Source: a virus. From it: DNA of 64,000 nucleotides. Shown in pieces: positions 1 through 64,000 of this stretch (positions within the stretch are counted from its first letter, which is position 1; each line of letters begins with the position of its first letter). The position numbers and the translations under genes are program-made. The stretch is from the IMG/VR virus record IMGVR_UViG_3300009838_000018, positions 5,177-69,176 of that record; one strand, given 5' to 3'. The notes under the pieces were generated by a model, which saw only the letters and a list, made by a program, of their open reading frames with translations, searched no databases and was not told the DNA's origin.

Positions 1-160
1 CCTGAAGCCACTGTACTAGGATCTACTACCAAAGTTATTGATTTGCCGAGCCTTCTTCCTGGTGTAACTTGATCTAAGAGAGCCGACAACGAAATGACTC
101 AGCCCAACTGGGGATCCCGAAGTAGCTTAGAGTCGAAACCCCTCTCTTCGGAGAGCCAAG

Positions 161-520
161 ATGTATACCAAGACGAAAAAACTCAGCATTCCTGTCAGTC
201 CCGAGATTGCCTCCTTTTCTGTGTGCCTGGAATCCTACCTTGAGGCAAGGGGGCTAGACCTACTTGAGAGTTGGGAGGGGGTGCCCATGAAGGAGATTGT
301 TCGCCAGCTTCGGGACAAGGTCCTTCAGCTTGACCTGGACAAGCTGGATCAAGCCAACCCCCATGCCCTGTTCGAGCACGTCATCTCGATGGGGTGCTAC
401 GTGATGATCCTATCCGAGCTGGTCTACCAGAAGAGTGGTGTGGACCGGAATGAACTCCAGTCGATTCCACCCTCGGTCCTCATGCTTCCGACTCCAAAGA
501 AGGAACCGATGAAGATGTGA
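161..520 (+). CDS. hypothetical protein
   Basis: 119-aa ORF with plausible composition; a C(UUCG)G hairpin (ctctc-ttcg-gagag) lies just upstream. Confidence 0.6.
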   Translation: MYTKTKKLSIPVSPEIASFSVCLESYLEARGLDLLESWEGVPMKEIVRQLRDKVLQLDLDKLDQANPHALFEHVISMGCYVMILSELVYQKSGVDRNELQSIPPSVLMLPTPKKEPMKM

Positions 521-550
521 GAACCTTCTTGTGGGTCAAACCAAGGTAGG

Positions 551-1207
551 ATGGCTACGTTGGACTCAATAGCCAGAATATACGTTCTGGTTGACCCCCT
601 CACGTCTGAGATCAGGTACGTGGGTTGGACAACCAAGCCACTACACAGGCGGCTTCGGCATCACCTAACTGAGGCTAAAAAGAGCAACAACCACAAGTCA
701 ACTTGGGTTCGATCCTTGGTTCGTAGGGGTTACGTGCCTGATATCCGTCTGGTGCAGGAAGTTCCCCTTACAGTGTGGAAAGAAGCCGAGGTATATTGGA
801 TCGCCAAGTTCAAGTCGCTCGGATGTCCTTTGGTCAATGCCACCTCTGGCGGAGAGGGGACCCCTGGACACGTTGTCAGTGACTCCGTTAGGGAGCAGAA
901 TAGCCAACTTCACAAGGGTAAAGTGATTTCAGAGTCCCATCGAGAGGCAATCTCACAATCAGCTAAGAAGAGGTGGGAGCGCTGGCGTACTGATGGGTCA
1001 AGTGCCTCTGAGGAGACCCGAGAAAAAATCAGGGCTGCTAGGACAGGGAAAAAGGCATCTGAGGAAACTAAGAAGGCCATGAGCCTGTCCGCAAGTGGTC
1101 GCTCACTCTCCGATGAACATCGAGAGAAAATCAGACAGTCTTTGCTCGGAAAAGCTAAGACCCCTGAGCATCGGGCAAAGTGTCTCACTCAATACATGGG
1201 TAAGTGA
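551..1207 (+). CDS. GIY-YIG homing endonuclease with NUMOD3-like C-terminal repeats
   Basis: IYVLVDP..EIRYVGWT (GIY-YIG variant), then S-E-E-(T/H)-R-x-K-I-(S/R) repeats; more AT-rich than its flanks. Confidence 0.88.
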   Translation: MATLDSIARIYVLVDPLTSEIRYVGWTTKPLHRRLRHHLTEAKKSNNHKSTWVRSLVRRGYVPDIRLVQEVPLTVWKEAEVYWIAKFKSLGCPLVNATSGGEGTPGHVVSDSVREQNSQLHKGKVISESHREAISQSAKKRWERWRTDGSSASEETREKIRAARTGKKASEETKKAMSLSASGRSLSDEHREKIRQSLLGKAKTPEHRAKCLTQYMGK

Positions 1208-1761
1208 TGGCGATCCTAGGTATAAAAGTCCCACATGAAGTAACAAGGGCATTCACATCCATTGAGGTCCCTGGGGAAAAGATACAGTCTGCTGAGTTCC
1301 ACATTACCCTCATCCACTTCGGCAGCAAGGTGCCGATTGACACGATCACCGAAGCGATTGTGGCGGCTTATGAGGTAGCCTCGAAGACTGTGCCCTTCTC
1401 CTTGTCCGTGAGTGAGGTGAGCTGCTTCCCCAAGGGGGAGGACGGTGTTCCCATCATCACGAGAGTTGAGAGTCCAGAGCTACACAAGCTCTGGGGTGAC
1501 CTCTGTGCGGGGCTCGACAAGGCTGGGGTGGACTACTCGAAGAAATTTCCCGAGTTCTCTCCGCACATTACTCTCTCGTATAGCACTGACCCGATTGAAC
1601 CCTTCCCACTAGGTCCAATGGAGTGGTCTGTCTATGAAATGGTTCTTTGGGGTGGAGATCAGGGAGACGAGAGAATCTCAGTACACTTGCCCTTCTCCCT
1701 CCCAGGGAAACAAGCTCTGTTCCGAAACCTTATTCAGGCTATCACTAGATTTCCACCTTGA
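1204..1761 (+). CDS. 2H phosphoesterase / 2'-5' RNA ligase family protein
   Basis: Two HxT motifs (FHITL, PHITL) about 90 aa apart. Confidence 0.85.
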   Translation: MMAILGIKVPHEVTRAFTSIEVPGEKIQSAEFHITLIHFGSKVPIDTITEAIVAAYEVASKTVPFSLSVSEVSCFPKGEDGVPIITRVESPELHKLWGDLCAGLDKAGVDYSKKFPEFSPHITLSYSTDPIEPFPLGPMEWSVYEMVLWGGDQGDERISVHLPFSLPGKQALFRNLIQAITRFPP

Positions 1762-1793
1762 CCGTACAGCCAGGGGTAGTAAGATAGAGTTAC

Positions 1794-2456
1794 ATGTGCT
1801 ACCTCTATGTTCTGGTGGACCCGACTTCGGGAGAGATCCGGTATGTAGGTTGGACTGCCAAGGCCCTTTCTACCCGGCTAGCAAGCCACCTGAGGGATCG
1901 ATGTAAGTGCCATCGAACTTGGTGGATCAAGAGCCTAGCTCGGGTTGGACTGAAGCCTCAAATCAGGCTGATTCAAGAGGTACCCGATGGTCTCCAACAT
2001 GAGGCTGAGTGCTACTGGATCTCGTACTTTCTACAAATAGGGTGTCCTCTCACGAATGGCACTAGGGGTGGGGAGGGTATGTTGGGGCACTCTCCCTCAC
2101 CAGAGACTAGGGCCAAACTCAGTGCGGCTGCCAAACGACAATTTGAAGACCCAACTGCCAGGGATGCAGTGAGTAGAGTTCATCGTGGGAAGCAAATCTC
2201 TGAGGAACACCGTGCCATCGTCAGTGCGGCCAGCAAGGCAAAGTGGGAGAGGTGGCGTCAAGAGGGAATGCAGGCATCCCCTGAAACAAGGTCGAAGATC
2301 AGTGCTGCAAGAAAGGGTACCCTGATGTCAGAGGAGTCCCGAAGCAAGATCAGCAGCACGTCTAAGGGGAGGCCAAAGTCTGAGGAACACCGTGCCAAGA
2401 TTCGAGAGGGACTCAAACAGGCTTGGGCACGTAAGCGGGAAGAGGGTCCCCCTTGA
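1794..2456 (+). CDS. GIY-YIG homing endonuclease with NUMOD3-like repeats
   Basis: LYVLVDP..EIRYVGWT, LTNGTRGGEG, SPETRAKLS/SEEHRAKI repeats; paralog of 551..1207. Confidence 0.88.
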   Translation: MCYLYVLVDPTSGEIRYVGWTAKALSTRLASHLRDRCKCHRTWWIKSLARVGLKPQIRLIQEVPDGLQHEAECYWISYFLQIGCPLTNGTRGGEGMLGHSPSPETRAKLSAAAKRQFEDPTARDAVSRVHRGKQISEEHRAIVSAASKAKWERWRQEGMQASPETRSKISAARKGTLMSEESRSKISSTSKGRPKSEEHRAKIREGLKQAWARKREEGPP

Positions 2457-2460
2457 GGCT

Positions 2461-2946
2461 CTACGCCGTACCCTGGTCCAGGCTCGGGTCAGGTTCCCGG
2501 ACTTCTCCTGAGGCCACTGGGACGGGTCCAGCTTGCTTCTCGTACTCTGCTAGACGGACCACGGCCACGGCCGGGTCAGCGAGGCGATAGACGGCTGGGT
2601 ACCCCTCTCCAAGAAGGACCCCCAGCTCCACCAGCTTCTTGCAGGTGCTCCGGATGCTCGACTGGGAGCAGTCCACGGTACCCTCAAGTTGCTTGACCGT
2701 CCGAGTCTCGGTCGGGTTGTTCAGCATGTCCCGAAGGATTCCCACAGAAGCATGGTAGAAGGTCTTGTGGAGGGTCGGGTCGTAGCTCGACCTGTCCCGA
2801 GGCTTCTGCTTCCGAGGGGGCTCAGCAGGGAACGCTTCCTCTTTCGTGGGCTCCTTGACCCCCTCAGGGAAGTCCGACAGAAGAATGTCGGCAATCCTAC
2901 GAAGACCTACTCCGATGACGTGGCGAAGGGTGGTTTGGATTTGCAT
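2461..2946 (-). CDS. putative winged-helix DNA-binding protein
   Basis: TVKQLEGTVDCSQSSIRSTCKKLVELGVL..YRL wHTH-like pattern; start moved to ATG 2946 (GGTGTA 12 nt upstream). Confidence 0.55.
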   Translation of the reverse strand: MQIQTTLRHVIGVGLRRIADILLSDFPEGVKEPTKEEAFPAEPPRKQKPRDRSSYDPTLHKTFYHASVGILRDMLNNPTETRTVKQLEGTVDCSQSSIRSTCKKLVELGVLLGEGYPAVYRLADPAVAVVRLAEYEKQAGPVPVASGEVREPDPSLDQGTA

Positions 2947-2975
2947 GGCTATCAGAATTACACCACGTAAGGGCG

Positions 2976-3902
2976 TCATTCGTCACCTTCCTCTTCGGTG
3001 GTGCGTTCCAGGCGTGTTTTCGGTGGCGCCTTGGGGGCTCTTGTAGCCGGAACGATGATCCTCGCCTCTTGTGGAGGGGCATCTCCCAGGGAAATTCCCT
3101 CTTGCCTTGTACTGGCAGCCTGAATCTGAGCTTGCCTCTGCTGGCGTCGGGCCTCAGCCTCAGCAGATGCGTTCGGGTTCCTGCCCGTGTTCGAGACGCT
3201 GGTTCGACCTGAGACCGCTGGGGAGGCAAAGGGCCTCGGGCCAGGGGTGGTGGAGGGGCGTGGGTCCTCCTGAGCCTCTTGAAGATCAAAGTTTGCCAGG
3301 CGCTCTTGGCGGCGACGCTCGATCTCGGACCCAGAAACCCCAGCGTACCCCTGGTGGGTCCGGCGGTAGGCGTTGATCACCACCTCATCAGGGACCCGCA
3401 TGTTGTCGATTCCAGGGGGTCCACTTGTGTACTCGTCCCCACGCCCGGCACCATAGTTGCGGTTGATGGCAGGGATGGGGGCATTCGGGTTGAAAGTTGG
3501 GTTAGCGATGTCCCACTCTTGACCCCCGGCCGAGATACGGATGATGCCTCCACCAATGATGGGAAAGATCATCGTCATGTCCAAAGTTCGGGTACCGTAG
3601 CTTGCAGCCGCTACCCGGAAGGAACTTCGAGCCACGATGTTGAACCCAGCGGTAGCGCCACGCCTTCCTAGGGAATCGTGAAGCCTATCAAAGGGTAGGA
3701 CATATTCGTTCACCCTCATACCCTGAAGAATATCGAGCTGGCGGGTTGGTTGAATCTCTTCAGTCACCCGGCGACTACTATCCAGGTAGTGAACTGCAAG
3801 GTCCCCAGGGCATCCGTCATAGGCCAGGCAGTAGACCACCATGTTTTCCGGAAACTCTTGCGCATTCAGGATGAGTCTTGGGTTGTCCAAACGGAAAAGC
3901 AT
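2976..3902 (-). CDS. hypothetical protein with C-terminal TRLER tag
   Basis: About 308 aa; low-complexity C-terminal half ending PPKTRLERTTEEEGDE. Confidence 0.7.
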   Translation of the reverse strand: MLFRLDNPRLILNAQEFPENMVVYCLAYDGCPGDLAVHYLDSSRRVTEEIQPTRQLDILQGMRVNEYVLPFDRLHDSLGRRGATAGFNIVARSSFRVAAASYGTRTLDMTMIFPIIGGGIIRISAGGQEWDIANPTFNPNAPIPAINRNYGAGRGDEYTSGPPGIDNMRVPDEVVINAYRRTHQGYAGVSGSEIERRRQERLANFDLQEAQEDPRPSTTPGPRPFASPAVSGRTSVSNTGRNPNASAEAEARRQQRQAQIQAASTRQEGISLGDAPPQEARIIVPATRAPKAPPKTRLERTTEEEGDE

Positions 3903-3906
3903 CGCA

Positions 3907-4305
3907 TCAAATCCCTTCAAGGATGGTCTTCTTGAGCCCATCCCTTCGTTCTAGCTCTCGGTCTATGGCTTTGACCGCTCTCTCCCAGTCCTCGACCCGC
4001 ATGAGGCGGCACGAGAAGAAAGTGGGGTACCCGTTGACTCCCCTAGGGCCAGCAGCCGAGTAGTATTCCCAGATCACCCCTATCTTCCCTAGGGTTCTCT
4101 CACTGAAGTCTGAGAGTGCCCCCAGGGCAATGGGCATGAAGATCATGGGCAGTAGGTTGAGCTGCCTCACGTTCGCAGACGTTAGGATCTTCCCATCGCA
4201 GTAGGCCAGGACGAAATCCGCTAGAGCTGCATCAGTCAGCCTAGGGATTGCGGGTTCCTGGATGTCACTCCAGGACTCCTCGACCTCTTCTTGGGTGGCG
4301 GTCAT
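3907..4305 (-). CDS. hypothetical protein
   Basis: ORF from ATG 4305; GGTGTC variant 10 nt upstream. Confidence 0.65.
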   Translation of the reverse strand: MTATQEEVEESWSDIQEPAIPRLTDAALADFVLAYCDGKILTSANVRQLNLLPMIFMPIALGALSDFSERTLGKIGVIWEYYSAAGPRGVNGYPTFFSCRLMRVEDWERAVKAIDRELERRDGLKKTILEGI

Positions 4306-4340
4306 GCTTCTTTCAGACACCGATCTTGAAGGAGGCCACC

Positions 4341-4619
4341 ATGAGAAGGCTCGTTCGACTGTGCAATGCAATCCGTGCCATCTCTCCCTATGGGGGCCTG
4401 AGTTTGACTGGGCTCCCGTCTGAGGATGGATCTGCGGATCTGTGGGACGGTAAGATTACAGTGGGTGGTGTGATTCTCGTTGAGACCAAGGGAGAACTGG
4501 AGGCTGTACTTGATGAGCTGACTCACAAACTTGAGAAGATGTCCCAAAGAATGCTCGCTAGGCTCACCTCTGTCCCGCCGCCTCCAGGGGAAGAACCCCC
4601 ACCTAGCTCTCAACAGTGA
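4341..4619 (+). CDS. hypothetical protein
   Basis: GGAGG Shine-Dalgarno before ATG 4341. Confidence 0.6.
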   Translation: MRRLVRLCNAIRAISPYGGLSLTGLPSEDGSADLWDGKITVGGVILVETKGELEAVLDELTHKLEKMSQRMLARLTSVPPPPGEEPPPSSQQ

Positions 4620-4620
4620 G

Positions 4621-5370
4621 CTAGAGGCTCCGTAAGATTTCATCAAGGTCCAACTCGCCTTCTTGGGGCTTCCTCGGGGGCTCCGGCTTGAAGTTCTTTT
4701 GCAACACCTCATCCAACTCGGCCAGGGTTGCCCGCTTCTTGGGCACTGGGGGGAGGGGCTTGGGCTTCTCCTCCTCCGAGTCCCCAAGGATGCGCTCGAA
4801 CCGAGTCTTGGCCTTGGGCGTGCTGATCTCTCCAATCGGACGGCCCCCACGACCACGCTTCCGACCCCCACCAAGGACGGGTCCCGAAGCCTGTAGCCTC
4901 TTTCTACTGAAAACGTCAGAGAGCTGACTCGGGCGGTAGAGGGTCCCAGAGGAGGAGAACCGGACCTCAGTTATGAGGGCTGCCCCATAGACTGGACCAA
5001 AGTCCCTTGGGTCCCCCCCGCCCAGGATTGCAGGGTACATGTGGGACCAGTTCTCGAAGATTCTGAGCGTGAAGTCACTCGCTACACAGAAGAACAGGCT
5101 TACTCTATGTGGGGATAGCCTCTCGGTCACCTGATAGAAGTGGTCAGCCTCAAGTGCGACTTCCTCCTCGTCTAGGGCATCCGAGGCATCCGCCTCACCC
5201 CCATAGATAGGGGTCATCTCGGCATCAACCTGTTGGGTTGACCCGAGGATGATAGCTTCCTCCACCTGAAAGAGGTGCCCAAACCCAATCACAAGACATT
5301 GACGGTTATGCCTTGGGGTCTCTTCGAGTTGGATTTCCCCCCTTTGGGAGAACGTGATGCGGGTGCCCAT
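4621..5370 (-). CDS. hypothetical protein with TRFERIL motif near the C-terminus
   Basis: 249-aa ORF; KTRFERILGDSEEE at about 4786-4806. Confidence 0.7.
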   Translation of the reverse strand: MGTRITFSQRGEIQLEETPRHNRQCLVIGFGHLFQVEEAIILGSTQQVDAEMTPIYGGEADASDALDEEEVALEADHFYQVTERLSPHRVSLFFCVASDFTLRIFENWSHMYPAILGGGDPRDFGPVYGAALITEVRFSSSGTLYRPSQLSDVFSRKRLQASGPVLGGGRKRGRGGRPIGEISTPKAKTRFERILGDSEEEKPKPLPPVPKKRATLAELDEVLQKNFKPEPPRKPQEGELDLDEILRSL

Positions 5371-5375
5371 GTTGA

Positions 5376-5663
5376 CTAGCTTCCTGGTGGCTTGAGGGGC
5401 TTGTCCTTCTCCCAGGGGAACACAACCGGAGGGGCCTTCTGGACCTTCACCTTGGGGGGCGGAGTGTCCTTGAAGGCCCGGTCGAGCTGTAGATGGTAGT
5501 ATTTCTGTTCAGCCCACTGCCTCTGTGACTTCGAGAGGTTGATGATCCGACCATTCTCCAGGTCGGTGAGCATCCCCTTGAACGCCTTCTCCTCGCTGGA
5601 AGACAACCGAGCCTTCACAGCGAGGAGAGACCTCAGGATGGTGAGGTCAGTTGGCTTGCTCAC
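5376..5663 (-). CDS. hypothetical protein
   Basis: 95 aa; start overlaps the stop of the upstream AAA gene. Confidence 0.65.
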   Translation of the reverse strand: MSKPTDLTILRSLLAVKARLSSSEEKAFKGMLTDLENGRIINLSKSQRQWAEQKYYHLQLDRAFKDTPPPKVKVQKAPPVVFPWEKDKPLKPPGS

Positions 5664-6880
5664 GAGTCATCACCCTCATCGTCGTCATCATCATCGTCGT
5701 CCTCGTCATCCCAGTCCTCATCATCATCCTCATCCTCGTTCTCGTCTTCGTCAGTCTCGTCCTCGGAGTCAGCAATCTCCTCGGCCTTGGCGAAGCGGTA
5801 GACCTCAGCAAGGGACTGGGGACCCTCGAACGTGACTTCGGTACCCATGAGGCGGTTGTAGACCTCGGCAGCCTTCTCAGCACTCAGGAGGCCAACGTGA
5901 ATCTGGCGAGACAGACGGCCAGGTCGCTTCAGGGCTGAGTCGATCTCATCGATCTTGGCGTTCGTGGTACAGACGATCCGGAGGTTCAGGGTGTGCCCCA
6001 GAATGCCGTCCGACACGTTCAGGAGAGCCGAGATGGCCGTCAGAGAGCCTTCTTGGTCTCCCCTGGGTACCAGGGCCTTGTCGGCATCCTCGATGACCAG
6101 GACGATGGGCTTGTCACTCCCAGCAAGGCTCCGGGCTCGGATGAGCATCGGAACCAGCTCGGGACCGGCTAGGTCCTCAACCATGTGGCTCGGGACCAGG
6201 ACGAAGATGGCATCCAGAACTTCGTGGATGAGGCCACGGATGAAGAAGGTCTTCCCCGTCCCAGGGTCACCGTCGATGAGAAGGAGTCGTCCGATGGGCT
6301 CTTCCCGCTGGAGTTCGGCAACAGCAAACTTGAAGTCCTCGATGACCTCCTCGTTGTAGTTGTCCTCCTCCCAGTCTTGCCCAGCCAGGCCGACCTCAGC
6401 GATCTCGATCCCGTTGGCTCCGTCCGCCAGGGAGTAGACCGGTTGACGGACGTTCTCCGGGAGCAGGTACTCACCAAGAGTCTCACCGATGGCCTTGTGG
6501 TCCACCTCGCTGGTGGTCGAGACCGCAACCGAAATCTTGTTGTCGGTACCCACCCGGACCACAATCGATCCGTTCGCCCAGACCAGCCACGTCTCGTGAG
6601 GCCCCCGACCGAAGATCGGACCACTGGCGAAGGTGGCCGAAGCCCGTACCTTGTCACACAGGGCCTTGAGGAACGCCTCGATGGCCCCTTCTTCTCCCTG
6701 ATCTTCCAGGATTCCACGACACGTTCCCGTGTAGACCGTGGCCCCGGTAGAGATGGCGTGGGTGACGAGCATACGGGTGGTAGGCCCATATTCGTCGAGG
6801 TTTCCGCACAGGGCAGGGTTCCACCAGGCGGGTTTTTCGGTTGCTGCTGGCTTTGAAGCTGTCTTCGTAGGTTTTGTCAT
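5660..6880 (-). CDS. AAA+ ATPase with poly-acidic C-terminal tail
   Basis: Walker A GDPGTGKT, Walker B LVIEDAD, SRH TTN..IDSALKRPGRL; about 30 D/E residues at the C-terminus. Confidence 0.88.
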   Translation of the reverse strand: MTKPTKTASKPAATEKPAWWNPALCGNLDEYGPTTRMLVTHAISTGATVYTGTCRGILEDQGEEGAIEAFLKALCDKVRASATFASGPIFGRGPHETWLVWANGSIVVRVGTDNKISVAVSTTSEVDHKAIGETLGEYLLPENVRQPVYSLADGANGIEIAEVGLAGQDWEEDNYNEEVIEDFKFAVAELQREEPIGRLLLIDGDPGTGKTFFIRGLIHEVLDAIFVLVPSHMVEDLAGPELVPMLIRARSLAGSDKPIVLVIEDADKALVPRGDQEGSLTAISALLNVSDGILGHTLNLRIVCTTNAKIDEIDSALKRPGRLSRQIHVGLLSAEKAAEVYNRLMGTEVTFEGPQSLAEVYRFAKAEEIADSEDETDEDENEDEDDDEDWDDEDDDDDDDDEGDDS

Positions 6881-6922
6881 GGCGTTCGCTTGAGATACAC
6901 CGGCTTGCATTGAGAACGGAGT

Positions 6923-8437
6923 TCAGATGTCGAAATCTCTCTCGAACCTCGAAAGAGGGATGAGGTTCCCCTCCTCTTCGGACCCATCTGCTGCGAAGGA
7001 CCACATGTGTTTCTTCGCACAGTGGTAGGCACGGATCTTGATCTGGCTCCGTTCCTCAACTGGTTTGTTTCGACCCCCGTACTCACCACAGTACGGGCAC
7101 TTGAGTTCTGCCATGGGTACCCCATCTTTCCCCAGGGGCTCGAAGTCCCGCTCCAAGGTCGCATACGGGGCGTCCTCCCAGTTGCTACTGATCTTGACCT
7201 CGGGCTCGAAACGTTCTACCCGTTGAAGCCGGACCATTCGTTGAACGTCATCGAGCTTGGTGACCCAGAGGGTCCTTCTGGGCCGTCGAAGGGTTCGGAT
7301 GAAGGCACCAGGGGCGACCCAGTTGGGGACATAGGCCCCGCTAGACCTGGGGACAATGGGAGTCAGTTCTGGACGATGGGGTCGAACCTCCAAGAGGGAC
7401 CCAGCAGGGCGCCAGTTCTGTTCCAGGTTGGTCATTGCAAAGCGAACGGGCCTGACCTCACCCTCCAAGGTCAAGGTCATGGCCCCGGTTAGAGGGTCAA
7501 GGCCCAACACTTGGTAGCTTTGGTTGTCTCTTCGCTGAACGATGTGAGATCCCACTGACAGCCAAGGTGGTGTTGGAGTCTCCAGTGGGCGGTACCAGGA
7601 CGCCACCTGTTGAATGTTGAAGGCTCGAACCCTGCCCCCAAGCTGAATAGGGCTCGTATCCGACCGTTCGATGTCACGAATGTGAACCTGCCCGTTGGAG
7701 ACCCCTGTGATGATCCCTCCTTGGTCACCTATGGTCGAAGCCAACCTGGCTCCGGGTCGCATCCAGCTTGGTGGTTCGGCCCTGACCTGCCTCAAGGTCA
7801 CGAAGTAGTGAGGGGTCAACCCAGTAGAGGTGGGGAGAACTCCGAACCGAGTTGGGGTCTCCGTCCTGGTCCGGTCGAGGGAGGTGGTGACTGATTCCAC
7901 TCGGAACTCTACCGTCTCTCCGTTCTCCTCCACTAGCATCCCATTGCGAAGAACTTCGACCCTCTGACCGGTCATCACCTGGAAGGGCATCGGGACGTTG
8001 TTGATCTCGATGATCGGACCCGTGGGGTGAGCCACCTGATGTTCGGTCACGCCGTCCATGGGTAGGGACACCCGAACCATCTCTGGCGGGTTCGGGGGGA
8101 AGGGGTCTTCCCCTACCGCAATGTCCCTTCTGGGGGGCATCGTTCCGACATACTCGGGGGGCCAGGAGACGTAAACGTTGCCTTGCCCAAAGCCGAACTG
8201 GTCCTCCCCAACAATGGTGAAGTCGTTACGCCTGATCTCTGGAAGCGAAATCCAGTCCCTCTCAAAGTTGAGCAAGGGGATCGAAACCACCTGGTCGTTG
8301 TTCACCCGGAGGTGTACCTCATCTGAGCCTATGAAGACCACATAGGCACGGGAGGCAGCCGCAACCTCCGTAGCACTTGGGTCACGGGGGCGGAGGTACA
8401 GTATCTCACCTATCTGAAGCCAGTTTGGAGCGGGCAC
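6923..8437 (-). CDS. multi-repeat protein (four PxW-x-x-G modules, zinc ribbon) with C-terminal SRFER tag
   Basis: APNWLQIG, PPSWMRPG, PPWLSVG, VPNWVAPG repeats; CPYC..YHC; ends SRFERDFDI. Confidence 0.8.
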   Translation of the reverse strand: MPAPNWLQIGEILYLRPRDPSATEVAAASRAYVVFIGSDEVHLRVNNDQVVSIPLLNFERDWISLPEIRRNDFTIVGEDQFGFGQGNVYVSWPPEYVGTMPPRRDIAVGEDPFPPNPPEMVRVSLPMDGVTEHQVAHPTGPIIEINNVPMPFQVMTGQRVEVLRNGMLVEENGETVEFRVESVTTSLDRTRTETPTRFGVLPTSTGLTPHYFVTLRQVRAEPPSWMRPGARLASTIGDQGGIITGVSNGQVHIRDIERSDTSPIQLGGRVRAFNIQQVASWYRPLETPTPPWLSVGSHIVQRRDNQSYQVLGLDPLTGAMTLTLEGEVRPVRFAMTNLEQNWRPAGSLLEVRPHRPELTPIVPRSSGAYVPNWVAPGAFIRTLRRPRRTLWVTKLDDVQRMVRLQRVERFEPEVKISSNWEDAPYATLERDFEPLGKDGVPMAELKCPYCGEYGGRNKPVEERSQIKIRAYHCAKKHMWSFAADGSEEEGNLIPLSRFERDFDI

Positions 8438-8508
8438 AGTCTCACCTACACCAAAAATGTTGAAAGCTCACCGTGACCTAGCTATGGTTCGGTGTTTAGG
8501 TAGCCTGG

Positions 8509-8886
8509 ATGGACGTACAGGTACTTTCCTTTCAGAAGCCGAAGCAGTTCATTCGGGGGTTCCCCCTCGAAAAGCGAAGGCACTTCAAGGTGATAGAGCT
8601 TCCGGTAGGCTCTCAGATCCTATCAGCGGAAGATCAGTCCCACGAAGGAACCTTGATGCTCTGGGTCATGCTCCCTGCTACCAAGGACTTGCCCCTGGAG
8701 CGAAGAACCCTCCTGGTTACCTACGAGGGGGAGGAGTTCGAGATTTCGGAGGAAGAGATCCCCGGCATAAACTCTGTGATTCCGAACGTCTACCACATCG
8801 GGATGTGGGTGGACCGGACCATGGACGATGGGGACCTCGTCTCGGTCACCGGTCATGTCCTAGAAGTCCTTGGGGATGAAGACTGA
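8509..8886 (+). CDS. hypothetical protein
   Basis: 125-aa ORF of a small phage-type protein (LPVGSQILS..LMLWVML..GHVLE). Confidence 0.7.
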   Translation: MDVQVLSFQKPKQFIRGFPLEKRRHFKVIELPVGSQILSAEDQSHEGTLMLWVMLPATKDLPLERRTLLVTYEGEEFEISEEEIPGINSVIPNVYHIGMWVDRTMDDGDLVSVTGHVLEVLGDED

Positions 8887-8914
8887 CCCCGCCATCTCGG
8901 TGTAATTCTGTTTG

Positions 8915-9442
8915 ATGAGCGACTCTTCCCGAAGCCGATTCGACCGCACCCTCGACATCGACGATCCATCAGAAGTAGCAGTGTCTCGGTTTGAGCACAT
9001 CAACCGGGAAGCTGGCCTGGTGGATGCCAAGGTTCTGGCTGGAGCGACTCTTGAAGCTAGAACCGAGGAAAAACGTATCTGGATTGGGCTTCGTCCGGAC
9101 AACCTCTGTGGACGGTACCCGTGTTTCCAGACGGGGTTGATGTCCCTCGGGGAGGCCCTTGAGGGGGACCCGCTGGAAGAGGTTGAGGGGTCGTGCCCTG
9201 GGGCAGATCCTATCGACCAGGCCCTTCTTGCTGGAGCCACCCTTACCGTGGAGCGGCTGGGTGATGCTCTCATCGCCACCTGGGTGCGTTCCCTGCCTCT
9301 CAGGACCTTTCAGTACGAGGGCAAGGAGCACAGGGTCTACCGGAAGGGGACCCGCAAGGCGAAGGGCCTGAGGGTCCTTGAGGCGGCCTTGGCGGCCTTG
9401 GCGGCAGAGGAGAAGGTCTCCGAAGGGTCGATGCTCAGCTAG
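8915..9442 (+). CDS. hypothetical protein with N-terminal SRFDR motif
   Basis: MSDSSRSRFDRTLDIDD; GGTGTA 10 nt upstream. Confidence 0.7.
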   Translation: MSDSSRSRFDRTLDIDDPSEVAVSRFEHINREAGLVDAKVLAGATLEARTEEKRIWIGLRPDNLCGRYPCFQTGLMSLGEALEGDPLEEVEGSCPGADPIDQALLAGATLTVERLGDALIATWVRSLPLRTFQYEGKEHRVYRKGTRKAKGLRVLEAALAALAAEEKVSEGSMLS

Positions 9443-9884
9443 GTAGGTTGATCAGCAAGGTGTGAATCGAGGTCTGAAGGTCGAAGTCCAGGGCATTCTC
9501 TCGAACGAACAGCTCTGAAACCCCAGAGACCACGAAGATAGCCCAGTCCTTCACCCTCGGACGCATCACATAGATCGGGCGTATCCAGTTCGGTATGGTC
9601 CGGTCTGGTGCTTCTCCAATGACCCGACACCCAACCCTACACGGGTCGTAGCGCCAGATGTCATCCTTGGATACCACCATCTTGAGAATCTGGTCCCGCA
9701 TCTTCGGGGGGAGCACTCCAAGCCTGGCAAAGGGCTCCATCTCCCCGGATTGGAAGGAGAAATAGGCGTAGTGACCACCCTCTTCCTCCTCCGATATGAT
9801 GTAACCTTCAAGATCGAGCACCCGAGTCAGTGGGTAGGACCCGGACTGACCTCTTTGGCTGATCGGAGCTGGTTCCAGTAGCAT
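9435..9884 (-). CDS. hypothetical protein
   Basis: 149 aa; GGAGGT RBS upstream. Confidence 0.65.
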   Translation of the reverse strand: MLLEPAPISQRGQSGSYPLTRVLDLEGYIISEEEEGGHYAYFSFQSGEMEPFARLGVLPPKMRDQILKMVVSKDDIWRYDPCRVGCRVIGEAPDRTIPNWIRPIYVMRPRVKDWAIFVVSGVSELFVRENALDFDLQTSIHTLLINLPS

Positions 9885-9896
9885 AGTTACCTCCCC

Positions 9897-10598
9897 TCAC
9901 TTGCGCTTCACCTCATCCAAGATTGATTGAATCAACTTGAACCGCCTACGGCTAGCCTCCCTCAGTTGGGACAGGGGTCGGATGCTGACCGGCTTTTCTA
10001 GCCACTCGGTTAGACTGCCCATCGGTTCTTCACCGAAGCTGAGCAGATGGGGGTCTAGGGGAAGCAGTTCCCTCACGAGGGCCTTGCTGTGAGTCACCAG
10101 GACTGAGCCAACAAGGGGCTCAGGAGCCGACTCAATGAAGCTCCGAATTTCAGCCCCGGTGGAAGCAGCCCAGTCGTCCGAGAGACCGATGTCTGGCTCG
10201 TCCCAGAAGATGACGTGCCGGGTCTCCCGGCCCTTGCTGGTTCTGATGGCCCCCAGGACCGTCTCAGAAGAGTTCTCGCCCGTGCTCTGCCACTCCTCTG
10301 AGCCGTAGACGAAAGCCAGAGCTGGGTTGTAGGCGCAATTTCTGCGCCCCTCCATCGAGAGATGGATGCACTCGATCTTGGTCTTGGAACAGACCCCCTG
10401 GATGATGCGTCGAAAGAAGCTCTTCCCAGAGGCATTGCCACCCACAGCCACGACCAGCTTCCCCTTCCCTGGAACGAAGTTCGCAGAGATGGGCACTTCC
10501 CCGTTGTCGTTCGGGTGGAAATAGTCCAGCGTCAAGCACTCCTGAATCAAGCTCAGGGTATCATTGACCCGGAAATCGCTCTTCTTTGCCCTGGGCAT
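9897..10598 (-). CDS. stand-alone ABC-like P-loop ATPase
   Basis: Walker A GGNASGKS, Walker B/D-loop FWDEPDIGLS, H-loop LVTHS. Confidence 0.8.
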   Translation of the reverse strand: MPRAKKSDFRVNDTLSLIQECLTLDYFHPNDNGEVPISANFVPGKGKLVVAVGGNASGKSFFRRIIQGVCSKTKIECIHLSMEGRRNCAYNPALAFVYGSEEWQSTGENSSETVLGAIRTSKGRETRHVIFWDEPDIGLSDDWAASTGAEIRSFIESAPEPLVGSVLVTHSKALVRELLPLDPHLLSFGEEPMGSLTEWLEKPVSIRPLSQLREASRRRFKLIQSILDEVKRK

Positions 10599-10662
10599 AC
10601 CTGGACCTCTCTCCCGTACAACGTCCAGGTACACCAACCTTTCAACTAGGCTCGTCGATTTT

Positions 10663-10983
10663 TCACGGGACCCACTGAGGGTTGCGGGCGGAACTCGGCA
10701 TTGCGCTGGGGGCGGAAGACGCTTTGGGTGTTGAGCTGGATGCCTTCGGGGTGGCCGAGTAGAAGTCGTCCCCTACATAGCAGCACATCCCGGCGGGGCA
10801 ACCAGTCCCAACAGGCCCACCACAGACCTCGTTGTTCCAACAGCAGGACAACGGCTTAAGGTTGCAGGGGTGGGCTCGTGTGCCACACGGGTATTCTGGC
10901 GACACGGGGTTATCGATCTTGTTGCAGTCCTTGCATCCGGAGAAGGTCGCAAGGGCGGCAATCAGCAGCAATGTAGTTCGCAT
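10663..10983 (-). CDS. Cys-rich putative lipoprotein
   Basis: Signal MRTTLLLIAALATFSG-C (lipobox); 10 Cys; TPKASS repeats. Confidence 0.7.
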   Translation of the reverse strand: MRTTLLLIAALATFSGCKDCNKIDNPVSPEYPCGTRAHPCNLKPLSCCWNNEVCGGPVGTGCPAGMCCYVGDDFYSATPKASSSTPKASSAPSAMPSSARNPQWVP

Positions 10984-10997
10984 GAGGTCTCCTTCCC

Positions 10998-11872
10998 CTA
11001 GACCTCTTCATAGAGGATTCTTTCAAATCTGCTCCGACGGATGGTCACTTCGATAACCTCTGGAGGCGGCTGAAGCACTGGACCAGACCTGTCAATCAGG
11101 TTGGACCAGACCTGTCAATCAGGTCGAACCTTCGTTGCCGGATGTCATCCACTCGAATCGTCGGGTTCGAGATGATTTCAAACTCGGGTACCGTGACCCG
11201 TTGAGCCTGGATGGCTCTCGGGTTGACCACCCCTATTCCGATGTTCTCGGTCACCGTCCACCCAAGGGGGAGTCGGTGGGGCTCATCAGCCCCCATGACC
11301 GTCAACTCAGACCGTAGTGGGGTTGCAGCCATCGAGGCTTCGAGGTCTTGAAAGATTTGCCGGTCGAAGCTCTCCTGGATCTCTCTCACCGTCGCCTCAA
11401 TCATGTCAACGCTGAGGTTGGGCTGGGGGGCTTCTGGGTTGGCGAAAGTTGAGGGGGCCTCGATGCTCATCTGACTTGGGTCGAAGATCCCAATGAGCCC
11501 TGACGGGGGACTGGAAGACACGACGAACCCAACAGGGTTGTCTCCGTTCATGGTCAGTCCACCAGAGGTGGGATCGATTCCCACAGGGGTCCCAGGGACG
11601 ATTCTGGAGACCTGCATCGGACCCCAAATCGAGGGGATGAGTCCCTGTCGCATGACCGTCCCCTTGGAGTTCAAGAGGTAGCTGACCTGAGGGTTCTCCG
11701 GACCTAGGTCACGAAACTGGACCTCAACCCCCATCAAGTTGGGAACGGTCGGGTCCTCTCGAATCTGGAGGGATGCCAGGTTCCGGTCCCCTTGCAGAAG
11801 ACGGATCTCTTCCTGGAAGATTCGGTGCTCGTTCGAGTCTCGGGTTGGGTACCTGAGTGTCCAGGTGGGCAT
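10998..11872 (-). pseudogene. mosaic of major-capsid-like fragments, frameshifted near the 3' end by a 23-bp duplication
   Basis: The ORF now stops at 11096. Removing one copy of TGGACCAGACCTGTCAATCAGGT restores ...GPVLQPPPEVIEVTIRRSRFERILYEEV with stop at 10998-11000. Confidence 0.7.
11079..11124. repeat. perfect 23-bp tandem duplication
   Basis: TGGACCAGACCTGTCAATCAGGT at 11079-11101 and 11102-11124. Confidence 0.95.
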
Positions 11873-11903
11873 GGGGCTACCTACCCCGGTGTACTCAAGG
11901 GCT

Positions 11904-12290
11904 ATGCCACGGAAGAAAGACCCATGGTTGGCTCCCCTGGATGAGTCCTGGATCGAGGTGGGAAAGAAGATAATCCCACTGCCTCCAAATCTGGCTGGGA
12001 GCTATTCGTTCAGCTTTGGAGACTCCCCTAGTTGGAGCTGTAGCAATCTCCCTGCGAACCCGACTCCCCACGATATGCCGGTGTTCGTGATCTCAAGGAT
12101 TGATGTGACGGGGAACGGTACCCGGATGGTCCACTTCCACCTGGTGGCAGACCCTCGTCACGGGTCTGCTTGGTGGTCGAAGGACATCAAGTCGAAGTTT
12201 CGTCCGGCCCCTAGTCCGAAGAGAGCGCCTCGCCCGAAGAAGCCGAAGCCAACACCCTTGAGTCGGTTTGATCGTGAGGACGTAGTTTGA
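11904..12290 (+). CDS. hypothetical protein (W-x-x-x-G module) with C-terminal SRFDR tag
   Basis: ATG 11904 lies 10 nt after GGTGTA; ends KPTPLSRFDREDVV. Confidence 0.75.
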   Translation: MPRKKDPWLAPLDESWIEVGKKIIPLPPNLAGSYSFSFGDSPSWSCSNLPANPTPHDMPVFVISRIDVTGNGTRMVHFHLVADPRHGSAWWSKDIKSKFRPAPSPKRAPRPKKPKPTPLSRFDREDVV

Positions 12291-12522
12291 TGAAGACTGG
12301 GGTGTTCGGTCCCACCCAGGCCCCGATGGTGTTGAACTCGAAGAACTCAAGAGCAGCCTCGTAGTCCATCCCCTGCCCAACCAGAATCTCCAAGCACTTG
12401 TCGTAGTCGTAGGAGGCCACAGGGGGCTGGCAGGCTCGGTAGCAGATCCCTAGGTAGGCCCTCTCGAACCCATCGGCTAGGAGGGCATTCGGATTCTCAT
12501 CTTCGAGTTCTTCAATGCTCAT
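12211..12522 (-). CDS. conserved phage hypothetical protein
   Basis: LLADGFERAYLG..YDYDKCLEIL..ALEFFEFNTIGAWVGPNTPVF pattern common in phages. Confidence 0.7.
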   Translation of the reverse strand: MSIEELEDENPNALLADGFERAYLGICYRACQPPVASYDYDKCLEILVGQGMDYEAALEFFEFNTIGAWVGPNTPVFIKLRPHDQTDSRVLASASSGEALSSD

Positions 12523-12896
12523 GACAGGATCGGCCTCAGTGCTTGGGCCACCACAATGCAGCCCTCTCGTTGGTTGGCATCCACCATACAGGCATCCAGC
12601 CCTCCCGTGAACCCGAAGAGCTGAATGACCTCGTTGACCACCACTGGGTTCGGGAACCTGTTCCGGTCAGGTACCGAAATGGAAAGGTGCCGATAGATCA
12701 TCTGGTCTATCTGGCTCTCAGTAAGAGAGAACACGACTCGGAAGTCCCCGATGTTCATGACATAGTTCGGGTTGTCGCCCGGAGCCTTCACCTTTGGACC
12801 TGGGCGGTAGATGTTCTCCGGCTTCGAGGCAAAGTCCAGTACCTCTGTCGCCCTGGACTTGGCTTCGTTGTCAATGATGAGGACTCTGAGGCTCAT
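12519..12896 (-). CDS. hypothetical protein
   Basis: 125 aa; GGTGTA 9 nt upstream. Confidence 0.7.
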   Translation of the reverse strand: MSLRVLIIDNEAKSRATEVLDFASKPENIYRPGPKVKAPGDNPNYVMNIGDFRVVFSLTESQIDQMIYRHLSISVPDRNRFPNPVVVNEVIQLFGFTGGLDACMVDANQREGCIVVAQALRPILS

Positions 12897-12904
12897 GCCC
12901 CCAT

Positions 12905-14116
12905 CTACACCACGGGTTCCCTGGAGAAGCGATCTGCGGTGATGGTGATCTCTGGCATGATGATGGCTTGGGGTCCTGGGTCGGGGACGCCTGGCTGACG
13001 GAAGACTCGCAAGACCCCCTGGTGGCTTGCCAGAGGGGCCAAGGCGGGGTCACTGAGCAGAGCGATGAGGTCCATGTCCTCACCGTCTACACGGCAGCTA
13101 CGGGCCACCAGGACGCAAACCTGAGAGTAGTCCGAGTGGTGCATGTCATGGGCGGTTCCTCGACCTTGGATGAGCCGGAGGTACTGCCCGTTCGGCCCCT
13201 TGGCGAGGGATGCCACAGCTTCCCCTTTGATTCCTTGGTAAGAGGCCCCCTCGAAGTGCCACCCGTAGTTCATGGCCTTCCCGGTCTTCACCAGGAGGTC
13301 GTTGTCGATGACCCAGTGCTTGCCAACCGTACCCAGCAGCCCGGTGGGGTTTCCCAAGCTGACCAGGTCGGCATCGATCTTCCCCGAGTGCTCGATCATG
13401 GCAGCCGTGGATGACGTGATCTGCCTGGGGTGTGGGTTGAGCTTCACCGTCCGCTGGATCCACATGAGGTCGGCCAGCTTCGGGGTGAGCAGAAGGCACC
13501 CGGTCATGTCGGCAATCTTCTGCTGGGTCTCTGCCGTGACGTTGACCCGTACCCCTTCGATCTTCAGAGCATCGGAGAAGACTTGAAACTCAGCCGTATG
13601 CTCGTTGTAGGTTGAGGTTACGGTCGAGAAGCTGGCCTCGTAGTGCCCTTGCGAGACATAGTCGAGGATAGCATTCTCACGATCCGGACCAGCGTTCTCG
13701 GGAAGTTGAAGGGTCATGCTTCGACGGAGCATGACTGCTTTATGCTCGGCTCCCGAGGTCTCCAAGAGGTCGTGATTGACCACTCGGCTGAACCGAGTAG
13801 TCGGGTTCCCGGTGATGAGGCACCAAAGGTCTTCAATCTGGACTACTTTGCCCAGCGTGACTTTGTTCTTGATGGGGTTGAGGAATCCGACTGGAGTAGT
13901 CTCAGTAGAGCGAACTTCTAGCTGCCCGAACTTCAAAGGTAGGAGCTGGGGTACGGTCAGCACCTTCCAGGGGTCGTTCCCAGGGTTCCCCGTGTACATC
14001 CTGAGTTCGAGAAAGTCCTTCGGGTTGATCTCCACATAATCGGGGTCAAACCCCTCGATTCTGGACATCGTCGCTAGGACGGTGGCGATCTTCTTGCCAA
14101 GGGTCTCAGTCATCAT
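12905..14116 (-). CDS. hypothetical protein, possibly an enzyme (conserved-looking GKHW, NYGWH, H..HSDYSQ motifs)
   Basis: Start ATG 14116 overlaps the upstream stop; ends DRFSREPVV. Confidence 0.7.
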   Translation of the reverse strand: MMTETLGKKIATVLATMSRIEGFDPDYVEINPKDFLELRMYTGNPGNDPWKVLTVPQLLPLKFGQLEVRSTETTPVGFLNPIKNKVTLGKVVQIEDLWCLITGNPTTRFSRVVNHDLLETSGAEHKAVMLRRSMTLQLPENAGPDRENAILDYVSQGHYEASFSTVTSTYNEHTAEFQVFSDALKIEGVRVNVTAETQQKIADMTGCLLLTPKLADLMWIQRTVKLNPHPRQITSSTAAMIEHSGKIDADLVSLGNPTGLLGTVGKHWVIDNDLLVKTGKAMNYGWHFEGASYQGIKGEAVASLAKGPNGQYLRLIQGRGTAHDMHHSDYSQVCVLVARSCRVDGEDMDLIALLSDPALAPLASHQGVLRVFRQPGVPDPGPQAIIMPEITITADRFSREPVV

Positions 14117-14918
14117 CGAAGAGGATCCTGGAGAACCGGCTCTCGGGCTCCTTCGGCTCATCGCAAGGAGCCCATTCCCTTGCGAATGACGTGATGATCT
14201 GCCTTCGAGGTGGGTCGAACGACCGCCACACCTGGAACTCGACGTTGAGCATCTCGACCTTGATGATCCTGGCAAACTCCCCATTCCGGGTGACCCACTG
14301 ATCGAGCTTCAGCCACTCTGGGCGGACCCAGGGCTCGGTGGAGGTGGAGCACCCCATTGAAACCTCTGGGATGAGTCCAGACCTCAGGGTTGCCATGGCA
14401 CCTGGGTCGGGGTCACGGTCGTAGACTGGAAGGGCACCCTCTGGAATCTGGTCAACGAGGAACGTTCGTCTGGCTACCGAGCTGTAATCTATCCTTGCTC
14501 GAAGCGGGGCTATCATTGAGGCCGCAAGACGGGACCGCCCCTCAGAGCTGTTGATGAACTGGGAGATGATGCTCTCCCGAGCCTCTGGGGAGAGCATGTC
14601 CCCGTTCCGGTTCGGGGTGTCAGGGGGTCCTAGGAGGTTCTGGAACCCAACAACCGTTCTTTCAGTGAAGGGCCTTCGTCGCTCGTAGAGGTCATGGAGG
14701 GCATAGGCTTCTGGACCCTCCCGGTCGTTCGCCATCCTGACGTTGAGTCGGTAGTAGCGGGGGTTGGTCGAGCCAGGGTTGGGGTCAGGGGGGTCGAGGA
14801 TGAGAGTTGTACTGAGTACAAACTCGTCCTGCTCGAACCGAGCCCGGTCTACTCGGGCCTGGATCCGGTCGTCTACCGTGTTCTCATATCGAAGTGTCCA
14901 CAGGGGACCGGGTGGCAT
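14106..14918 (-). CDS. mosaic protein containing a major-capsid-like N-terminal fragment, a PxW module and an SRFSR tag
   Basis: IISQFINSSEGRSRLAASMIAPLRARIDYSSVARRTFLVDQIPEGALPVYDRDPD; ends ESRFSRILFDDD. Confidence 0.72.
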   Translation of the reverse strand: MPPGPLWTLRYENTVDDRIQARVDRARFEQDEFVLSTTLILDPPDPNPGSTNPRYYRLNVRMANDREGPEAYALHDLYERRRPFTERTVVGFQNLLGPPDTPNRNGDMLSPEARESIISQFINSSEGRSRLAASMIAPLRARIDYSSVARRTFLVDQIPEGALPVYDRDPDPGAMATLRSGLIPEVSMGCSTSTEPWVRPEWLKLDQWVTRNGEFARIIKVEMLNVEFQVWRSFDPPRRQIITSFAREWAPCDEPKEPESRFSRILFDDD

Positions 14919-14920
14919 GG

Positions 14921-15382
14921 CTAGGTCCTCATGAAGCGGAGTCGATACTCCCCGTCCGGCCATTGGACGATATGCGTCCACTCGATGACCGGTCGCACGA
15001 ACACCTTAGAGGGGTCACCCAGACTGAAGTAGATGACCGCCACGTCCTCTCTTGAGCCCTGTAGGAGGAGAGCGGTTCTCTCTACCGTGTAAAGCCCACC
15101 CTTGAAGTGCCGATATGCCCCTGGGGATACCTCCGAGTAGTTGTCCCGCCTCAGAAGAAAACGAAGCAGTTTCTCTGCCTGAAGGGGGTCACCACGGTCG
15201 ATGGGTGGGTACCGTTTCAGGAAGTTGTGGATCAGGCCACCAGGGGACTGACTGGAAGTGATGGCCTCTTCAGCCCTGTCTTGAGCAGCCAACACATCCC
15301 CACCCTGAAGCTGTGACTCGGGGACCCCGAGTGCATAGGCAGCCAGGACCCTGTAGGGGTCAATGAGGAATGAGGTGGACAT
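14921..15382 (-). CDS. DUF1653-like domain protein
   Basis: PGAYRHFKGGLYTV..VIYFSL..VFVRP..W; GGTGTA 10 nt upstream. Confidence 0.75.
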   Translation of the reverse strand: MSTSFLIDPYRVLAAYALGVPESQLQGGDVLAAQDRAEEAITSSQSPGGLIHNFLKRYPPIDRGDPLQAEKLLRFLLRRDNYSEVSPGAYRHFKGGLYTVERTALLLQGSREDVAVIYFSLGDPSKVFVRPVIEWTHIVQWPDGEYRLRFMRT

Positions 15383-15475
15383 AGCACCCGAGTACACCAC
15401 CTATTCTTTCGATGGCAAGTTGCTTGGTTGAAAGATCGAAACCCCAGACGTTGTACTCCTTAGAGGAGATTGAAG

Positions 15476-15943
15476 ATGCCTACGGACCCGATTGCAAATG
15501 TTGTTCTTGCCACCAAGGTAGCTCAGAGATTCGCTGCTGACGTGGGTGGGTCTGAGGACTTCATCAAGATGGTCGAGTCCCAGCTCAAGCTGGATGGCCG
15601 TCAGGTCAGGTTCAACAACAAGTCCAGCCTGGGTGGCACCAGCTACTCGATGGTCTTCATCAACTTCATCAACCTCCCCTCAGGCGTTGGTGGGGCCGGT
15701 GGTGGAGCTGAGGCCGAGAACAACCGGATGATGTTCATGGTGGATGGCTTCGGCAAGGAAGATCCCCATGCACCCCCTCCCACTGGCAAGGTCAAGATCG
15801 AGATGAGGGTCTCAGCCCTCCCCCGTGAGTACAAGCTCCGGGCGAAGACTGGCACCCCCTCTCAGGTGGCGAAGTACCTGGCCGACTTTATCAACAAGGT
15901 GGTCAAGGAAGTGGAACCCCACTTCACGCACACCGGTCGCTAG
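15476..15943 (+). CDS. hypothetical protein with N-terminal KVAQRF motif
   Basis: AGAGGAG RBS; VVLATKVAQRFAAD. Confidence 0.75.
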   Translation: MPTDPIANVVLATKVAQRFAADVGGSEDFIKMVESQLKLDGRQVRFNNKSSLGGTSYSMVFINFINLPSGVGGAGGGAEAENNRMMFMVDGFGKEDPHAPPPTGKVKIEMRVSALPREYKLRAKTGTPSQVAKYLADFINKVVKEVEPHFTHTGR

Positions 15944-16260
15944 AACCTGATCTCGGGTTCAACCACAACCCGAGCCTTTTTCTCCACCTTCAAGATCACG
16001 TAGGGCCTACGCTTCTGCCGTAGCCGGACCTCAACGTCCAAAGCACGGATGAACTCGTTTAGGACTGTTGGGTCGTCGGTCACCCAATGCTCGAAGGTGT
16101 CATAGGTGTCCGTGTGCTCTGGGTACCCATGGCCTGGGTTGGTCCGGGAGCGCTCGTCACCAGGGACATAGACGCTGGTCGTGTCGTAGATGATGACCGT
16201 GAAGTGGGGTCCCTCGGGGACATCACTCGGCCCCTTCACTCGAATCATGTCCTTCCTCAT
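15940..16260 (-). CDS. hypothetical protein
   Basis: 106-aa ORF in a coupled gene string. Confidence 0.6.
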   Translation of the reverse strand: MRKDMIRVKGPSDVPEGPHFTVIIYDTTSVYVPGDERSRTNPGHGYPEHTDTYDTFEHWVTDDPTVLNEFIRALDVEVRLRQKRRPYVILKVEKKARVVVEPEIRF

Positions 16261-16556
16261 CCGTTCCTACCTCTCCGGCGTTGGTTTCTCGCCAGGTCCG
16301 TGTGGACTTTTCCGTGTGGGTCTTGCTTGGCGATGAAAGCAACCGTCTTGCGGAACCTCTCGTTTGAGAGAAGGGCATCGACGGTCGAATACTCGGACTC
16401 CAGCTCTTTGTTGCTGAACTGAGCGTGAATGGCGTCGTGGCAGTCACGACAGATAGGTAGCGTGGCAGTTCCGGTACCGCCCCTGGTCCTTGGGATCAGG
16501 TGGTGGTCGCTCTTGCGGACGAGGATCCGTTCACAGAGAGGGCAGGTTGCTTCCAT
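16257..16556 (-). CDS. HNH endonuclease
   Basis: CPLC..SDHHLIPRTRGG..LPICRDCHDAIH. Confidence 0.85.
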   Translation of the reverse strand: MEATCPLCERILVRKSDHHLIPRTRGGTGTATLPICRDCHDAIHAQFSNKELESEYSTVDALLSNERFRKTVAFIAKQDPHGKVHTDLARNQRRRGRNG

Positions 16557-16583
16557 CGACCAAGGGGTACACCGGGAAGGCGT

Positions 16584-16805
16584 CTACTTCTTGGCGATAA
16601 CCTTGCCATTCGGGAGCTTCACAGCACCAAAACCGCTGGCAAAGGCAGCGGTGACAGCTTCCTCACATGTCTTGAACCCATGGCTGTAGTTCCAGTGCGG
16701 AACGTAGGAGCCGTAGTTCCAAGGTCGGGGGCTGCCCTTGCTGAATAGGATGATAGCTACCTCACTGGCTTGTTTGGCCTTTGGATCAGGTTGGGGCTTC
16801 TTCAT
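16584..16805 (-). CDS. hypothetical protein
   Basis: 73 aa, translationally coupled. Confidence 0.55.
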   Translation of the reverse strand: MKKPQPDPKAKQASEVAIILFSKGSPRPWNYGSYVPHWNYSHGFKTCEEAVTAAFASGFGAVKLPNGKVIAKK

Positions 16806-17206
16806 TCGGTCGGGTCATCCTCCCCGAGAACCCGGTCGGCCCGTGTTGGCAGCTCTGGAGCCTTCTTCTTCCTTTCGGTCTTGGGCTTGTCCGGGAGGGT
16901 GATGTTCCCGGAGTTCCAGGAGCAATTTGCCGGACTTGAGACCATCCTGAAGAAGTAGCTGAGTTTCCGCTCACTCAGGATCTCCTCCAGGTCCGAGTTG
17001 GTCTTGGAGACCTCTTGCTCGTTCTCAGGGGTCTCCAGGAGAAGGGAAAGGGTCAGGGAGCTTGGGTTGCCCCCCTTGGGCTTGGAGAACAGCTCTTTGG
17101 AGCTGGCGAGGGGACCAACCTTGTAACCTCTCCGGGCGAACCCAGAGGTCACAATGTCAACGGCCCCCTCGGTGAGGAGAACAACCCAAGCGTAGTGTGT
17201 TGCCAA
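16802..17206 (-). CDS. hypothetical protein with degenerate C-terminal tag
   Basis: Ends PELPTRADRVLGEDDPTE. Confidence 0.65.
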   Translation of the reverse strand: MATHYAWVVLLTEGAVDIVTSGFARRGYKVGPLASSKELFSKPKGGNPSSLTLSLLLETPENEQEVSKTNSDLEEILSERKLSYFFRMVSSPANCSWNSGNITLPDKPKTERKKKAPELPTRADRVLGEDDPTE

Positions 17207-17209
17207 CGG

Positions 17210-17467
17210 TTACCTCTTCGGGTTCAACTCCGAAGAAGACACCATGTTGACGGTGAGGGGGACCTGGTTGACCACTGGTTTGGCCTTGAGCGCTTCTTTT
17301 TCAGCCTTGACCTTGCGCTCGTAAGCCTGGGCCAGTCGGCCCAAACGTTCCAGCTCGACCCTCTGGGGGGTGTTCACTCCAGCCCCGAAGTTCTTCATGA
17401 TGGAGGCCACGACTGCCTTGTGCTCGGTTTCGTTCGTGATGACGGTGAGGGTTCTCGTGTCGATCAT
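17210..17467 (-). CDS. hypothetical protein
   Basis: 85 aa, coupled. Confidence 0.55.
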   Translation of the reverse strand: MIDTRTLTVITNETEHKAVVASIMKNFGAGVNTPQRVELERLGRLAQAYERKVKAEKEALKAKPVVNQVPLTVNMVSSSELNPKR

Positions 17468-17679
17468 GCGCTAGGCTCCTTGCTACATGGAGGGCATAGC
17501 CAGAGTAGCGGCTCGCCTAGACCCTGAGGGCGGGTAGTGAATCCTGCCTTTCGGGCTTGCTCCGGAGAGTCACCGGCATCCATTCCAGCCGGGGCTTGCT
17601 TCCTACAGAAGTCACACTGGATTGCCCACATCGGCTCTCGGGTTGCCTGGCTGTACGTGTTCGGCAGCTTGATGTTCAC
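17464..17679 (-). CDS. small Cys-rich (zinc-finger-like) protein
   Basis: CDFC..LCPPC. Confidence 0.55.
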   Translation of the reverse strand: MNIKLPNTYSQATREPMWAIQCDFCRKQAPAGMDAGDSPEQARKAGFTTRPQGLGEPLLWLCPPCSKEPSA

Positions 17680-17875
17680 TTTGCGACCTCGACACTTCGG
17701 ATGAGGGGCTCTTGGCCCAATGCTTGATGAGGAGCTGGCACAGGTTTTCGCAAATGTCTGCGTCTATCTCACAGTAGGGAGGCCCGCCACCACAGTCATT
17801 CAGCGGGCCACAGTCTTCAACAGCCATGATGAAGGCAGCCGCTTCAGGTGGGAGATGTTCCAGGTCGGGTCTCAT
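17612..17875 (-). CDS. hypothetical protein
   Basis: 87 aa, coupled to the upstream gene. Confidence 0.5.
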   Translation of the reverse strand: MRPDLEHLPPEAAAFIMAVEDCGPLNDCGGGPPYCEIDADICENLCQLLIKHWAKSPSSEVSRSQSEHQAAEHVQPGNPRADVGNPV

Positions 17876-18312
17876 GTGGATGCCTTGGTAATGACCTTGA
17901 AGTCAAGGATGTTGGAGCTTCTCCCATAGTGTCCACGGAGAAGCTCTGCAACCTCTTTGAGGGCCTCCTCTTCCCCATAGCGAAGGGTGACATCAAGTTC
18001 GACTCGGAGGACCTTGGGAGGGTCAACCGTCATGGCGGGTACCCATCTATCCCCAAGGTGGACCAGGATGTTCGAGTAGGGTGTGGCCTCATGCAGGAAG
18101 AAGAGGCGGTCCCGCTTCTCTGCCCCCAAGCCGTCCCGGAACTCCTGGGGGCTGTACTTGATGGGGGTGTCCGAGGGCAACTCCCTCACGGTTTCATCCC
18201 GGTCCTCTACTTGAACCCAGATCGTCTTGGGGATCTCTTTTGTGGGCTCTGGAGCTGGGGGTGGGGACGGGGCAGGCTGGACTTTTCGCTTGGGCATTGG
18301 ACCTCCGATCAC
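17872..18312 (-). CDS. hypothetical protein
   Basis: 146 aa with a Pro-rich N-terminus. Confidence 0.6.
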   Translation of the reverse strand: MIGGPMPKRKVQPAPSPPPAPEPTKEIPKTIWVQVEDRDETVRELPSDTPIKYSPQEFRDGLGAEKRDRLFFLHEATPYSNILVHLGDRWVPAMTVDPPKVLRVELDVTLRYGEEEALKEVAELLRGHYGRSSNILDFKVITKAST

Positions 18313-18354
18313 TACAACGCAGCAGGCTGGGGGTCCTTCAACCTGTACCGATGG

Positions 18355-18409
18355 AAAAAATGACGGCTCCGTGCAACTGGGGGGGCGAGTTGCTGTACCC
18401 GGAGCCGTC
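18355..18409 (-). terminator. long hairpin plus U-tract downstream of the tRNA pair
   Basis: GACGGCTCC/GGAGCCGTC outer stem and GCAACT/AGTTGC inner stem, followed by ATTTTTT on the minus strand. Confidence 0.6.
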
Positions 18410-18411
18410 GG

Positions 18412-18484
18412 TCACAAGGAGTGGGCTCGAACCACTGCTGACCCAGAATGAGAGCTGGGTGCCCGACCACCGGGCTACCTTGCG
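18412..18484 (-). tRNA. atypical tRNA, probably Glu(CTC), with an 8-nt anticodon loop
   Basis: Cloverleaf CGCAAGG/CCTTGTG, GCCC/GGGC, CCCAG-CTCTCATT-CTGGG, AGTGG-TTCGAGC-CCACT; no encoded CCA. Confidence 0.7.
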
Positions 18485-18520
18485 ATGTTTCCAAGCTAAG
18501 CATCCCTATAAGTGCCTTTG

Positions 18521-18593
18521 CGGAGAGTGCCGGGCTCGAACCGGCGTCCGTTCGGTAAAGAGCCGAATGCGCCACCAACTGCGCCAACTCTCC
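18521..18593 (-). tRNA. tRNA-Lys(CTT) with U at position 37
   Basis: GGAGAGT/ACTCTCC, GCGC-AGTTGGTG-GCGC, TTCGG-CTCTTTA-CCGAA, GCCGG-TTCGAGC-CCGGC; no encoded CCA. Confidence 0.85.
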
Positions 18594-18601
18594 AAGGGTC
18601 A

Positions 18602-20092
18602 CTACACCAGGGGTTCGGGTTTCCCCATGGCTGGTGCAGAGGGGGGTGTTGGAGGCAGGTTGGACTTCGGGTCTTGTGAAGCAACGTTCCCCGGTTCCAC
18701 ATAGAGGACAGCCCCAGCCTCATCTCGAATGACGTTGGCAGGGATGTTCATATCCTTGACGGGCTTGCCCTTGAACCATCCGGCATCCTTGAGGACCTTC
18801 GCCAGGAATGGGCTGGTCACGGTGACTCCCTGGACCAGCTCAGGCGTGGGTCGGTAGGCCACGGCCCTCTTCGGGGGCGTGGGTCCCGCCCAGCCTCCCT
18901 TGGGTACCGAGTGGAGCTGGCAGGCGGTTTCAACCAGGGTCATGGGGCAGGTCTCCTGGCCCTCGAAGACCCTCCACGGGCGGGGCAGATCCCTCCAGAC
19001 CTTTGTGTCCGGGTGCAAGGAGTCATCAAGGGAGCCCTTGCCCCAAGAGTGCCAGCCCACCACGTCAGCCGCCATGAGACGGAGCACCTTGCCTGGGCAG
19101 TAGTGCTCCAGAAGGTCTTCCATCTTCAGGTCGAACAGGAGCTTGAACCAGTGCTCTCTCGCCTTGTTCCAGGCTCCGGCAGCCGAGTTCCAGGTTGAGG
19201 AATCGTTGCCCCTCCTCACGATCATGTTCGTGAGGTCGAAGTTGTTGTGATCGTAGGTCTCCTTCAAGAGTCCTGCAAGCATGTGCAGGGTCTCCGTCCA
19301 GATTCCGAGGAGCTTGCCCTTCTCTTCGTCGGTCAGGTGCTCCAAGACCTCGGGCTCTGGATGGACCAGAGCGATGGCCCACCAATTTACGGTACCCGAC
19401 TTTCGAGCCACCCGGTAGAGCATGTTGGACACATTGTCGAAGGCTCTCTCCTGGCTCGTGTTTGTGAACGTGGAACGGACGTTCATCCTGGCCGAGAGGT
19501 AGGCCACGAAACAAGCCGTCGGGAGGTCCTTTGAGAGGTCATCCAGGGTGAGCTTGGTGGCTCCAGCACTCTTGGCGATCCGGCTTGCCTCGTACTTCTT
19601 GCCGTTCCGGATCATCCTCTCGATCTTGTCTCGAAGCCTCCGGATGGCACGGAAAGCCTTGTTGTAGTGGCGCTTCTTGACGTTGAGCCCCTGGGCTTTT
19701 CTCTGCTCACGGTTGAGCCTATCCTTCAAGAAGTCGGTGAATGCTGGGTTGGCCTTGATACTTTCGGCCACCCGCTCCATGAAGGCTTCGACCTTACCTA
19801 CATCCCGGCACTCGATTGCCGAAGGAGGGTCCGGAATCTTGCAGGTCAGGGAGACCTTGGCGACCATCTTGTCTGCCCCGACCACCCGAGCGAAGTCCGA
19901 GGCCATGGATGAGTACCCGTAGGCATTTCGCTTCAACGAATTTTTGGCGGCCTGGTCGAGGGTCCGGGCGTCATCTCGGTTCAACTCGAACTCTTTGATT
20001 TCGCTGATGATTTGCGCAACGTCCTCGGGGCGGGGCCTTCTCTGGATGGCCTCGAAGAGCGCCTCGATTGCATTTGATTTAGTGTTCGACAT
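18602..20092 (-). CDS. hypothetical protein (496 aa)
   Basis: True start probably MSNTKS at 20092 (GGTGTA 9 nt upstream); the longer ORF call runs over the antisense strand of 20177..20605. Confidence 0.8.
   Translation of the reverse strand: MSNTKSNAIEALFEAIQRRPRPEDVAQIISEIKEFELNRDDARTLDQAAKNSLKRNAYGYSSMASDFARVVGADKMVAKVSLTCKIPDPPSAIECRDVGKVEAFMERVAESIKANPAFTDFLKDRLNREQRKAQGLNVKKRHYNKAFRAIRRLRDKIERMIRNGKKYEASRIAKSAGATKLTLDDLSKDLPTACFVAYLSARMNVRSTFTNTSQERAFDNVSNMLYRVARKSGTVNWWAIALVHPEPEVLEHLTDEEKGKLLGIWTETLHMLAGLLKETYDHNNFDLTNMIVRRGNDSSTWNSAAGAWNKAREHWFKLLFDLKMEDLLEHYCPGKVLRLMAADVVGWHSWGKGSLDDSLHPDTKVWRDLPRPWRVFEGQETCPMTLVETACQLHSVPKGGWAGPTPPKRAVAYRPTPELVQGVTVTSPFLAKVLKDAGWFKGKPVKDMNIPANVIRDEAGAVLYVEPGNVASQDPKSNLPPTPPSAPAMGKPEPLV
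18603..18608 (-). promoter_or_regulatory. GGTGTA element 9 nt upstream of the tRNA-Lys 5' end
   Basis: Same element and spacing as before protein-coding genes. Confidence 0.7.
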
Positions 20093-20176
20093 GACTATCC
20101 TTACACCAGGCCAACATTTTCGGTGTATCTGATGGTGACCGGCCAGAAACCTAACCCTGGCAGAACGGAGACAAGG

Positions 20177-20605
20177 ATGACGAGTGTAGCGACCAGCAAA
20201 GCATGGGGCCTTCTGAAGAACCTCAAGACCAACCTCGAAGAGTTGAGGTCTCTTTTCCCGGACGTGACCGATCCGGCCATCCTGAACATGGCCCAGGTGC
20301 TCGTTCCTGGGGCCGACCCGAACCCGGCACCTGTTCCGGTAGAGGCGGAGAAGGCGAAGCCGACCAAGGCTCTGGCTCGGGCCAAGAGGGTGGACAAGGC
20401 CCCCGAGGGGGAGTCCCCTTCGGAGATGGTCCTTCGAGTCGTCCAGCAGTCGTTCAAGGACAAGGAGTTCACCTACGTCGATCTCGCCAACAAGACGGGG
20501 CAGCCCCCAAAGCTCATGAGCGGTGGGATCAGTGTTTTGAGCCGCAAGGGGCTGATCGAGTCCGTCCGCAAGGATGGGCAGATCAACGTCTGGCGTCTTC
20601 TCTGA
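20177..20605 (+). CDS. protein with C-terminal winged helix
   Basis: EFTYVDLANKTG..MSGGISVLSRKGLIESV..VWRL; GGAG RBS. Confidence 0.65.
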   Translation: MTSVATSKAWGLLKNLKTNLEELRSLFPDVTDPAILNMAQVLVPGADPNPAPVPVEAEKAKPTKALARAKRVDKAPEGESPSEMVLRVVQQSFKDKEFTYVDLANKTGQPPKLMSGGISVLSRKGLIESVRKDGQINVWRLL

Positions 20606-20606
20606 G

Positions 20607-20628
20607 AGATACACCGCTTGGTGTATCT
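20607..20628. promoter_or_regulatory. inverted repeat made of two GGTGTA elements
   Basis: AGATACACC-GCTT-GGTGTATCT; the plus-strand copy is 9 nt upstream of the NADAR ATG. Confidence 0.7.
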
Positions 20629-20634
20629 GCTAAG

Positions 20635-21156
20635 ATGCACCAGATCCTCTTCTACAGCCCGAAAGAGAGCCCTTATGGGTGCTTCTCGAACTTCTCCCGA
20701 CACAAGGTTCAGGTATACGGCCAAACCTGGGAGACCTCGGAGCACCCCTTCCAGGCGATGAAGTATCACCCTCATCGGCCGGACCTCGTACAGATGGTCC
20801 TCAAGGCGGTGGGACCGATGCGGGCAGCCGAGATAGGACGGGACCGTGGGAATCCTATCCGTCCAGACTGGGACAGCCTCGTCCCGAATCCAAGTCCCCT
20901 TGTAGTGGATGACGGACGAGGTCCTGCCCCTGTCATAGAGCGGGTCAAGGACCAGATCATGTACGAGGTTGTCTGGGCCAAGTTCACCCAGCACAACGAT
21001 CTACAGAGCATCCTCCTGAGCACAGGGGCCAGCCCGATCATCGAGAACGCCATCCATGACCCCTACTGGGGGTGGGGGTCCTCGCAAACTGGGGTGAACC
21101 GTCTCGGGAAGATCCTGATGGCGGTTCGTTCCGAGTTGCAGGTTGGCCTCAGATGA
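20635..21156 (+). CDS. NADAR (YbiA-like) family protein
   Basis: FSNFS..WETSEHPFQAMK..KFTQH..L..LLSTG..IIENA..DPYWG..GVNRLGKILMAVR. Confidence 0.9.
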   Translation: MHQILFYSPKESPYGCFSNFSRHKVQVYGQTWETSEHPFQAMKYHPHRPDLVQMVLKAVGPMRAAEIGRDRGNPIRPDWDSLVPNPSPLVVDDGRGPAPVIERVKDQIMYEVVWAKFTQHNDLQSILLSTGASPIIENAIHDPYWGWGSSQTGVNRLGKILMAVRSELQVGLR

Positions 21157-21541
21157 CAGGTCTCCTGTCAAACCTGCTCGGGGGTCCCTCGATGACCTCA
21201 CACCCGATGTCCCGAAAGGCAGCGGTGATGAGAGAGGTCGTCTCGATGGGCCGGGAGATAATCCGGGTCTCACGCCCGTTGGTGATGGAGGCGTTGGAAG
21301 CGGCCGGGAGCACATGGACCCGAGGAGGCTCACGTCTCCAAGACTCGGGTACCCGGAGTTCGACGCCCTTCCCTTCGGCAAGTGACTCAACCGCCAGCAA
21401 GAACAAGCCGGGAGCCGAGTCCACTGAAACAACGATGGGTCCCTCGTTGTTCCAAGCGGCCTGGAACTTCTGGATCTCTGCCGCCCCGAGGGTCAGCGGG
21501 TTCTTGGGACGGTTCTTCGGATTGAAGAGAGGGGATGCCAC
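21149..21541 (-). CDS. hypothetical protein with C-terminal SRFDR tag
   Basis: GTG start 10 nt after GGTGTA; ends GPPSRFDRRPVI. Confidence 0.7.
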   Translation of the reverse strand: MASPLFNPKNRPKNPLTLGAAEIQKFQAAWNNEGPIVVSVDSAPGLFLLAVESLAEGKGVELRVPESWRREPPRVHVLPAASNASITNGRETRIISRPIETTSLITAAFRDIGCEVIEGPPSRFDRRPVI

Positions 21542-21629
21542 GATAAGATCCTACACCTGTGAGGAACCCGAGGGCTGGGCTTCTGATTCCGGTGTAACAA
21601 CAGAGGAACCCGAACGGAGTCAAACGATT

Positions 21630-22076
21630 ATGCCTGAACTCAGCCGAGAGGCACAAGCCATCGTCAAGGACATCAAGGAAGCCAAACAGGTCTGTGACCA
21701 GCTCGGCCTCGATGGCAGCCTTGACACCACAGTGAAGATTGCCCACCTCATCAGCTCCGAGCGTCATCACCGGAAGCACAAGACGGTGGAGGAGCTGTCC
21801 CCAGCACCTCGGAAAGAGACTCCGGCACCTCAGCCCAAGGTGACAGCCAAGCGGGCAGACACGGTGATCTCGGAGGCTCGCAAGCACCCCAAGTCCCCGT
21901 TCGTCCCCCTGAGGACTCCTCCGGTGGTCGAGGAAGCCCCCAAGGCCAAGCCCGCCCGACCTCGGAAGAAGCCGGTGGTGGTGGAGCCCCCTCGCCCCCG
22001 TGGTCGCCCCAAGAAGGAGCGGGCCAAGGCTGCCCCCAAGGCTCCCCTGGTGCCCAAGGGTCGGACCCGCAAGTAG
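21630..22076 (+). CDS. basic Pro/Lys-rich protein (possible DNA-binding, AT-hook-like RGRP)
   Basis: Very basic C-terminus PRPRGRPKKER; upstream extension of the ORF is a shadow. Confidence 0.6.
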   Translation: MPELSREAQAIVKDIKEAKQVCDQLGLDGSLDTTVKIAHLISSERHHRKHKTVEELSPAPRKETPAPQPKVTAKRADTVISEARKHPKSPFVPLRTPPVVEEAPKAKPARPRKKPVVVEPPRPRGRPKKERAKAAPKAPLVPKGRTRK

Positions 22077-22095
22077 CTCAACCCAACGGGAAACG

Positions 22096-22134
22096 AAAGG
22101 CCCTGTGAAGCGATAGCTTCTCGGGGCCTTTCCC
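22096..22134 (+). terminator. putative intrinsic terminator
   Basis: AAAGGCCC..GAAGC GATA GCTTC..GGGCCTTT hairpin just after the stop at 22076. Confidence 0.55.
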
Positions 22135-22175
22135 TATAGACCATCCGGTAAACGTCTGGTGTCAGTACCCAGGGT

Positions 22176-22727
22176 ATGAAGGTCGTATTTTTGGACTTCG
22201 ATGGGGTGCTCAATTCCAGGGGGCACTTCTTGGGGGTGGATGAGACTATCCCACCTTCAGCAGCAGAGCTTCAGACCATCCGAAGGATCCAGGATGAGTA
22301 CGGAAACCGCTGGACGAGGGGGATGATCGCCCACGACCTTCGGAGCCTCAACTCGGAGATGGTGAAGCGGGTCCAATGGTTGGTCGAGAAGACCGATGCC
22401 TCGGTGGTGATCTCATCCTCCTGGCGTCATGGTCACTCAATCCCGGCCATGCAGGGACTCCTGGCCTACCATGGGTTCACAGGACCGATCCTCGATGTGA
22501 CCCCAATCTCGGTACCCACCCCAGCAGGATTCTCCAATCCCCTGAGGGGTCACGAGATCCAAGCCTGGCTCGACCTTCACCCCGAAGTCGAGCGGTTCGT
22601 GATTTTGGACGATGACACAGACATGGCCCACCTGAGTGAGTACCTCGTCAGGACGGACTTTGCTGTGGGGCTCACTGAGGAGAAAGCCCTAGAGGCTCTA
22701 TTCATCCTGGAAGCGGCAAGCATCTAA
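22176..22727 (+). CDS. HAD-superfamily hydrolase (RNA-repair-associated HAD_SAK_2-like)
   Basis: VVFLDFDGVLN, VVISSSWR, RGHEIQAWL, FVILDDD. Confidence 0.85.
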   Translation: MKVVFLDFDGVLNSRGHFLGVDETIPPSAAELQTIRRIQDEYGNRWTRGMIAHDLRSLNSEMVKRVQWLVEKTDASVVISSSWRHGHSIPAMQGLLAYHGFTGPILDVTPISVPTPAGFSNPLRGHEIQAWLDLHPEVERFVILDDDTDMAHLSEYLVRTDFAVGLTEEKALEALFILEAASI

Positions 22728-22913
22728 GTGCTTGCATTCTCTGCACATATAGTGCCCATCAGACCAGCAGTTCCCTGAAGCAGGCCCATACTCGAAGAGT
22801 TCACAGGGGGCTAGGGTGTCTCGAACCCCTGGCTCACCTACAACGGAGTGCTCGAACTGCATCAATGCCATGGGCAAGTGACTCTGAGCCAGAACTCGTT
22901 GGAGTCGGTTCAT
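22698..22913 (-). CDS. small Cys-rich protein
   Basis: C..C..MCRECKH. Confidence 0.45.
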   Translation of the reverse strand: MNRLQRVLAQSHLPMALMQFEHSVVGEPGVRDTLAPCELFEYGPASGNCWSDGHYMCRECKHLDACRFQDE

Positions 22914-22938
22914 TCTTCTTCTATGACACCTGACGGTT

Positions 22939-23898
22939 ATGATTCAGACTCTTCATCGACCCGACGGGACACAGACCCAGGTCCACCTTGGCGGGTGGAA
23001 GAAGCAGTACATCGACACCCGAGACGAACCCTACCGCTTGAAGTTGAACGGTAGCTTCCTCGGAGCCCTTCCCGGATCCGTTGACCGGCGTCCGTTCTGC
23101 TCTCCGGTTGAGGACCAGGGGAACCTCGGGTCATGCACGGCCCAGATGTTTGCCTCCCTTATCGAGGCCAACGAGCTTCGCCAGAACACCAAGCTGGCTC
23201 AGATCGGTGGAATGTTCGGAGCTGCCACGGCAACCGTGTCCGTGTCGAATGTGGCGGTTGCCTCGGACGGGACCATCACCTTCACCACCTCGGTCAAGCC
23301 CCCAGTTCCGGCTCCTACCCCAACTCCAGCACCAGCCCCGAACGTGACCTTGGTACACGCCAGCAGGCTCTTCGAGTATTATGCGACTCGTCGAATCATG
23401 GGTACCACGGGCTACGACTCTGGGGCCACCATCCGAGACACGATCAAGGCTGGGGTGGTCTACGGGGTCGTGGATGAAGTCAAGTGGCCGTACAACATCG
23501 CCCAGTTCAAGACCAACCCACCCTCATCGGTCTGGACGGCAGCCGCATCCAAGAAGGTCACTTCGTACCACGCTGTCTCGAATGGTGACATCGAGACGAT
23601 GAAGTCCGTCCTCTACTCGGGCTACCTGGTGGGCTTCGGGTTCCGGGTCTTTGAGTACATGTTGAGCTTGGACATGGCTCAGAAGGGCATTCTGACCCGA
23701 CCAGGGAGAAACGAGGTCGAGGTCGGGGGTCATGCGGTTACCCTTGTAGGCTATGACAACTCCAAGCAAGCCTTCCTGGTTCGGAACTCCTGGGGGGCCA
23801 ACTGGGGGATCGGTGGCTACTACTGGATGGCCTACGACTACGTGGGGGACCCAAACCTCTCCAGTGACTTCTGGGTCGTGAAGAGCACCCCCCTATGA
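22939..23898 (+). CDS. C1A papain-like cysteine peptidase
   Basis: DQGNLGSCTA (Gln/Cys), GGHAVTLVGYD (His), VRNSWG (Asn). Confidence 0.92.
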   Translation: MIQTLHRPDGTQTQVHLGGWKKQYIDTRDEPYRLKLNGSFLGALPGSVDRRPFCSPVEDQGNLGSCTAQMFASLIEANELRQNTKLAQIGGMFGAATATVSVSNVAVASDGTITFTTSVKPPVPAPTPTPAPAPNVTLVHASRLFEYYATRRIMGTTGYDSGATIRDTIKAGVVYGVVDEVKWPYNIAQFKTNPPSSVWTAAASKKVTSYHAVSNGDIETMKSVLYSGYLVGFGFRVFEYMLSLDMAQKGILTRPGRNEVEVGGHAVTLVGYDNSKQAFLVRNSWGANWGIGGYYWMAYDYVGDPNLSSDFWVVKSTPL

Positions 23899-24131
23899 AC
23901 CCGAACATTCCTGAGAAGTGCAAGGGGTGCGGGGCACCCCTTCTTCTGGAGAACCTCTTCACGGATGATGGGTGCCCCTGCAACACTCCTCGGGGGATCA
24001 ATTTCAAGCCGAAGCCCTGCAAGCTCTGCCAGGTTGACAACTGTGTGAAGCCAGGGCACCGGCTCTACGAGCTGTTCCAGACCCCAGGGCTTCCCGTTCC
24101 TGACAGGTTCGAGAGGGAAGACCCAGTCTAG
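23895..24131 (+). CDS. Cys-rich small protein with C-terminal RFER tag
   Basis: CKGC, CPC, CKLC..C; ends PDRFEREDPV. Confidence 0.7.
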   Translation: MNPNIPEKCKGCGAPLLLENLFTDDGCPCNTPRGINFKPKPCKLCQVDNCVKPGHRLYELFQTPGLPVPDRFEREDPV

Positions 24132-24217
24132 TCTGACACGGTAGACCACTCGTCAGTCTGACTGGCGATCTCACGGGCCTTGGCTCGGATCTCTTCAGCG
24201 GTCCAGGCCAGGGCTTC
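24128..24217 (-). pseudogene. displaced original 3' end of gene 24919..25491
   Basis: Encodes EALAWTAEEIRAKAREIASQTDEWSTVSD-stop, matching that gene's last 29 codons. Confidence 0.9.
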
Positions 24218-24857
24218 TGTGCTTAGGGCACTTGGTCTTAGAGCTACCTTCTACAAGAGGTGCTTTACACACAGAACAGCAGCCAGATAGAACCCTTCTT
24301 TGACGCTCTTCCCTCTCACACTGACGACAGTAGGCAACAACCCCCAAGGGATTGTGTGAGTTCCTACGGTACTCCGAGCATGGCCTGTCCTTCCTACAAG
24401 CGGCACAGGTCTTCAGAGCCTTTGGGTCAAAGTCGATCTTCTTTCGTTCCTCGACAAGACGAGAGTGCATCTCCTTCCTGCGAAGCTCACGATTTTTCAC
24501 AACCTCCTCCGCCGAAGGACACCAGTTAGTATTCAGCTCAGGGTTGTACTTGAGTACAGTGTCATATTCATACTTCAGGGCATCCCCAACTGTCCCTGTA
24601 AACCAAAGGCTAGCTACCACATTGGTAGCCCTTAGGGACTCTCGTACCTTGGTTGAGTGCTTGTTAGACGAGGTTTGGTAGGTATTGAACCTACTGTGTA
24701 AGTTGTTGGATGATCCAACATATACCAGCACACCCTCAATGAAGAAGGCATACACCCCTGGATACTTCGGGACCTTGAGCAGTGGGCCGAAAGGGTCTAC
24801 ATCCTTCAGGTCTGGGTCGAACTGGAGAACATCTGTGGGGGCGAGTTCTGGGAGCAT
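24195..24857 (-). CDS. GIY-YIG homing endonuclease with C-terminal zinc fingers
   Basis: PGVYAF..LVYVGSSNNLHSRF..E..YNPELN; CAAC..CRQC..CSVC..C; AT-rich. Confidence 0.85.
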   Translation of the reverse strand: MLPELAPTDVLQFDPDLKDVDPFGPLLKVPKYPGVYAFFIEGVLVYVGSSNNLHSRFNTYQTSSNKHSTKVRESLRATNVVASLWFTGTVGDALKYEYDTVLKYNPELNTNWCPSAEEVVKNRELRRKEMHSRLVEERKKIDFDPKALKTCAACRKDRPCSEYRRNSHNPLGVVAYCRQCEREERQRRVLSGCCSVCKAPLVEGSSKTKCPKHRSPGLDR

Positions 24858-25008
24858 GACTACAGGTAGGCATAGAAGGTTTGTTGGGATGCCTACCTGG
24901 TTGACACCACCTGAAGGGCTAGTCCGCTACAGTAGACCATTCATCCGTTTGTACCGCAATATCACGAGCTTTAGCTCTAATCTCCTCGGCAGTCCAGGAT
25001 AAGGCTTC
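24218..25008 (-). mobile_element. 791-bp homing-endonuclease cassette carrying a recoded gene 3' end
   Basis: Bounded by duplicated coding segments (24919-25008 recoded; 24128-24217 original). Confidence 0.85.
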
Positions 25009-25491
25009 ATGGTTCCCACCCGCCAGGTTCTTCACGAACCGATATGGGCTCAAAACTGACTTAGGTCCACTGAAGGCGAGCACGGCTACAAGGACGTGGG
25101 TTGGGTTTTCGGATAGGATCCTGGCACCCTCTCCTGGAGTTTCGTTGATGTCTGGGTCTGCTAGGTAGGCTTGAAGCTCATAGACCACGACCGCACAACC
25201 CTCGATGGGGGCGGCGAACTCTCGCTTGAGGTAGGCATGAACCTTCCCACGATGGGACCTGAGGACATAGGCGGCTGGGTCATCGACATTCCGGCCAACC
25301 CCACCCGAGACGAACGGAGAAGCCTCCGGGACAAGGATGAACCCCTGCCCCGGAACCTTGTCCGAGGTGAAGTCGTGGGCTTCCACAGCGGCCGTGACGA
25401 CCTTCCAGAAGCCGTCCGGGTCGGTCACCTTGGTGCCGATGGCCTGGGTGGAGAACGCTGTGACGATACTGCTGAGGGCTATCTTCATCAT
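24919..25491 (-). CDS. hypothetical protein (homing target gene)
   Basis: 190 aa; last 29 codons are AT-rich and come from the cassette. Confidence 0.8.
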   Translation of the reverse strand: MMKIALSSIVTAFSTQAIGTKVTDPDGFWKVVTAAVEAHDFTSDKVPGQGFILVPEASPFVSGGVGRNVDDPAAYVLRSHRGKVHAYLKREFAAPIEGCAVVVYELQAYLADPDINETPGEGARILSENPTHVLVAVLAFSGPKSVLSPYRFVKNLAGGNHEALSWTAEEIRAKARDIAVQTDEWSTVAD

Positions 25492-25533
25492 GCCTACTAG
25501 ACGCCCTGGGGCGTCAGTTCTGACAGAGAAAGT

Positions 25534-26082
25534 TCAAGGGGCATGGGCGGGGACAGGAACAGCCACCCCGAGGCTCCCAGAGTGGAGCATGAACCCTTCG
25601 GGGGTCGTCTGTAGGCTGGCTTTGAGGGCACTCAAGATACCCTGGAGGACCGGGGTCCCTGTATCCACTTGATGTCCCACCGTTGCCATTGGGTTCACCA
25701 GACCTCTCGGCATGAACCCACCCTTGTGATGCTTCAGGCTGAAGTGCCAGTGATTCGGGTCACCTACACTATTCGCCACGAACGTGTAGTTGATCAGAAC
25801 AGTCTTCAGCTTGACTGGGTTGGAGTCATCTTTGGTCGAACCATCTTCATAGATGATGGTTCGGCTGGTGACATACTCAACTCCATCGAGTCCATCGAGA
25901 GTGGCGAACTTGTTCAGTACCACTAGCCTGATCGACCGGCTCCTTATGCGAGCCTCATCCCCTCTTGCCTGCTGGTCAGCAAGAAAGACCATTCCCTCTT
26001 TGGGGGTCTTGGGGATAGGCCCAATGAACTCGGGACAGTTCTTACACATGCAACGGAGATGCTTGGAACGGGGTCTGGGCAT
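25534..26082 (-). CDS. hypothetical protein
   Basis: 182 aa; AGAGG RBS. Confidence 0.6.
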   Translation of the reverse strand: MPRPRSKHLRCMCKNCPEFIGPIPKTPKEGMVFLADQQARGDEARIRSRSIRLVVLNKFATLDGLDGVEYVTSRTIIYEDGSTKDDSNPVKLKTVLINYTFVANSVGDPNHWHFSLKHHKGGFMPRGLVNPMATVGHQVDTGTPVLQGILSALKASLQTTPEGFMLHSGSLGVAVPVPAHAP

Positions 26083-26133
26083 AGGTACCTCTTTCCCGGT
26101 AGGTACACCCCGAAAAAACGCCGCTGGAAAAAA

Positions 26134-26406
26134 TCAGCGGTTGTCATCCCGCATCGAGTCGATTGTAGCCAGTCCTTCGCTCCAAAGAATCCCTTGGACG
26201 AAGCAGAGCCATCGCTCTGCCTTCGCCACGGATCCCTCAGCAACCTGGGCAGGGATGGCCTCACACATCCACCCGATGTGGGCCAGTTTCTCCGTCTCAG
26301 ATGGTTTAATGCCAGAGGCAGTGTTCTGCCGTTTTGAGGGTACCCCTCTCCGTGTCAGGAGACCCTTGTAGCGTTCGACCGCCTTGAGAATCTGGTCAGC
26401 ATTCAT
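26134..26406 (-). CDS. hypothetical protein
   Basis: HIGWMCE..KAERWLCFVQGILW..G..TID..RDDNR phage-type small protein; GGTGTA 10 nt upstream. Confidence 0.7.
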   Translation of the reverse strand: MNADQILKAVERYKGLLTRRGVPSKRQNTASGIKPSETEKLAHIGWMCEAIPAQVAEGSVAKAERWLCFVQGILWSEGLATIDSMRDDNR

Positions 26407-26412
26407 GCCGTA

Positions 26413-26422
26413 GGTGTACACC
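26413..26422. promoter_or_regulatory. palindromic bidirectional element GGTGTACACC
   Basis: Overlapping GGTGTA on both strands, 9 nt from ATG 26428(+) and 10 nt from ATG 26406(-). Confidence 0.8.
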
Positions 26423-26427
26423 AGAGG

Positions 26428-26673
26428 ATGAACGAAGGAATCTCGGTCTTCTCGTGCGGAGTCTCAAACCAGTGCCCCAAGGGTGGGGATCATCAGTGGG
26501 ACGGAGAGGGCGTGGACTTCAAGAGCGAGTGCTCAAAGTGCTCCGAACTCCCGGAGCCGGACCCCAACTGCAAGACCTGCCAAGGGACTGGGGAATGGGT
26601 CTCTGGGGGTGCTACAACCTGCTCGAAGTGTGGTGTTGACTCGATGAGTCATGCTCTCTGGAACGGCCCCTAG
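26428..26673 (+). CDS. small zinc-finger protein
   Basis: CSKC, CKTCQGTG, CSKCG. Confidence 0.7.
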   Translation: MNEGISVFSCGVSNQCPKGGDHQWDGEGVDFKSECSKCSELPEPDPNCKTCQGTGEWVSGGATTCSKCGVDSMSHALWNGP

Positions 26674-28385
26674 AGCGAAACCAAGTCTTCTGGGTCAAGA
26701 CCGATGTCGGAGAGCCCCCCTTTGGTTTCAGGAAGAGCCTTGCTCTTCTTGACCTGGGGCTCGACCTTCGGCGGGGGTGGGACTGATGGGGTCGGAGCAT
26801 CATCGGCTGACTCGAAGGTCATTCCTTCAAGAATACCAGAGAAGTCATCCGGGTCATCCACCTTGGGCTTAGGAGGTGGGACTGCTTCAACCTTGGGTTT
26901 GGGCTCCTCGACCTTGGAGATAGGCTTGGGCTCTTCCCTTGCTGCCTTGGCCTGGATCATCTGAGCCTTGGTGACCCCGTAAAGTCCCCCGTGCCCGTTC
27001 TCGCAAACGTCACCAGAGGGTGTGGTGACCTGGGGAGAGAAGCATTCTGGGCAGAAGAGCCCGTTGGGCTGGAAGGTCTTTGGCACCTGGGTGAGTCGGT
27101 TGGCAGAGGTCTTGGCCTTCATGCTCAAGCTGAGGAGCAGGTCCCGAACTGCCATGGGGTCCTCCACCTCGCCCACATCCTCGATTACCTCTGTGAACAG
27201 GGCAAGCTGGTCCTCCAGACGGGTTGGGAGGCCCGGAGTGGGTTCGGGCTTGGATAGGAGTCCCAAGGCTTCGAGGAAGCCACTGAGGCGCTTGTGGAGG
27301 CCAAGAAGCTCGGTCTTGGTCAACTCACTCAGGTCAGCCTCCCCCAGCAGCTTCTCGAAGCTCTTCCGGGCCAAGGCGATCTTCTCCCCGACGGAGATAA
27401 GGGTGTCCTCTGCCCGACGAACCTCGGCCTTGGTTGCCTCAGGTTCTCGAACCTCGGGTACCGTGGGCTCGGGCTCGGGTTCGACCACGGGCTTGGGCTT
27501 CGGGACGGGCTTGGCCTTGGGCTTCGGGGCAGGTGGGGGCTCAGGCTCCTCTGCCTCGGGTTCCTCTGCCTCTGGTTCTTCGACTGGCTCAGCCTTTGGG
27601 GCTGGTTCAAGGCCAGCAGCCTTGCGCACCACGTCCCCATAGCTGGTGGTGACAGGCTTCTCTTGAGGGTTCTGGAGGGCAATGATGAGGTGCTGAGTGG
27701 TCGGGTCCTTCCCCTCTCGGGCCATGTCCACGATCATCAAGTTCAGGGCGTCAAAGACCTCGGTAACCGTGTAGACCTTGGTGTCGATGAGTTGACGGAT
27801 CTCATCATCCACAAGGGGGTGGGTGAACACCTCATCCTCTCTATTGAGGTGGCGTACCGTTGTCCCAGTTGCCTCTGCGAACTGATTGACCCGGCTCTTG
27901 GGCTTCTGAGCTGGTCCAGGCTTTCCTTCCCCCTTCTTTGGGCGACCACCCTTGTGGGTCAGCGGGTCCTCGATGTCCCGCTGCCTCAGCAAGCGGAACA
28001 TGGCGTTCCTGGCAGAAGGTTCAAGCTGTCTACGGAGCACGTTCGAGAGAATGAGGTAGTCAACCTCTGCCCCGGCAGACTCAAAGTCTTCGTGGACCCG
28101 AACAGGGACCATCTTCTTCTTGAGAAGGGACCGAGTTTCCTCACAGAGGTTGGGGAGGCTCGCTGGGTCTAGCTCAAGCAAGTCCTGGAAAGCTGCCAGG
28201 CGGATGTGCCCGGACAGGACCGTCCCATCCTGCTTGATGATGACTGGCTCCTGAAGACCCATTTCGACGATAGATGCCTTGATCTTGTCGAGTAGGTCGG
28301 AATCACCTCGAACGTCCCCAAAGATGTCCTTGTTTTTCGGGTGGTCTTTGAGGGAACTGACCTTGCGAAGCTCGATCTTGTCCAT
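26670..28385 (-). CDS. ParB/Srx N-terminal domain protein with Pro/Glu-rich linker and zinc ribbon
   Basis: LKDHPKN..IKASIVEMGLQEPVII..GTVLSGHIRLAA; CPEC..CENGH. Confidence 0.8.
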   Translation of the reverse strand: MDKIELRKVSSLKDHPKNKDIFGDVRGDSDLLDKIKASIVEMGLQEPVIIKQDGTVLSGHIRLAAFQDLLELDPASLPNLCEETRSLLKKKMVPVRVHEDFESAGAEVDYLILSNVLRRQLEPSARNAMFRLLRQRDIEDPLTHKGGRPKKGEGKPGPAQKPKSRVNQFAEATGTTVRHLNREDEVFTHPLVDDEIRQLIDTKVYTVTEVFDALNLMIVDMAREGKDPTTQHLIIALQNPQEKPVTTSYGDVVRKAAGLEPAPKAEPVEEPEAEEPEAEEPEPPPAPKPKAKPVPKPKPVVEPEPEPTVPEVREPEATKAEVRRAEDTLISVGEKIALARKSFEKLLGEADLSELTKTELLGLHKRLSGFLEALGLLSKPEPTPGLPTRLEDQLALFTEVIEDVGEVEDPMAVRDLLLSLSMKAKTSANRLTQVPKTFQPNGLFCPECFSPQVTTPSGDVCENGHGGLYGVTKAQMIQAKAAREEPKPISKVEEPKPKVEAVPPPKPKVDDPDDFSGILEGMTFESADDAPTPSVPPPPKVEPQVKKSKALPETKGGLSDIGLDPEDLVSL

Positions 28386-28430
28386 GCGTCTCTCCACTTA
28401 CACCACCGACCCGAACCGGGGTAAACATCT

Positions 28431-28772
28431 GTGATGGCACCGTTCTGGGAATGGACCCACGCCCACTTCTACCTTGCCGCCGGTCTAGTTACCGTGGCGT
28501 TTCTCTGCGTCACGAAGATGACCTGCACCTTCTTTCGGATCTTCCACTCGCCCCCGGTCACCAATCACATTCATCATCACCACCATCATGAGGCGGATGA
28601 TGAGCCAGAGACGGAGGATACGGAGCCCGAGGCGAATGAAGAACCCGAAGAGGAGTTCGGGGACCCCGACGATGAGTATGAGCCTCGCCCGACTCTATCT
28701 GAGCCGGTGAAGCAAGAGGTACCCGTCCGTAGACGGAGCCGGTTCGACCGGATCAGATCCTCTCGAACCTAG
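28431..28772 (+). CDS. membrane-anchored protein with poly-His/acidic region and SRFDR tag
   Basis: N-terminal hydrophobic helix, HHHHHH, ends RRSRFDRIRSSRT. Confidence 0.7.
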   Translation: MMAPFWEWTHAHFYLAAGLVTVAFLCVTKMTCTFFRIFHSPPVTNHIHHHHHHEADDEPETEDTEPEANEEPEEEFGDPDDEYEPRPTLSEPVKQEVPVRRRSRFDRIRSSRT

Positions 28773-29115
28773 TCGGAGGGGGCTTGCCCTCCTCCTCATC
28801 ATTGTTGTGGGCATCCAGAATGCAACCCATTCGTTCGTAGGCCATTTGGTAGAAGGACTCGACCTCTGTCAGGGTGTGCTTGTTGATCAGCAGGTTCAGG
28901 TCGAAGGACTCCTCACTGGACCGGTACAACCGAACCTCCGCTGCCCAGGAAGAGTGCCCGTCAGGGAACCTCCAGAGGTACAGGTTGATGAAGTACCTCT
29001 TGTTCCCGGCGTTGTCTCGGACCCCCTTCTGGTACAACCCAAGGCAGAACTCGGACCCCTTTCCATGGGGGTACTTCCGGTAGCCCGCTGCTAGAACCTC
29101 TTCAACGGTGAACAT
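28753..29115 (-). CDS. hypothetical protein with C-terminal TRFER tag
   Basis: ATG 29115 lies 9 nt from GGTGTA; ends KPPPTRFERI. Confidence 0.75.
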   Translation of the reverse strand: MFTVEEVLAAGYRKYPHGKGSEFCLGLYQKGVRDNAGNKRYFINLYLWRFPDGHSSWAAEVRLYRSSEESFDLNLLINKHTLTEVESFYQMAYERMGCILDAHNNDEEEGKPPPTRFERI

Positions 29116-29124
29116 GTTCGGAAC

Positions 29125-29143
29125 TACACCGAAAACCGGTGTA
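29125..29143. promoter_or_regulatory. back-to-back divergent GGTGTA pair
   Basis: TACACC-GAAAACC-GGTGTA; each copy is 9 nt from an ATG (29115 minus, 29153 plus). Confidence 0.8.
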
Positions 29144-29152
29144 ACATAGGTC

Positions 29153-29671
29153 ATGGTCGAAGATGTTGATGATTTCTGGGACGATGTTCGCCCACACAGG
29201 GCCTACGTCCGAAACACCCCGAGGGAGGAGAGGGTCAAGGCGCTCGCTCACCAGCTCTGGATTGCCCGTGGCTCGCCCTTGGATGGGGACCCGAACATCG
29301 ACTGGAACGAGGCAGAGAAGCTGACCCCTCAGGTCTCCGGGGAAGCTCCCAAGTCCAAACTGGTGTGGCTCGCTCTGACTGGGGACAACGTTCCTACATC
29401 TCGGATCTGGGCAACTATCCCAAACGAGGTCAAGGATTCGGTGAACCTTCACGTACAGACGCCCACCTTAGACCGGGCCTGTACCGTTCAAGGCGTGGAC
29501 CTATTCCTTGCTGAGGTTGGGGGAAAGCCCTTGTACCACAAGGACTTCGATCATGGGGTCCACCTCCGCCCTGGGGATATGATGGACATCAAGCTCACGA
29601 TCTCAATAGCTGCTGCACCCTCGAAGGACTTCCTGGACCTTCTCCGGGTACCCTTTATCGGTAGCCCTTGA
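29153..29671 (+). CDS. DUF2934-like domain protein
   Basis: REERVKALAHQLWIARGSPLDGDPNIDWNEAE. Confidence 0.7.
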   Translation: MVEDVDDFWDDVRPHRAYVRNTPREERVKALAHQLWIARGSPLDGDPNIDWNEAEKLTPQVSGEAPKSKLVWLALTGDNVPTSRIWATIPNEVKDSVNLHVQTPTLDRACTVQGVDLFLAEVGGKPLYHKDFDHGVHLRPGDMMDIKLTISIAAAPSKDFLDLLRVPFIGSP

Positions 29672-30386
29672 CCCTGGCCTTGGCTTCTCGGATGCGCTGT
29701 GCCCGTTCGACTCTGGATTGGAGCTTGGCTTCCCGGCCCTCTGGCTCCAGTCCAGCATAGGGGTCGGCCTCTTCAGCGAAGACCTCCAACTCTGGGTCAT
29801 CCTCCTCGGTCTCTTCATCGAAGAGGATTCGGTCGAAGAGGGTTGGGATCCTGGCTCGCCATCGTTGCTCGGCCTTGACCTTGGTCTCAGCCTTCAGAAG
29901 GTCCCTGGGGTGCTCGTACTGCATCACGGTGAAGGGCTCCCACTCGATTTCCAGGCACTCGGGACAAGTCGGGACTCTGTTCTCAACTGGCCCGTGGTCT
30001 TTGCCGTAGTGGTAGTCCCCGCACATGGAGTGCCGGTAGCTGTCCCCTGAGTCACCGTAGGTAGCGTGCCAGGCCCCCTTGTGAAACCAGCAAGGCTTGG
30101 ATCCCTTGTTCTGGATGAGGCAGGTGGACCCTATCACGATTCGGGAAAGGCGAACGGCCCGGATGGAGAACCATGGGTACCTCTTGGTGCTCCTCCAGTG
30201 GTACTGAAAGACCGTGTATCGTTGGGGCTCGGGGATGTGGATCGACTTCGGGGGGCTGGGCTCAACCTCGTACTCTGGGCTGGTCCTTCCTGTGATCGAG
30301 CACGGGAAGGGGATGACCAGGGTCTCGGAGGGGACCTCTAGGCGGACCCCATCACGGGAGACTGGGATCAGAAACCTGGGCTTCAT
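29655..30386 (-). CDS. hypothetical protein with zinc-finger-like motif and internal LFDRIL motif
   Basis: HSMCG..PTCPEC; PTLFDRILFDEE. Confidence 0.65.
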   Translation of the reverse strand: MKPRFLIPVSRDGVRLEVPSETLVIPFPCSITGRTSPEYEVEPSPPKSIHIPEPQRYTVFQYHWRSTKRYPWFSIRAVRLSRIVIGSTCLIQNKGSKPCWFHKGAWHATYGDSGDSYRHSMCGDYHYGKDHGPVENRVPTCPECLEIEWEPFTVMQYEHPRDLLKAETKVKAEQRWRARIPTLFDRILFDEETEEDDPELEVFAEEADPYAGLEPEGREAKLQSRVERAQRIREAKARVKGYR

Positions 30387-30912
30387 CTTCAATGGCCTTT
30401 GAAACGTCAAATGTGGCGGCTCTGGCGTTCTCTTCCCGTTGCTTCCGAGTGGACTCAAGGAGTTCCTGGGCACTCTTCTCCCACTGCTTGGCCCGGTCCT
30501 CAGACTCCTCGATACCCTTCAATCGGTATTCGTTGAACTGCTTGATGGCAGCCTCAAGGGTCAAGAAGCTACTGGCCTTCGAGTAGGCAAAGCGCTTTCC
30601 AGCGTCTTGCTCACGTTCCTTGTACTTCGACCCGGCCCAGATGGTCTTCTCGAAGATCCCGACGTAGCACTCCCCACCCCTGTTCTTGGGGCGGTCCCGC
30701 TGGCTCTGACCCACACACTTGATCCGGCGGATCGCCATGTACTCAAGACTGCCGGATCCCCTCACCACCTGGTAGAAGACCTTCGGGAGGTTGCGAACAT
30801 CGAGCCAATCGTCTAGGAGTTCGTCACCTACTCCGGGGGTAGGCCCCCCTGAGGCAACCTTTTCCTTCGGACGGTCTTCCCAAAAGCTGTCGATGCTTTC
30901 TTCCATGGGCAC
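30352..30912 (-). CDS. hypothetical protein
   Basis: GTG start 9 nt from GGTGTA. Confidence 0.7.
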   Translation of the reverse strand: MPMEESIDSFWEDRPKEKVASGGPTPGVGDELLDDWLDVRNLPKVFYQVVRGSGSLEYMAIRRIKCVGQSQRDRPKNRGGECYVGIFEKTIWAGSKYKEREQDAGKRFAYSKASSFLTLEAAIKQFNEYRLKGIEESEDRAKQWEKSAQELLESTRKQREENARAATFDVSKAIEDEAQVSDPSLP

Positions 30913-30971
30913 TTCTAGTTGTACACCAGAAAGCGTTGAACCACCGATAAGAAGTTCCAGATGAGGACCCC

Positions 30972-31226
30972 GTGACTTGCACGCTATGTGGACAAACAGC
31001 CGACTTTCTGCTGGTGTATCTTCTGACGAACCATCGGGTTGAGGTGCTTTTGTGCTCGGCTCACCTTGAGATGGTTCAAACAGATATGCTTGAAGCCACA
31101 GCGGAATCCTCGATGGTCAAGATGGTGATCGAGCCGGTCACCCCAGCCAGCTTGATTCCTGGTCCTAGGACGACCCGGTTTCCGTCTCCCCCTCCTCCAG
31201 ACCCTTCAGAGGAGGAAGCAGGCTAG
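30972..31226 (+). CDS. small Cys-rich protein
   Basis: CTLCG..LCSAH. Confidence 0.55.
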   Translation: MTCTLCGQTADFLLVYLLTNHRVEVLLCSAHLEMVQTDMLEATAESSMVKMVIEPVTPASLIPGPRTTRFPSPPPPDPSEEEAG

Positions 31227-31733
31227 GCACCTTGGCTCGTAGGCTTCCGAGCCTCCGACAAGTACGGTACCCGATTTTTGAATGGTTCGGTACGTTCGGC
31301 TGGAAGGCTTCTCGCACCTGGAGCACTTGCCGGAGAGCTTGACGACCCTGTTGGCGAGGGCCAGGAAGTACGGCATGAGGCCGAAGGGGAGGGCTCGGTA
31401 GTCGAGATCCAGGCCAGCAAGGGTGACGTTGGAACCCCCTCGGAGAAGCTCCTGGACCCGAACAGCAGCCGAGGGTCCAAGGAACTGGGCCTCGTCAATG
31501 AAGATGTTGGCACGCTTCTCCACCCCTTCGAGCTGAAGGTCTGTCCACTTGGCAGGGATGCGCTTGCCCCCGTGGGACTGGATGTAACCCTCTCCGTGCC
31601 GGGTATCGATCACCGGCTTGTAGACAGAGCGTTGAGCCTCTGGGACTGCCTCAGCCAGGGAGATGAAAGCCTCAGTCTTCCCAGCGAACATGGGTCCCGC
31701 AAGAACGGTCAGGTAGCCTGGAAGGATGTCCAC
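31206..31733 (-). CDS. tdk: thymidine kinase
   Basis: AGPMFAGKT, YKPVIDTR, IFIDEAQF, AGLDLDYRALPF, CSRC..YEPRCLAC. Confidence 0.93.
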   Translation of the reverse strand: MDILPGYLTVLAGPMFAGKTEAFISLAEAVPEAQRSVYKPVIDTRHGEGYIQSHGGKRIPAKWTDLQLEGVEKRANIFIDEAQFLGPSAAVRVQELLRGGSNVTLAGLDLDYRALPFGLMPYFLALANRVVKLSGKCSRCEKPSSRTYRTIQKSGTVLVGGSEAYEPRCLACFLL

Positions 31734-31749
31734 GTCTTACTGAACACCA

Positions 31750-32373
31750 TCAAGACTTCTTCAACGCTCGGTACTTCTTCTCGGCCAAGTCCAGCCAGGG
31801 ATCGATCTTGTACCACATGTCCCACTTGCAGAGGTCCAAGACGAGAACGTCCTCCCATTGCCCAGCAGAATCCATGCCATGCCAGACCCTTCTCCGTTCG
31901 GCCCACTGTCGAGATGAGATCCGAGCGGGCCTATCTGTTTGGTTCTGGTAGTGGTAGTCCCGTAACCGCTTGTCCTTCTTCAGGAAGTCAAGCGTAGCCA
32001 TCATCCCGTAGTCGGCATAGGGGATGATGTAGATCCCCCCTTGATACTGTCGGAACCCAACCGAGACATCAAAATTGAAGAGGCTTCGCTCGGAGCGGGT
32101 CGAGGACATTCGGTAACCCCGACGGAGGATCGACTGAACGACCCCAAGTCGGGCCAGGTAGTCAGCATCCTTCTCTGGGTAATCCCTTAGGTACCCTTCC
32201 AAGCGTTTCCGGTAGAGGTCTGTGTCCGTCTTCACATGCGGGGCATACTCGACGTAGCGCTCTTGGAGGGCCTTCTTGAGGGCCTTGGTACCCAGGATTC
32301 GGATGTCGTGGACGACGGGCCATAGGTAATCGGCCCGTCGGAGCTTGTAAGCTACAAAAATCTTAGTGCTCAT
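31750..32373 (-). CDS. hypothetical protein
   Basis: 207-aa ORF. Confidence 0.7.
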   Translation of the reverse strand: MSTKIFVAYKLRRADYLWPVVHDIRILGTKALKKALQERYVEYAPHVKTDTDLYRKRLEGYLRDYPEKDADYLARLGVVQSILRRGYRMSSTRSERSLFNFDVSVGFRQYQGGIYIIPYADYGMMATLDFLKKDKRLRDYHYQNQTDRPARISSRQWAERRRVWHGMDSAGQWEDVLVLDLCKWDMWYKIDPWLDLAEKKYRALKKS

Positions 32374-32491
32374 GGGGCTCTTCGTGCCCACAGGAGCACT
32401 TATTTGAGGGGGTTGCCCGGAGCTTCATGCGCAACCATAGGGCTCCAGCCGATAAGAAGGGCAGGGCCATCGCCAGAAGCAGGGGTCCATC

Positions 32492-32806
32492 GTGGAGGGG
32501 GTTGCCGCAACAGTGCATGATGCTTCTACGACACCGAGGATGCTCTTGTCAGAGGGCTTGGGTGTGATCATCACCGGAGTCGGACACTACGTCAGCTTGG
32601 TCGCTGAAGGCCCAGGGAACCCTCTCTGGTACACGGATGGGGGCGCCTGGTCTGAGGACGCCAACCAGAGGAAGACCTTCACGGGGGTCCAAGTTGCGGT
32701 CAGGACTCCAATCCTCGGACTCCCGAGTGGATATCGAGCCCGCTTGGTCTGCTCCGAAGTCGAGGTGGTGGAAGAATCACCCTCGATCCCGTGGTGCTGT
32801 CACTAG
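32492..32806 (+). CDS. hypothetical protein
   Basis: 104-aa ORF, start uncertain. Confidence 0.45.
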   Translation: MEGVAATVHDASTTPRMLLSEGLGVIITGVGHYVSLVAEGPGNPLWYTDGGAWSEDANQRKTFTGVQVAVRTPILGLPSGYRARLVCSEVEVVEESPSIPWCCH

Positions 32807-33093
32807 AGCGTGTACCCAGCCAAGTTGTAAGCAGCCCCTCTCTCGGAGGGCTTCCAACCGTCTTTCAGACCTTGGCGGATGAGGCTTCTCACTTGCTCCG
32901 GACCCACTGAGAACCCGTAGGGAAGAAGAACCTGGAGAACCCGACCGGGTTTCTCAGCATCCTCCTGAGCAGTGAGCTTGATCTCACGTTCGTCCAAGGG
33001 TTGGTTGGGTCCAGGGGCGACCTCACCGATCATGTATCGGAACTTCTGTCCGTCTACTTCGACGGGGCGGCTATGTTTGCGAGGGATACCCAT
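32803..33093 (-). CDS. hypothetical protein
   Basis: ATG 33093 lies 9 nt from the GGTGTC variant. Confidence 0.65.
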   Translation of the reverse strand: MGIPRKHSRPVEVDGQKFRYMIGEVAPGPNQPLDEREIKLTAQEDAEKPGRVLQVLLPYGFSVGPEQVRSLIRQGLKDGWKPSERGAAYNLAGYTL

Positions 33094-33153
33094 AGTCCCC
33101 TTGACACCGGTCAACTTGAGTGAAAGCTCCTTTGTGATTCACTTGGGTAAGCC

Positions 33154-34236
33154 ATGAAGAACCCTAGCATTCCACCTGACGATCAGGAGAGGGTAAAGTC
33201 CTTGAAAGACCTCGACCTCTTGGATACTCCGTCGGAGAACCGCTACGACCGCATCACACGGATAGCTAGGAGGTCTTTCAACGTCCCTATCTCTGTAATC
33301 TCGCTGGTTGACTCGGAGCGCCAGTGGTTCAAGAGCGTTCAGGGTCTCGATGCAGTGGAGACCCCACGGGACATCTCCTTCTGTGGGCACACCATCCTCA
33401 CCGAGGAGCCCATGATCGTTCGAGACGCTCTCCAGGACGAACGGTTCTTCGACAATCCTCTCGTTCTGGAGTACCCAAACATCAGGTTCTACGGGGGTCA
33501 GCCCTTGAGGGCTCCTGACGGTCGGAGGGTCGGGGTCCTCTGCATCATCGACACGAAGCCAAGAGAGGTGAGCCCAGAAGACCTGGTTATCCTTCGGGAT
33601 CTCGGGGAACTGGTGGAGGAGGAGTTCAAGCGTCGTGAGGTCCTGAGCGAGGTCGTTCAGATGGCGGTCACGAAGCTCGAAGAGGCTGAGCGTCGGGCAG
33701 CCGTGGACTGGCTGACCCGTACCTGGGGCCGCAAGATGACCCTTCAGGTCCTCGACCAGGAAGTTGAGCGTGCCCGGAAGCACAGGTACCCGATCTCGGT
33801 GGCCCTACTTGACCTGGACTACTTCAAGCAGGTGAACGACACTCTTGGGCACTTGGCTGGGGATGCTGCCCTCAAGGAGGTCGCCTTGAGGCTTCGGACG
33901 GGGATTCGCCCTGAGGACACCCTTGGAAGGATCGGGGGAGAGGAGTTCCTGGTCATCCTCCCCAAGTGTGGCCCCGAGGAAGCTGCCCTGGTTGGGGAGC
34001 GACTTCGGTCACTTGTGGCGAGCGAACCAGTCCTCTGGAAGGAGGAGCAGATCCCGGTGACGGTCAGTATCGGAATCTGCTCCTCTACAGCAGGGAACCA
34101 CCCACCTGAGAGCCTGATTGGGATTGCCGACCAGGCTCTCTACCAAGGGAAGGAGGATGGGAGAAACAAGGTGGTTTTGATTGAAGATAAGGGCCAAGAC
34201 CGAACCATCATGCCCCCACCCATGAAGGAGGACTAG
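33154..34236 (+). CDS. GAF-sensor diguanylate cyclase (GGDEF)
   Basis: GAF (YDRITR..SLVDSERQWFKS..ETPRDISFCGHTI..IRFYGGQPL); DLDYFKQVNDTLGHLAGD; I-site RPED; GGEEF. Confidence 0.95.
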   Translation: MKNPSIPPDDQERVKSLKDLDLLDTPSENRYDRITRIARRSFNVPISVISLVDSERQWFKSVQGLDAVETPRDISFCGHTILTEEPMIVRDALQDERFFDNPLVLEYPNIRFYGGQPLRAPDGRRVGVLCIIDTKPREVSPEDLVILRDLGELVEEEFKRREVLSEVVQMAVTKLEEAERRAAVDWLTRTWGRKMTLQVLDQEVERARKHRYPISVALLDLDYFKQVNDTLGHLAGDAALKEVALRLRTGIRPEDTLGRIGGEEFLVILPKCGPEEAALVGERLRSLVASEPVLWKEEQIPVTVSIGICSSTAGNHPPESLIGIADQALYQGKEDGRNKVVLIEDKGQDRTIMPPPMKED

Positions 34237-35183
34237 GGCAAGGTGGGCTCCACCTTGCCCTCACGGATGACATACTGACGCTCGAACTCCGGGAGGTCCT
34301 TCCCGTGAGTGTCAGCGACCCCCACCCGACGATTCAAGTAGCCCACCAGCGTGTCCCCGTTCTCCACTGTGAATGCCTTGGCGTAGAACTGAAGCTCCCC
34401 ATTCGGGGTCCGCTTCTTCGTGGAACGGATCATCTTGGTGGAGTTGATCTCTTGGACGAGGTTCGGGTGAGACTGGGTTGCTCCACTGCCATTGAGGCGG
34501 TAGTCCCTCTTCACAATGACCCCTTGGGGTATCGCCACGGTGAACGACTGGATAATCAGGATCCGCTTGTCGAACCACGGACCCTCACCATCTGGGACCA
34601 AACCCCTCTGGTCCAGGACAACAGGTGGAAGGTCGATATCTTCGAGCGCCTTGGGGCCACCCTTGAGGTATAGTTGCAGGGTCTCCTTGGTCAGAGCTTC
34701 CAAGTGTGCTCCCAGGGCATCCCCTAGGTCGTGCTGGAACTTGCCAATCCTCCGCTTACGACGGTCGTCCTCATCCGGATAGTCATTGAGAGCGGTCATG
34801 AGGGACACGGGGTCCAGCTCTTCAACTTCCGGTACCTTGACCGCCCCCTGGAGGATCCTCTCCGCCATGGTCAACGGAGCTGCCGGGGGCTCTGGCTCTG
34901 GGTTGGGGAGCGGAGTGGTAGAAAGTGGGGAGCCCGTGGGGTACTTGGCTCGATGCCGAAGCAGAACCTTTTTGAAGTACCCGATGGTCTCCTGGTACCC
35001 CTTCAGAGTTGTTGTGGCGCCTCGACCTCCCGCTTCGGAGATGGTCAGGCATCGGCCTTCCAGTTGAGCGATGATGTTCCCGATCTGGGTTCCGCTCAAC
35101 ACCTCCGACAGGATCTCAGTTGTTGCCTGAGCAGCTTCCGAACGGAGGGAGGGTACTTCTACGGACGACAGAACCTTGGGCAT
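34233..35183 (-). CDS. hypothetical protein
   Basis: 316-aa ORF. Confidence 0.7.
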   Translation of the reverse strand: MPKVLSSVEVPSLRSEAAQATTEILSEVLSGTQIGNIIAQLEGRCLTISEAGGRGATTTLKGYQETIGYFKKVLLRHRAKYPTGSPLSTTPLPNPEPEPPAAPLTMAERILQGAVKVPEVEELDPVSLMTALNDYPDEDDRRKRRIGKFQHDLGDALGAHLEALTKETLQLYLKGGPKALEDIDLPPVVLDQRGLVPDGEGPWFDKRILIIQSFTVAIPQGVIVKRDYRLNGSGATQSHPNLVQEINSTKMIRSTKKRTPNGELQFYAKAFTVENGDTLVGYLNRRVGVADTHGKDLPEFERQYVIREGKVEPTLP

Positions 35184-35276
35184 TGATGTTGCCCCTTTCG
35201 CATAGCAGCAGGGTAGCAGGAGCCCGAGTGGTTCGACCGCCTCGGGGTCCAGGCATCGTGCCGTGGACCCTACCCC

Positions 35277-35657
35277 CTACACCAGGTCGTCACCCTCAAT
35301 CCGCTCAAATCGTGACCGTCCGGTTGGGAGGTCCTCATCGTGCGGAGTTTCAAGGAGGAGCCTCGGGTCAAACTTGCCTTGTTGGCTCAGAATCTCTGCT
35401 ATGTGGGCTCTCGAACGCTGACCGAGGAAGAGGAGCCGGAGAAGAGCCCAGTGTGAGTTGGGACCCTTCTCCGTGAACTTGTGGAAGTCTTCGATGTTGA
35501 CCCACCAAATCTCTCGGTAACACTGTTGGCAGGCGAACCCTATGGCCCTTGTCACTGGGTCGTCTGCGCACAGGACGATGTGTCCTTCGTTCTCCTCCAC
35601 ATGCAACCGGATGGCCCGGAGCATGTGGAAGACATCCGTGTAGCGAGTGCTACCCAT
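35277..35657 (-). CDS. hypothetical protein with C-terminal SRFER tag
   Basis: CQQC; ends PTGRSRFERIEGDDLV. Confidence 0.7.
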   Translation of the reverse strand: MGSTRYTDVFHMLRAIRLHVEENEGHIVLCADDPVTRAIGFACQQCYREIWWVNIEDFHKFTEKGPNSHWALLRLLFLGQRSRAHIAEILSQQGKFDPRLLLETPHDEDLPTGRSRFERIEGDDLV

Positions 35658-37905
35658 TGACCTCTACATTGGAGAGGAACTTGCGGGCAGCTTCATAGGT
35701 GGCCTTGGCGGTCTCGATCTCCGACCGGATGGCAAGGTTCTGGAGGTGGGAGTCCACCGAGTCCAAGAGGTCCTTGGGGCGGACCTGGAAGTAGGGGCGG
35801 AGCTTCTCATGGAGCTTGGCCCTCTTCTTCGCATCGAAGTCCTTGACCTGGAAACGTTGCCCGCCCTCGTTCAAGGTAGCCAGAACGCCCTCGGCCTCCT
35901 TCCGGTGGTTGGAGACGAACCAGGACATCTTCTCCCGCCAGAGCTGGTCTACGACCTTGCGGATGATGTCCCCAACGGCCCCGTCCAGCTTCGTGGCAGC
36001 CTCCTGCCAGGCTTCCTCAGCGAAGTCCGAGCACAGGGGCAGGTACCCGACGAACTGTTTCAAGAGGCGAACACGGTCCTCCTGAGTAAGTTCCCCGACG
36101 ATGACCACCTTCGAGAACCGACGGATGAGGGGCATCGGGATTCGGTCAGGGTTGTTCGTGGCACCCCACAGACAGAGGCTCGGGTAGCTCGTGATCCCGT
36201 CCATGAGGACCTGGAACTCGGTTGCCAGGTTGGTCCCTCCAAAGGCGAACTGGCCCCGGTCCCCGTTCAGGATCGTGTCGATTTCGTCGATGAGGAAGAA
36301 GACCTGCTTCTTCGACTCCCGCTGGATGCGAAGCCCCTCACTGAACAGACGTTTAGGGTTTTTCTCCGCCTCGCCCTTCCAGCAGGTGAGAAAGTCAGAA
36401 GCCTGGGCAAAGATGCCGACGCTCTTCCGGTCGCTGGCGACTGCCCGAAGAACCTCAGTCTTGCCGCACCCTTGGGGGCCGACCAAGAGGACGTTGCTCT
36501 TGTCGGCCTTGCGGCTCGGGCTGGTAGCGAGGAACAGATCGAACCACTTGGCCCCATCGAGGGTATGCTGGATGAAGTCTCGGACCTCCCCGAAGCCGGA
36601 GCCGATGACCTCAGAGAGGTCCACCATGGGCTTGATGCCGGGAACGACGGTGAGCTGGCCGGGGGCTTCTCCGGAGAAGGGGTTGCCAGCTCCGATCTTG
36701 CAGACGAAGAAGGAGTTCTCTTCGAGCTGGTAGGTCCGAAGCTCAGCTTTCCGGCTCAGGACGTACTGGATGATGTCCTGGGTGGTGATTCCCGAGGGGG
36801 CCACCAGCATCTTGGTGATCTCCCTCAGTGTGTCGTTCTTGAAGGTCAGGTCGTGACGTTCCTCGGCTGTCAGGAGCCCCGTCTTCTCCTTGTAGGTGAC
36901 GTTGCGAGGGTCGAGGTCGTCAATGAACGTCAGGGCTTCATCGAAGGCCCTGGCAGGCATCAGGTGGGGGTTCCGGTGTTGCCCGAGGTTGTGGCGGACC
37001 TTCTTGGCAAGGGGGGCAGCGATCTCCCTCAGTGACTCAGCAAGTTCCCAGAGGGTTTTCAGGTTGGTCTTGATGAACGAGATGAGCTTGCTCGGGTCCT
37101 TGAGGAACTGCCCAACGAGCCCAAGGCGGATCGAGTCAGCGATGACCATGGCCTTGCGGACGCTGTAGGCTGAGACCTCGTTGGGGTCCTTGCCGTCAGC
37201 AATCTCCCCGTGGGAGTCCACGTTCTCGAAGATGCTCATCGCCACATCGGTTGTGACCGGGTCGTGATGGACCTGGACTCCTTCAGTGGAGTGCCGACGG
37301 ATAAGGATCCCCTGGTAGTGCTCCAGCTTGTGAGTGATGAGCCTCCCGAGTTGGATGATCTCGTTGGAGGCAGTCTCGGCAGCCATCACCCCGTCCACGA
37401 AGGCAGATATGACCGACTGGTTCATCTGCATCTGGATGCTGAGGGTCTGAAGCTCCTCGAAGGAGTTCGGGGTGTCCCCGACCTTCTTCCCGATCATGAC
37501 CACCGAAGCCGGACGGACACCCTGGGCGATGTTCCGAACATGGTGGTACCCATGCTGGATGGCCTGGATGACCTCCAGGATGATCCGGAGGAAGTTGTTT
37601 CCATCTGCCGTGTGCCGAAGGTCCTTGAACAAGTCCTCGTACTCTTCGTCCGAAGTGATGTCGAAGGGGTTGGGTTTCCGGCGGGTCGTGTTCCGAACCT
37701 CGGAGAGAAGCGCATTGTTGGCTGAGGCGAGAGACCGGACCTCTTCGTCGATCTCAGCACAAGTCGTCTCCATGTTCGCCAGGAAGGAGTCAAGGGTCTT
37801 GATCGTTGACTCTTCCACGTTCTTTGCCAGGTCGGCTAGGGCGTAGAACTTCGTCGGATTGACCTCAATGGCTGACGGAACACGGACATTCATGTGGTTG
37901 TTCAT
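35650..37905 (-). CDS. classical-clade AAA+ ATPase with long helical N-terminal region
   Basis: Walker A GPQGCGKT, Walker B FFLIDEID, SRH GATNNPDRIPMPLIRRF; no protease domain. Confidence 0.9.
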   Translation of the reverse strand: MNNHMNVRVPSAIEVNPTKFYALADLAKNVEESTIKTLDSFLANMETTCAEIDEEVRSLASANNALLSEVRNTTRRKPNPFDITSDEEYEDLFKDLRHTADGNNFLRIILEVIQAIQHGYHHVRNIAQGVRPASVVMIGKKVGDTPNSFEELQTLSIQMQMNQSVISAFVDGVMAAETASNEIIQLGRLITHKLEHYQGILIRRHSTEGVQVHHDPVTTDVAMSIFENVDSHGEIADGKDPNEVSAYSVRKAMVIADSIRLGLVGQFLKDPSKLISFIKTNLKTLWELAESLREIAAPLAKKVRHNLGQHRNPHLMPARAFDEALTFIDDLDPRNVTYKEKTGLLTAEERHDLTFKNDTLREITKMLVAPSGITTQDIIQYVLSRKAELRTYQLEENSFFVCKIGAGNPFSGEAPGQLTVVPGIKPMVDLSEVIGSGFGEVRDFIQHTLDGAKWFDLFLATSPSRKADKSNVLLVGPQGCGKTEVLRAVASDRKSVGIFAQASDFLTCWKGEAEKNPKRLFSEGLRIQRESKKQVFFLIDEIDTILNGDRGQFAFGGTNLATEFQVLMDGITSYPSLCLWGATNNPDRIPMPLIRRFSKVVIVGELTQEDRVRLLKQFVGYLPLCSDFAEEAWQEAATKLDGAVGDIIRKVVDQLWREKMSWFVSNHRKEAEGVLATLNEGGQRFQVKDFDAKKRAKLHEKLRPYFQVRPKDLLDSVDSHLQNLAIRSEIETAKATYEAARKFLSNVEVNG

Positions 37906-37961
37906 CTGATTTCCTAAGCCACTATGGGCTGGCACCCTGGGTCGGATCTATTGAGGGGGCA

Positions 37962-39029
37962 CTACACCGACGGGTCTTCGTCCGGGTCTGGGTAGGCGCC
38001 TTCTTCCTCATCACAGGCATTGCAACGCCAGGTGATGTCTCTGCCATGAGGGCAGGTCTGGGACCCCAAGAGATCCTTCTGGAGCTTCTCTGTAAGGGGT
38101 GCCCCACTTACCAGAGCAGTGAGGGCCTCCTTCCGGACGATGACTTCCCGAAGGGCCTTGTAGAAGTCCTGAGGGTCCCCACCTTCAGGGATCCCAGCAG
38201 ATCCCCCGTCGTTCAGCTCGATGATGACCCACCCACCTTCTTCTCGCTCGGCCACGTCCACAGCATAGAAGGGGCTCTTCACCTTGGAGAGGATTGGCCG
38301 GATGAACTGAAGGCTGGGCACGTTCCCGCTGTAGTCACCCTCGAACCAGTAGGGGGCCTGGTAGAAGGGAACCCCGTCGAACACGAAGATCCGATGCTCA
38401 TTCACGAGGGGCAGCCGACTCCGGGAATGGACCCCGATTCTCTTGAGCTTGAGGAACTCCCGGAAGACAAGCCCACCTACAAGGGTATCTCCCTGACCAT
38501 CGACGAAGTTGCGGGTCACCCGCTTGACTTCGTTCTGATCCAGGGCACTACCAATGTAGCAAGCGTCATACCAGTCGTGTTTTCGGCTCTTGATGAAGTC
38601 CTTGATGATGACCCCATGGTGGCCGAAGGTCATAGACACTCGGAAGGCGATGTCATCGAGGTTCGAGAAGGTGGTGCCTCGGATGCAGAGAGACCGAGGG
38701 GTCACCTCTTTGCCTCCGATGGCCTCGTACCAGTTGGGCAGGTGGTAGCAGTGGAGGTAGGCTTCGAGGGAGGTCAGAAGGGAGCCTCCACGGGCAGCCA
38801 GGGCCTCCCCCATTCGCTGGTAGTCCTCGGGCTTGACGATCCAGCCACGGTAGAGGGTTGGGCCGCAATCCTCTGGGACAGCATGGAGCCTGACCTCATC
38901 TCCGAAGTAGGCTTCGAGCCCCACGTAACCAACCTCGAACCCAGCCTCCTTGGCGGCCTTCACCTCGGCCTCGAACCCAGGTTCAGGCTGCTTTGGTTCC
39001 ATCGGATGGCTGGGAAACAGGAGTCTCAT
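37962..39029 (-). CDS. ATP-grasp domain protein (DUF4343/R2K-like)
   Basis: LYRGW, IIKDFIKSRKH, GGLVFREF, EHRIFV, FYAVDVA..WVIIELNDG. Confidence 0.85.
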   Translation of the reverse strand: MRLLFPSHPMEPKQPEPGFEAEVKAAKEAGFEVGYVGLEAYFGDEVRLHAVPEDCGPTLYRGWIVKPEDYQRMGEALAARGGSLLTSLEAYLHCYHLPNWYEAIGGKEVTPRSLCIRGTTFSNLDDIAFRVSMTFGHHGVIIKDFIKSRKHDWYDACYIGSALDQNEVKRVTRNFVDGQGDTLVGGLVFREFLKLKRIGVHSRSRLPLVNEHRIFVFDGVPFYQAPYWFEGDYSGNVPSLQFIRPILSKVKSPFYAVDVAEREEGGWVIIELNDGGSAGIPEGGDPQDFYKALREVIVRKEALTALVSGAPLTEKLQKDLLGSQTCPHGRDITWRCNACDEEEGAYPDPDEDPSV

Positions 39030-39589
39030 GGTAGCCCTTCAAGGGTCTGTTGGGGGACAAACAAGTAGTTAGCTGGGGCTGGGTACTTGTTGAACTGATA
39101 GGTTCGATAGTTGGAGCAGTGGTGGTGGGTGGTTAGGATGGTCTTCGATGGGTTGGACACCAGGTACCCAGCCTTGGTAAACTCGAAGGCAATACGGTTA
39201 TCACACCAGGGGATCCCGATCTGGAAGTCAGCTTGGACTCCGCTTGGAATCCCCCTGAAGATCCAAGTGTCTTGCGACCTGTGGGGGGAGCTGTGTTTGA
39301 CCCCATCTACCCGAACTGGGGTCAGTGCATAGACTGAACCCGTAGGGATACTTCGAGCCAGCTCGATGGTGGCATCGAAGGTGATGTCTGCGTTCGCTAC
39401 TACGTTGACTACACCACTCCAGCAGTGGTCGAATAGGTCCTTGAAGGTTGGGCGCTCCTCACTGGATAGGCACTCCACTGAATCAAACAGAGAGGACTCC
39501 AGGTTCGACCTCATGCAGGTCTGAAGCTCGTCATCCCGTGGTGGGTGCTTCGACCGATGGGTGCTGAAGATCAGGCGCAAGTCGCTCAC
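39026..39589 (-). CDS. putative glycosyltransferase-like protein
   Basis: NVVANADITFD..SQDTWIF..CDNRIA..SNPSK..THHH. Confidence 0.55.
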   Translation of the reverse strand: MSDLRLIFSTHRSKHPPRDDELQTCMRSNLESSLFDSVECLSSEERPTFKDLFDHCWSGVVNVVANADITFDATIELARSIPTGSVYALTPVRVDGVKHSSPHRSQDTWIFRGIPSGVQADFQIGIPWCDNRIAFEFTKAGYLVSNPSKTILTTHHHCSNYRTYQFNKYPAPANYLFVPQQTLEGLP

Positions 39590-39828
39590 TCGATGACTAC
39601 CCAGACTTTCGTGTCGAAGACCTTGGCATCGTCGATGAGATACACCAGGAGTTGTGTCTCACCTTTGGGGACGAAGCACAGACGACTCACGGTCCCGATA
39701 GGGTCCCCGTTCTCCAGTTCGACCCCCTGGCCCCTGAGGTACTTCAGCACTTGAACCTCAAGGAAGTTCAAGGCACTTGCGGAACAGACAGGGGTTGGGT
39801 TGTCTTCGTCAAACGCTGTGAGCAGCAT
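39586..39828 (-). CDS. hypothetical protein
   Basis: 80 aa, coupled. Confidence 0.5.
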   Translation of the reverse strand: MLLTAFDEDNPTPVCSASALNFLEVQVLKYLRGQGVELENGDPIGTVSRLCFVPKGETQLLVYLIDDAKVFDTKVWVVIE

Positions 39829-39829
39829 G

Positions 39830-40144
39830 TCACCCTGAGTAGTTCATATTGAGAATGGAGTCAGGGTGAATCCTCCAGGTCCCGTGACGTGCCGGAATCC
39901 GATGGGCTCCTGGGTGGTCCCGATGGTAGCCAGCCATGCTCATCGTCCCATCAGCATGGTAGAGGCTATGGCTCCCAAACTGGCGGACAAGGATCACACT
40001 CTTGTCGTGGTACAGGACGGGAAACCTGCCAACCGACACCCAAGTGGAAAAGGTCTTCTTCGTCAGACGCTTCTCACCACCTTTGAGATAAGTCTTTGGC
40101 ATATAGGCAGAAACCTGGATCGTGACGTGTAGTTTCCTGGTCAT
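39830..40144 (-). CDS. hypothetical protein
   Basis: ATG 40144 lies 10 nt from GGTGTA. Confidence 0.6.
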   Translation of the reverse strand: MTRKLHVTIQVSAYMPKTYLKGGEKRLTKKTFSTWVSVGRFPVLYHDKSVILVRQFGSHSLYHADGTMSMAGYHRDHPGAHRIPARHGTWRIHPDSILNMNYSG

Positions 40145-40303
40145 GCAGCCCATCTACACCGATTGTCGGTTTGTGCCACACTCCCAAGTTCACTGCATCA
40201 GCTTGGAGGGGATGAGGGATACTTCAGTGACACTTCACTTGAGGGAGATACTCTGGCGGGACCAAGCCCATGATCGTCCTAGGTCGAGGGGTTACCTCGT
40301 TGA

Positions 40304-40852
40304 ATGAAGACATGCCTGACCCCTGTCGGTGGAGGTGGTACACGGAACTTCTTGTACCGTTTCCAAGGGTTAGAGGCCAAAAGAATGAGTCATTCAGTAC
40401 CCGCCAAGAGAGTTCCAAATGGCGATGATAACGGATCTTCCATCAAAGATGAGGAGGAGACCTCTGGGAAACTTAGGGTACTCCGACAACGCCTCTCCGT
40501 AGGACCCTTGGACCCAAAAGAGGTTCACGAGGGGTTCATCGTGCTTAGTGAAGTTGGGGAGACTGCGTTAGAGCAAGCCATCCGCAACGGAACGAAGCTG
40601 GATTCCATTCACGAGCATGAGCATGAGGGGAAGGCAGTTCTCGACCTGGTTCGAGACCAGGTCTCGGTCATAGCCTCTAAGGTAGAGATCACCACCCGGT
40701 TCATGGACAAGATGGACAGCGACATGTGTGAGGGTTTCCGGTTGTTCAAGACGGAAATCAAAGAGCTTCGACATGAGGTCATCGAGTTGAAGACTCTGGT
40801 AGTCTCATTGACCAAGCACTTCGGTATCGGGTCCGAAACAACCAAAGTGTGA
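40304..40852 (+). CDS. hypothetical coiled-coil protein
   Basis: Heptad-like C-terminus; start uncertain. Confidence 0.55.
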   Translation: MKTCLTPVGGGGTRNFLYRFQGLEAKRMSHSVPAKRVPNGDDNGSSIKDEEETSGKLRVLRQRLSVGPLDPKEVHEGFIVLSEVGETALEQAIRNGTKLDSIHEHEHEGKAVLDLVRDQVSVIASKVEITTRFMDKMDSDMCEGFRLFKTEIKELRHEVIELKTLVVSLTKHFGIGSETTKV

Positions 40853-41398
40853 CTACTTCTCTGCTCCCTTGGCCTTTGCTTGGAGCTTCCGCACTGCTTG
40901 GAGCACGAGTACCGGCAGTGGACCAAAGGTGGCGGTAGCCTCTCCCTGAAGCTCCAAGAAGGTATCCCGCACCAAGTCCTGTGGGACATCAAGCTCTTCG
41001 ACCTGTGCCTCCACGTAGAGACTGGCACAGTCAGCCGGGGGCGAGGTCACCAGCTTCGCCCTACAGGGTAGCGGCCTGTAAGCGTAGTACCAGCACTTTC
41101 CAGTGAGAAGCAACGGACACGGCACTTGGGCCATCCAGAACGCCCTCTGGTCCCCGTTGACCTCCTTGGCCTTTTCAGCAGCCGCTTCCAACCGCTGAAG
41201 GATCGGTGGCGGGAACCCTTCGTCCTTGATGGCCTCGGCCAGGATGGCTGCCTCCACATCCGAGATTATGTTGAGCCTGTAACAGCAGTAGTTGCACCCA
41301 GCGTCACACGAGATTTCCGTTGGGTGCCCCTGGATGAGGGATCTGAGCTTGGAATCGAAAGCTCTGAAGATCGGGAGAGATTTGTCTTGAAGGCTCAT
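40853..41398 (-). CDS. YkgJ-family (CxxxCxxCC) Zn/Fe-chelating protein
   Basis: SCDAGCNYCC, CPLL..KCWYYAYRPLPCR. Confidence 0.85.
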   Translation of the reverse strand: MSLQDKSLPIFRAFDSKLRSLIQGHPTEISCDAGCNYCCYRLNIISDVEAAILAEAIKDEGFPPPILQRLEAAAEKAKEVNGDQRAFWMAQVPCPLLLTGKCWYYAYRPLPCRAKLVTSPPADCASLYVEAQVEELDVPQDLVRDTFLELQGEATATFGPLPVLVLQAVRKLQAKAKGAEK

Positions 41399-41430
41399 TC
41401 TCGTTCGGTCTTTCGGTGTAGATCCAGGTG

Positions 41431-41952
41431 ATGCCCTACGGTAGCCTGTCGGTTCAGCAGCAAGAAGCTCTTCGGAGGATCGTATCCGGTCGGGCAGTCT
41501 TCGATCTGGGGGCCGGGGATCTTCACTACGCCAAGGAGCTTCTTTCGTTCGGAGCAGCTTCGGTCACGGCCATCGACAAGGAATACCCCAGTCGGGTGCC
41601 GGAGGGGGTGAAGTTCTGGAGGGGCTACTTCAAGGACGTGTGCGAGGAGAGTTTCGACCTGGTGTTCGTGAGCTGGCCTCCGAACTGGGAGACCAACCTC
41701 GTCCCCCTTCTGAAGAGGGCCACCGGAGTGGTGTATCTCGGAAAGAACACGGATGGGAACTCTTGCGGAACCCCGAGTCTTTTCGAGTACCTACTTACCC
41801 GTGAGGTCCGAAGCTACCTCCCCCATCGAACGAACACTCTCATCGAGTACGGCCCCCCTGTGATCCGTCCCCGCTTGCCCAAGGGGGAAGAAGCAGCCGC
41901 CCTGGATAGTTGGGTCGGTGACTGGTGGCCCTACTCGAAAGCAGAAGGCTGA
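41431..41952 (+). CDS. class I SAM-dependent methyltransferase-like protein
   Basis: VFDLGAGD, VTAIDK, FDLVFVSWP. Confidence 0.7.
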   Translation: MPYGSLSVQQQEALRRIVSGRAVFDLGAGDLHYAKELLSFGAASVTAIDKEYPSRVPEGVKFWRGYFKDVCEESFDLVFVSWPPNWETNLVPLLKRATGVVYLGKNTDGNSCGTPSLFEYLLTREVRSYLPHRTNTLIEYGPPVIRPRLPKGEEAAALDSWVGDWWPYSKAEG

Positions 41953-41954
41953 CC

Positions 41955-42464
41955 ATGGCGAACTACGGGTACCTGTACCTGAGGCGGAAGATCACCCCCG
42001 AGGTCTTGGAAGCCAAGCTCAGGGTGGCCGTCCAGGGGTGGTTCGGGGACCGGATGAAGGTCGAGCGAACCCCGTGGGACGATGACGGCCCGGTCTGGTG
42101 GGTCTTCATCCCGAACTCGGCCCCGCCCGAGGATGAGGCCCTGAAGTTCAACAAGGCCCCCGAGGACTTTGGATTTCCAGTGGCACTTCAGAGTGGCGGG
42201 AGAACGATTGCCTTCCGTCATGCACGTAATGCCTTCGATCATTGGTGCCAGGGCTGTATAGAAGAGCAGTTGTCAGATGCTTTTGGCGTGGGTATCTTCT
42301 TCGACGCCACGGATCGGACCTACAAACCTGGGGTCAGGCGCTACCGGTGTAGAAGAAGGTTCGGGCTGTACGTTGCACGGAACCTGAAGAAGCCGCTCTC
42401 GAAAGAGGACCAGGAGTTCATCGAGCGATACTTCAAGTTCCAGACCCCAGAAGGCTGGTGGTGA
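41955..42464 (+). CDS. hypothetical protein
   Basis: 169-aa ORF. Confidence 0.7.
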   Translation: MANYGYLYLRRKITPEVLEAKLRVAVQGWFGDRMKVERTPWDDDGPVWWVFIPNSAPPEDEALKFNKAPEDFGFPVALQSGGRTIAFRHARNAFDHWCQGCIEEQLSDAFGVGIFFDATDRTYKPGVRRYRCRRRFGLYVARNLKKPLSKEDQEFIERYFKFQTPEGWW

Positions 42465-42536
42465 CTGGGTGACTGACAGCGGGAAGGCTAGGGCAACCTA
42501 GCCCAGGGGTACAAACGTCGGGACCGAGGGCAAGTC

Positions 42537-42899
42537 ATGGACCCGTCTACGCTGCGTCCTATTCACACCTCCATTCGGGTGTTTGAGGCGGAGTTGAAGG
42601 TAGTAAACCGCCGACTACCATCAACATTCAGAGTCATCCTGGACCGCCCAGATGTGCCACAGAGTGGGGTGGGTCAGGTGCTCACCTTTCTCTATACCAC
42701 GATTCGAGCCCAGATGCTCAAGGCGTACTGGGTGCCGGACCCGAAGGTAGCCGAGGCCGTTGTTGCCAAGTTGCCGCACCCAGAGTCCATCTTCACCAAG
42801 GAGGGGGATCAGGTCTGCAAGGCCATGGTGATGCCGGAGAAGGACTGGTCTACCTACAAGGAGGAGTGGATCTCGATGCACGAGGGCAATTCTGGTTGA
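42537..42899 (+). CDS. hypothetical protein
   Basis: 120 aa; GCAA-tetraloop hairpin upstream. Confidence 0.6.
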   Translation: MDPSTLRPIHTSIRVFEAELKVVNRRLPSTFRVILDRPDVPQSGVGQVLTFLYTTIRAQMLKAYWVPDPKVAEAVVAKLPHPESIFTKEGDQVCKAMVMPEKDWSTYKEEWISMHEGNSG

Positions 42900-42941
42900 A
42901 GAAAACCTCGCCCATTCGTTGTAGGATCAAAGGAGCCGATC

Positions 42942-43217
42942 ATGCTGGACTTCAACTACTGCGAATGTGGGTGCAAGGGCTACGAGGCTTCGGCTGGGCA
43001 TCTCCACTTCTGGATCTACTGGGACCTAGCTGAGAGCTACCACCTACATCGGGGCCATGGATGGGCGAGCCCCAAGATCAAGACCTGTTCGAGCATGGAA
43101 GAGGCAGTGGCCCTTGCCACTGAGGAAGCCAAGGCAGAGCTGGTGAAGATGCAGGCGGCCCTCGATGCTGCCCCGGTCAAGAAGCCTTCGATCAAGACTC
43201 GGCTCGAACGGGTCTAG
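42942..43217 (+). CDS. hypothetical protein with C-terminal TRLER tag
   Basis: AAGGAG RBS; ends KPSIKTRLERV. Confidence 0.7.
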   Translation: MLDFNYCECGCKGYEASAGHLHFWIYWDLAESYHLHRGHGWASPKIKTCSSMEEAVALATEEAKAELVKMQAALDAAPVKKPSIKTRLERV

Positions 43218-43645
43218 CCTTCGCTCAGAACCCGCTCCAGACGCCCTGGGGGACTCTTGTTGGGGTCCACTGGGGCTTCTTGGTAGATGTACGACCGGGA
43301 GTAGTGCTCGATGTCCACCTCCCAGTCCGCCAGGATCGCCACCTCGGCCCCCTCGACAACCATGAAGAACAGCCGCTCGTTCAGAGCTGAGATCCGGACC
43401 TCTCCCGTCTGATGACCCTCAACCTCTCCGAGAGGTAACCGAAACCATAGGTACCGACACTTCTCCGGGAAGCTGGAGTAGAACCACTCTGATGCCGGTG
43501 GTTCTGGGGTCCGCCAGACATGAGTGGCAAGGGTTGACTCAGGGGGATCAACGTTCACGGACACGATTTTCATGAGCCCAAGGGGGCTGAGAAGAGCCCA
43601 CCACTGACCAGGCATGAAGGCCCGAATGACCTCCTCATCCTTCAT
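43214..43645 (-). CDS. hypothetical protein with C-terminal RLER tag
   Basis: Ends SPPGRLERVLSEG. Confidence 0.7.
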   Translation of the reverse strand: MKDEEVIRAFMPGQWWALLSPLGLMKIVSVNVDPPESTLATHVWRTPEPPASEWFYSSFPEKCRYLWFRLPLGEVEGHQTGEVRISALNERLFFMVVEGAEVAILADWEVDIEHYSRSYIYQEAPVDPNKSPPGRLERVLSEG

Positions 43646-44031
43646 GACAGCTTCAGTATCCGTTCCTCGGTCTGCTTGAGAAGCCGGTTGAAGTTGGCGG
43701 ACAACTCATCCTCGCTGGTGTTTCGGAGCTTCTTCCAGAGGGTCCACATGGCTTCCCCGATGTGGGGCACCTTGTCCTCCTCCAGGTCCAGCGAGCTGAC
43801 CCCATTGACCAAGGCCCCCTCAGCGTTGTGTCCGTAAACCCCGACGCTGATGCCCTCCACTGTGAAGATGATGTAGACCCCCAAGGGCCAGGCTGGCCTC
43901 ACTATCCCTGAGTTCTTCTTGATCCCTTCCACCACAATGACCGGAAGTAGGGCTGGAGTGCTCAGGTCGTTGAGGACCAAGCATACGATGCTCTTGACCA
44001 TCCCAACGTCTACGGTGTCACCTGGGTTCAT
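43642..44031 (-). CDS. hypothetical protein
   Basis: GGTGTC variant 10 nt upstream. Confidence 0.65.
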   Translation of the reverse strand: MNPGDTVDVGMVKSIVCLVLNDLSTPALLPVIVVEGIKKNSGIVRPAWPLGVYIIFTVEGISVGVYGHNAEGALVNGVSSLDLEEDKVPHIGEAMWTLWKKLRNTSEDELSANFNRLLKQTEERILKLS

Positions 44032-44061
44032 ACCCCCTCAGGACACCATTGGGACTCAACC

Positions 44062-44805
44062 ATGAGCACTATTGACCTTGCCTTCGTTCAGGTGGACTTC
44101 AACACCAAGCTGCCGATCAACGAAACGGCGTACAGTCTGTGGTCGGGGTGTCACTATCTCGGGATTGAGACCAAGTTCTACTCCTTCTTGGCAGACATTC
44201 GCCCTGAGTTGACAAAGGAAACCCTCGTTCACGGATGGGTATCCAATGTGAAGGGTGCCCTACGCCTCCTCCAAGTTCCGGTACCTGAGGTTCCCGATGC
44301 CCCTGAGGTGCTCTTGCCCTTCTTCGGGCGACGCATCTGGACTACGACCATGGGGGAGTTCCGGGCCAGAAGGACTTCGGAGCCAGTGTTCATCAAACCC
44401 CTGAAAGCTCAGAAGGCATTCACGGGCCATGTGTCGAGCGGAGAGATTCGGGACCTCATCCAGACCGCTGGGATGCCAGACGAGATGGAGCTTCTGGCCT
44501 CGGAGCCGGTGGACTTCGTCTCTGAGTACCGGATTCTGGTCCACCTGGGGATGATGATCGCCTGTCGGCACTACAACGGGGACTTCGAGGTGTTCCCTGA
44601 CATGAAGGTGGCTCGGGAGGTCATCCGGACGTTCGAGGGTGCCCCGTGTGGGTACTCCCTCGACCTCGGGGTGACTGATGATGGGAGGACCCTCATCGTG
44701 GAGATCAATGACGCCTTTTCCCTTGGGTCGTATGGGGCTCCAAGCATCCCCTACACTCAGATGGTCATCGACCGTTGGGTGGAGATGGTCAATACACCCA
44801 CCTAA
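44062..44805 (+). CDS. ATP-grasp domain protein (DUF4343/R2K-like)
   Basis: PVFIKPL..KAFTG, SEYRILV, YSLDLGV..TLIVEINDAFSLGSYG. Confidence 0.88.
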   Translation: MSTIDLAFVQVDFNTKLPINETAYSLWSGCHYLGIETKFYSFLADIRPELTKETLVHGWVSNVKGALRLLQVPVPEVPDAPEVLLPFFGRRIWTTTMGEFRARRTSEPVFIKPLKAQKAFTGHVSSGEIRDLIQTAGMPDEMELLASEPVDFVSEYRILVHLGMMIACRHYNGDFEVFPDMKVAREVIRTFEGAPCGYSLDLGVTDDGRTLIVEINDAFSLGSYGAPSIPYTQMVIDRWVEMVNTPT

Positions 44806-44828
44806 ACCACTTATTGCTCGAAGAGGAC

Positions 44829-45188
44829 ATGAACCCGAGTGACCCCCGCTGGAAGGCTGCTGCTGATCCTGGCCCAGACCCTCTCACCTACAAGGCGTTG
44901 CTGGGTGAGTTCAAGCTGGGCTACAAGTCCGGTGAGAACGAAGTCGAAAACACAGACGTGGCCCCAGAGTCAGCCGCTATGAATCTCGAAGCGGGTGACG
45001 TGATTGCGGGGGCTGAAGAGGTTATCGACCTCATGAAGCGGGTAGTCACAACTGCCAAGAGCGGAGCGGTTGGAGTTCAAGCAGAACGGTTCGTAGCCAA
45101 GCTCAGCTCGGGACTCTCCAAGGTCGTCTACAACCTTGGGAAGGTCCACGGATATCGGGACGCTGGTCGTCTCCGCTACTGGAACTGA
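44829..45188 (+). CDS. hypothetical protein
   Basis: AGAGGA RBS before ATG 44829. Confidence 0.65.
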   Translation: MNPSDPRWKAAADPGPDPLTYKALLGEFKLGYKSGENEVENTDVAPESAAMNLEAGDVIAGAEEVIDLMKRVVTTAKSGAVGVQAERFVAKLSSGLSKVVYNLGKVHGYRDAGRLRYWN

Positions 45189-45204
45189 AAGAAGGTCCCT
45201 GATC

Positions 45205-45516
45205 ATGCGCAAGCTCTTTGCAGCTCTCGTAGTTCTATGCGTGTCTTGCACGCCTAGCCCCTCGGCCAACACCCCTGCCAGTTCGGCTCCGAGTGCTTCG
45301 GCAGCTCCCTCGGCCTCGGCCAGTGCCCCTGTGGCAGCCCCGAGTGCTTCGGCCCCTGTGGCGGCCTCTGCTGCCCCTGTAGCAGCCCCGAGTGCTTCGG
45401 CTGCTCCGGTGGCTTCGGTGGCCCCATCGGCCTCCTCAGCGGCTCCTGTGGCCTCTGTTGCCCCAAAGGCTTCGGCCTCGGCAGCTCCCGCCAAGAAGGC
45501 CCCTGCCAAGAAGTAA
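45205..45516 (+). CDS. Ala/Pro/Ser-rich low-complexity lipoprotein
   Basis: MRKLFAALVVLCVS-C signal/lipobox; tandem SAAPVA/APSASA repeats. Confidence 0.75.
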   Translation: MRKLFAALVVLCVSCTPSPSANTPASSAPSASAAPSASASAPVAAPSASAPVAASAAPVAAPSASAAPVASVAPSASSAAPVASVAPKASASAAPAKKAPAKK

Positions 45517-45518
45517 CC

Positions 45519-47279
45519 CTACCCTTGAGGAAGGGACATCAGGAACCGTCGGAGGACTCGTTCTTCGACGGTTTCCTCGTATGAGAGGACCGACCGGAAC
45601 GACTCTAGCTGGTCCCGACTCAAAGGTGGGAAGCCCAAGACGTAGTGGGCGAAGACCTCAGCAAAGGCTTCGTCGATGTTGCTCTTGCCGTAGTTGGAGA
45701 CGGGAAGAACCGGAGCCGGGTTCTTCTCGTAGCTGTCCAGCCATTCCTTGGTCTTGGGGTCGGCATCGAGCTTCGCTTGAGCAAACTCGTTCTGCTTCTG
45801 TGAGGCGAAGTCCAGGTAGATCAGGGTGTTTGCGATGGCCCCAGCAATGAGCTGGTCCATATCAGAGGACCACTCGTTGAAGGTGTCTGGCCTCTGAAGG
45901 GACAGGTCCTCAGCTCGGCTGACAAGCTCCTGCTTGGCCTTGAAGGCGTCATCCCGTAGCCTGGACACCTCTGGGTCAGCCGCTACCGCCTTGTCCACGT
46001 CAAGCTCTGAGGCCACATCGTTGAGTTCGACTCCGATGTCCCAGAAGGCTTTCTCAACTAGGTCCTTGGCCTTGGGTACCGCTCGTTCCAGGTCGAGCTT
46101 CCTGGCTCGATCCAGGTTGTGGTTGGCGTTCTTTTCGCAGCTCTCAACCCGGTTCTTGAAGAACTTCAGGTCCCGGTCCTTGAACATCTTCACTTCGACC
46201 GGTTTCTCTGGCCTCCGGACTGTGTGGACCTTCACCAGGTCGGTGAACTTGGCCCTCTGAGAGCCAGACATCTGCTTGAACCAGTACCGATGCCCAAGCT
46301 CATGGACCATCAGCTCCACGACGAAGGGGCTGGGTCGCACGAAGACTGTTACCGTGTCTGGCTGGATCTCGAACCACCCACCGACACCCCCGCCAGTGTT
46401 CTGGTTGACCCCACCGCATTCCTTGCATTCGATGTAGACGTTCCCGTACCAGGCTGCCCCGAAGCCCTTGGACTTGAGAGCTTCGTGGGCCTCCTTCAGG
46501 TAGGCCACGTACTTCTTGATGTCCCCACCATCAACGGTCTTGTCGTTGACGATGACCTTGACCCCATTGAGGTTGAACTGATCGAAGTTCTCGCTCTCCT
46601 GGATAGCCTGCTCGGAGTAGTTGGCCTGAAGCATCTCGTAGATGCGGTCAACCCACTTGGAGGGATCCCATTCGAGCTTCTCTCGCTTCAGGGCTCGAAG
46701 GGCAGCAGCCTTGAAGCCCACTCGGTCCAAGAACTGGTACTTGACCCGGTAGTTGTCCCCATCGGTGAGAGACACCAGTTCCTCAGCGTTGGCGGCCTTG
46801 AGGGTGCGCTTGACCAGACGCTTGATGAACTCCTCGTCAACGGTCCAGCTCCACTTGTATAGGTCCCCGAAGGTCTTGGCCTGGGTGGACATCTTCTCAT
46901 GGATCTCACTGACAGCATACCAAGTGAGGTAGCTCTCAGGGTCCTTGAAATCAGGGTGCTTCCCGAAAGCAGTGGCCTTCTCGATCTTCTCGACCACTGC
47001 CTTGAGGTAGTTCTTCGCCATCTCGACCCGACCCTTGATTGAGTCACGGGCCTTGGGCTGGACCACCTGCTCCTCGAACTCCCGCTGGAACCGGTCGAAG
47101 AAGCCCTCCACCTGGTCACGGAAGACGTATCCCCAATACTCCGGGTTGTCCTTCAGTGGCTTCTTCAGGATGTCCCGTAGCTCAGTCTTCATGGTCCGGA
47201 ACCATTTCTCGGAGATGAAGGCAGCTAGGACCACTCGACGATAGTGGAGGGCAGCAACCCGAAGGGTTAGGGGATCCAT
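45519..47279 (-). CDS. large protein with zincin-like metallopeptidase motifs
   Basis: VHELGHRYW (HExxH) and distal YGKSNIDEAFAEVF; N-terminal LRVAALHY and C-terminal RVLRRFL. Confidence 0.75.
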   Translation of the reverse strand: MDPLTLRVAALHYRRVVLAAFISEKWFRTMKTELRDILKKPLKDNPEYWGYVFRDQVEGFFDRFQREFEEQVVQPKARDSIKGRVEMAKNYLKAVVEKIEKATAFGKHPDFKDPESYLTWYAVSEIHEKMSTQAKTFGDLYKWSWTVDEEFIKRLVKRTLKAANAEELVSLTDGDNYRVKYQFLDRVGFKAAALRALKREKLEWDPSKWVDRIYEMLQANYSEQAIQESENFDQFNLNGVKVIVNDKTVDGGDIKKYVAYLKEAHEALKSKGFGAAWYGNVYIECKECGGVNQNTGGGVGGWFEIQPDTVTVFVRPSPFVVELMVHELGHRYWFKQMSGSQRAKFTDLVKVHTVRRPEKPVEVKMFKDRDLKFFKNRVESCEKNANHNLDRARKLDLERAVPKAKDLVEKAFWDIGVELNDVASELDVDKAVAADPEVSRLRDDAFKAKQELVSRAEDLSLQRPDTFNEWSSDMDQLIAGAIANTLIYLDFASQKQNEFAQAKLDADPKTKEWLDSYEKNPAPVLPVSNYGKSNIDEAFAEVFAHYVLGFPPLSRDQLESFRSVLSYEETVEERVLRRFLMSLPQG

Positions 47280-47408
47280 CACATTGGGGGGAGCCAACAA
47301 GAAGACTCTTGCACCTATCGCCTGGTGTTGTATGCTCATGGTGCCGAGAGGGGGATGACCTCCGGCCCTAACCGCCCCGTTGAGGGGCCGAGAAAGGGTC
47401 TTCCCCCA

Positions 47409-47726
47409 ATGCAGAACATAACTATCGGCAGATACGACAAGGATCCGCAAGCTCAGGGCGTCATCAAGCCTGAGGACGGTCGGTGGCAGCTCGTCATCGA
47501 CAAGGACGGGTACCCGCACCTCTACATCCAGGTCAACGTGGAAGAGGAGGGTCAGAAGATCAAGGGCATGTTCCTTCTCGAAGACCTGCTTCCGGAGAAG
47601 ATGACCGTCCGAGACCTCATGGACGAAGGGTGCTTTGGGGGAAAGCTCTCTCCCGAGGAAGAGGAAGAAGCCTACCAGGAGTACCTCAAGGACAAGGAGA
47701 CTCGGCAGATTCCTTGCCCGAGGTAG
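47409..47726 (+). CDS. hypothetical protein
   Basis: 105-aa ORF. Confidence 0.65.
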   Translation: MQNITIGRYDKDPQAQGVIKPEDGRWQLVIDKDGYPHLYIQVNVEEEGQKIKGMFLLEDLLPEKMTVRDLMDEGCFGGKLSPEEEEEAYQEYLKDKETRQIPCPR

Positions 47727-47748
47727 TTCCCGGTGTCACGACCACATC

Positions 47749-48390
47749 ATGTGGCCGTACCCCATCCTCCTACTCCTGTCTCTTGTGTATCAGGGTGACC
47801 GAGTCCTCTTGATGGGGGACTCGGAAGCCTATCTCTTGTCCTACGAGTTCCCAGCACTTGCCAAGAGGGACGGGATGGAGTTCAAGACGGTGGCCGTGGC
47901 AGGATCCTCGGTCATCTCCTGGTCCCAAGGGCTCGGGCCTCAGTGGGACCTCATCAGGAGGTTCCACCCGGACGTGGTGCTGGTCTCCCTAGGCGCCAAC
48001 GATGGCTGCATGGGGGTCAGGGTCGTCCGGAACGAGAAGCCCTTCCTGGAGTCATTCATGCGGAAGCTACGGGGGGTCGGAGCCCGTGAGATTGTCTGGA
48101 TGGGACCGCCCAAGATCGGGATCCCGACCAAGAAAGATGGGCGCTCGAAGCTGCCACAGGCAACCGCTGGCCTGGAGGAGTTTGCAGCTCTGGTGAAAAC
48201 CACAGGCGTCCCGTTTCTTGATGCAAGGGAAATTGAGGTAGCAATGTGGGACGACCAACTTCATTGCTCTCGGCCCCAGTATCCCAAGGACCCGGCCAAC
48301 GGCTGTAGCACCTGGGCCGGATGGGTCTGGGGTGCGATAGCCACCCCACAGCTTACCCTCTTATGGGGTGGAAATAGTGCCGGTCCATGA
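47749..48390 (+). CDS. secreted SGNH/GDSL hydrolase
   Basis: Signal peptide; MGDSEA (block I), SLGANDG (block III), DDQLH (block V). Confidence 0.85.
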   Translation: MWPYPILLLLSLVYQGDRVLLMGDSEAYLLSYEFPALAKRDGMEFKTVAVAGSSVISWSQGLGPQWDLIRRFHPDVVLVSLGANDGCMGVRVVRNEKPFLESFMRKLRGVGAREIVWMGPPKIGIPTKKDGRSKLPQATAGLEEFAALVKTTGVPFLDAREIEVAMWDDQLHCSRPQYPKDPANGCSTWAGWVWGAIATPQLTLLWGGNSAGP

Positions 48391-48496
48391 GGGCCTGGGT
48401 CTGGTTGTCCTTCTCCTGTTCGTTCGTCGGTTGTGGTTGCTCCAGGTCAGAAGTTGGGTTAGGGTGCGCTGCGGCCAGGTAACCCTCCTGGATTCG

Positions 48497-48530
48497 GAAG
48501 CCCCTCCTCGGTAACGAGGTTGGGGCTTTC
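48497..48530. terminator. hairpin between convergent gene blocks
   Basis: GAAGCCCC-TCCTCGGTAACGAGGTT-GGGGCTTTC. Confidence 0.5.
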
Positions 48531-48547
48531 GTCTATTTCTGGGGGTG

Positions 48548-49108
48548 CTAGGGCTTCCTGAACTTCTGATAGGGTCCTAACTCAAGACGTGCCTTACCAG
48601 CCTCAGTAAGGGCTAGCTTCCCGTCCTTCCGGAAGACGAGCTTCTTGGATTGGACATTGCTGAGCATGTTATCCCAGTTGGTGCTCAGTCCCTTGTGCTC
48701 TTCCTGAAGTCGGTCGATCAGGGTCCTGGATGTGAGCCCAGAGTTGTCTCGAATCAGCCTCAAGATGCACTGGGTAGCGCCACCCTTCCGTGATCTAGGG
48801 GAATCACCCTGGGTTGCATCAGGCGATTGGGGCTCTTCACTCACATCCTCATCGTCATCCCCGTCGTCATCACTCAGACCACACTCTGCTTTGAGATTCC
48901 GCACATACTCATCTGACTGATCGAAGATGGCATTCAGCTTTGCATCAGCCTCGTGGTATGCCTTACGGACGACAGCATATCGACCAAGGAGTTGAATAGC
49001 CTTCTGGACATCAGGCTCAAGTGCCCTCATCTCCTTGAGGAGGCGGTCCCTCTTTTGGAGGGCCTCTCCCCGAGCGATGGTTAGTTGGTATGCTCTGCTG
49101 TCTTCCAT
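48548..49108 (-). CDS. coiled-coil plus winged-helix protein
   Basis: N-terminal heptads, acidic linker, ILRLIRDNSGLTSRTLIDRL..KLALTEAG. Confidence 0.6.
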   Translation of the reverse strand: MEDSRAYQLTIARGEALQKRDRLLKEMRALEPDVQKAIQLLGRYAVVRKAYHEADAKLNAIFDQSDEYVRNLKAECGLSDDDGDDDEDVSEEPQSPDATQGDSPRSRKGGATQCILRLIRDNSGLTSRTLIDRLQEEHKGLSTNWDNMLSNVQSKKLVFRKDGKLALTEAGKARLELGPYQKFRKP

Positions 49109-49137
49109 GGGTACCTGCTATTCAGAACTCCTGGGTC

Positions 49138-49857
49138 CTACCGTTGCTGACTACCTGTGGAGAGGAGGCGTTCCTTCATTGGACTGAAGCCCTCCAAAAG
49201 GCGTCCCTCCATGATTGCACCCCTCTGTTCTTGGGCCTCGGTCAGTACCCTCTGTGCAGAAGTATCCTTGAGGTGCTCTGGCAAAATCCTGTCTGGACTG
49301 ACCGCCTCAATGAACTGTTTGATGGACTTCCCAACCTTGTCGTTTGCTCGGGAGACCACCCTTGTAAGGTAGTCATCCCCATCAAAGGTCAGACGAAACC
49401 CCTTGACTGTATTGGGTGCTGACCGCTTTCGAGTTGTGACCAGGCTGACATTTGGGATTTTCAGGTCCCTGATCATTGCGGCCACCTTGCTCAATACATT
49501 TCGTTGAAACGTGTCTACTGCCTGGCTATTTTCCTGAACTCGGTCAGGGCTAAACCATTGGACTGCCCGGAAAGATGGTATCTCTTGACCTGGGTAGTAC
49601 ACCAAAGCCCACGGAGCTAGACGCAATACCTTGTAGACAGCTTTCTCCCTGGATAGCCCAGAATCAATCTCCATGTTGACCAGAGCATCTACTACTCCAA
49701 CGCTGACCCCCTCCTCGGTTACCCTAAGGTAAGATCCCCCAGGTGGATCCCGCACTATATCCACCAACCTAATCTTGGCCTCCATTGGGAGTGAGAGCCG
49801 CTCTACGGCTTGAATCAACATAGGGTCTGCATCTGCTCTGTAACTTGGGTTAGGCAT
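49138..49857 (-). CDS. hypothetical protein (AT-richer cassette)
   Basis: 239 aa; AGAGGT RBS. Confidence 0.7.
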   Translation of the reverse strand: MPNPSYRADADPMLIQAVERLSLPMEAKIRLVDIVRDPPGGSYLRVTEEGVSVGVVDALVNMEIDSGLSREKAVYKVLRLAPWALVYYPGQEIPSFRAVQWFSPDRVQENSQAVDTFQRNVLSKVAAMIRDLKIPNVSLVTTRKRSAPNTVKGFRLTFDGDDYLTRVVSRANDKVGKSIKQFIEAVSPDRILPEHLKDTSAQRVLTEAQEQRGAIMEGRLLEGFSPMKERLLSTGSQQR

Positions 49858-49884
49858 AACTACCTCTTTCTTCTTGTTGGTGTA

Positions 49885-50913
49885 TCAACTTCGACTCTGT
49901 TTGGCTCGATTGTAAGCCTTGCTGATGGTCTCCCAAGCCTCCCTCACCTTCTGGAACGATCCTGGGGCTACATCTGGTCCTGCACGATCCGGATGTGTCC
50001 GAGATGCCTCAGCCTTGAAGGCGGCTCGGACTGGGGCCAGATCGAACGATGGGCTACTCGGGTCCTGGAGGGGGAGACCAAGGGCAGCGAAGGCGCTCGG
50101 GAGCTTGTCCACGAGAGGCAACTTCACCTGACTTACCTTCTTTATACGCCTCAAACCACGGACGAAGTCCTGTGAGGTCTTCATCAGGAGGTCATGTACC
50201 CCATACGGGTTCTCAACCAGGTTTCTGCTGTCTAACATAGCGAACAGCAGACGGCGAACCTCGTGCTCCAGTTCGCTGTTGGTCGAATCTGGGTGCCCCT
50301 GACTGGGCTTCGGATCCGGTTGTGGTTGTGGCGACTCAGGGATACCTGGAGGGGGCCTCCCCTCCTCCAGGTACCTTCGGTTCACCGTCTCAACCACTGC
50401 CAGAATGAACCCAGACCCCTGTTTCTCGATCAGCTCGGCAACAGCTTGGGTCCAGTCAACCTTCCCCTCAGACCTCCTGGTTGACTCTGTAGAGTTCTTG
50501 TGGGTGGATCCAGTCCTCTTGGTCGAGCCGGTATTAACTTTGGCTGACTTTTTGGGCTTGACTGTAGGGGCTTCGGGCCTAATCCGCAACGCTACCGACA
50601 GCACTCCAGGGCTCTCAACTCCAACCTCAGACCTAGAGTTCCGGAGAATCTTGATGACCTCTGGGTAGTCCTCGGGGCCATGTATGAGCCCCCAGACATC
50701 TGGATGACTACCGCCCTTTTCTTTCAGCAGGTTGGAGCGAGAGATGATCTCAGACTCGGGTGCTCCTAACAACTCATGCAACCAAGGACCTTTGACAGCC
50801 CCCTTAGGACGGTGCCCATCCCAGATTCGACGCTCAAGAATGGCCTTCTCGTGTAGGGTTGATGCCTGCCTGTAACTAGAGACCAGGCTTTCCAAGGTGG
50901 TTGAGTTTCTCAC
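49885..50913 (-). CDS. protein with C-terminal J-domain
   Basis: VRAAFKAEASRTHPDRAG..FQKVREAWETI (HPD motif). Confidence 0.75.
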   Translation of the reverse strand: MRNSTTLESLVSSYRQASTLHEKAILERRIWDGHRPKGAVKGPWLHELLGAPESEIISRSNLLKEKGGSHPDVWGLIHGPEDYPEVIKILRNSRSEVGVESPGVLSVALRIRPEAPTVKPKKSAKVNTGSTKRTGSTHKNSTESTRRSEGKVDWTQAVAELIEKQGSGFILAVVETVNRRYLEEGRPPPGIPESPQPQPDPKPSQGHPDSTNSELEHEVRRLLFAMLDSRNLVENPYGVHDLLMKTSQDFVRGLRRIKKVSQVKLPLVDKLPSAFAALGLPLQDPSSPSFDLAPVRAAFKAEASRTHPDRAGPDVAPGSFQKVREAWETISKAYNRAKQSRS

Positions 50914-51287
50914 GGCACCTGGCCTCGGTTGAGAATGGACTCAAGCACCCCAGGACTACAGTCCTCTGACTCACCTGGTGCCGAAAGTAGGTCAAGGCAC
51001 TCATCTACTGAGTTGGACCGCTCAAGCAGTCGGGTCAGAGTCTCTCTCGACTCAGGAGAGGAAACCTTGAACTTCTTGTCGGTCATAGTGCTAGAAGCAA
51101 GATATCCAGCCTTGCCTAGTCGAGTAACCATCCTTCGTACTGATTCTGGCACAACTTTCGACAGCAGTGTGGAGTCAATCCCACAGCTTACCGATGGAAG
51201 TGTGAACCACCCATCAGACTTCAAGATTCGGGACAGGCTAACCTGCTGGATGTTCCGAACCCTACGGACTTCAAGGGCTGATACCAT
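50910..51287 (-). CDS. hypothetical protein
   Basis: GGTGTA 10 nt upstream; first gene of the AT-richer cassette. Confidence 0.65.
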   Translation of the reverse strand: MVSALEVRRVRNIQQVSLSRILKSDGWFTLPSVSCGIDSTLLSKVVPESVRRMVTRLGKAGYLASSTMTDKKFKVSSPESRETLTRLLERSNSVDECLDLLSAPGESEDCSPGVLESILNRGQVP

Positions 51288-51372
51288 GCCCTTGAGTTAC
51301 ACCAACGATTTGGATGGTCGTAGGTTTTTTCTTGGCGACCCCACAACGCCGAGATACTGGACACCCGAGCAG

Positions 51373-51669
51373 TTACATCAACCCGGCATAATACTCGGCC
51401 CACTGCTCATCCCAGTATTCGTGGTGCTCTTTGGCACACTCCCTGCAAAGTGGCACAGGGGCGTTGGGATCCGGAGGGTCAGGTTCCAGAACACGCTCGA
51501 AGCGGGTCCTATCCTGGGTACCGTAGCAAGTCCGGGAGTCCTCCAGCTCGACTCCGACGGTTGCACCACAGCGTTCACAGCTCGTAGCTGAGCAAGGAGT
51601 CCCAGGGGATTCCCCTGCTGTCAGCGCATTGCTTGCAGAATCGGCGTGGTTCGGCATTGCCCTCTCCAA
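51373..51669 (-). CDS. small Cys-rich protein with internal TRFERVL
   Basis: CERCG..TRFERVLEPD..LCRECAKEH; start uncertain. Confidence 0.55.
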   Translation of the reverse strand: MERAMPNHADSASNALTAGESPGTPCSATSCERCGATVGVELEDSRTCYGTQDRTRFERVLEPDPPDPNAPVPLCRECAKEHHEYWDEQWAEYYAGLM

Positions 51670-51979
51670 GGATGAGCCGGAATCGTAGGGGTGCTTGCCC
51701 TAGGTCTTCAAGGCGGCACCCGTGGATCGAGCCACAGAAGTCACAGGAGGGGAGGATCTCACCTGACCCGAGGCAGAAGGGGCATTCAGCGCTCGGCCCC
51801 TCAAAGCAGATCCCCAGAGCGGGGATGGGGAACCCATCGTAGCCCCACTTCGGGGGCACCTCGGCCCGATAGACTCGGCCCCAACCCTTGCAGTAGGAGC
51901 AGGAGCAGGCAGCCCGCAAGAGCTGGAGAAGCTGTTGCCTGGGGTCAGGCACGGGAGGCCCACTCCCGGCCCCGTTCAT
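51575..51979 (-). CDS. zinc-finger protein (CxxCxGxG repeats)
   Basis: CSYCKGWG, CPFCLGSG, CDFC, CKQC. Confidence 0.6.
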   Translation of the reverse strand: MNGAGSGPPVPDPRQQLLQLLRAACSCSYCKGWGRVYRAEVPPKWGYDGFPIPALGICFEGPSAECPFCLGSGEILPSCDFCGSIHGCRLEDLGQAPLRFRLILGEGNAEPRRFCKQCADSRGIPWDSLLSYEL

Positions 51980-52133
51980 CTCGATGAGGCCCTTTGTGGT
52001 CCTTCAACCTGTCACAGATGTTCATGAACTCGACCTCACAGCACATCGGGTAGTGCTTGAGGCACTTGAGGCAGAACCCGGTCTCGTAGTTCTCCCGACG
52101 AAGCTCGACCTCGGGGTGCTTGGGGCAGTTCAT
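51945..52133 (-). CDS. small Cys-rich protein
   Basis: CPKH..CLKC..C..C..H. Confidence 0.55.
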   Translation of the reverse strand: MNCPKHPEVELRRENYETGFCLKCLKHYPMCCEVEFMNICDRLKDHKGPHRDERGREWASRA

Positions 52134-52157
52134 AGCACAACCATCTGGAGGGAGCCG

Positions 52158-53936
52158 TCAAGCATCATCGTCCCCTTCATTAGGCAAAGAAGCCATTAGA
52201 TTTGCAACCTCTTGGCGCTCTCTCCACTCTTCAGTCTCAGGGTTGGTCTCGTTAGGCTCAACAAACCCAGGGAAGGAGGCCCCCAGGAACGTAGTGCCGT
52301 CCCTGTGGAAGAACCTGCGAATGTCTAGCACTTGGATCTTATTGAACCGCCTAGGGTCATTGGTGATCCCCGATGAGATGTACCCATACTCTTGAGCCTC
52401 TATGTGTAGGGTCCTAGGCACCCTGTCTCCAAACACGATGAACAGGCCCATCTCGATTGAGACCCTGCTCATAGCCAGGGAAAACAGCCGAATATGGTCC
52501 CGTGAAGCTGAGCCCGCCTTGACTTGAATAGCAACAGATTTTGACTTCCCCTCAGGGAGCCCGGCCAGGCGTAAGATCCCATCGATCCCACCATCCCCGT
52601 TTCGGGTTAGACGTGAGGACGACCGACTCCCAACCCACTTGGAGTTCATGACTCTGGTGACCACCCAATGCTCAAAAGCGTGAGGGTCCTCTTGGGCGAG
52701 TTTTCGGGCTGTCTCCTCATCGGTTGGGTAGTTGAATCCGGAGGAGTCACTCAACCCCAGAACGTCTGCAATCCGCTTCCTTGCGATGTCACCGACCTCA
52801 GGGTTCAACTCGATACCGATCCACTTTCGATACAGGTTGGAAGCCGCTATCGCAGTAGTACCACTCCCAAAGAATGGGTCGAGAACCCGGTCCCCTGGGT
52901 TGGTGAACATGGCTATGATCCGCTCCAACAGTGCGATAGGCTTCTGAGTGGGGAATCCAACTTTTTCCTTGGAGGTTCCCTTTACTGGATGAATGTCGCA
53001 CCAGATGTTCGTCAGGTGAACCCCACCTACCTCTTCATCCAAGTAGAGGCGGTAGTAGGGTTGGAGTCTCCTAGCTTCTCCTGGCTCCCCCCAAAACAGC
53101 AAGCCTGCCTTATCACATAGCTCAAGTTGGTCTTGAACCGTAGTACCCTCCAAAGGTACTCCGGTCTTAGCCTCATACTGCTCCCTCAGCTTACGAGGCA
53201 GATACCATCCTCTACCAGGGGGTGGACTAAATCCTCTGAAGGGGGCAGTGCGGTCAGAAGGCACCTTGGAAGTGTGCCTTGCCATGAGTTGTTCGTCCTT
53301 CCACCGACGCCCATGCTCATCTACTCGATGGTATCGCTTGAGCCACTTGTCCTCAAACTCAACCTTGAACTGGTTCCAAGTGTATGCACTTGTTTTCGAG
53401 AAGAACAACAGGTCATCCTTTACCGAGGATGGTCTGCGTTTCACGTCATTGTGGGCAGATGACCTCTTCCAACTAACCTCTGTGATGAAGTTCTTGGAGG
53501 AGAACGTGAACTCCAGGAGGGTCCTGAGCATCCCGGATACAGTCGGGTCACAGTGTAAGCAGATGACCCCATTGTCCTTTAGCACCCTATGGCAGTGGAC
53601 AACTCTGGGGGCCAAGTATGACAGAAACGCAAACCTCCACGGGCTCTCCTGGATGAGGGGTCCCTTGACCCCCTCAAGCCAGTCTCGAAGAAGCGGGTAT
53701 TCGAGCATAATGCTGGAGGTGATGAAGGAATCGTACCTCTTTCGACAGAGTGCATCGTAGGTCAGCAATCGCTCGGTCTCTAGATCCTGAGCTATGTTAC
53801 CAGAAGCATTGAGGTAGCTCTTGTTGGCAGTGAACGGGGGATCAAGGTATACCAACGAGACAGAGTGTGCTGGGAGCTGTTCTAGGTGTCCTAGGTTGTC
53901 CCCATAGTGCAAAGAGTCGTCCAACTCTAGCATCAT
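52158..53936 (-). CDS. beta-class DNA amino-methyltransferase fused to a C-terminal restriction-endonuclease-like domain
   Basis: YLDPPF (motif IV) before LDPFFGSGTT (motif I), FPTQKPIALLERII; C-terminal GDGGIDG..AIQVKAG (Mrr-like PD-(D/Q)xK). Confidence 0.88.
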   Translation of the reverse strand: MMLELDDSLHYGDNLGHLEQLPAHSVSLVYLDPPFTANKSYLNASGNIAQDLETERLLTYDALCRKRYDSFITSSIMLEYPLLRDWLEGVKGPLIQESPWRFAFLSYLAPRVVHCHRVLKDNGVICLHCDPTVSGMLRTLLEFTFSSKNFITEVSWKRSSAHNDVKRRPSSVKDDLLFFSKTSAYTWNQFKVEFEDKWLKRYHRVDEHGRRWKDEQLMARHTSKVPSDRTAPFRGFSPPPGRGWYLPRKLREQYEAKTGVPLEGTTVQDQLELCDKAGLLFWGEPGEARRLQPYYRLYLDEEVGGVHLTNIWCDIHPVKGTSKEKVGFPTQKPIALLERIIAMFTNPGDRVLDPFFGSGTTAIAASNLYRKWIGIELNPEVGDIARKRIADVLGLSDSSGFNYPTDEETARKLAQEDPHAFEHWVVTRVMNSKWVGSRSSSRLTRNGDGGIDGILRLAGLPEGKSKSVAIQVKAGSASRDHIRLFSLAMSRVSIEMGLFIVFGDRVPRTLHIEAQEYGYISSGITNDPRRFNKIQVLDIRRFFHRDGTTFLGASFPGFVEPNETNPETEEWRERQEVANLMASLPNEGDDDA

Positions 53937-54199
53937 AAACCCCCTAGGAAAAAGGCTAACTCGGAGTGAAAGTCCTTCGCCCTTGTCAGAAGGGCGGAGG
54001 CAACCTCTTCCTCGGTCCCGAACTCACCCGTCTTGATCATCCCTCCGCCAGGGAACGAGATGTGCCCGTCCCACCGCTTCCAGGGGAGCTGAGCCACCTT
54101 GACCTTGAGGGCACCTGAGACGCCCTCATAGAAGGGCATCGACTCGGATGGCTCAACCAGGTTGAGGGTTATTCTGCCAACGGAAAGAGTGGGGTTCAT
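53933..54199 (-). CDS. hypothetical protein
   Basis: 88 aa, coupled. Confidence 0.55.
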   Translation of the reverse strand: MNPTLSVGRITLNLVEPSESMPFYEGVSGALKVKVAQLPWKRWDGHISFPGGGMIKTGEFGTEEEVASALLTRAKDFHSELAFFLGGL

Positions 54200-54711
54200 A
54201 GGGCTTGCTCCTCACCGAACACCTTATCGAAGAGATTCGGTTGAAAGTCCGAAGGGACTTCTTGGAAGGGCTTCATCCTGCACTCTTCCGGGATTGTCAA
54301 CTGAACTTCGTTCCTGCCCGCCCGGATCTTGAGCACCCGTATGTAGGTTGAGCCCAGTTTGATGCGGTCAACCTTCAGGCCAACACCAGGTACCGTTTCC
54401 CTGTTGTCATCCCTGGGGGCACAAATACTGGCGATGTTGGAGGCCCAGAGGGTTGGGAACTCGTGAGCCTGAAGGCAGAAGACCCAGGTCTCTTCTCTCC
54501 TGGGTGGGATGAGAGTCCCGAGCCCTGGGTACTCCCTGACGGCCTTGTGGGAGGGAAACAGGATGCTCTGGGAGGCAATCCGCTCGGGACCCAAGAAGCG
54601 GGTCTGACGGAGCGTGGCGGGTCCTGGGAAGGCAATCAAAAGCTCGTCCGGGCGGACGAGGAGTTGACGGACCAGCAGTTCCCTATCATTGAACGACACC
54701 AAGACGATCAT
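54196..54711 (-). CDS. hypothetical protein with degenerate C-terminal tag
   Basis: GGTGTA 11 nt upstream; ends PNLFDKVFGEEQAL. Confidence 0.65.
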   Translation of the reverse strand: MIVLVSFNDRELLVRQLLVRPDELLIAFPGPATLRQTRFLGPERIASQSILFPSHKAVREYPGLGTLIPPRREETWVFCLQAHEFPTLWASNIASICAPRDDNRETVPGVGLKVDRIKLGSTYIRVLKIRAGRNEVQLTIPEECRMKPFQEVPSDFQPNLFDKVFGEEQAL

Positions 54712-54765
54712 CTGGTGTCATCTACACCATGCCCGTAGGCGAATCCCGACCAGGTTCGAGCGGAT

Positions 54766-55260
54766 TCAAGCCCGCAAGGGAAGACGTGTAAGGCTTACCT
54801 TGTTACCAGTAGGCTCCCACTTCTCCTCAATGATGGCAGCCGTAGTCTTGCTGGTGACTCGTTGAGCTTCGCTGTAAACCCTCACCGTAGACTCTTCTTT
54901 CGAGGCTCCACAACGGACGGAGCAGACCAGGCGAACATCGAAGGGGTTTTCCTTGTTCTGAAGCTCGGCTCCAACATGGAGCCAGGCTGGTGGAACATAG
55001 GTGTCCAGGGCCTCAACCTCGATATGGATGGGTACCTCTGGCGCTTCCGAGGGACTTTCTCGAAGAATATCCAGTGAAGGGTCATGCCCGATCTCAACAC
55101 AGAAGGACCGGACGCTCAGGCTCATTGCAGCCATTCCGTCCTTGTAGCCTCGCTCGTAGTCGGGGACCCCCTCATGCTTCTTGACAACGGTGGCCGACCC
55201 GTCCTTGAAGCCACGACGGTAGAGCATCACCCTTTCTATGGTTGGTCTTTCGTGGGACAT
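54766..55260 (-). CDS. hypothetical protein with PxW module
   Basis: PPAWLHVGAEL..IEEKWEP. Confidence 0.65.
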   Translation of the reverse strand: MSHERPTIERVMLYRRGFKDGSATVVKKHEGVPDYERGYKDGMAAMSLSVRSFCVEIGHDPSLDILRESPSEAPEVPIHIEVEALDTYVPPAWLHVGAELQNKENPFDVRLVCSVRCGASKEESTVRVYSEAQRVTSKTTAAIIEEKWEPTGNKVSLTRLPLRA

Positions 55261-55490
55261 CAACCTAGGAACCACAGAAGTTGATTAGTATTCCCCCGGC
55301 TTCCGGTCGCTGAAGTCGAACTTGATGGGAACCCCTGAGTCCACTTCGTACCCTGAGGCACGAAGCTCGACGGCCAGGCGCTCCACCTCTTCGTCTTCGA
55401 GAAACCAGGCGAGCCAGGGGGCCATGTTCCTGCTCGGAGGTCTTCCAGCCAAGAGGGCCGGGGTGCTCCGGGTCTTGACATAGAGGAACT

Positions 55491-56225
55491 TCACTTGAGC
55501 TTGTCCCAGTTGGGGTGGGTCACAGCGTAGGTGAGATCCGAGTTGTCCGGCTTTCGTCCCCAGTTGGACCGGATCTCGGAGGACGGAAACATTGGGTACC
55601 CAAGGGAATCTGCTGCCCAAGAGAGGACGAAGTCATCGGCAATGGACCCGGCCTCGACCAACTTCACCATATCCCTACAGCGAATCCACAGGCTGGTAGG
55701 CGGGATGCAGTTCTCCTCAGTGAGGAGTCCCGAGTCTAGGACTGCCTGAGCCACATCTCGGGTAATCCCAAGGACGCCACCTTGGATGTTTGGTGCCCCC
55801 TTGATGTCTTCCCTGAAGTAGGCTGTAGTGGTCTCCACCGTACCGAACAGACACGAAACAGCGGGAAGTTGCTTGAAGCGACGCCAGACCTGGGTGTCAG
55901 GGTCGATGCGGAAGAAGTAGGGCTCGGGTCCTTTGAGCAGGGCCTTCAGGAACCTGGTCACAAAGAGGTGGCAGGTCTTGTGGGCGAAGAGGTGAGAGCC
56001 CTTGATGAGCTTGACCTTGAAGGGCTTCACCAGGTCTGAGTAGTCCTCACCATCACCGTCAACGATGAGGACCACCCGAGACTCTGGGTAAGCTAAGCGA
56101 AGGTTCTTCAAGCACTGGACGAGGGGGACCTTGTTCTTGTACGCATGGATCAACCATGCGATATCGGAGTCTTTGGGGTCCTTGTGGTAGGGGACCTTGA
56201 AGGGCTTTACTCGAAGGGTGGTCAT
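55491..56225 (-). CDS. putative glycosyltransferase (GT-A-like)
   Basis: YFFRIDPDT (DxD-like), IQGG, DDFVLS, VTHP. Confidence 0.6.
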   Translation of the reverse strand: MTTLRVKPFKVPYHKDPKDSDIAWLIHAYKNKVPLVQCLKNLRLAYPESRVVLIVDGDGEDYSDLVKPFKVKLIKGSHLFAHKTCHLFVTRFLKALLKGPEPYFFRIDPDTQVWRRFKQLPAVSCLFGTVETTTAYFREDIKGAPNIQGGVLGITRDVAQAVLDSGLLTEENCIPPTSLWIRCRDMVKLVEAGSIADDFVLSWAADSLGYPMFPSSEIRSNWGRKPDNSDLTYAVTHPNWDKLK

Positions 56226-56914
56226 TTGGCAACCTTGCTCAGGACGTGCTGGATGAACTCGATGGGCGGTTTGACCCCGTGGGCTTGGATGTAGTGTCCG
56301 AAGCCAGCGGGCCAGACGTAGGTACCATCACCCTTGTCAGTGGTCCCCAGGTCTGTGCTGTGGGGGCACTTGAACCGGCAGTGGGGGTAGCCCATCCAGA
56401 ACTCCACGTCAGGTGCCCCGTTCAGGTAGGCTACTACGGTGGCCCGCTCCTGGGGGTCCCAGGAAGTGTCCACGAAGTCTCCCGGCCAGGGGAGCACGTT
56501 TTCCTTCTGAGCGTAGTGGCAGACGGCTGGGTCCTCATGGGAGGCCCAGTAGCCAATGTACCGCTCCTTGGTCTTCTTCCCCGGCTGGTCTGGGTGTCGG
56601 TCGAGGATCATGGGTACCTTCGCCCGTTCGGCTAGGCCCCTCTGAGTCACCTCGAACTCGGGCTCCCAGAAGTAGATGAGGTCCAATCGGAGGTGCTGGA
56701 TGTAGCCCTCCTTCCGACGGGTCCCGAAGAAGTCGAAGAACCCGACCCGGATGTATTCATCCATGAACTCAACAACCTCGGCCTTGTCCCCCTTCTTGAC
56801 GTGGAACTTCCCCTTCACCCCAAGAAGCTCGATGTCGATGTCGAAAGGCTCCCTGCAAACGAGGGGGGCACCAAGGACCAACCATTCCTGGGTCTCGCTG
56901 GGCACTTCAAACAT
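56222..56914 (-). CDS. hypothetical protein
   Basis: GGTGTA 9 nt upstream; C-terminal IGYW..HCRFKC..DGTYVWP..HYI..H domain. Confidence 0.75.
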   Translation of the reverse strand: MFEVPSETQEWLVLGAPLVCREPFDIDIELLGVKGKFHVKKGDKAEVVEFMDEYIRVGFFDFFGTRRKEGYIQHLRLDLIYFWEPEFEVTQRGLAERAKVPMILDRHPDQPGKKTKERYIGYWASHEDPAVCHYAQKENVLPWPGDFVDTSWDPQERATVVAYLNGAPDVEFWMGYPHCRFKCPHSTDLGTTDKGDGTYVWPAGFGHYIQAHGVKPPIEFIQHVLSKVAK

Positions 56915-56922
56915 GCCCGGTT

Positions 56923-57399
56923 CTACACCGGGTCTAGGACAAGCTCCCAGAAGACCTGGCCTGGTTTCTCGGGTAGGTCCAACCTACGGTAGACCTTGGG
57001 GTAACCCTTCAGGTGATTCAGCATGAGGCTAGCCGGAGCCGACCTTGTAGAGGGTAAGACTCGAATGGCCCACCCCCGTTTGATGAATCGGTCTATTATC
57101 TGGGGGGAGGTCAACGGAGACTCCTCTTTGAGGACTGAGATCACCGCAACCTTGAGGGGGACCTCACCCTCTGGGGTGATCACAACCCTCCCACCAGACC
57201 CTTCGTGATACACAGCCGAGTGTTCTCTTGGGTCGGGTCTTTGGATCCGCTCAAGAAGGTCTGGGATACCACTGGACTGGGCGACAATCGACTCAGCGAT
57301 TTTTGCCAGCTTATCCAGGGGTACCCCAGGGAACTCTCGCCTCAGGGCTCGAAGTGACCTTGTAAACGTTCGTGCATGGGCGAGTAGTGTATCACCCAT
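56923..57399 (-). CDS. hypothetical protein, possible C-terminal winged helix
   Basis: VAVISVLKEESPLTSPQIIDRF. Confidence 0.55.
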   Translation of the reverse strand: MGDTLLAHARTFTRSLRALRREFPGVPLDKLAKIAESIVAQSSGIPDLLERIQRPDPREHSAVYHEGSGGRVVITPEGEVPLKVAVISVLKEESPLTSPQIIDRFIKRGWAIRVLPSTRSAPASLMLNHLKGYPKVYRRLDLPEKPGQVFWELVLDPV

Positions 57400-57694
57400 T
57401 GAGCTTTCCGAACGAGTATGGTTCGTAGCCAGCCTTCTTGATGACCAGGATGAGGTCCCGCTCCCGCTTGCGGTTCCAGACCCGACCATCGGGGAGCTGA
57501 GCCCGATAGCCATCGGAGACCATCTGGATGAGGACCCGCTTCGAGTCGGCAGCCTTCTTGGGCTTCGGGGGCAGGAATTGAACCGGCTTGACCGCCTCAC
57601 CAAGGACATGTTCCCTGAGCGTTTTCAGGATCTCGTCGATGGTCCGGTCGAAGATGGCATGGAGCTTGGAACGGAGAGCTGAGTTGTCGGTCAT
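57392..57694 (-). CDS. hypothetical protein
   Basis: GGTGTA 10 nt upstream. Confidence 0.65.
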   Translation of the reverse strand: MTDNSALRSKLHAIFDRTIDEILKTLREHVLGEAVKPVQFLPPKPKKAADSKRVLIQMVSDGYRAQLPDGRVWNRKRERDLILVIKKAGYEPYSFGKLNG

Positions 57695-57878
57695 GTAGGG
57701 GTACTACACCGCCCCGAGGGCCATCCGGACAGGATTTACGGACGGAGACCCCAACTTTCTTTCGGTTTTCGGAGGCCGGGCTTGCTCCCCAGAGGTTCAG
57801 TGTGCCTGCAATAGGCGCATTTTCGTGTTGGTTGCCCTCGATGGGTTCCTCGTTGCCAGAGATGTTTCAAACAGGGTT

Positions 57879-58193
57879 TCATGGGTTTTCGTAGGTGGAT
57901 AGCTTACCATAGACGTTACGGGTCCACCCGTTCTGGTGACCGTGTGCGTTCCCAATGAGGACACGCCCGTCTTGCCCCACCGCCTTGACGTAGTGCAGAT
58001 AGAAGGTTCCTCGAACCTTGCAGAACGCCACGTCACCCACTTGTAGGTCTTCCAGCTTGCACGGCTCAACAGTCACGGTAACTCCACTTTTGAGCTTGGG
58101 GAGCATAGAGTTCCCGTACTCCCGGTAGGTCACCGGCTCTCCGGCCTCTAGTTTCTTGGCAAGAGCAGCGTGCTTGCTCACAGCTTGTTCCAC
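57879..58193 (-). CDS. S24/S26 peptidase-like small protein
   Basis: YGNSMLPKLKSG..VGDVAFCKV..YLHYVKA. Confidence 0.7.
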   Translation of the reverse strand: MEQAVSKHAALAKKLEAGEPVTYREYGNSMLPKLKSGVTVTVEPCKLEDLQVGDVAFCKVRGTFYLHYVKAVGQDGRVLIGNAHGHQNGWTRNVYGKLSTYENP

Positions 58194-58393
58194 TTCTGTA
58201 CGAGTTCAACGAGGTCCTTGACCATCTCTCCTCGGACTCGGACCCGAGCCATGTGGTCTTCGAGGTTGGCTACCTCTGGCTGGACGGAGGCCACCCCCTT
58301 GATGTGTCGGATGGCATTGAGAATGCCCTCGGCATCATCTTCTCTGATGTCGTGGTCGAAGGTGACCACGACCCCCTTCAATCGGTCAGTCAT
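58178..58393 (-). CDS. hypothetical protein
   Basis: 71 aa, coupled. Confidence 0.6.
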   Translation of the reverse strand: MTDRLKGVVVTFDHDIREDDAEGILNAIRHIKGVASVQPEVANLEDHMARVRVRGEMVKDLVELVQKWNKL

Positions 58394-58677
58394 CTTGCGA
58401 TCTCCTTGACAAGGAGTTGAATCATATCACTCGCATGGGCGAGCGACCGTGTGTACCGGTTGAGGAGCTTTGCCAGCTCCTCAGGGGGCGGCTTGTCGAT
58501 CCGCTCGAACCCGTAGTGGTACCCACGCTCACTGTCCTTCATCCACTCCGGGGCAAGCTCCTGAGCATAGTCCTTGAAGCACTCATCGCTCGAATCGGAG
58601 TCTTGCCACTGGTAGACGGACTCTTCCTCGTTGAGCCCCGAGGGGCAGTTGCCCTTGTGCCAGAATCGTACCCACAT
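58390..58677 (-). CDS. hypothetical protein
   Basis: 95 aa, coupled. Confidence 0.6.
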   Translation of the reverse strand: MWVRFWHKGNCPSGLNEEESVYQWQDSDSSDECFKDYAQELAPEWMKDSERGYHYGFERIDKPPPEELAKLLNRYTRSLAHASDMIQLLVKEIAR

Positions 58678-58943
58678 CAGAGAATGTCCTCCCTCTCGAA
58701 CCTAGAAGGGGGCTCTTCTGGCCCGGCCTCCTTGATGACAAGGTTGACGCTTGAGGTGCCCTGAATGGGGGCGTTGACCTCGATGATGACAGGGTCGCTG
58801 TCCTGCATCCGGCGGAATATCTTCTCCTCTTCGTTCACCCGACCCAGCTCCTTGAGCCTACGGATCTTCCGGGTGACCCACAGGTACATGAGCCCGGCGA
58901 TGGTCCAGCTCACCACTGGGGCGATGAAGAGGGTCCAGCTCAT
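58677..58943 (-). CDS. membrane-anchored protein with C-terminal SRFER tag
   Basis: N-terminal TM helix; ends EEPPSRFEREDIL. Confidence 0.75.
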   Translation of the reverse strand: MSWTLFIAPVVSWTIAGLMYLWVTRKIRRLKELGRVNEEEKIFRRMQDSDPVIIEVNAPIQGTSSVNLVIKEAGPEEPPSRFEREDIL

Positions 58944-59719
58944 ATCACGTCATCCCTCTCGAACCTGAGAGGGGGCTCGGAAGGCTTCTCCGGCTCCGCT
59001 GGCTGAGCTTGGGCAGGTTGCTGGGGTGCCCTTGGGGTCCCTGCTTGGTTACGTAGGAGACTTCGCATCACCTCAGGCCAGTCTGGAAGCTGGTCATGGT
59101 CCCGCCAGGAGAACATCTGGAGCATCCGACCACGAAACACATCCATCCCCCTCAACCGAACCAAACACTCGTACCGGGTGTCCCCGATGATCTGCTCTGG
59201 ACTGATTCCAGCTTCATGAAGGGTGGCAAAGTCCTCGTAGTAGTGGGTCAGGTTCTCCATGGACCGATTGAGGTTCCCCATCATGCGGTTGATGTTCTCC
59301 TCCATGTTGGTGCCCAAGTCCTGCATCAACGCATCGAACTGCTGCATGGTTTGATCGAGAGTCGTACCTGGATCGACCGGGACCCCGTTGACCGACCTGC
59401 TTCGGTGGTAGAGGAACATGGGGGAGGGTGGAACCAGTCCACTCCTTGGGTGGACATGGTCGGCCCGAGCAAGACTGACAGCAGCCGCTACCGCTTCAGC
59501 CGTTCCGGTAGGGGGTCGAACTGGTGGAGTCTGGGGGGCTCGGGTCTTCTCAGGGTGGACAGGGCAGACATTGCTTGGGCACTCTGCATCCTCACAGGAG
59601 TTGCACCGACACTTCCGAGCATCCTCCTTGGCCCTTCTCTTGGAGCGGAAGTACACGGTCAGGGAGGTTACCAGGACTCCGAAAAGCAGAATGATTCCAA
59701 TGAGGGAGACTCGAAGCAT
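58940..59719 (-). CDS. membrane-anchored protein with C-terminal RFER tag
   Basis: N-terminal TM helix, Cys cluster; ends SEPPLRFERDDVI. Confidence 0.75.
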   Translation of the reverse strand: MLRVSLIGIILLFGVLVTSLTVYFRSKRRAKEDARKCRCNSCEDAECPSNVCPVHPEKTRAPQTPPVRPPTGTAEAVAAAVSLARADHVHPRSGLVPPSPMFLYHRSRSVNGVPVDPGTTLDQTMQQFDALMQDLGTNMEENINRMMGNLNRSMENLTHYYEDFATLHEAGISPEQIIGDTRYECLVRLRGMDVFRGRMLQMFSWRDHDQLPDWPEVMRSLLRNQAGTPRAPQQPAQAQPAEPEKPSEPPLRFERDDVI

Positions 59720-59722
59720 CCG

Positions 59723-60268
59723 CTACCCCCTACTCCAGTAGGCAACCTCTCGATAGGCGGCCCCCCAGACCTGAAGCTGCTTTCGGTCGAAGCTCAGGTT
59801 GACCACCAGGTCCTCCTCCAGATCCCGGAACCCAATCTCTCGGTCCCAGAGGTCCCTCCAAGCGTCTTCAGTCAGCCCAAGGGAGAAGGGCCTCTTCTTG
59901 GACATCAGCTCATCCAAGCGCTTCAGGAAGCGCTTGGGGACCTTGATCGAGAGGTCATGGAGGGACATGAAGTGGACCCGACCATCGGTTCCAAAATGGG
60001 CTGTGAAGGTAGCCCCTGTGCTCCGACTGATAGCAAGGGCGTACCCATGCTCGAAGGACCCACGACCGAAGATCCGGTCGATGACCTCCTCTGGAAGGTG
60101 CTCGTCCCCGTAACCGTCAAGGATGAGGTAGGTGTCCCCACCCACCTTGAAGTCGAAGTTGAAGAGCTTCGAGGTGGGTGGAGTCCGGACCTTGCACTTC
60201 AGGGACTTCCCACTTGGAGGCAGAACCTCGGTGATGAGCTTCCCGTGGTAGGTCGATCCAGTAGTCAT
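59723..60268 (-). CDS. hypothetical protein
   Basis: 181 aa; AGAGGT RBS. Confidence 0.7.
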   Translation of the reverse strand: MTTGSTYHGKLITEVLPPSGKSLKCKVRTPPTSKLFNFDFKVGGDTYLILDGYGDEHLPEEVIDRIFGRGSFEHGYALAISRSTGATFTAHFGTDGRVHFMSLHDLSIKVPKRFLKRLDELMSKKRPFSLGLTEDAWRDLWDREIGFRDLEEDLVVNLSFDRKQLQVWGAAYREVAYWSRG

Positions 60269-61623
60269 ACCTCTATTGACACCTTGGAGGCCAGATCCAG
60301 CAGGCGTTCCCTCGTGTTTGCCTCAGGATCGTCCGTGACCGCCTCCAGAAGAGCTGCAAGAACCTTCCCGACACCAGGTCCAGGTGGGATCCCCAGGTGA
60401 TCCATCACGTCCTTTCCGTTGATGACCAGGACCTTGGTCGAGGTCGGCATGACCTCGGTCACCTGCATCGTGGCGATCCTGGACTCCAATTCGTCAATGA
60501 TTTCGGGCTCCAGCTCCATCATGGCTGGACCCTTCCCTGCGATGTCCGCCCGAGCCAGGGTGCAGAGGGGGGCCACGTTTTCCAGCCCTACTCGACGGAC
60601 CCAGCGACGGATGGTGGCCTTCGACCAGCCCTTCTCGTACCGGATGAAGTGGTGCCGAACCAGGTGGACGATCCGGTCACGGTCTTCGGTCGAGAACTTC
60701 AGGCGGTTCAGGATGGTCTCGGTGACTTCGGCCCCGACCACCTCATGGTCGTAGAAGGTCCCGTCCCCGGTGACCGGGTGAGGGGCCTTCACGAGGGGCT
60801 TGCCCACGTCATGAAAGAGGGCGCCCAGCCGGAGGATCGGGTCTCCTACCGGGCAAGCGTCCAGGACCCGCAACGTGTGCTCCCACACGTCGTAGGCGTG
60901 GTACTTGTTCTGAGAGCACCCGAACATCAACTCAAACTCGGGTACCGTGACTCCGAGGATCCCGGTTTCGGCCATAACCCTGAACGCCCGTGAGGGTTCT
61001 GGAGCAGCCATGGCCTTCAACCACTCGGCCTGGATTCGTTCCACGGCAACCTGGGCATAGGTACCCAGGGAAGGGCGGATGGCGGCCATGGTGTTGCACT
61101 CGATGTTGAACCCGAGGGTGGCAGCGAACCGAGCCGCACGAAGGACTCGTAGCCCGTCCTCGGAGAACCTCTGGAGGGGGTTGCCCACCGCTCGGATGAC
61201 CTTGATGCTCAGGTCCTTCCGGCCCCCGTAGGGGTCAGCGTACACGTCCCTGAGGGGGTCGTAGGCGATGGCATTGACGGTGAAATCCCGTCGGGCCAGG
61301 TCTTCCTCGATGGTATTCAGGAACCGGACGGAGTCTGGCCTTCGGCCGTCGGAGTAGTCTCCGTCACCCCTGAAGGTCGTGACCTCGTAGCCCTCACCGT
61401 CGATGAGGACCGTGACGGTTCCGTGCTGGATGCCGGTCTCGATGACTCGGGGGAAGAGGTCACCCTCGGTGATCGTTCTGGGGTGGGCGTCGGTTGCGAT
61501 GTCCCAGTCGTGGGCGTCACGGCCCAGAAGGGCGTCACGGACGGCCCCACCGACCAGCCAGGCTTCATGCCCGGCGTCTCGAAGGGTTTCGCAGATGTGG
61601 ATGACAGAAATGGGGACTCGCAT
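60265..61623 (-). CDS. cca: CCA-adding tRNA nucleotidyltransferase with HD domain
   Basis: LVGGAVRDALLG..DWDIAT, EDLARRDFTVNA, EDGLRVLRAARF, HD domain (LFHDVGKP), C-terminal INGKDVM..GPGVGKVL. Confidence 0.9.
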   Translation of the reverse strand: MRVPISVIHICETLRDAGHEAWLVGGAVRDALLGRDAHDWDIATDAHPRTITEGDLFPRVIETGIQHGTVTVLIDGEGYEVTTFRGDGDYSDGRRPDSVRFLNTIEEDLARRDFTVNAIAYDPLRDVYADPYGGRKDLSIKVIRAVGNPLQRFSEDGLRVLRAARFAATLGFNIECNTMAAIRPSLGTYAQVAVERIQAEWLKAMAAPEPSRAFRVMAETGILGVTVPEFELMFGCSQNKYHAYDVWEHTLRVLDACPVGDPILRLGALFHDVGKPLVKAPHPVTGDGTFYDHEVVGAEVTETILNRLKFSTEDRDRIVHLVRHHFIRYEKGWSKATIRRWVRRVGLENVAPLCTLARADIAGKGPAMMELEPEIIDELESRIATMQVTEVMPTSTKVLVINGKDVMDHLGIPPGPGVGKVLAALLEAVTDDPEANTRERLLDLASKVSIEV

Positions 61624-61657
61624 GGCTTTCTCTACAACGGATGAGCAGGCTGAAGTT

Positions 61658-61891
61658 TCAACCTGGTGGGACCCAAGAGGGTCGTTTCCCGAACCCGAAG
61701 GTCCAAAGGGCGTATTCCCAGGCGCCTTCTTCGGCATGAGCCTGAGCCAACATATCAGAGTCGAAGATGTGACCAAGTTCCCTGGCCCTCTTCAAGGCCG
61801 GTTGAATGGTCATGAGTCCAGATACCCCCTCGGGCTTCATAGCCGAGAGATACCCACACAGGAACAGCAAGAACTTCTGATGTTCTGACAT
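61658..61891 (-). CDS. hypothetical protein
   Basis: GGTGTA 10 nt upstream. Confidence 0.65.
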   Translation of the reverse strand: MSEHQKFLLFLCGYLSAMKPEGVSGLMTIQPALKRARELGHIFDSDMLAQAHAEEGAWEYALWTFGFGKRPSWVPPG

Positions 61892-61945
61892 GACTGATTT
61901 CTACACCGGAAGGGTTGATAACCTGTTCTTGGAGGTAACTGATCG

Positions 61946-62197
61946 GTGAGGACGCCCCGGACTACGTTGGCGACGGCAGACGAAGTGGAAGAGGCTTGCC
62001 GCAAGATCATCCGGATCTTCCCCAAGATCGTTGATCTGTACTACTCGGGCAAGCCGTCTTTGGGGGCACTCGTCACCTTCGCCATTCAAGAAGTGTACCC
62101 CGCTGGGCCGGTCAGAACTCATTCCCGAGAGTTCTTCAACGTGATGACTAGGCTTCTTGATGTAGAGGACCCCCGTGGCAAAGACCATCACCATTGA
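61946..62197 (+). CDS. hypothetical protein
   Basis: 83 aa. Confidence 0.5.
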   Translation: MRTPRTTLATADEVEEACRKIIRIFPKIVDLYYSGKPSLGALVTFAIQEVYPAGPVRTHSREFFNVMTRLLDVEDPRGKDHHH

Positions 62198-62489
62198 AGT
62201 AACATCAGAAAAGGGAACCCAGCGGTTGAAAGTGGTTGTAGGGGTGAGCATCACCATCTTCGTTGACGGTCAGGAGAGGGTCTACAAGAAGGGTGACCTT
62301 GCTAGGTACTCAAGGCTTCGGGACGTTTCGGGGGTTGGGAGGCTAGTTGAGGTCAACGAGCGCAAGGTAGTCCTGGAGGACTTTCGGAGGACGCTCCTTG
62401 ACTTCGTGAAGTTCGAGGAGTTGAATCGAGACTTTGACAACTCGAAGGTCTCTGCCCCTGGATTGCATGACGGGTATGTAAAGAGTTGA
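62175..62489 (+). CDS. hypothetical protein
   Basis: 104 aa. Confidence 0.55.
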   Translation: MAKTITIEVTSEKGTQRLKVVVGVSITIFVDGQERVYKKGDLARYSRLRDVSGVGRLVEVNERKVVLEDFRRTLLDFVKFEELNRDFDNSKVSAPGLHDGYVKS

Positions 62490-62495
62490 TAGGGG

Positions 62496-62729
62496 ATGTC
62501 TAGCACCATGATCACTCCGGAACAGATCACTGCCTCGTGCGCAAAGATCCTCGCAACCCCAGAAGGGGCTATCTTGGCAGCCAAGCACAAGGAGGCACCA
62601 CGAGTGAGTGGTGCCTTGGGTGCCTTGTCCAAGATGGTCTTCCAGGACCTCCGCTTCCCTGATTCCCCCGATAAGGCTCCCAGTATGACTGACATTGGCC
62701 TGGAGCTTGAGAAGCAGCTCTCGGTGTAG
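62496..62729 (+). CDS. hypothetical protein
   Basis: 77 aa. Confidence 0.55.
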   Translation: MSSTMITPEQITASCAKILATPEGAILAAKHKEAPRVSGALGALSKMVFQDLRFPDSPDKAPSMTDIGLELEKQLSV

Positions 62730-62737
62730 TCCGAGGG

Positions 62738-63133
62738 ATGCCAGTACGAAAGTCCTCGGAGAACACCCTGGGGAAGATCCTGGAAGGACTTCCCTCAGCC
62801 GCAACCAGGCACCTCATCATCCTTCAGTGTGGCAAGTATGCCCTTGCTGAAGCGGCCAAGGCGGAGGATGCCAACCAGCCAGAGGCAGCTAGCGGGGCCA
62901 ACGATGCCGCCATGGCTGTCCTCCTTCAACTTGGGGAGGACCCAGTAGAGCTGAAGAGGTTCGGTCGTCTTGAGGGGGTCAGGCTCAAGACGAGCCTCTT
63001 CAAACCACTCAAGGGGTTGGACCTTGGCCCTAGGGAGCAGATGGTCTATCAGGCGGCCTTGGACACGGCGGAAGTCCAGATGCGAAGGCTCTACGACTCC
63101 AACTACAGGTACCCAGAGGTCTTCTGTGCATGA
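62738..63133 (+). CDS. hypothetical protein
   Basis: GGTGTA 9 nt upstream. Confidence 0.65.
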   Translation: MPVRKSSENTLGKILEGLPSAATRHLIILQCGKYALAEAAKAEDANQPEAASGANDAAMAVLLQLGEDPVELKRFGRLEGVRLKTSLFKPLKGLDLGPREQMVYQAALDTAEVQMRRLYDSNYRYPEVFCA

Positions 63134-63459
63134 AGGCTATTTGGGTTCACAAGGATGGTGGGTGGAAGGTCATCGAGAACGAGGATTCCACCCGACTCAG
63201 GCTTGTCGTTGAATGCGAGGGTCGGGTGATGTCCCGACCTCTCGAAGGCCCAGGTCCATGGGTTGAGGATGTCCCCTCTGGTCAGGCCAACGGGGTTCGT
63301 GCCTTCATGGCCCAAACGGGACGGATGTACCGGATCGGTGGGGTTGATGGGCTGTGCCTCGTGCTTGAGGAAAACGGGGAGGTTGGGGAGATCCCACTTA
63401 TCAGCCTGTCCCCACGCCCCGTGTGCCCATCGAGGTTCGACAGAGACGATGTTCTGTGA
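63130..63459 (+). CDS. hypothetical protein with C-terminal SRFDR tag
   Basis: Ends PVCPSRFDRDDVL. Confidence 0.75.
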   Translation: MKAIWVHKDGGWKVIENEDSTRLRLVVECEGRVMSRPLEGPGPWVEDVPSGQANGVRAFMAQTGRMYRIGGVDGLCLVLEENGEVGEIPLISLSPRPVCPSRFDRDDVL

Positions 63460-63676
63460 CTTCTGCCCCTGCCAGGACTGCCAAGAGGGACGCTCCGACC
63501 TGAGCCACGCTCAGTGTGAGGACGGCCGCTGGATCTGTGACGTGTGCTTCACCTACGACCTTTGCACGTCAGGGCCGAACCGGAACCCGAACGGCCCTTG
63601 CATGGAGGAGGAATGCCCCCATAGGCCCAAGATCGTCTCGGATTGGCTTCCCTTCAACCCGGAGCCTGACGACTAG
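63449..63676 (+). CDS. small Cys-rich protein
   Basis: CDFCPCQDC..CEDG..CDVC..C..C..CPH. Confidence 0.6.
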   Translation: MFCDFCPCQDCQEGRSDLSHAQCEDGRWICDVCFTYDLCTSGPNRNPNGPCMEEECPHRPKIVSDWLPFNPEPDD

Positions 63677-63960
63677 CACCACTCGTGATCGAGCTGAGCC
63701 ACCTTTCGGGCAAGCCCAAGGATTGCCCTTCTAGCCTCTTCTGGGAGGTCCTCCGGCGGCTCCAAGGGAAGACCGGCATCAAGCTCTCTGGCAGCCTTCC
63801 AGGCGTCAAGAAAGGTCATCCGGTCGATGTGGTCATACCCCGATTGGTAGGCGTCCCTCTTGGCAGCCTCGACCCTTTGCTTGTGGGTTCGGTCGCCCAT
63901 CACGCATCCACCCTGAGAGGAACCGGAGCCATCATGTCGAAGGTGCTCCTCTCCCCACAC
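63673..63960 (-). CDS. hypothetical protein
   Basis: 95-aa ORF, start uncertain. Confidence 0.45.
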   Translation of the reverse strand: MWGEEHLRHDGSGSSQGGCVMGDRTHKQRVEAAKRDAYQSGYDHIDRMTFLDAWKAARELDAGLPLEPPEDLPEEARRAILGLARKVAQLDHEWC

Positions 63961-64000
63961 TTTTCGCAGGTGTACACGTAGACCCCATACTGAGGGGTCA

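Follow-up and report, generated by a model that had tools for sequence, protein, structure and literature searches.

A 64,000-nucleotide window of a huge phage genome, about 16% of the whole, raises the question of why some 20 of its proteins carry one and the same short motif, (S/T)-R-F-(D/E)-R-(I/V), mostly at their C-termini. The 22 motif sites listed by the initial annotation were all recovered, either exactly or within a few bases of where they had been placed. The carriers, two AAA ATPases encoded among them and a small conserved protein are as follows.

2976..3941, minus strand: carrier, 321 aa, ending in TRLERTTEEEGDE (core 3003-3017)
4621..5370, minus: carrier, 249 aa, internal TRFERILGD (4792-4806), gene 3 of the AAA416 operon
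5376..5663, minus: conserved protein, 95 aa, helical N-terminus and Pro/Lys-rich tail, downstream of AAA416
5660..6910, minus: AAA416, Bcs1/YjoB-like AAA ATPase (Pfam AAA) with a poly-Asp/Glu tail
6923..8437, minus: carrier, 504 aa, four PxW modules, ending in SRFERDFDI (6938-6952)
8912..9442, plus: carrier, 176 aa, two N-terminal copies, SRFDRTL (8933-8947) and SRFEHI (8984-9001)
11096..11872, minus: capsid-fragment protein, 258 aa, phrog_2522 match, present end RRFDLIDRSGPT (11117-11134)
11739..12290, plus: possible carrier, ending in SRFDREDVV (12261-12275)
12905..14284, minus: doubtful carrier, ending in DRFSREPVV (12920-12934)
14106..14981, minus: capsid-fragment carrier, ending in SRFSRILFDDD (14127-14141)
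16802..17206, minus: carrier, 134 aa, degenerate tag TRADRVLGEDDPTE (16832-16846)
21149..21541, minus: carrier, 130 aa, ending in SRFDRRPVI (21164-21178)
23895..24131, plus: carrier, 78 aa, Cys-rich, ending in DRFEREDPV (24102-24116)
28431..28772, plus: membrane-anchored carrier, 113 aa, ending in SRFDRIRSSRT (28737-28751)
28753..29154, minus: carrier, 133 aa, ending in EEEGKPPPTRFERI (28759-28773)
29655..30473, minus: carrier, 272 aa, internal TLFDRILFDEE (29826-29843)
35277..35657, minus: carrier, 126 aa, ending in SRFERIEGDDLV (35301-35315), overlapping the AAA761 stop
35650..37935, minus: AAA761, Cdc48/p97-like AAA ATPase
42942..43217, plus: carrier, 91 aa, ending in TRLERV (43197-43211)
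43214..43645, minus: carrier, 143 aa, ending in GRLERVLSEG (43232-43246)
51373..51669, minus: small Cys-rich protein, internal TRFERVLEPD (51493-51507)
54196..54711, minus: carrier, 171 aa, variant tag NLFDKVFGEEQAL (54220-54237)
58677..58943, minus: membrane-anchored carrier, 88 aa, ending in SRFEREDIL (58692-58706)
58940..59719, minus: membrane-anchored carrier, 259 aa, ending in LRFERDDVI (58955-58969)
63130..63459, plus: carrier, 109 aa, ending in SRFDRDDVL (63430-63444)

The concentration of the motif at C-termini, as the initial annotation had supposed, far exceeds chance: of the 162 coding-like ORFs with 60 residues or more, 13 bear R[FL][EDS]R within their last 16 residues (nine in the strict form RF[ED]R), whereas shuffles average 0.28-0.43 and peak at 4 in 2000. 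This excess holds whether whole proteins, the last 40 or the last 16 residues are shuffled, and the motif occurs in none of the 171 noncoding-like ORFs. A de novo ranking of C-terminal 4-mers places RFER first, with 6 seen against 0.10 expected. The core of the tag comprises a small residue, R, F/Y, D/E, then R/L/M and a hydrophobic residue, and what follows is often a run of acidic residues or a hydrophobic C-terminal dipeptide; the tag, for which a single short helix is predicted, caps a linker rich in Pro, Lys and Glu. Degenerate variants occur at 16802 (TRADR) and 54196 (NLFDKVF), the latter matching an extended pattern of an aromatic residue, D/E, R/K, two hydrophobic residues, any residue and two acidic ones. 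The motif at 12905 may have arisen by chance, since it is absent from orthologs 59-62% identical, with orthologs in G001, G002 and G006 all lacking it, and the coding potential of 11739..12290 is weak (0.03 per codon).

Codons for Arg, Ser, Phe, Glu and Asp differ among the copies, as had been claimed, indicating that conservation acts at the protein level. The carriers had also been called unrelated, and BLAST detects no significant similarity among the bodies once their tails are removed; several, however, have a small beta-barrel "PxW" module in common, so that the term is not strictly valid for all of them. Three carriers are membrane-anchored. The tag is missing, as reported, from the recognizable enzymes of the window (two AAA ATPases, an R2K ATP-grasp protein, a methylase/Mrr protein, a CCA/polyA polymerase and a ParB-like protein). 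Separately, 33154-34236 encodes a putative GGDEF protein, an identity taken from the earlier sequence-only annotation. The proposal of a short linear motif on a flexible linker, under selection on many unrelated proteins, is borne out.

Two of the listed proteins relate to the capsid. That at 11096..11872 has BLAST matches to the capsid proteins of the relatives G001, G002 and G007, and its present C-terminus is a copy of the start of the capsid protein's spine helix, with a tag-like RRFDLID. A copy at 10998, SRFERILYEEV, had been described as hidden by a frameshift; it is reached only when an exact 23-bp tandem duplication (11079-11124) is reduced to a single copy, but the present frame has the tag-like end of its own. 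This duplication and convergent overlaps, such as that of the 28431..28772 tail with the tag of its convergent neighbor, mark turnover at gene ends. In 14106..14981, for which an AF2 model was built, a stretch that copies the first ~74 residues of the capsid protein is followed by a beta-barrel module, a linker and the tag; 22 homologs keep a tag in this place (RF, RY or W type), some with two tags. This conserved client bears whichever tag its own genome uses, RF in G000 and G001 and a terminal VMES in G006.

The tag recurs in a large clade of huge phages of 0.35-0.5 Mb. Among relatives of 360-510 kb there are 13 tagged tails in G001, 7 in G002 and 11 in G007, where SRFD heads the C-terminal 4-mers (9 seen, 0.07 expected). 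Matches to a strict five-residue pattern fall within the last ~17 residues in 7 of 12 cases in G001 and 11 of 16 in G007. Two families are tagged in three genomes, and the tag is retained in orthologs only ~30% identical. Positional orthologs of 2976..3941 (L150, L151, L157) end in KTRLERAA... or KSRFERIQ..., that of 4621..5370 in G001 (264141-264809) in TRFDRLG, and those of 6923..8437 in L150 and L151 in SRFERDIGI; the G001 ortholog of 21149..21541 ends in TRFDLEPPI, and its counterparts in TRFERPDVI (L150), TRFERADVI (L151) and TRFERPELV (L152). Copies placed elsewhere persist as well: the second copy of 8912..9442 reads TRFELL in G001 and SRFDRI in G002, and the internal copy of 51373..51669 reads TRMERIF in G002 and SRYD-LF in G001. 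The tag is also modular, being appended as a unit: the G002 counterpart of 28753..29154 ends in ...HNND, just short of linker and tag.

Its form depends on the lineage: this phage has RFER-IL or RFER-DDV[IL], G007 has RFD[LM]I, a GC-rich lineage has [AV]W[DE]RL (a W type borne by 5 of 21 L156 genes) and G006 has an unrelated [VI]MES-COOH. The phages that share the tag range over 46-59% GC and probably have different hosts, and its variants track phage lineage; together these observations favor a phage-encoded reader. All clients of a genome bear that genome's variant, which suggests that one receptor reads them. The single hub that had been proposed is supported to this extent, its identity resting at the level of candidates, and we put the probability of a shared docking tag read by one partner at roughly 85%.

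Which protein might read the tag? The AF2 model of AAA416 (pLDDT 84) has Bcs1 and YjoB as its top Foldseek matches; like mitochondrial Bcs1 and Bacillus subtilis YjoB it pairs an N-domain with one AAA domain, but it differs in that it lacks a membrane anchor, its Walker B (IED) is unusual and its tail is long and poly-acidic. Lying directly downstream of 6923..8437, it is the most conserved gene of its cluster, which keeps the order AAA416, ~100-aa protein, tagged protein. Orthologs in G001 and G002 are 58-60% identical, and full-length orthologs occur in all four RF-tag genomes and are absent from G006. The 95-aa protein, a possible cofactor, is 53-65% identical in G001 and G002 and follows AAA416 in L150, L151 and L157. 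Contigs of 473, 512 and 454 kb have six, eight and four tagged genes, respectively, no more than 10 kb from AAA416, and tagged genes surround it in L150-L152; these neighborhoods are syntenic and hence not independent evidence. We infer that AAA416 is a candidate reader, with AAA761 a second, less favored one. Phyletic profiling leaves 65 other candidate genes, and a single model of AAA416 in complex with the 95-aa protein and a tag tail scored 0.00, which weighs on neither side. Jumbo-phage BCS1 orthologs have been proposed to bind, and to translocate, proteins in the folded state whose packaging into the head takes place at the membrane (Iyer et al., 2021; PMC7824862); no phage BCS1 has a described recognition peptide.

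The portal (phrog_16240) has a variable acidic linker and a [GSNTP]R[FY](G/S)? end in 118 of 120 homologs, and more distant portals keep the acidic linker with an aromatic tip. The capsid protein contains an internal KERRFDLIER at the predicted start of its spine helix, one of the few strict matches (3-4 per proteome) that lie internally, although the match covers only five residues and has a chance probability of roughly 0.01-0.04. Portal tail and capsid protein bear the same core as the tag. Neither the capsid protein nor the partner of the portal, however, explains tag specificity: G001, G002 and G007 have almost the same capsid protein though trailing tag positions differ, and the G006 portal keeps its RF tail while clients bear VMES. 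Tagged genes sit outside the structural module, among accessory-type genes. Portal tail, capsid RRFDLI and clustering around a conserved Bcs1/YjoB-like ATPase point to head assembly, and as our preferred reading we tentatively take the tag for a head-assembly address label, a possibility short of even odds, whose receptor may belong to head assembly with AAA416 taking part.

Such a label has precedents. Encapsulin cargo-loading peptides are likewise short C-terminal peptides placed after flexible Pro-rich linkers on unrelated cargo, and are recognized by a shell with the HK97 fold, the fold of this phage's capsid protein, at its inner face (N-terminal helix and P-domain). The tag is unrelated to them in sequence, with no GSL-type core, and has dozens of clients per genome, encoded away from the shell gene; capsid binding is putative. 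The T4 capsid targeting sequence and the C-terminal targeting tail of the HK97 prohead protease are also short terminal signals, which bring unrelated proteins inside the procapsid and still work when transferred to foreign ones. The T4 signal, by contrast, is N-terminal and removed by the prohead protease, whereas no cleavage motif is seen in these putatively encapsidated carriers.

The tag could instead dock its clients onto AAA416 (or AAA761) as a chaperone or remodeller without any link to head loading, the carriers being substrates or SspB-like adaptors. Classical AAA N-domains commonly read short Arg-rich motifs such as p97 VIM and VBM. The SspB XB tail and VIM/VBM each join a binding module through a long flexible linker to a short Arg-containing peptide that the N-domain of an AAA unfoldase (ClpX, p97/Cdc48) recognizes, and many carriers are a small beta-barrel module, linker and tag. 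The synteny and conservation of AAA416 fit as well, as does its fold, YjoB being described as a substrate-specific chambered chaperone (PMC9565160). We nevertheless consider this rather unlikely: the core motif on the portal tail is unexpected for a pure chaperone client set, and RF tags were not found near AAA761 orthologs in distant relatives, nor tags near second-tier AAA416 homologs. From the SspB and p97 peptides the tag differs in consensus (LRVVK; Rx5AAx2R), in its far more numerous clients and in that no unfoldase/protease pair has been identified in its system.

It is similarly doubtful that the tag binds another hub, be it a host protein (division, replication, transcription, chaperone) or another phage protein such as a factory or replisome scaffold, in the manner of the peptides that bind clamps or form the tails of SSB and FtsZ. 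Clamp-binding peptides (T4 gp45 clients, bacterial QL[SD]LF, PIP box) and SSB tips resemble the tag in serving many unrelated clients, mostly C-terminally, with hydrophobic and acidic residues and variable position; some tags are N-terminal or internal, tails combine acidic stretches with a hydrophobic or aromatic tip, and tagged genes lie in accessory regions, some encoding membrane-tethered products. The sequences do not fit, however, the Arg at the fourth motif position mismatching QL[SD]LF; clients include membrane and capsid-fragment proteins; a search of G000-G002, G006 and G007 turned up neither a beta-clamp nor a gp45-type clamp (the gp45 half of the search is weak, its control being silent); and the GC span with lineage-bound variants favors a phage-encoded reader.

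A degron for timed removal of early or accessory proteins by host ClpXP, ClpAP, FtsH or Lon is improbable. Many ClpXP and FtsH substrates end in a non-polar dipeptide, as does subtype B of the tag, and the carriers are small and accessory; yet the residues that close subtype A are acidic, some copies are internal or N-terminal, the core is borne by the portal, which is a stable virion protein, the conserved Arg/aromatic/acidic core is unlike known bacterial C-degrons, and no ClpP or proteasome gene was found in the related phage genomes searched. That there is no common receptor, the motif being an ending favored for helix capping or solubility, or else a small mobile cassette that encodes C-termini and spreads by recombination, is very improbable: the motif is short and gene ends turn over locally, but codons differ among copies, the tag is kept where bodies have diverged to 30% identity, and the variant switches together in all clients of a genome.

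Beyond the initial annotation, the analysis adds the clade-wide spread, the lineage variants and the links to portal, capsid protein and Bcs1-like ATPase. A literature search found no published description of the tag, which looks like an undescribed address label. In the head-assembly reading, it would bring accessory proteins to a portal, scaffold or capsid-interior site of the assembling procapsid, probably near the membrane, where they would be incorporated or loaded, perhaps through the neighboring AAA416.

The peptide tag that the initial annotation had placed on some 22 otherwise unrelated proteins was recovered at every listed site by a six-frame scan of the window. Its core reads [ST]R[FY][DE], it is C-terminal in ~18 of 22 cases, and it closes either with acidic residues or, after RF[ED]R, with [ED]D[VI][VIL]. 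The expected enrichment at C-termini held against shuffled sequence: R[FL][EDS]R falls within the last 16 residues of 13/162 coding-like open reading frames, compared with means of 0.28-0.43 tagged frames (maximum 4 in 2000) for three kinds of shuffle control, and none of 171 noncoding-like frames in the window carries such a tail. A blind k-mer test of the window likewise returned RFER as the top-enriched C-terminal 4-mer. As had been stated, every motif position is encoded by differing codons, and the bodies of the carriers lack significant mutual similarity. The copy at 10998, described as hidden by a frameshift, proved genuine, having been severed by an exact 23-bp tandem duplication (11079-11124) that shifts the frame of a capsid-fragment gene, the current frame of which (11096-11872) terminates in RRFDLID. 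The members at 12905, 16802 and 54196, together with a poorly coding frame at 11739-12290, are weak. In three window carriers, a membrane anchor at the N-terminus places the tag on the cytoplasmic face. Searches of 20 carriers against Pfam and PHROGs yielded only DUF3268, in one carrier of the related huge-phage genome G007, and capsid-fragment matches in two window carriers; a GGTGTA promoter-like element showed no association with carriers (5/22, versus 18/78 other genes). Literature searches on the peptide string and on C-terminal motifs in jumbo phages returned nothing relevant, and we found no printed description of the tag.

Two local features of the tag were also seen. Two convergent gene pairs (28737-28773 and 43197-43246) abut tail to tail, such that their tags are adjacent on opposite strands and the final residues of one gene are the antisense of its partner's tag. 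In addition, [ST]RF[DE]R[IV] resembles the strand that follows the arginine finger in classical AAA ATPases (PGRFDRxI; RRRFEKRI in Vps4; PGRLSRQI at residues 329-338 of the window's own AAA416), a likeness that may be coincidence or mimicry.

The window (bases 5177-69176) belongs to a single virus record of 78,938 bp with a GC content of 58% and a CheckV completeness of 16%. Its proteins match uncultivated huge phages of 230-512 kb, and megablast against GenBank phages gave no match. JGI contigs 407,078 bp in length carry a protein identical to the product of 14106-14981 (P0244) and a portal homolog (P0137); this sequence is probably the full genome of the window's phage. The recognisable genes of the window are as follows, and most of the remainder belong to no family.

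5660-6910, minus strand: classical AAA ATPase, Bcs1/YjoB-like (AAA416)
35650-37935, minus strand: classical AAA ATPase, Cdc48/p97-like (AAA761)
37962-39029, minus strand: R2K ATP-grasp
In the window: methylase/Mrr fusion
In the window: CCA/polyA polymerase
In the window: ParB-like protein

At 18410-18484 (minus strand), adjoining a tRNA-Lys(CTT) at 18520-18593, ARAGORN reports a tRNA whose type is undetermined and whose anticodon has four bases ('ctca'). The R2K-clade ATP-grasp is found near a Cdc48-like ATPase in the window (37962-39029, minus strand) and on one other contig (L158:238-1206), and is absent from two related genomes, G001 and G002.

Six related genomes were compared in full. G001 and G002 contain 13 and 7 tails, respectively, that fit [ST]R[FY][DE][RLHK][ILF], and in the complete 448-kb genome of G007, where the tag reads [ST]RFD[LM][IM], SRFD tops the C-terminal 4-mers (9 seen versus 0.07 expected). 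Matches to the strict five-residue pattern fall within the last ~17 residues in 7/12 instances across the G001 proteome and 11/16 across that of G007. Two further families carry the tag in each of these three genomes, and more tagged genes occur at loci L157 and L158. The tag is kept in orthologs only ~30% identical (SRFDRRPVI versus TRFDLEPPI; SRFSRILFDDD versus SRFDL), and internal and N-terminal copies are likewise conserved. Because the G002 ortholog of 28753-29154 terminates immediately ahead of the linker and tag, and some homologs of 14106-14981 bear two tags, the element behaves as a module. The tag thereby shows the general properties of short linear docking motifs: conservation among orthologs despite diverging flanks, a disordered location, and modular gain and loss. 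The tag is real, selected and modular, a probable docking tag on 5-15% of the genes of a large huge-phage clade, with lineage-specific variants.

These variants are most apparent in the family of 14106-14981, whose 22 homologs end in ...P.EP.., followed by RF, RY or [AV]W and then [DES]R[ILM][LI].DD. On a GC-rich contig with the W-type, 5 of 21 genes have such tails (e.g. VWDRLQGEDLF and VWERLGDDELF). The 393-kb genome G006 has no RF tags; there, ~24 unrelated proteins terminate in [VI]ME[SAT]-COOH after a helix-like stretch (loci L093-L112), with C-terminal VME seen 16 times versus 0.44 expected. This ending is a second, unrelated, genome-specific tag, examples of which are:

L110:4524-5138, G006 protein with a VMES-type ending
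L110:5139-5753, G006 protein with a VMES-type ending
L097:14901-15200, G006 protein with a VMES-type ending

The client that includes a copy of the first 60-74 capsid-protein residues is RF-tagged in the window and G001 but ends in VMES in G006. One type of client with its tag exchanged is what would be expected of a tag and a reader that co-evolve, and the genome-specific variants, together with capsid-fragment proteins that always bear the local tag, suggest that such pairs may exist.

A different arrangement was observed in G011 (loci L113-L129), in which 18 mostly tandem genes of 62-261 aa have variable N-terminal parts and a common, nearly invariant C-terminal module of ~35 residues ending in IDGKRYKLEEV at the stop codon. 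Examples are:

26644-28980 of the record, G011 region with this module
38574-40685 of the record, G011 region with this module
73784-78844 of the record, G011 region with this module

Tag-like sequences also occur in the head proteins. The portal (phrog_16240) terminates, in 118/120 close homologs, in [GSNTP]R[FY] and an optional last Gly or Ser, preceded by a variable linker of acidic/Pro character; this ending would represent the tag core if the terminal carboxylate replaces D/E; more distant portals keep the acidic linker and end in R[FWY] or an aromatic residue. In the 290-aa capsid protein (phrog_2522), KERRFDLIER marks the predicted start of the spine helix in G001, G002 and G007, with ERRYDLLKR in G006 and RRRFNVIDR in G011 as equivalents, and is among only 3-4 internal strict matches per proteome. 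The C-terminus of 11096-11872 is a copy of this very capsid segment, which suggests where the tag may have originated. In G001, two scaffold candidates (94708-95997 and 96103-96753) lie between the protease and capsid genes. An AF2 model of the 14106-14981 product comprises an N-terminal alpha/beta domain, helices resembling the capsid N-arm, a disordered linker and a confident small beta-barrel, and ends in a short helix formed by the tag. The carrier model had no significant Foldseek match among viral structures. The capsid protein is almost identical among genomes that differ in their trailing tag positions, and G006 retains the portal RF tail although its clients are tagged VMES; thus, neither the capsid protein nor the partner of the portal explains specificity.

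AAA416 is conserved more strongly than any other gene of the region, at 58-60% identity to its G001 and G002 orthologs; it has ~50 close orthologs on huge contigs and always carries a poly-Asp/Glu tail of ~30 residues. Its model (pLDDT 84) matches Bcs1 (8t5u, 6ukp) and Bacillus subtilis YjoB (7w42) as top Foldseek hits across the N-domain and AAA domain (350-415 columns, E ~1e-13, TM 0.32-0.45), and Foldseek and Pfam AAA together delineate a Bcs1-type N-domain followed by a single classical AAA domain. Bcs1 has a membrane anchor at its N-terminus, and the Bcs1/YjoB type assembles into a heptameric or hexameric chamber; the AAA416 sequence has no hydrophobic N-terminal segment. Full-length orthologs exist in all four RF-tag genomes and are absent from G006. 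A recurrent gene order places a tagged protein, AAA416, a ~100-aa protein and a second tagged protein in succession; within 10 kb of the AAA416 homolog lie 6, 8 and 4 tagged genes in contigs of 473, 512 and 454 kb (e.g. TRFERILMDDD, TRFEREDVI, SRFERDIGI and TRLERAA...), although these neighbourhoods count as one observation because they are syntenic. A complex prediction that combined AAA416, the 95-aa protein beside it and the 58677-58943 tail scored 0.00, which counts neither way. Single-protein scans of viral contigs with a 504-aa carrier and AAA416 gave no matches, the acidic tail having swamped the alignment scan.

Two further features of AAA416 are a Walker B of 'IED' rather than 'DE', invariant across 49 homologs, and a 'DLAG' pore loop resembling that of p97 D1. 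Elsewhere in the clade, the Cdc48-like ATPase of G001 (L009/L011, 286238-289537) is a ~1100-aa open frame with an insert, and many portal homologs span 900-1500 aa (P0185 and P0266-P0268 among them), one with intein/LAGLIDADG Pfam matches; inteins appear to be common in the clade.

The reading that we favour, at a probability of roughly 0.35, is that the tag is an address label for head assembly, perhaps served by the Bcs1-like ATPase. Encapsulin cargo-loading peptides, which are bound by the luminal pocket of an HK97-fold shell, are formally similar in sitting at the C-terminus of unrelated cargo past a flexible linker; their consensus core is Gly-Ser-Leu or LxIGSL-type, residues that the [ST]R[FY][DE] core lacks. 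The T4-type capsid targeting sequence, by contrast, is N-terminal and removed by the prohead protease, whereas ~18/22 tags are C-terminal. A tag that serves purely for chaperone docking is an unlikely alternative that would draw on the likeness of AAA416 to YjoB, a chambered, substrate-specific chaperone (PMC9565160). Just as doubtful is a tag read by another phage or host hub. AAA761 was rejected as the reader because the 20-kb flanks of its orthologs, in six huge phages of greater distance, contain no RF tags, and the R2K ATP-grasp (37962-39029), as tag-modifying enzyme or common reader, because no homolog was found in G001 or G002. A phage sliding clamp as hub was set aside too, with no PF00712 match (a PF02916 search was silent in controls as well) and no clamp gene found in the phages; the bacterial beta-clamp-binding motif (QL[SD]LF-like) has Gln first, Leu fourth and Phe/Leu fifth, whereas window tags start with Ser/Thr-Arg and have Arg fourth. 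A degron is highly improbable: endings recognised by ClpX or as an SspB XB tail are of the LAA-COOH, RRKKAI-COOH or LRVVK-COOH type, unlike the acidic or [ED]D[VI][VIL] endings of the tag, and no ClpP or proteasome family match indicated a phage protease chamber. That the tags lack any common reader is scarcely credible; phyletic profiling for one proved non-discriminating, as 65 G007 genes fit presence in G001 and G002 and absence from G006, G009 and G011.

Returning to the address label, Iyer et al. (2021; PMC7824862) proposed that jumbo-phage BCS1 orthologs bind and translocate head-packaged folded proteins during membrane-proximal assembly. A full scheme of sequence-addressed loading, which as a whole we rate as quite unlikely, would have a tag of ~6-12 residues, resembling the portal tail and the start of the capsid spine helix, read at a membrane-proximal procapsid, where AAA416 would translocate clients, in their folded state, into the head; on injection, the DNA would be accompanied by dozens of accessory or anti-host proteins, and tag and reader would co-evolve into lineage-private codes (RFER, RFDLI, xWDRL and VMES).

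The clade concerned is abundant: public metagenomes contain >1,600 homologs of the portal, and the searches with the portal and AAA416 point to at least 100 genomes. If one reader handles the tags, 5-15% of its genes would form one functional group, and the tag would offer a first handle on dozens of unannotated proteins. As a defined, transplantable element, the tag would provide a direct way to locate clients in the head, at the membrane or in the factory, and would also allow a test of the published proposal that the loading of heads with folded proteins is the work of phage BCS1-like ATPases.

Follow-up and report, generated by a model that had tools for sequence, protein, structure and literature searches.

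The question raised by this locus is what kind of gene carries recognizable pieces of a phage major capsid protein (MCP) joined in an order other than the native one. The window analysed here (the whole stretch of 64,000 nt) is part of a 79-kb IMG/VR record, and the gene, ORF2, is an accessory gene of a huge wastewater phage. A preliminary description of the window had reported an ORF composed of four shuffled capsid-like segments, designated A, B, C and D by their order in the canonical capsid protein, and had proposed that it is a mosaic of capsid epitopes. The ORF exists exactly as reported there, and the coordinates of the four segments convert correctly from the residue numbers.

We have found that ORF2 belongs to a conserved family of huge-phage accessory genes, as an allele that is specific to the strain of the window and truncated at the C-terminus. 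A full member of this family consists of four parts: (i) a ferredoxin-like N-terminal domain of ∼75 aa, in common with the family of a second gene, ORF1; (ii) a linker predicted to be disordered; (iii) a rearranged subset of the elements of an HK97 capsid protein of the phage G gp27 type; and (iv) a short tag of the RF-x-R-I-L type at the C-terminus, with acidic residues after it. The third part contains an A-domain strand motif (C), a helix resembling the spine helix (B) and a P-domain hairpin (D) joined to the E-loop return strand and short helix (A). The ORF2-type family is large, unannotated and previously undescribed; papers on conflict systems of jumbo phages and on sensing of the phage proteome by bacteria did not mention capsid-fragment proteins. 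The features of the locus are listed in Table 1.

Table 1. Location of ORF2 and its parts, the disrupted 3′ end and the partner gene ORF1 (positions in the window)
Feature	Position	Strand	Description
ORF2	11096..11872	minus	258 aa; allele cut short by a frameshift; identical protein on 13 contigs
ORF2 N-terminal domain, aa 1–75	11648..11872	minus	ferredoxin-like, beta-alpha-beta-beta-alpha-beta; AF2 pLDDT 94–98
ORF2 segment C, aa 67–93	11594..11674	minus	capsid A-domain strand motif IWG...VSRIVP; BLASTP versus P0027, 4e-4
ORF2 linker, aa 95–150	11423..11590	minus	predicted disordered; AF2 pLDDT 35–52
ORF2 segment B helix, aa 155–183	11324..11410	minus	spine-helix-like; AF2 helix, pLDDT ∼90
ORF2 segment D, aa 184–222	11207..11323	minus	C-terminal P-domain hairpin of the capsid protein; canonical HMM, 5e-13
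ORF2 segment A, aa 221–255	11108..11212	minus	E-loop return strand and short helix, VPEFEI..SNP..RRFDLIDR; D fused directly
Exact 23-bp tandem duplication	11079..11124 (copies 11079–11101, 11102–11124)	.	frameshift leading to a stop at 11096–11098
Former ORF2 3′ end	10998..11078	minus	now out of frame; a single repeat copy gives a protein ending ...RRSRFERILYEEV
ORF1	14106..14918	minus	270 aa; N-terminal domain as in ORF2, then capsid N-arm helix, first strand and E-loop strand 1

Capsid elements in non-native order

The PHROGs family phrog_2522 (‘major head protein’) matched ORF2 in two stretches (E-value 3e-10); on the 79-kb record, profile positions 272–312 (segment D) are found directly upstream of profile positions 119–152 (segment A) in a single frame. 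BLASTP aligned ORF2 with the canonical capsid protein P0027 at residues 185–223 versus 244–282 (D, E-value 1e-10), 222–255 versus 85–118 (A, 5e-8) and 67–93 versus 200–227 (C, 4e-4). An HMM that we built locally from canonical MCPs matched D (residues 184–222, 5e-13), A (residues 221–255, 8e-12) and C (residues 68–95, 0.3). Thus, the similarity to the capsid family claimed in the preliminary description is present and is non-collinear. The claimed order of segments, C-B-D-A against the canonical A-B-C-D, holds for C, D and A, while the placement of B is plausible. The BLASTP match of B (residues 144–179 versus 98–140, E-value 3.7) is below significance, and its assignment comes indirectly, through a relative and a model: 10 of 18 residues (counted by hand) are identical to the B helix of the homolog P0002, which the canonical HMM recognizes (3e-6), and AF2 predicts a helix in ORF2 at this place. 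Segment C has a counterpart in P0044, situated in the equivalent relative place, with a weak match to the canonical HMM (i-E-value 5).

An hhalign alignment that equated segment C with the N-arm helix of ORF1 was dropped, since the canonical A-domain motif matches far better. Elsewhere in the window, a tblastn match to phage G gp27 at 8185–8069, inside a 504-aa ORF (E-value 3e-4), was not confirmed by profiles and is unproven.

The phage G gp27-type HK97 MCP (phrog_2522, with PF25209/PF05065 on relatives) has homologous counterparts of segments C, D and A, and probably of B, with 39–50% identity in the BLASTP comparison with P0027. ORF2 differs from this MCP in the scrambled order of the elements and in the fusion of D to A; most of the A domain, including its middle, is absent (as judged with the canonical HMM and BLASTP), as are the N-arm and E-loop strand 1. 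It also has an unrelated N-terminal domain, a linker and, in the family, a C-terminal tag; it lies outside head modules and is not predicted to adopt the HK97 fold. The capsid pieces that are kept come mostly from the P-domain and the E-loop according to the canonical HMM, and the invariant motifs of the canonical protein are retained in the fragments of the family. No collinear coverage of the full HK97 fold by ORF2 was found in the profile and BLASTP comparisons.

The AF2 model shows no HK97 fold in the capsid-derived half of ORF2, at a low confidence that may result from shallow alignments; the D-A part has pLDDT of 52–68 and no strands. P0039, a minimal homolog with the arrangement B-mid-D-A, was modelled by AF2 as helices only, with no sheet and again with low confidence (pTM 0.24). 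A Foldseek search with the ORF2 model did not find a capsid or encapsulin match. The preliminary description was right in stating that ORF2 is not a capsid subunit, as argued by the out-of-order segments, the missing elements, the AF2 model, the non-structural neighbours and the coexistence of fragment and canonical genes in a 446-kb genome (the last two are described below).

The order of elements in the HK97 fold can change: the capsid protein of BPP-1/Epsilon15, which is complete and forms shells, has a non-circularly permuted topology with two A-domain elements exchanged, and the N-element was said to be non-permutable (PMC3863775). In ORF2, in contrast, the break falls within the N-element, between A and B, and only part of the fold is there. 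Stand-alone proteins made from part of the HK97 fold are represented by Family 4 ‘A-domain’ encapsulins, which consist of the A domain only, in native order, and are encoded in enzyme operons of archaea and Bacteroidetes (PMC8346489). ORF2 is different: it is phage-borne, its elements come mainly from the P-domain and E-loop and are out of order, and it has no DUF1884 match. Indeed, Pfam yielded no family for ORF2 at E-values up to 10, DUF1884/PF08967 included, and no families for ORF1, the 403-aa and 504-aa neighbours and eight proteins carrying the tag.

A conserved family with a partner gene and a C-terminal tag

The direct D-to-A junction seen in ORF2 (..NPRA.. then ..RV.VPEFEI.SNP..RRFDLIDR, in one reading frame) is likewise uninterrupted in at least 14 other protein clusters formed at 50% identity. 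The last D strand together with A, at least, is kept in ∼30 clusters; as many as 191 clusters were matched at E-values up to 1e-3, a count that takes in canonical capsid proteins. The fragment architectures of the family include N only, N+A, N+D, D-A and B-D-A, along with B′-D-A-B subtypes (P0035, P0036 and P0040). A search of IMG/VR for close relatives produced none. It is unlikely that the D-A junction is an artefact of assembly or gene calling, because it is observed on 13 contigs, in other strains and in other phages. Differences between strains in ORF2 are mostly synonymous (6 synonymous to 2 other, and 14 to 8), which shows that the gene is under selection; a search for intact orthologs with dN/dS below 1 had been put forward as a check in the preliminary description. 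On the other hand, the singular mosaic of that description has to give way to a conserved family, the members of which have the D-A junction fixed and the N-terminal domain in common, along with the partner ORF1 and a C-terminal tag.

The N-terminal domain of ORF2, the fold of which is confidently predicted by AF2, is homologous to that of the ORF1 family (hhalign probability 96.5%, E-value 9e-10). Foldseek searches (PDB and BFVD) and Atlas gave for this domain only weak and generic ferredoxin-like ABM/ACT matches. In ORF1 the domain is followed by the capsid N-arm piece that is missing from ORF2, and the C-terminal part has a small PxW domain and then the tag SRFSRILFDDD. Full-length homologs of the ORF1 family number more than 15 (33–83% identity). 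Three related phages (L014, L016/L017) have ORF1 and ORF2 as a syntenic pair, with 31–56% identity between the pairs across phages.

Since ORF1 carries the N-arm and first E-loop strand and ORF2 carries B, D and A, the two products have complementary pieces, and could be taken for an actual shell protein made of two polypeptides; moreover, the 79-kb record, which is only ∼16% of the genome, holds no canonical capsid gene. We consider such a split capsid protein extremely improbable. Both proteins lack most of the A domain, the context is non-structural, the homolog P0002 has no ORF1 within 10 kb, and in a complete genome fragments are found together with a canonical gene; the small share of the genome that is covered by the record also weakens the argument from absence. 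A related reading of ORF1 and ORF2 as parts to be joined by a split intein or an intron was rejected, as the pieces are out of splicing order and there is no Hint or intron signal; a scan of positions 5000–17000 with Rfam for introns that would explain a split capsid gene gave nothing relevant. In a complex prediction for ORF1 residues 100–195 with ORF2 residues 150–258, run without alignments, both chains were poorly folded.

The 23-bp tandem duplication near the 3′ end of ORF2 was read directly in the window sequence. It is absent from contigs of two other studies (23 bp are left out at 11079), and strains without it are ∼99% identical to the window strain. The duplication shifts the frame and so removes the C-terminal ‘RFERIL’ tag from the window allele: the RF-x-R-I-L tag is not found in the window ORF2 and is encoded out of frame just downstream, while in the allele of runs X4 and X5 it is in frame. 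The restored tail of ORF2 is homologous to the tails of P0047 and P0037.

Tags of this type are not limited to ORF2. In the 79-kb record, ∼12 ORFs have the pattern RF[DES]R with an acidic/hydrophobic ending at their C-terminus. The last residues are RF(E/S/T)RI(L/I) in at least 10 relatives of ORF2, while most of the 17 aligned members of the ORF1 family have (F/W/L)xR(L/I/M)(L/M) and then acidic residues at the end. Beside the canonical capsid genes of 80 other phages, the GC content of which is much lower, we saw no enrichment of the RF-x-R tag. The prohead protease of Tunturi_5, a cultured phage with the same capsid type, ends with SFDRLLRK, a weak resemblance to the tag. Short capsid-targeting peptides are known from the C-terminus of the HK97 protease and from the cargo-loading peptides of encapsulins. 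The RFERIL-type tag is similarly distributed, as a short terminal peptide common to unrelated proteins; in contrast to these peptides, its sequence is unlike any known signal and it is lost in the window allele.

A frameshifting duplication that strips a conserved tail is what one could expect of a decaying relic, i.e. of functionless leftovers of capsid-gene duplication or of homing-endonuclease traffic. Capsid genes of phage G-type phages often adjoin mobile endonucleases, and both tandem capsid copies and in-frame duplications at one LIDR motif occur. Still, it is very unlikely that ORF2 is such a relic: this is an old, diverse family in which the junction is fixed and the motifs are conserved, the variation among strains is mostly synonymous, and the pairing with ORF1 remains syntenic across phages at the identity levels given above. 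Even the truncated allele keeps 255 residues in frame, and its identical copy comes from several samples.

Genomic neighbourhood and the canonical capsid gene

The neighbours of ORF2 are an AAA ATPase, a DUF1653 gene, NADAR, an Acb1-like 2H phosphoesterase and NUMOD3 endonucleases; P0002 adjoins an AcrVA2-like gene. A head-morphogenesis module (protease, scaffold, decoration or portal) was not found around ORF2 in a comparison that included the loci of phage G, Tunturi_5 and L018. Genes of the ORF1/ORF2 type thus sit in accessory, anti-defence-like neighbourhoods and not in head modules.

A profile search for capsid proteins showed none from the 407,078-bp contig, which carries ORF1 and ORF2, among the 120 of 567 matches listed. 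One complete phage genome, of 446 kb, contains both a canonical capsid gene and analogous fragment genes. Four of the five complete huge-phage genomes with a phage G-type capsid have no extra capsid-like match to the ORF2-family profile; in the remaining one, the fragment genes are situated 180 kb from the canonical capsid gene. The family is therefore sporadic among related huge phages, a spread which conflict genes fit at least as well as virion components do. The fragment of G009 is 39% identical to the capsid protein of its own phage and 49% identical to that of another lineage, which speaks against co-evolution with the resident shell.

This sporadic distribution among complete genomes and the affinity of the G009 fragment to a foreign capsid protein would be in line with a dominant-negative weapon, in which the capsid pieces insert into or cap the capsomers of a co-infecting related phage and poison their assembly, the phage's own shell being spared. 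The variety of fragment architectures, typical of fast-evolving conflict genes, and the accessory island with Acb1-like, NADAR and AcrVA2-like neighbours point in the same direction, and truncated coat proteins often act as dominant negatives. However, the motifs kept are those invariant across the whole capsid family, so that sparing of the own shell would be hard to achieve, and the presence of the C-terminal tag on many unrelated proteins is left unexplained. We therefore consider a weapon of this kind unlikely.

The same neighbours, known or suspected to act against defence (the Acb1-like phosphoesterase and NADAR in the phage itself, the AcrVA2-like gene beside P0002), could accompany a candidate immune antagonist, the decoy raised in the preliminary description: conserved capsid epitopes of the mosaic would occupy host capsid sensors without activating them. 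Indeed, what the mosaic retains are those parts of the capsid protein that are most conserved and hard to mutate, the expected targets of sensors. Known capsid sensors (CapRel and Lit) are, however, switched on by binding of capsid protein; extra epitopes should therefore trigger them rather than block them, unless the fragment binds without activating. A decoy also fails to account for the tag, for the partnership with ORF1 and for the conserved N-terminal domain, and it appears to us decidedly unlikely. The protein may instead modulate assembly, the other role named in the preliminary description.

Probable origin and proposed role of the family

The ORF2 family probably originated by in-frame fusion across tandem capsid-gene paralogs, in which the N-arm and most of the A domain were lost. 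Tandem canonical capsid paralogs are present in L048, and the B′-D-A-B subtypes fit a fusion spanning two copies of the capsid gene.

With respect to function, we weakly favour docking onto the capsid protein or the procapsid by mimicry. The kept pieces are the most conserved P-domain and E-loop elements and are not predicted to fold alone; it is for this reason that mimicry is proposed. The ORF2 protein would bind the phage capsid protein or the procapsid lattice by strand complementation, possibly jointly with ORF1, which bears the complementary N-arm piece and shares the N-terminal domain, a probable dimerisation module. Targeting would be the task of the C-terminal tag, and the ORF2 product would be a non-essential capsid-associated or packaged accessory protein rather than a shell subunit.

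Accessory proteins that redirect the capsid assembly of a helper phage are exemplified by Ccm and CpmB of SaPI and Sid of P4; Ccm is a full-length HK97 homolog, while the others are unrelated to the coat protein. They are similar to what is proposed for ORF2 in acting on the capsid lattice by resembling or binding the coat, and different in that none of them is a scrambled fragment with an N-terminal domain of the ORF2 type. For the proposed role of the tag, precedents among short capsid-targeting peptides are the capsid targeting sequence of T4 and, as has been proposed, the C-terminus of the SPN3US protease (PMC7411985). An accessory family that probably arose by fusion and has a putative ability to dock on capsid protein or procapsid by mimicry is the best explanation overall, to which we assign a probability of about 0.4.

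A broader proposition, which we regard as rather doubtful, is that the whole capsid-piece superfamily of phage G-type huge phages consists of conflict mimics, either non-activating sensor antagonists or dominant-negative shell poisons, with the shared tag routing them and a dozen other proteins to a common destination. If true, it would mean that single secondary-structure elements of the coat protein are lined up in non-native orders after a small domain shared across the superfamily.

Few phage proteins are as constrained as capsid proteins, which are also a main target of sensors in bacteria. Capsid elements fixed in a non-native order are natural probes of which parts of the HK97 fold suffice for binding to the lattice or to a partner. 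The ORF2 family, the partner family of ORF1 and the widely shared tag make a testable system, in which the tagged and tagless ORF2 alleles of ∼99% identical strains represent a natural experiment. The family may represent a new class of accessory or conflict proteins directed at capsids.

Rearranged capsid segments in ORF2

ORF2 is a clean ORF for which no Pfam family was found. A tblastn search against cultured phages matched it to nothing but the major head proteins of three phages, namely Bacillus phage G (gp27), Tunturiibacter phage Tunturi_5 and an uncultured 485-kb phage, each time in two pieces; the PHROGs family phrog_2522 ('major head protein') also matches in two stretches. Segments were placed by aligning gp27 and its Tunturi_5 counterpart to the window. 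The C-terminal hairpin of the capsid P-domain (segment D) is followed directly, and in the same frame, by the E-loop segment A.

A profile built from 19 canonical capsid proteins scored ORF2 at 5e-13 for D, 8e-12 for A and 0.3 for C, the A-domain strand motif. Pairwise BLASTP against the canonical protein P0027 gave 1e-10 for D, 5e-8 for A and 4e-4 for C; segment C and the canonical A-domain strands have the motif IWG..VSRIVP in common. Segment B by itself was not significant (3.7). It is identical at 10 of 18 positions (counted on the two sequences) to the first helix of the homolog P0002, which the canonical profile recognises as spine helix plus the region after it (3e-6), and AF2 predicts it as a 29-residue helix (pLDDT ~90). 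The coordinates and the order C-B-D-A proposed in the preliminary description are thus right, with D, A and C statistically sound and B plausible only. We regard this anatomy as highly probable.

Positions of the features discussed, in window coordinates
Feature	Position	Strand	Description
ORF2	11096-11872	-	258 aa
Segment D	11320-11210	-	gp27 residues 240-276, C-terminal strands
Segment A	11233-11108	-	gp27 residues 76-117, E-loop return strand and short helix
23-bp tandem duplication	11079-11101, 11102-11124		exact, read on the sequence
Metatranscriptome match	11301-11442		160-nt contig, run X8
ORF1	14106-14918	-	270 aa (gene callers' start); N-terminal domain as in ORF2, capsid N-arm and first E-loop strand, small PxW domain, tag
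ORF matched by phrog_2522	14106-14981		ORF1 with longer start
504-aa ORF	6923-8437	-	several P.W..G...W.P modules
P.W..G...W.P module	14106-14400	-	one, at the end of ORF1
Weak gp27 match	8069-8185	-	inside the 504-aa ORF; gp27 residues 224-258
Tagged ORFs (examples)	6923-8437, 11904-12290, 12905-14116, 14106-14918, 21152-21550, 23868-24128, 35280-35663, 58680-58949, 58940-59719, 63034-63456		tagged ORFs span 6923-63456

Partner gene and wider family

The partner gene ORF1 is matched by phrog_2522 as well. Residues 108-185 of ORF1 correspond to the N-arm helix, the first strand and E-loop strand 1 of the capsid protein, which is exactly what ORF2 is without; that the two form a two-piece shell protein is nevertheless exceedingly improbable. 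Full-length homologs of ORF1 number more than 15 (33-83% identity). Both proteins start with MP..WTLRY, the ORF2-family profile reaches ORF1-family members via the N-terminal region, and profile-profile comparison of this region in the two families gave 96.5% probability (E 9e-10). In the AF2 model, residues 1-75 of ORF2 form a beta-alpha-beta-beta-alpha-beta domain (pLDDT 94-98). Fold searches with it returned weak ABM/ACT-like matches only, which indicates that the modelled domain probably has a generic ferredoxin-like, often dimeric fold.

The gene pair recurs in related phages. One locus (L014) carries the end of an ORF1 homolog, homologs (by size and order) of the 403-aa and 125-aa genes, and P0047, a full-length ORF2 homolog with 31% identity; in another (L016/L017) P0005 is followed 1.2 kb downstream by an ORF2 homolog. 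The ~55-aa modules repeated in the 504-aa ORF and found once in ORF1 look like small beta domains. The tblastn match of the 504-aa ORF to gp27 (E 3e-4) was not confirmed by profiles.

Searching 1.84 billion representatives exhaustively with HMMER gave 191 clusters with E of 1e-3 or lower, which were mapped onto gp27 and the ORF2-family profile. Canonical, collinear capsid proteins make up 32 clusters. At least 14 clusters besides that of ORF2 (P0035, P0036, P0038-P0042, P0044, P0045, P0051, P0054, P0066, P0069 and P0079) have D running straight into A within a single stretch, and ~30 clusters keep, at minimum, the last D strand plus A, with the consensus ..G.GV.NPRA.., a linker of 2-8 residues, then ..RV.VPEFEI.SNPT....IR.RRFDLIDR. 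Subtypes include M-B-short middle-D-A-tail (P0039), the same with C added in front (P0041, P0038, P0044) and B'-D-A-B (P0035, P0036, P0040); other clusters have the N-arm, either alone or together with A or D. In P0002 the N-terminal domain is missing, and no ORF1 lies within 10 kb of it. No family, informative name or paper describing these proteins was found in Pfam, database names or open-access text.

Strain variation, truncated allele and C-terminal tag

The identical ORF2 protein was found on 13 contigs from several samples. Strains differ mostly at synonymous positions: six of the eight codons that differ in a ~99% identical strain (run X4) are synonymous, as are 14 of the 22 that differ in the N-terminal domain of a ~91% identical strain (run X5). 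These differences indicate purifying selection on ORF2. The conservation pattern contradicts a decaying relic, which we consider very improbable. The metatranscriptome contig, from a wastewater run, matches ORF2 exactly, a weak hint of transcription with DNA carry-over possible.

The window's ORF2 allele ends early because of the 23-bp tandem duplication. With a single copy the protein would run on for 27 further residues and end ..RRSRFERILYEEV; the restored tail shows clear homology to the tails of P0047 and P0037. The duplication is polymorphic: present in 2016 digester runs, absent in 2021 and 2025 wastewater contigs. Since the X4 and X5 contigs are without the 23 bases, natural strains do carry the full-length allele, and the duplication is confined to the digester lineage.

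The lost tail contains the tag motif. In the 79-kb record, about 12 otherwise unrelated ORFs have a C-terminus reading (P/S)xRF(D/E/S)R and then acidic and hydrophobic residues; none of them has a Pfam family. A regular expression for the tag gave 13 matches against ~5 expected by chance, the real matches being far more specific than the pattern. In an alignment of 17 members of the ORF1 family, most finish with (F/W/L)xR(L/I/M)(L/M) and then acidic residues, and at least 10 ORF2 relatives end in RF(E/S/T)RI(L/I)...

Among canonical capsid proteins of the clade, 22 of 148 start with M.R(Y/F).I.LGK.PPP, and the Tunturi_5 prohead protease (annotated as head maturation protease, L002:1-234) ends in ASFDRLLRK, loosely tag-like. 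These terminal motifs hint that the tag may relate to head assembly. In an alignment of canonical capsid proteins (A2; P0031, P0067, P0091, P0068 and others) the M.R(Y/F).I.LGK.PPP start is followed by a Lys/Pro-rich stretch, and a few proteins end in a tag-like ..R(Y/F)..L... No tag enrichment near capsid genes was seen in 80 other phages, all of lower GC. Short terminal peptides load the HK97 protease and encapsulin cargo. Loading of proteins into capsids by such peptides is likewise established for T4, and the C-terminus of the SPN3US protease has been suggested to act in a comparable way (PMC7411985).

Genomic context, origin and possible action

The window covers positions 5177-69176 of a 78.9-kb IMG/VR record that is ~16% complete (CheckV), implying a genome of several hundred kb; the window DNA (GC 58%) is also contained in anaerobic-digester and wastewater metagenomes. 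No canonical capsid gene lies within the record, a small part of the genome. ORF2 neighbours are an AAA ATPase, DUF1653, NADAR, an Acb1-like 2H phosphoesterase and NUMOD3 endonucleases and, farther away, a methyltransferase-Mrr fusion, a CCA-adding enzyme, an ATP-grasp protein, a papain-like protease and J-domain proteins; those of P0002 (L006) are an AcrVA2-like gene, ferritin, a J-domain protein and UvrD helicase. In contrast to phage G, Tunturi_5 and locus L018, no head module surrounds ORF2 or P0002.

Five complete genomes of huge phages having this type of capsid were searched with the ORF2-family profile; in four of them it found the canonical gene and nothing else. The fifth (G009, 446.5 kb) has the canonical gene at ~234 kb and two adjacent fragment genes at ~415.8 kb (L106:4814-5515), encoding a 67-aa middle-region piece and a 163-aa truncated capsid protein (N-arm-A-B) with a common 13-residue leader, MKHP..I.SDG.L. 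The 163-aa protein falls into a separate family of truncated proteins (P0118, P0123, P0128, P0153, P0156). Capsid-fragment genes are thus accessory, sporadic and old. The 163-aa protein is only 39% identical to its own phage's capsid protein but 49% to P0057, which is the capsid protein of a different lineage.

At one locus (L048, 3959-5791) two canonical capsid paralogs are arranged in tandem. If a deletion ran in frame from the end of one paralog into the other and took out the N-arm, the product would read D-A-B..., and the B'-D-A-B subtype fits such a deletion; an additional step is needed to place C in front. The first L048 paralog has an in-frame LIDRAH-LIDRAH duplication at the RRF.LIDR motif, the same place as the ORF2 duplication. 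HK97 elements can be permuted in the BPP-1 capsid protein, although that protein, unlike ORF2, is complete and has other elements swapped (PMC3863775); in Family 4 encapsulins part of the HK97 fold can live alone (PMC8346489). AF2 modelled the D-A part without strands and at low confidence, both in ORF2 and in the minimal homolog P0039, suggesting either that the alignments are too shallow or that folding may require a partner.

The suggestion in the preliminary description of a decoy, here one that does not activate capsid sensors, is distinctly improbable, one difficulty being that binding activates the known capsid sensors. That ORF2 is a dominant-negative weapon against phages related to its own is likewise improbable. 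Capsid mimicry is the favoured explanation overall (probability about 0.4); what is left after the rivals goes to some other explanation. The retained P-domain and E-loop elements, the most conserved, would attach by mimicry to capsid protein or procapsid; dimerisation of the N-terminal domains may bring in ORF1, and the tag would be a targeting peptide. This mode of action, taken by itself, is rather doubtful. ORF2 belongs to a conserved, selected accessory family with rearranged capsid elements, a common N-terminal domain, a partner gene that supplies the complementary piece and a tag that the window's strain has lost. Proteins of this type are HK97-derived; that they make up a new functional class is less likely than not, but a real possibility.

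Follow-up and report, generated by a model that had tools for sequence, protein, structure and literature searches.

The stretch of DNA that we analysed (64,000 nucleotides; the window) belongs to a huge, uncultured phage from wastewater and carries two mosaic genes on its minus strand, which we call type I and type II (Table 1). The type I gene product is modular: it has a head domain, a disordered linker, 80 residues from the N-terminus of a capsid protein, a small barrel, and a short, amphipathic RF peptide at the C-terminus, to which acidic residues are appended. Its reading frame begins with ATG; a longer, GTG-started frame extends to 14981. The GC content at the three codon positions (0.62/0.48/0.69) is in line with that of the adjoining genes, and identical copies of the protein occur on 7 contigs, the largest of which is 407 kb.

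Table 1. Positions of the two mosaic genes and their parts in the window.
Feature	Position	Strand	Basis or remark
Type I mosaic gene (P0003, 270 aa)	14106-14918	minus	ORF and translation; stop codon at 14106-14108
Head domain of P0003, residues 1-84 (MPPGPLWTLRY...), ferredoxin-like beta-alpha-beta-beta-alpha	14667-14918	minus	AF2 pLDDT about 80-90
Linker with PNRNGD (14598-14615)	14595-14666	minus	low confidence, pLDDT <50
Capsid N-terminal piece, residues 109-186 (gp27 4-81)	14361-14594	minus	profile and tblastn matches
PxW small beta-barrel, residues 196-256	14151-14333	minus	AF2 strands 208-252, pLDDT >90
Pro/Glu-rich linker and C-terminal RF peptide (...EPKEPESRFSRILFDDD)	14109-14150	minus	modelled short helix 261-266
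Type II mosaic gene (P0002; 258 aa in its truncated form)	11096-11872	minus	profile matches
Head domain of P0002, residues 1-73	11654-11872	minus	head HMM and AF2
Permuted capsid pieces of P0002	11108-11332	minus	gp27 236-276, then 76-117
Exact 23-bp tandem duplication	11079-11124		puts P0002 out of the RF-tail frame

The head is a new ferredoxin-like domain of about 75 amino acids that is homologous in both types of protein. Using Foldseek, we found only weak fold matches for the head (S6/ACT/ABM-type) and for the barrel (KOW/SH3-like). Against the PDB, the P0003 model had no match at E ≤ 0.001; the matches beyond this limit were of generic ferredoxin-like and KOW/SH3 types. The initial annotation had noticed a PxW module behind the capsid piece, and this is the barrel that AF2 models so confidently.

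The type I gene is under purifying selection. In a comparison to a single orthologue (83% identical), dN/dS was 0.21 for the whole gene. In the same pair, it was 0.14-0.28 for all modules of more than 14 residues, with the lowest value (0.14) for the capsid piece. A divergent strain has compensating indels (net -3 bases). Metatranscriptome contigs (X16) cover parts of both the type I and the type II genes, but they are no evidence of transcription because such libraries may contain DNA.

The locus lies outside any recognisable structural module. Its neighbours include DUF1653, NADAR, HAD_SAK_2, Peptidase_C1, AAA, and GIY-YIG genes, and a gene of the 2',5' RNA ligase family is also nearby. We also looked for the phage's own capsid gene. 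In the 79-kb record we found just three fragment matches, and we did not find a capsid gene in a 252-kb relative (G001) either, so a match between the mosaic proteins and the phage's own shell protein is putative. On the 407-kb and 442-kb contigs, no capsid protein turned up in a word search for which P0021, the closest canonical capsid protein, was the seed. Similarly, Terminase_6N was not found in G000-G004.

The capsid piece of the type I protein

The initial annotation had placed a capsid N-terminus at 14406-14579. This stretch lies inside a match between residues 130-207 of P0001 (109-186 in the 270-aa numbering) and residues 4-81 of 6wkk_A, "Gp27 major capsid protein" (E = 5.6e-14). (We take 6wkk to be gp27 of phage G, partly from the tblastn match given below and partly from Gonzalez et al. 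2020.) The same piece matches positions 37-108 of phrog_2522, "major head protein" (E = 7.9e-10), and positions 2-71 of NF042927, an HK97-fold major capsid protein (MCP) family (E = 1.9e-7). In a tblastn search, residues 109-185 were 41.6% identical to gp27 of Bacillus phage G (E = 5e-12). Canonical capsid proteins from metagenomic phage records of 50-497 kb, which are some 290 amino acids long, share 53-59% identity with the piece. The piece spans the N-arm helix to the first E-loop strand of gp27, and both the N-arm and this strand are homologous to the gp27 family (6wkk and phrog_2522). The capsid piece contains the majority of the columns that are invariant, or nearly so, in alignment A2.

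Compared to gp27, the type I protein keeps only one quarter of the fold. It lacks the E-loop tip, the spine helix, the A-domain, and the C-terminal hairpin, and it adds a foreign head, barrel, and tail. As a whole, the type I protein scores below the family cut-off of NF042927 (30.3 bits vs. 80), with only positions 2-71 of 280 matched. A complete HK97 fold in one chain (E-loop hairpin, spine helix, A-domain, and P-domain hairpin) was not found.

PNRNGD and LRSGLIPEVSMGCS had been likened to motifs of prohead proteases, and this likeness did not hold up. The type I protein had no Pfam hits at E ≤ 1, and 20 family members had none at E ≤ 10. PF04586 was not found in the record. When we used hhalign to compare alignment A2 to the HK97 protease gp4, the probability was 0.08%. 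Protease clusters are among the neighbours given by a protein language model, with scores of 0.87-0.89, which is below the 0.9 mark. We found no profile similarity to prohead serine proteases (Peptidase_S78 and relatives) or to their catalytic His/Ser region, and rejected a protease identity. LRSGLIPEV belongs to the capsid alignment. PNxNGD is present in 19 census proteins (18 distinct sequences), where it precedes differing capsid pieces.

The type II partner and the mosaic family

As the initial annotation had stated, the capsid N-terminus is missing from the type II protein near 11 kb. Instead, P0002 holds residues 236-276 of gp27 (as residues 181-221) and then residues 76-117 (as residues 214-255, which end in RRFDLIDR). 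It contains a helix that resembles the spine helix, the C-terminal hairpin of the capsid protein, and the strand that follows the E-loop, in a permuted order. The MCP HMM matches the type I protein at positions 7-73 and the type II protein at positions 249-288 and 88-120, and positions 74-87 and about 150-230 are missing from both. With neither an E-loop tip nor an A-domain, neither protein should be able to build a capsomer.

We also compared the AF2 models of the two proteins. In P0002, the head (pLDDT of 96) and a helix at residues 155-183 (pLDDT of about 88) are confident, and the remainder is disordered as a monomer. In the type I protein, the head and the barrel are confident, and the capsid piece is disordered as a monomer. 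This combination is consistent with capsid pieces that fold on a partner. A complex prediction for the two window proteins gave a score of 0.00 (the mark is 0.32), which counts neither for nor against binding.

The shared WTLRY start extends to the whole head: an HMM for the N-terminal 100 amino acids of the type I family matches P0002 over 73 residues (E of about 2.4e-9 to 5e-9), so the heads can be aligned well beyond the pentapeptide. The two window genes are paralogous members of one family. Both proteins had also been described as ending in SRF(E/S)RIL(Y/F) and acidic residues. This is correct for type I, which ends in frame with SRFSRILFDDD. In P0002, however, SRFERILYEEV is out of frame because it lies beyond the 23-bp duplication. 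(The frame of the tail continues to 10998.) Contigs from two other wastewater runs (X4 and X5) have only one copy of the duplicated sequence, and run X2 has both copies. The RF tail of P0002 is intact in the wastewater populations of the same phage that have one copy. It is dispensable at least in the digester populations of 2016 (that of the window and that of X2), as these persist with a truncated partner.

The search for related proteins with a WTLRY head and an RF tail, which the initial annotation had proposed, uncovered a family of rearranged capsid-protein derivatives that was previously undescribed. We define it here as the WTLRY-head capsid-mosaic family. Its members have an N-terminal ferredoxin-like head that starts with MPxW(T/S)(L/I)xY, followed by one or more capsid pieces of the phage G type that lack the A-domain, and then by an acidic R-F/W-x-R-I/L tail (architecture census and alignments A1-A3). 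The E-loop tip and the A-domain are absent from all members in the census, and the module order differs widely among lineages. The head HMM matches at least 40 database proteins besides the two in the window. The carriers form one clade of huge phages, known from metagenomes of anaerobic digesters and wastewater, with contigs of at least 400 kb.

We found about 25 full-length relatives of the type I protein, on contigs of up to 442 kb, and their architecture is collinear even at identities as low as 31%. A word search gave 22 type I homologues, many with 90% coverage by length. An exhaustive search with the type II protein gave 191 matches, many of which span the permuted junction in one stretch. 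This junction (291->88) is common to at least 22 cluster representatives. In five related phages, the type I and type II genes are 1-4 kb apart (G000, G002, L008, L010, and, weakly, L009).

The two proteins had been taken for a scaffold family that samples fragments of virion genes. The WTLRY-type head, the capsid pieces, and the RF(E/D)R-type tail are real, but sampling is not supported, given the collinear type I architecture, the common junction, and the low dN/dS of the modules. Instead, the pattern fits old paralogues of capsid genes that would have gained a new head by fusion, with subsequent loss of both the A-domain and the E-loop tip, and then permutation. Later evolution of the family fits descent with loss of modules, which is at odds with repeated capture. 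A tree of the capsid pieces, with just 62 columns, leaves room for one origin as well as for several.

The RF peptide

The RF tail terminates 14 of the 901 reading frames in the window, and we judged 12 of these to be real genes. Within proteins, the density of the motif is only 0.004 per 16 amino acids (in the window). In other words, one short terminal peptide is present on several unrelated proteins of a single genome. Searches of Pfam and the PDB found no function for the RF-tagged neighbours. One of them, a PxW protein of 504 amino acids (6923-8437), has weak HMM similarity to the type I barrel (full-sequence E = 6e-4), and its homologue in a 497-kb phage is part of a 1510-aa ORF that immediately follows the portal gene within the head module. 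With tblastn, the 504-aa protein seemed to contain one more capsid piece, a fourth (at 8069-8185; E = 9.7e-5), but we rejected it because E was 1.4 with the MCP HMM.

In relatives, many canonical capsid proteins also bear an RF-like peptide at one of their own termini (N or C), joined by a linker rich in Pro and Lys. Of 26 canonical capsid proteins with an N-terminal extension, 21 begin with M-x-R-[YF]-x-[IL] and continue into such a linker; among 18 with a C-terminal extension, 6 finish in an R-[YF]-x-[IL] motif. RF tails thus appear to resemble the terminal peptides of capsid proteins, although this is a resemblance of short motifs.

Several known peptides, cited here purely as analogies, act at the inner face of a capsid. 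The capsid targeting sequences of T4 and the C-terminal segment of the HK97 protease bind the capsid interior, as do the cargo-loading peptides of encapsulins and the C-terminus of the P22 scaffold. Like the T4 targeting sequence, the RF motif is a short terminal peptide, attached by a flexible linker to otherwise unrelated proteins. It shares the terminal position behind a flexible linker with the targeting segment of the HK97 protease, with encapsulin cargo-loading peptides, and with the coat-binding helix of the P22 scaffold. The motif itself (R-F/Y/W-x-R/I-I/L and then acidic residues) is unlike the T4, HK97, encapsulin, and P22 peptides.

Possible functions

Our best guess, to which we give a probability of roughly 40%, is that the mosaic proteins dock in the capsid interior or are otherwise accessory to the head. 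Type I and type II would then be accessory head proteins instead of subunits of the shell. As an address, the RF peptide would direct the protein that bears it into the procapsid during assembly. There, the capsid pieces that have been kept would mimic the contacts of the N-arm and the P-domain and so dock on real capsid subunits, and the head domain might be a payload or an organiser. We suggest that capsid genes were duplicated and fused to the head domain before deletion and permutation.

Several pieces of evidence point this way. First, RF tails are present on 12 genes in the window, and similar peptides are found on canonical capsid termini. Second, the mosaic proteins have capsid homology, a conserved architecture, and a recurrent pairing of type I with type II, and they are under purifying selection. 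Third, the homologue of the 504-aa protein lies next to a portal gene. Fourth, the RF tail of P0002 is intact in other populations. On the other hand, the locus is not in a structural module and its neighbours are non-structural, the window's phage has few genes in common with the phage-G-like records that include a canonical capsid gene, and the 2016 populations tolerate a truncated P0002 without the RF tail.

A possible but unlikely alternative is that these proteins are assembly regulators or chaperones, with fragments that attach to scaffold or to unassembled capsid protein in the cytoplasm. They would cap the N-arm and P-domain surfaces, and so delay or steer the polymerisation of a very large, phage G-like shell of high T-number. 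A regulator could explain why the peripheral contact elements are kept and the parts that form capsomers (the A-domain and the E-loop tip) are not, and the capsid piece is indeed the best conserved part of the protein. The neighbouring genes are non-structural and may be early genes. But capping leaves the RF tail on many unrelated proteins unexplained, and the natural loss of the partner's tail suggests a non-essential role.

It is distinctly unlikely that the proteins are decoys or competitor poisons, which would display conserved capsid epitopes that soak up capsid-recognising immune sensors of the host (of the CapRel or Lit type) or spoil the assembly of co-infecting phages whose capsid protein is of the same family. 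The locus does adjoin genes that resemble accessory or counter-defence genes (NADAR and the 2',5' RNA ligase family), and the high variability of the module order could be expected from such a conflict. However, the single pair that we compared has a low dN/dS and gives no hint of diversifying selection, and neither the RF tail nor the barrel is needed for this role. Also, we know of no defence sensor for the host of the window's phage. A more specific form of the idea, which we find quite improbable, has soluble decoys with multiple epitopes, taken from those parts of the phage's morphogenetic proteins that are best conserved and exposed to sensors (the capsid N-arm, the P-domain strands, and in some relatives a strand like the Walker B strand of the terminase); these would blunt sensors that are triggered by capsid or terminase, or poison rivals, and conflict would reshuffle the modules. 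Some relatives do have a short motif reminiscent of the large terminase's Walker B strand, but only one of six peptides matched (residues 5-50 of P0029 to positions 85-112 of Terminase_6N, E = 0.14). This is not significant, and we rejected the likeness.

Type I and type II might jointly supply one HK97 fold, as a split version of the true shell subunit, but this is very improbable. Their breakpoints are complementary (gp27 residues 4-81 vs. 76-117 and 236-276) and the homologous heads could pair. Nevertheless, the A-domain (residues 150-235 or so) and the E-loop tip are in neither protein, the partner is truncated by a frameshift in the window, the capsid pieces are unfolded in the models, and the genes are outside any head module. 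Finally, the fragmentary capsid content and the partner's frameshift could suggest decaying remnants of capsid genes without a function, but this is scarcely credible given the dN/dS, an architecture that is kept in over 20 lineages at 31-83% identity, the compensating in-frame indels in the divergent strain, and the intact allele of the partner in other populations.

If the proteins do dock in the head via the RF peptide, then this would hint at a simple address code by which very large capsids are loaded. This would give insight into the assembly of high-T shells in megaphages and into injected cargo, and it could offer a handle for engineering. If they are regulators or decoys, then they would be a new viral use of pieces of the virus's own coat.

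HK97-fold capsid proteins are usually regarded as indivisible shell subunits. All that the mosaic family has of this fold is the peripheral contact elements, permuted and fused to new domains, and these have been selected in phages of at least 400 kb. A parallel might be found in capsid-protein paralogues with special roles, such as gp24 of T4, the vertex protein and a paralogue of gp23: there too, an additional gene derived from a capsid gene would be maintained next to that of the main shell protein. T4 gp24 has a complete HK97 fold and forms pentamers, whereas the fold in type I and type II is partial, rearranged, and incapable of forming capsomers.

A changed order of elements is also seen in BPP-1, whose capsid protein has the order N-beta-alpha instead of N-alpha-beta; it retains the whole fold and builds the shell. 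According to the BPP-1 paper, just two topologies are feasible for the complete fold. In type II and related proteins, the strand comes after the C-terminal beta-hairpin; in some of these relatives (e.g., P0026 and P0031), the spine helix follows next. This is not a complete fold of the N-beta-alpha type (a permuted Johnson fold): the N-element is split, with its last strand shifted behind the hairpin, and unlike in BPP-1, the A-domain is gone. Whatever the function, a permuted P-domain module without an A-domain is a natural experiment that asks which parts of the Johnson fold are able to stand alone.

Capsid pieces in the two mosaic proteins

The initial annotation proposed that this gene carries the N-terminus of a major capsid protein, and similarity searches bear this out. 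Residues 109-186 of the type I protein (P0003; window 14361-14594) align to residues 4-81 of the "Gp27 major capsid protein" (PDB:6wkk_A; E = 5.6e-14), to positions 37-108 of phrog_2522, "major head protein" (E = 7.9e-10), and to positions 2-71 of NF042927 from NCBIfam (E = 1.9e-7). In deposited phages, tblastn matches gp27 of Bacillus phage G, a gene annotated as major head protein, at 41.6% identity (E = 5e-12); it also hits an uncultured 485-kb phage and the jumbo phage Tunturi_5. (The capsid protein of phage G is gp27; PMC12484599.) Canonical capsid proteins of the same family, of about 290 amino acids, are encoded on IMG/VR records of 50-497 kb, and the piece is 53-59% identical to them. 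Judging from these alignments, its capsid origin is genuine. The type I protein scores 30 bits against NF042927, whose whole-protein cut-off is 80. It derives from this family but, lacking the complete fold that defines capsid proteins, is not functionally a member of it.

PNRNGD and LRSGLIPEV had been likened to prohead-protease motifs, which was not borne out. LRSGLIPEV is rejected as a protease motif, being the end of the 6wkk alignment. Pfam searches gave nothing at E ≤ 1 for the type I protein and nothing at E ≤ 10 for any of 20 family members; a profile search of the 78,938-base record found no PF04586; and hhalign gave the family profile a probability of 0.08% against the HK97 protease. 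(Protein-language-model neighbors include protease clusters, at scores of 0.87-0.89, under the tool's mark of 0.9.)

In an AlphaFold2 model of P0003 (20-row alignment), residues 6-80 form a confident N-terminal beta-alpha-beta-beta-alpha domain, PNRNGD sits in a low-confidence linker, the capsid piece has low-to-medium confidence, residues 208-252 form a very confident small beta-barrel (pLDDT above 90), and RFSRIL forms a short terminal helix. Foldseek returned no match at E ≤ 0.001, only generic likenesses to ferredoxin-like (ribosomal S6, ACT, ABM) and KOW/SH3-like folds. The motif PNxNGD (window 14598-14615) also occurs in 18 other census proteins, immediately ahead of differing capsid pieces: in type I it precedes the N-arm, in P0033 and P0042 the C-terminal hairpin.

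An HMM of the N-terminal 100 residues of the type I family matches the head of the type II partner, P0002, over 73 residues (E = 2.4e-9), so the WTLRY heads of both mosaics align beyond the pentapeptide. The P0002 head is modeled with a pLDDT of 96. A confident helix (residues 155-183) that resembles the spine helix precedes its capsid pieces. Residues 181-221 correspond to gp27 236-276, directly followed by gp27 76-117 (residues 214-255), with RRFDLIDR at the end. With a single copy of the 23-bp repeat, P0002 would extend to ...IRRSRFERILYEEV and stop at 10998. One copy is missing in contigs from two other wastewater runs (2021, 2025); a digester run from 2016 has the two copies. Truncation of P0002 is thus polymorphic among strains, and a form that keeps the RF tail does occur in nature.

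Features of the mosaic locus and related loci
Feature	Position	Strand	Remarks
Type I mosaic gene, P0003	14106-14918	(-)	ATG-started ORF, 270 aa
Type II mosaic gene, P0002	11096-11872	(-)	258 aa
Exact 23-bp tandem duplication	11079-11124		Shifts P0002 frame
403-aa gene	12905-14116	(-)	Start overlaps type I gene end; C-terminus ...ADRFSREPVV, RF-type tail
504-aa RF-tagged protein	6923-8437	(-)	Several PxW barrels; SRFERDFDI tail
Capsid-fragment ORF matches, L040 / L043	G004:313967-314173 and G004:494105-494329

Family, architectures and locus

A word-index search with the type I protein returned 22 homologs, on contigs of up to 442 kb; many are 30-83% identical to it across 90% of its length, with all modules collinear. 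Exhaustive phmmer with P0002 returned 191 proteins, of which 25 reach E ≤ 1e-10. Many of the 191 cover P0002 181-255 in one stretch, so the permuted junction is common to them, whereas canonical capsid proteins align in two separate stretches. A census with our own HMMs of the capsid protein (mcp), head and barrel distinguished five modular architectures: type I (head, optional PNxNGD, mcp 7-73, barrel, tail); type I+, which also retains mcp 88-122; a single protein with head, mcp 10-179 and tail; type II (head, PLQVS motif, mcp 249-291, mcp 88-120(-147), tail); and a headless type (mcp 120-180, mcp 230-291, mcp 88-120, W-type tail). At least 22 cluster representatives have the junction from 291 to 88. 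A distance of 1-4 kb separates type I and type II genes in the window, in the related record G002, at loci L008 and L010, and weakly at L009. The head family was found in records G000-G002, was absent from three phage-G-like records with a canonical capsid gene, and was not found in a search of deposited phages.

We read the family as old capsid-gene paralogs that were fused, trimmed and permuted, and thereafter evolved by descent. The initial annotation had envisaged a scaffold that samples structural genes. The WTLRY-head family does exist, but the protease motifs and ongoing sampling of virion genes fall away. Repeated fragment capture is not demonstrated by these data. Branching in a tree of the capsid piece (62 columns) is poorly supported, and the tree is compatible with one origin of the head-linked pieces. 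A literature search found no description of capsid-fragment proteins of this kind. The nearest precedent for the altered order of elements is the BPP-1 topology (PMC3863775), but BPP-1 has a complete shell protein, while the mosaics have partial capsid pieces.

A segment common to type II and headless relatives (P0026, P0027, P0029, P0031, P0032, P0034, P0037, P0045, P0056, P0060, P0062) consists of (L)RG(R/Q)T, 6-8 residues, DD/DE and a hydrophobic residue. It recalls the Walker B strand of the large terminase; only one peptide matched Terminase_6N (positions 85-112, E = 0.14). The 497-kb, phage-G-like record G004 has a canonical capsid gene and two more ORFs with capsid-fragment matches, without the head-domain family. 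One match spans profile positions 33-101, in a frame of 113 aa that contains an in-frame TGA; the other spans positions 190-264, in a frame of 375 aa.

The 78,938-base IMG/VR virus record (window: bases 5177-69176) has a CheckV completeness of 16%. Because the same proteins are also found on contigs of up to 407 kb, the record comes from a huge phage. DNA runs with the mosaic stretch come from anaerobic digesters and wastewater, in several studies from 2016 to 2025. The longest frame of the type I gene, P0001, has a GTG start at 14981. Codon-position GC (0.62/0.48/0.69) is the same as in adjoining genes, and a DUF1653 gene directly precedes it with zero gap. Synteny of the flanks among relatives includes DUF1653, NADAR, HAD_SAK_2, Peptidase_C1 and AAA genes. 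Pfam and PDB searches found no relative of the 403-aa gene. Between the two minus-strand mosaic-locus genes, an ORF at 11904-12290 (+) opens with a PxW-like sequence and closes with a PLSRFDREDVV tail. The end of the phrog_13182 gene (12211-12522) overlaps this ORF, which gene calls on related contigs do not include.

RF peptides and possible roles

R-[FW]-x-[RK] lies within the last 16 residues of 14 of the window's 901 frames, 12 of which we judged to be real genes; its internal density is 0.004 per 16 residues. The 504-aa protein has a homolog within the 1510-aa ORF that immediately follows the portal gene of G004 (25.8% identity, 271 aa, E = 8e-13). A weakly matching candidate capsid piece in the 504-aa protein (residues about 85-123 against gp27 224-258, tblastn E = 9.7e-5) was unsupported by the capsid HMM (E = 1.4).

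A new result is that many canonical capsid proteins carry RF-like peptides at their termini. N-terminal extensions are present in 26 of 41 full-length representatives, and 21 of these 26 start with M-x-R-[YF]-x-[IL]-x-L-G-K, then a Pro/Lys-rich linker; among 18 with a C-terminal extension, 6 have the same kind of motif at that end. (Examples of terminal motifs are P0021, P0051, P0058, P0059, P0074-P0078, P0082, P0086 and others; several end in ...R-[YF]-x-[ILM]-[LIM].) A short peptide of this kind thus belongs natively to the termini of the shell protein itself, and may serve there as a minimal, built-in address or scaffold peptide.

The analysis establishes how the mosaic proteins are built from modules, that their pieces stem from a capsid protein, that they form a family, that the two types are paired and that they are under selection. 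By analogy, the mosaic proteins could be accessory head proteins, addressed by the RF peptide and docking on capsid subunits; we give this a probability of roughly 40%. The tail's nearest precedents are capsid address peptides, namely the T4 capsid targeting sequence, encapsulin cargo-loading peptides and the C-termini of the HK97 protease and the P22 scaffold, although their sequences differ. On this analogy, the RF peptide would deliver the mosaic proteins to the inside of the procapsid. The N-arm and P-domain pieces, which are disordered alone in the models of P0003 and P0002, would fold onto real capsid subunits and imitate capsid contacts. Several findings count against an accessory head role: the locus does not belong to a head module; the phage's own capsid gene did not turn up in the record or the 252-kb relative G001, nor by word search in the 407- and 442-kb contigs; and the window's phage has few genes in common with phage-G-like records.

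A regulator of assembly that stays in the cytoplasm is an unlikely but serious alternative to accessory head proteins, and a decoy or competitor poison is somewhat less probable again. The type I protein has gp27 4-81, and P0002 has 236-276 and 76-117, so the two hold complementary capsid parts, with the break at the E-loop tip. A truly split capsid protein would have such parts, but the E-loop tip (HMM positions 74-87) and the A-domain (about 150-230) are missing from both, and we consider this reading very improbable. That the genes are junk is slightly less credible still, and selection is evident: dN/dS is 0.21 for the whole type I gene, 0.14 for the capsid piece and 0.16 for the barrel (one ortholog pair, 83% identity). 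In a strain from run X4, about 88% identical, the linker following the capsid piece has four indels at window 14347-14372 (+1, -1, -2 and -1 bases), which sum to -3, so the type I reading frame is kept.
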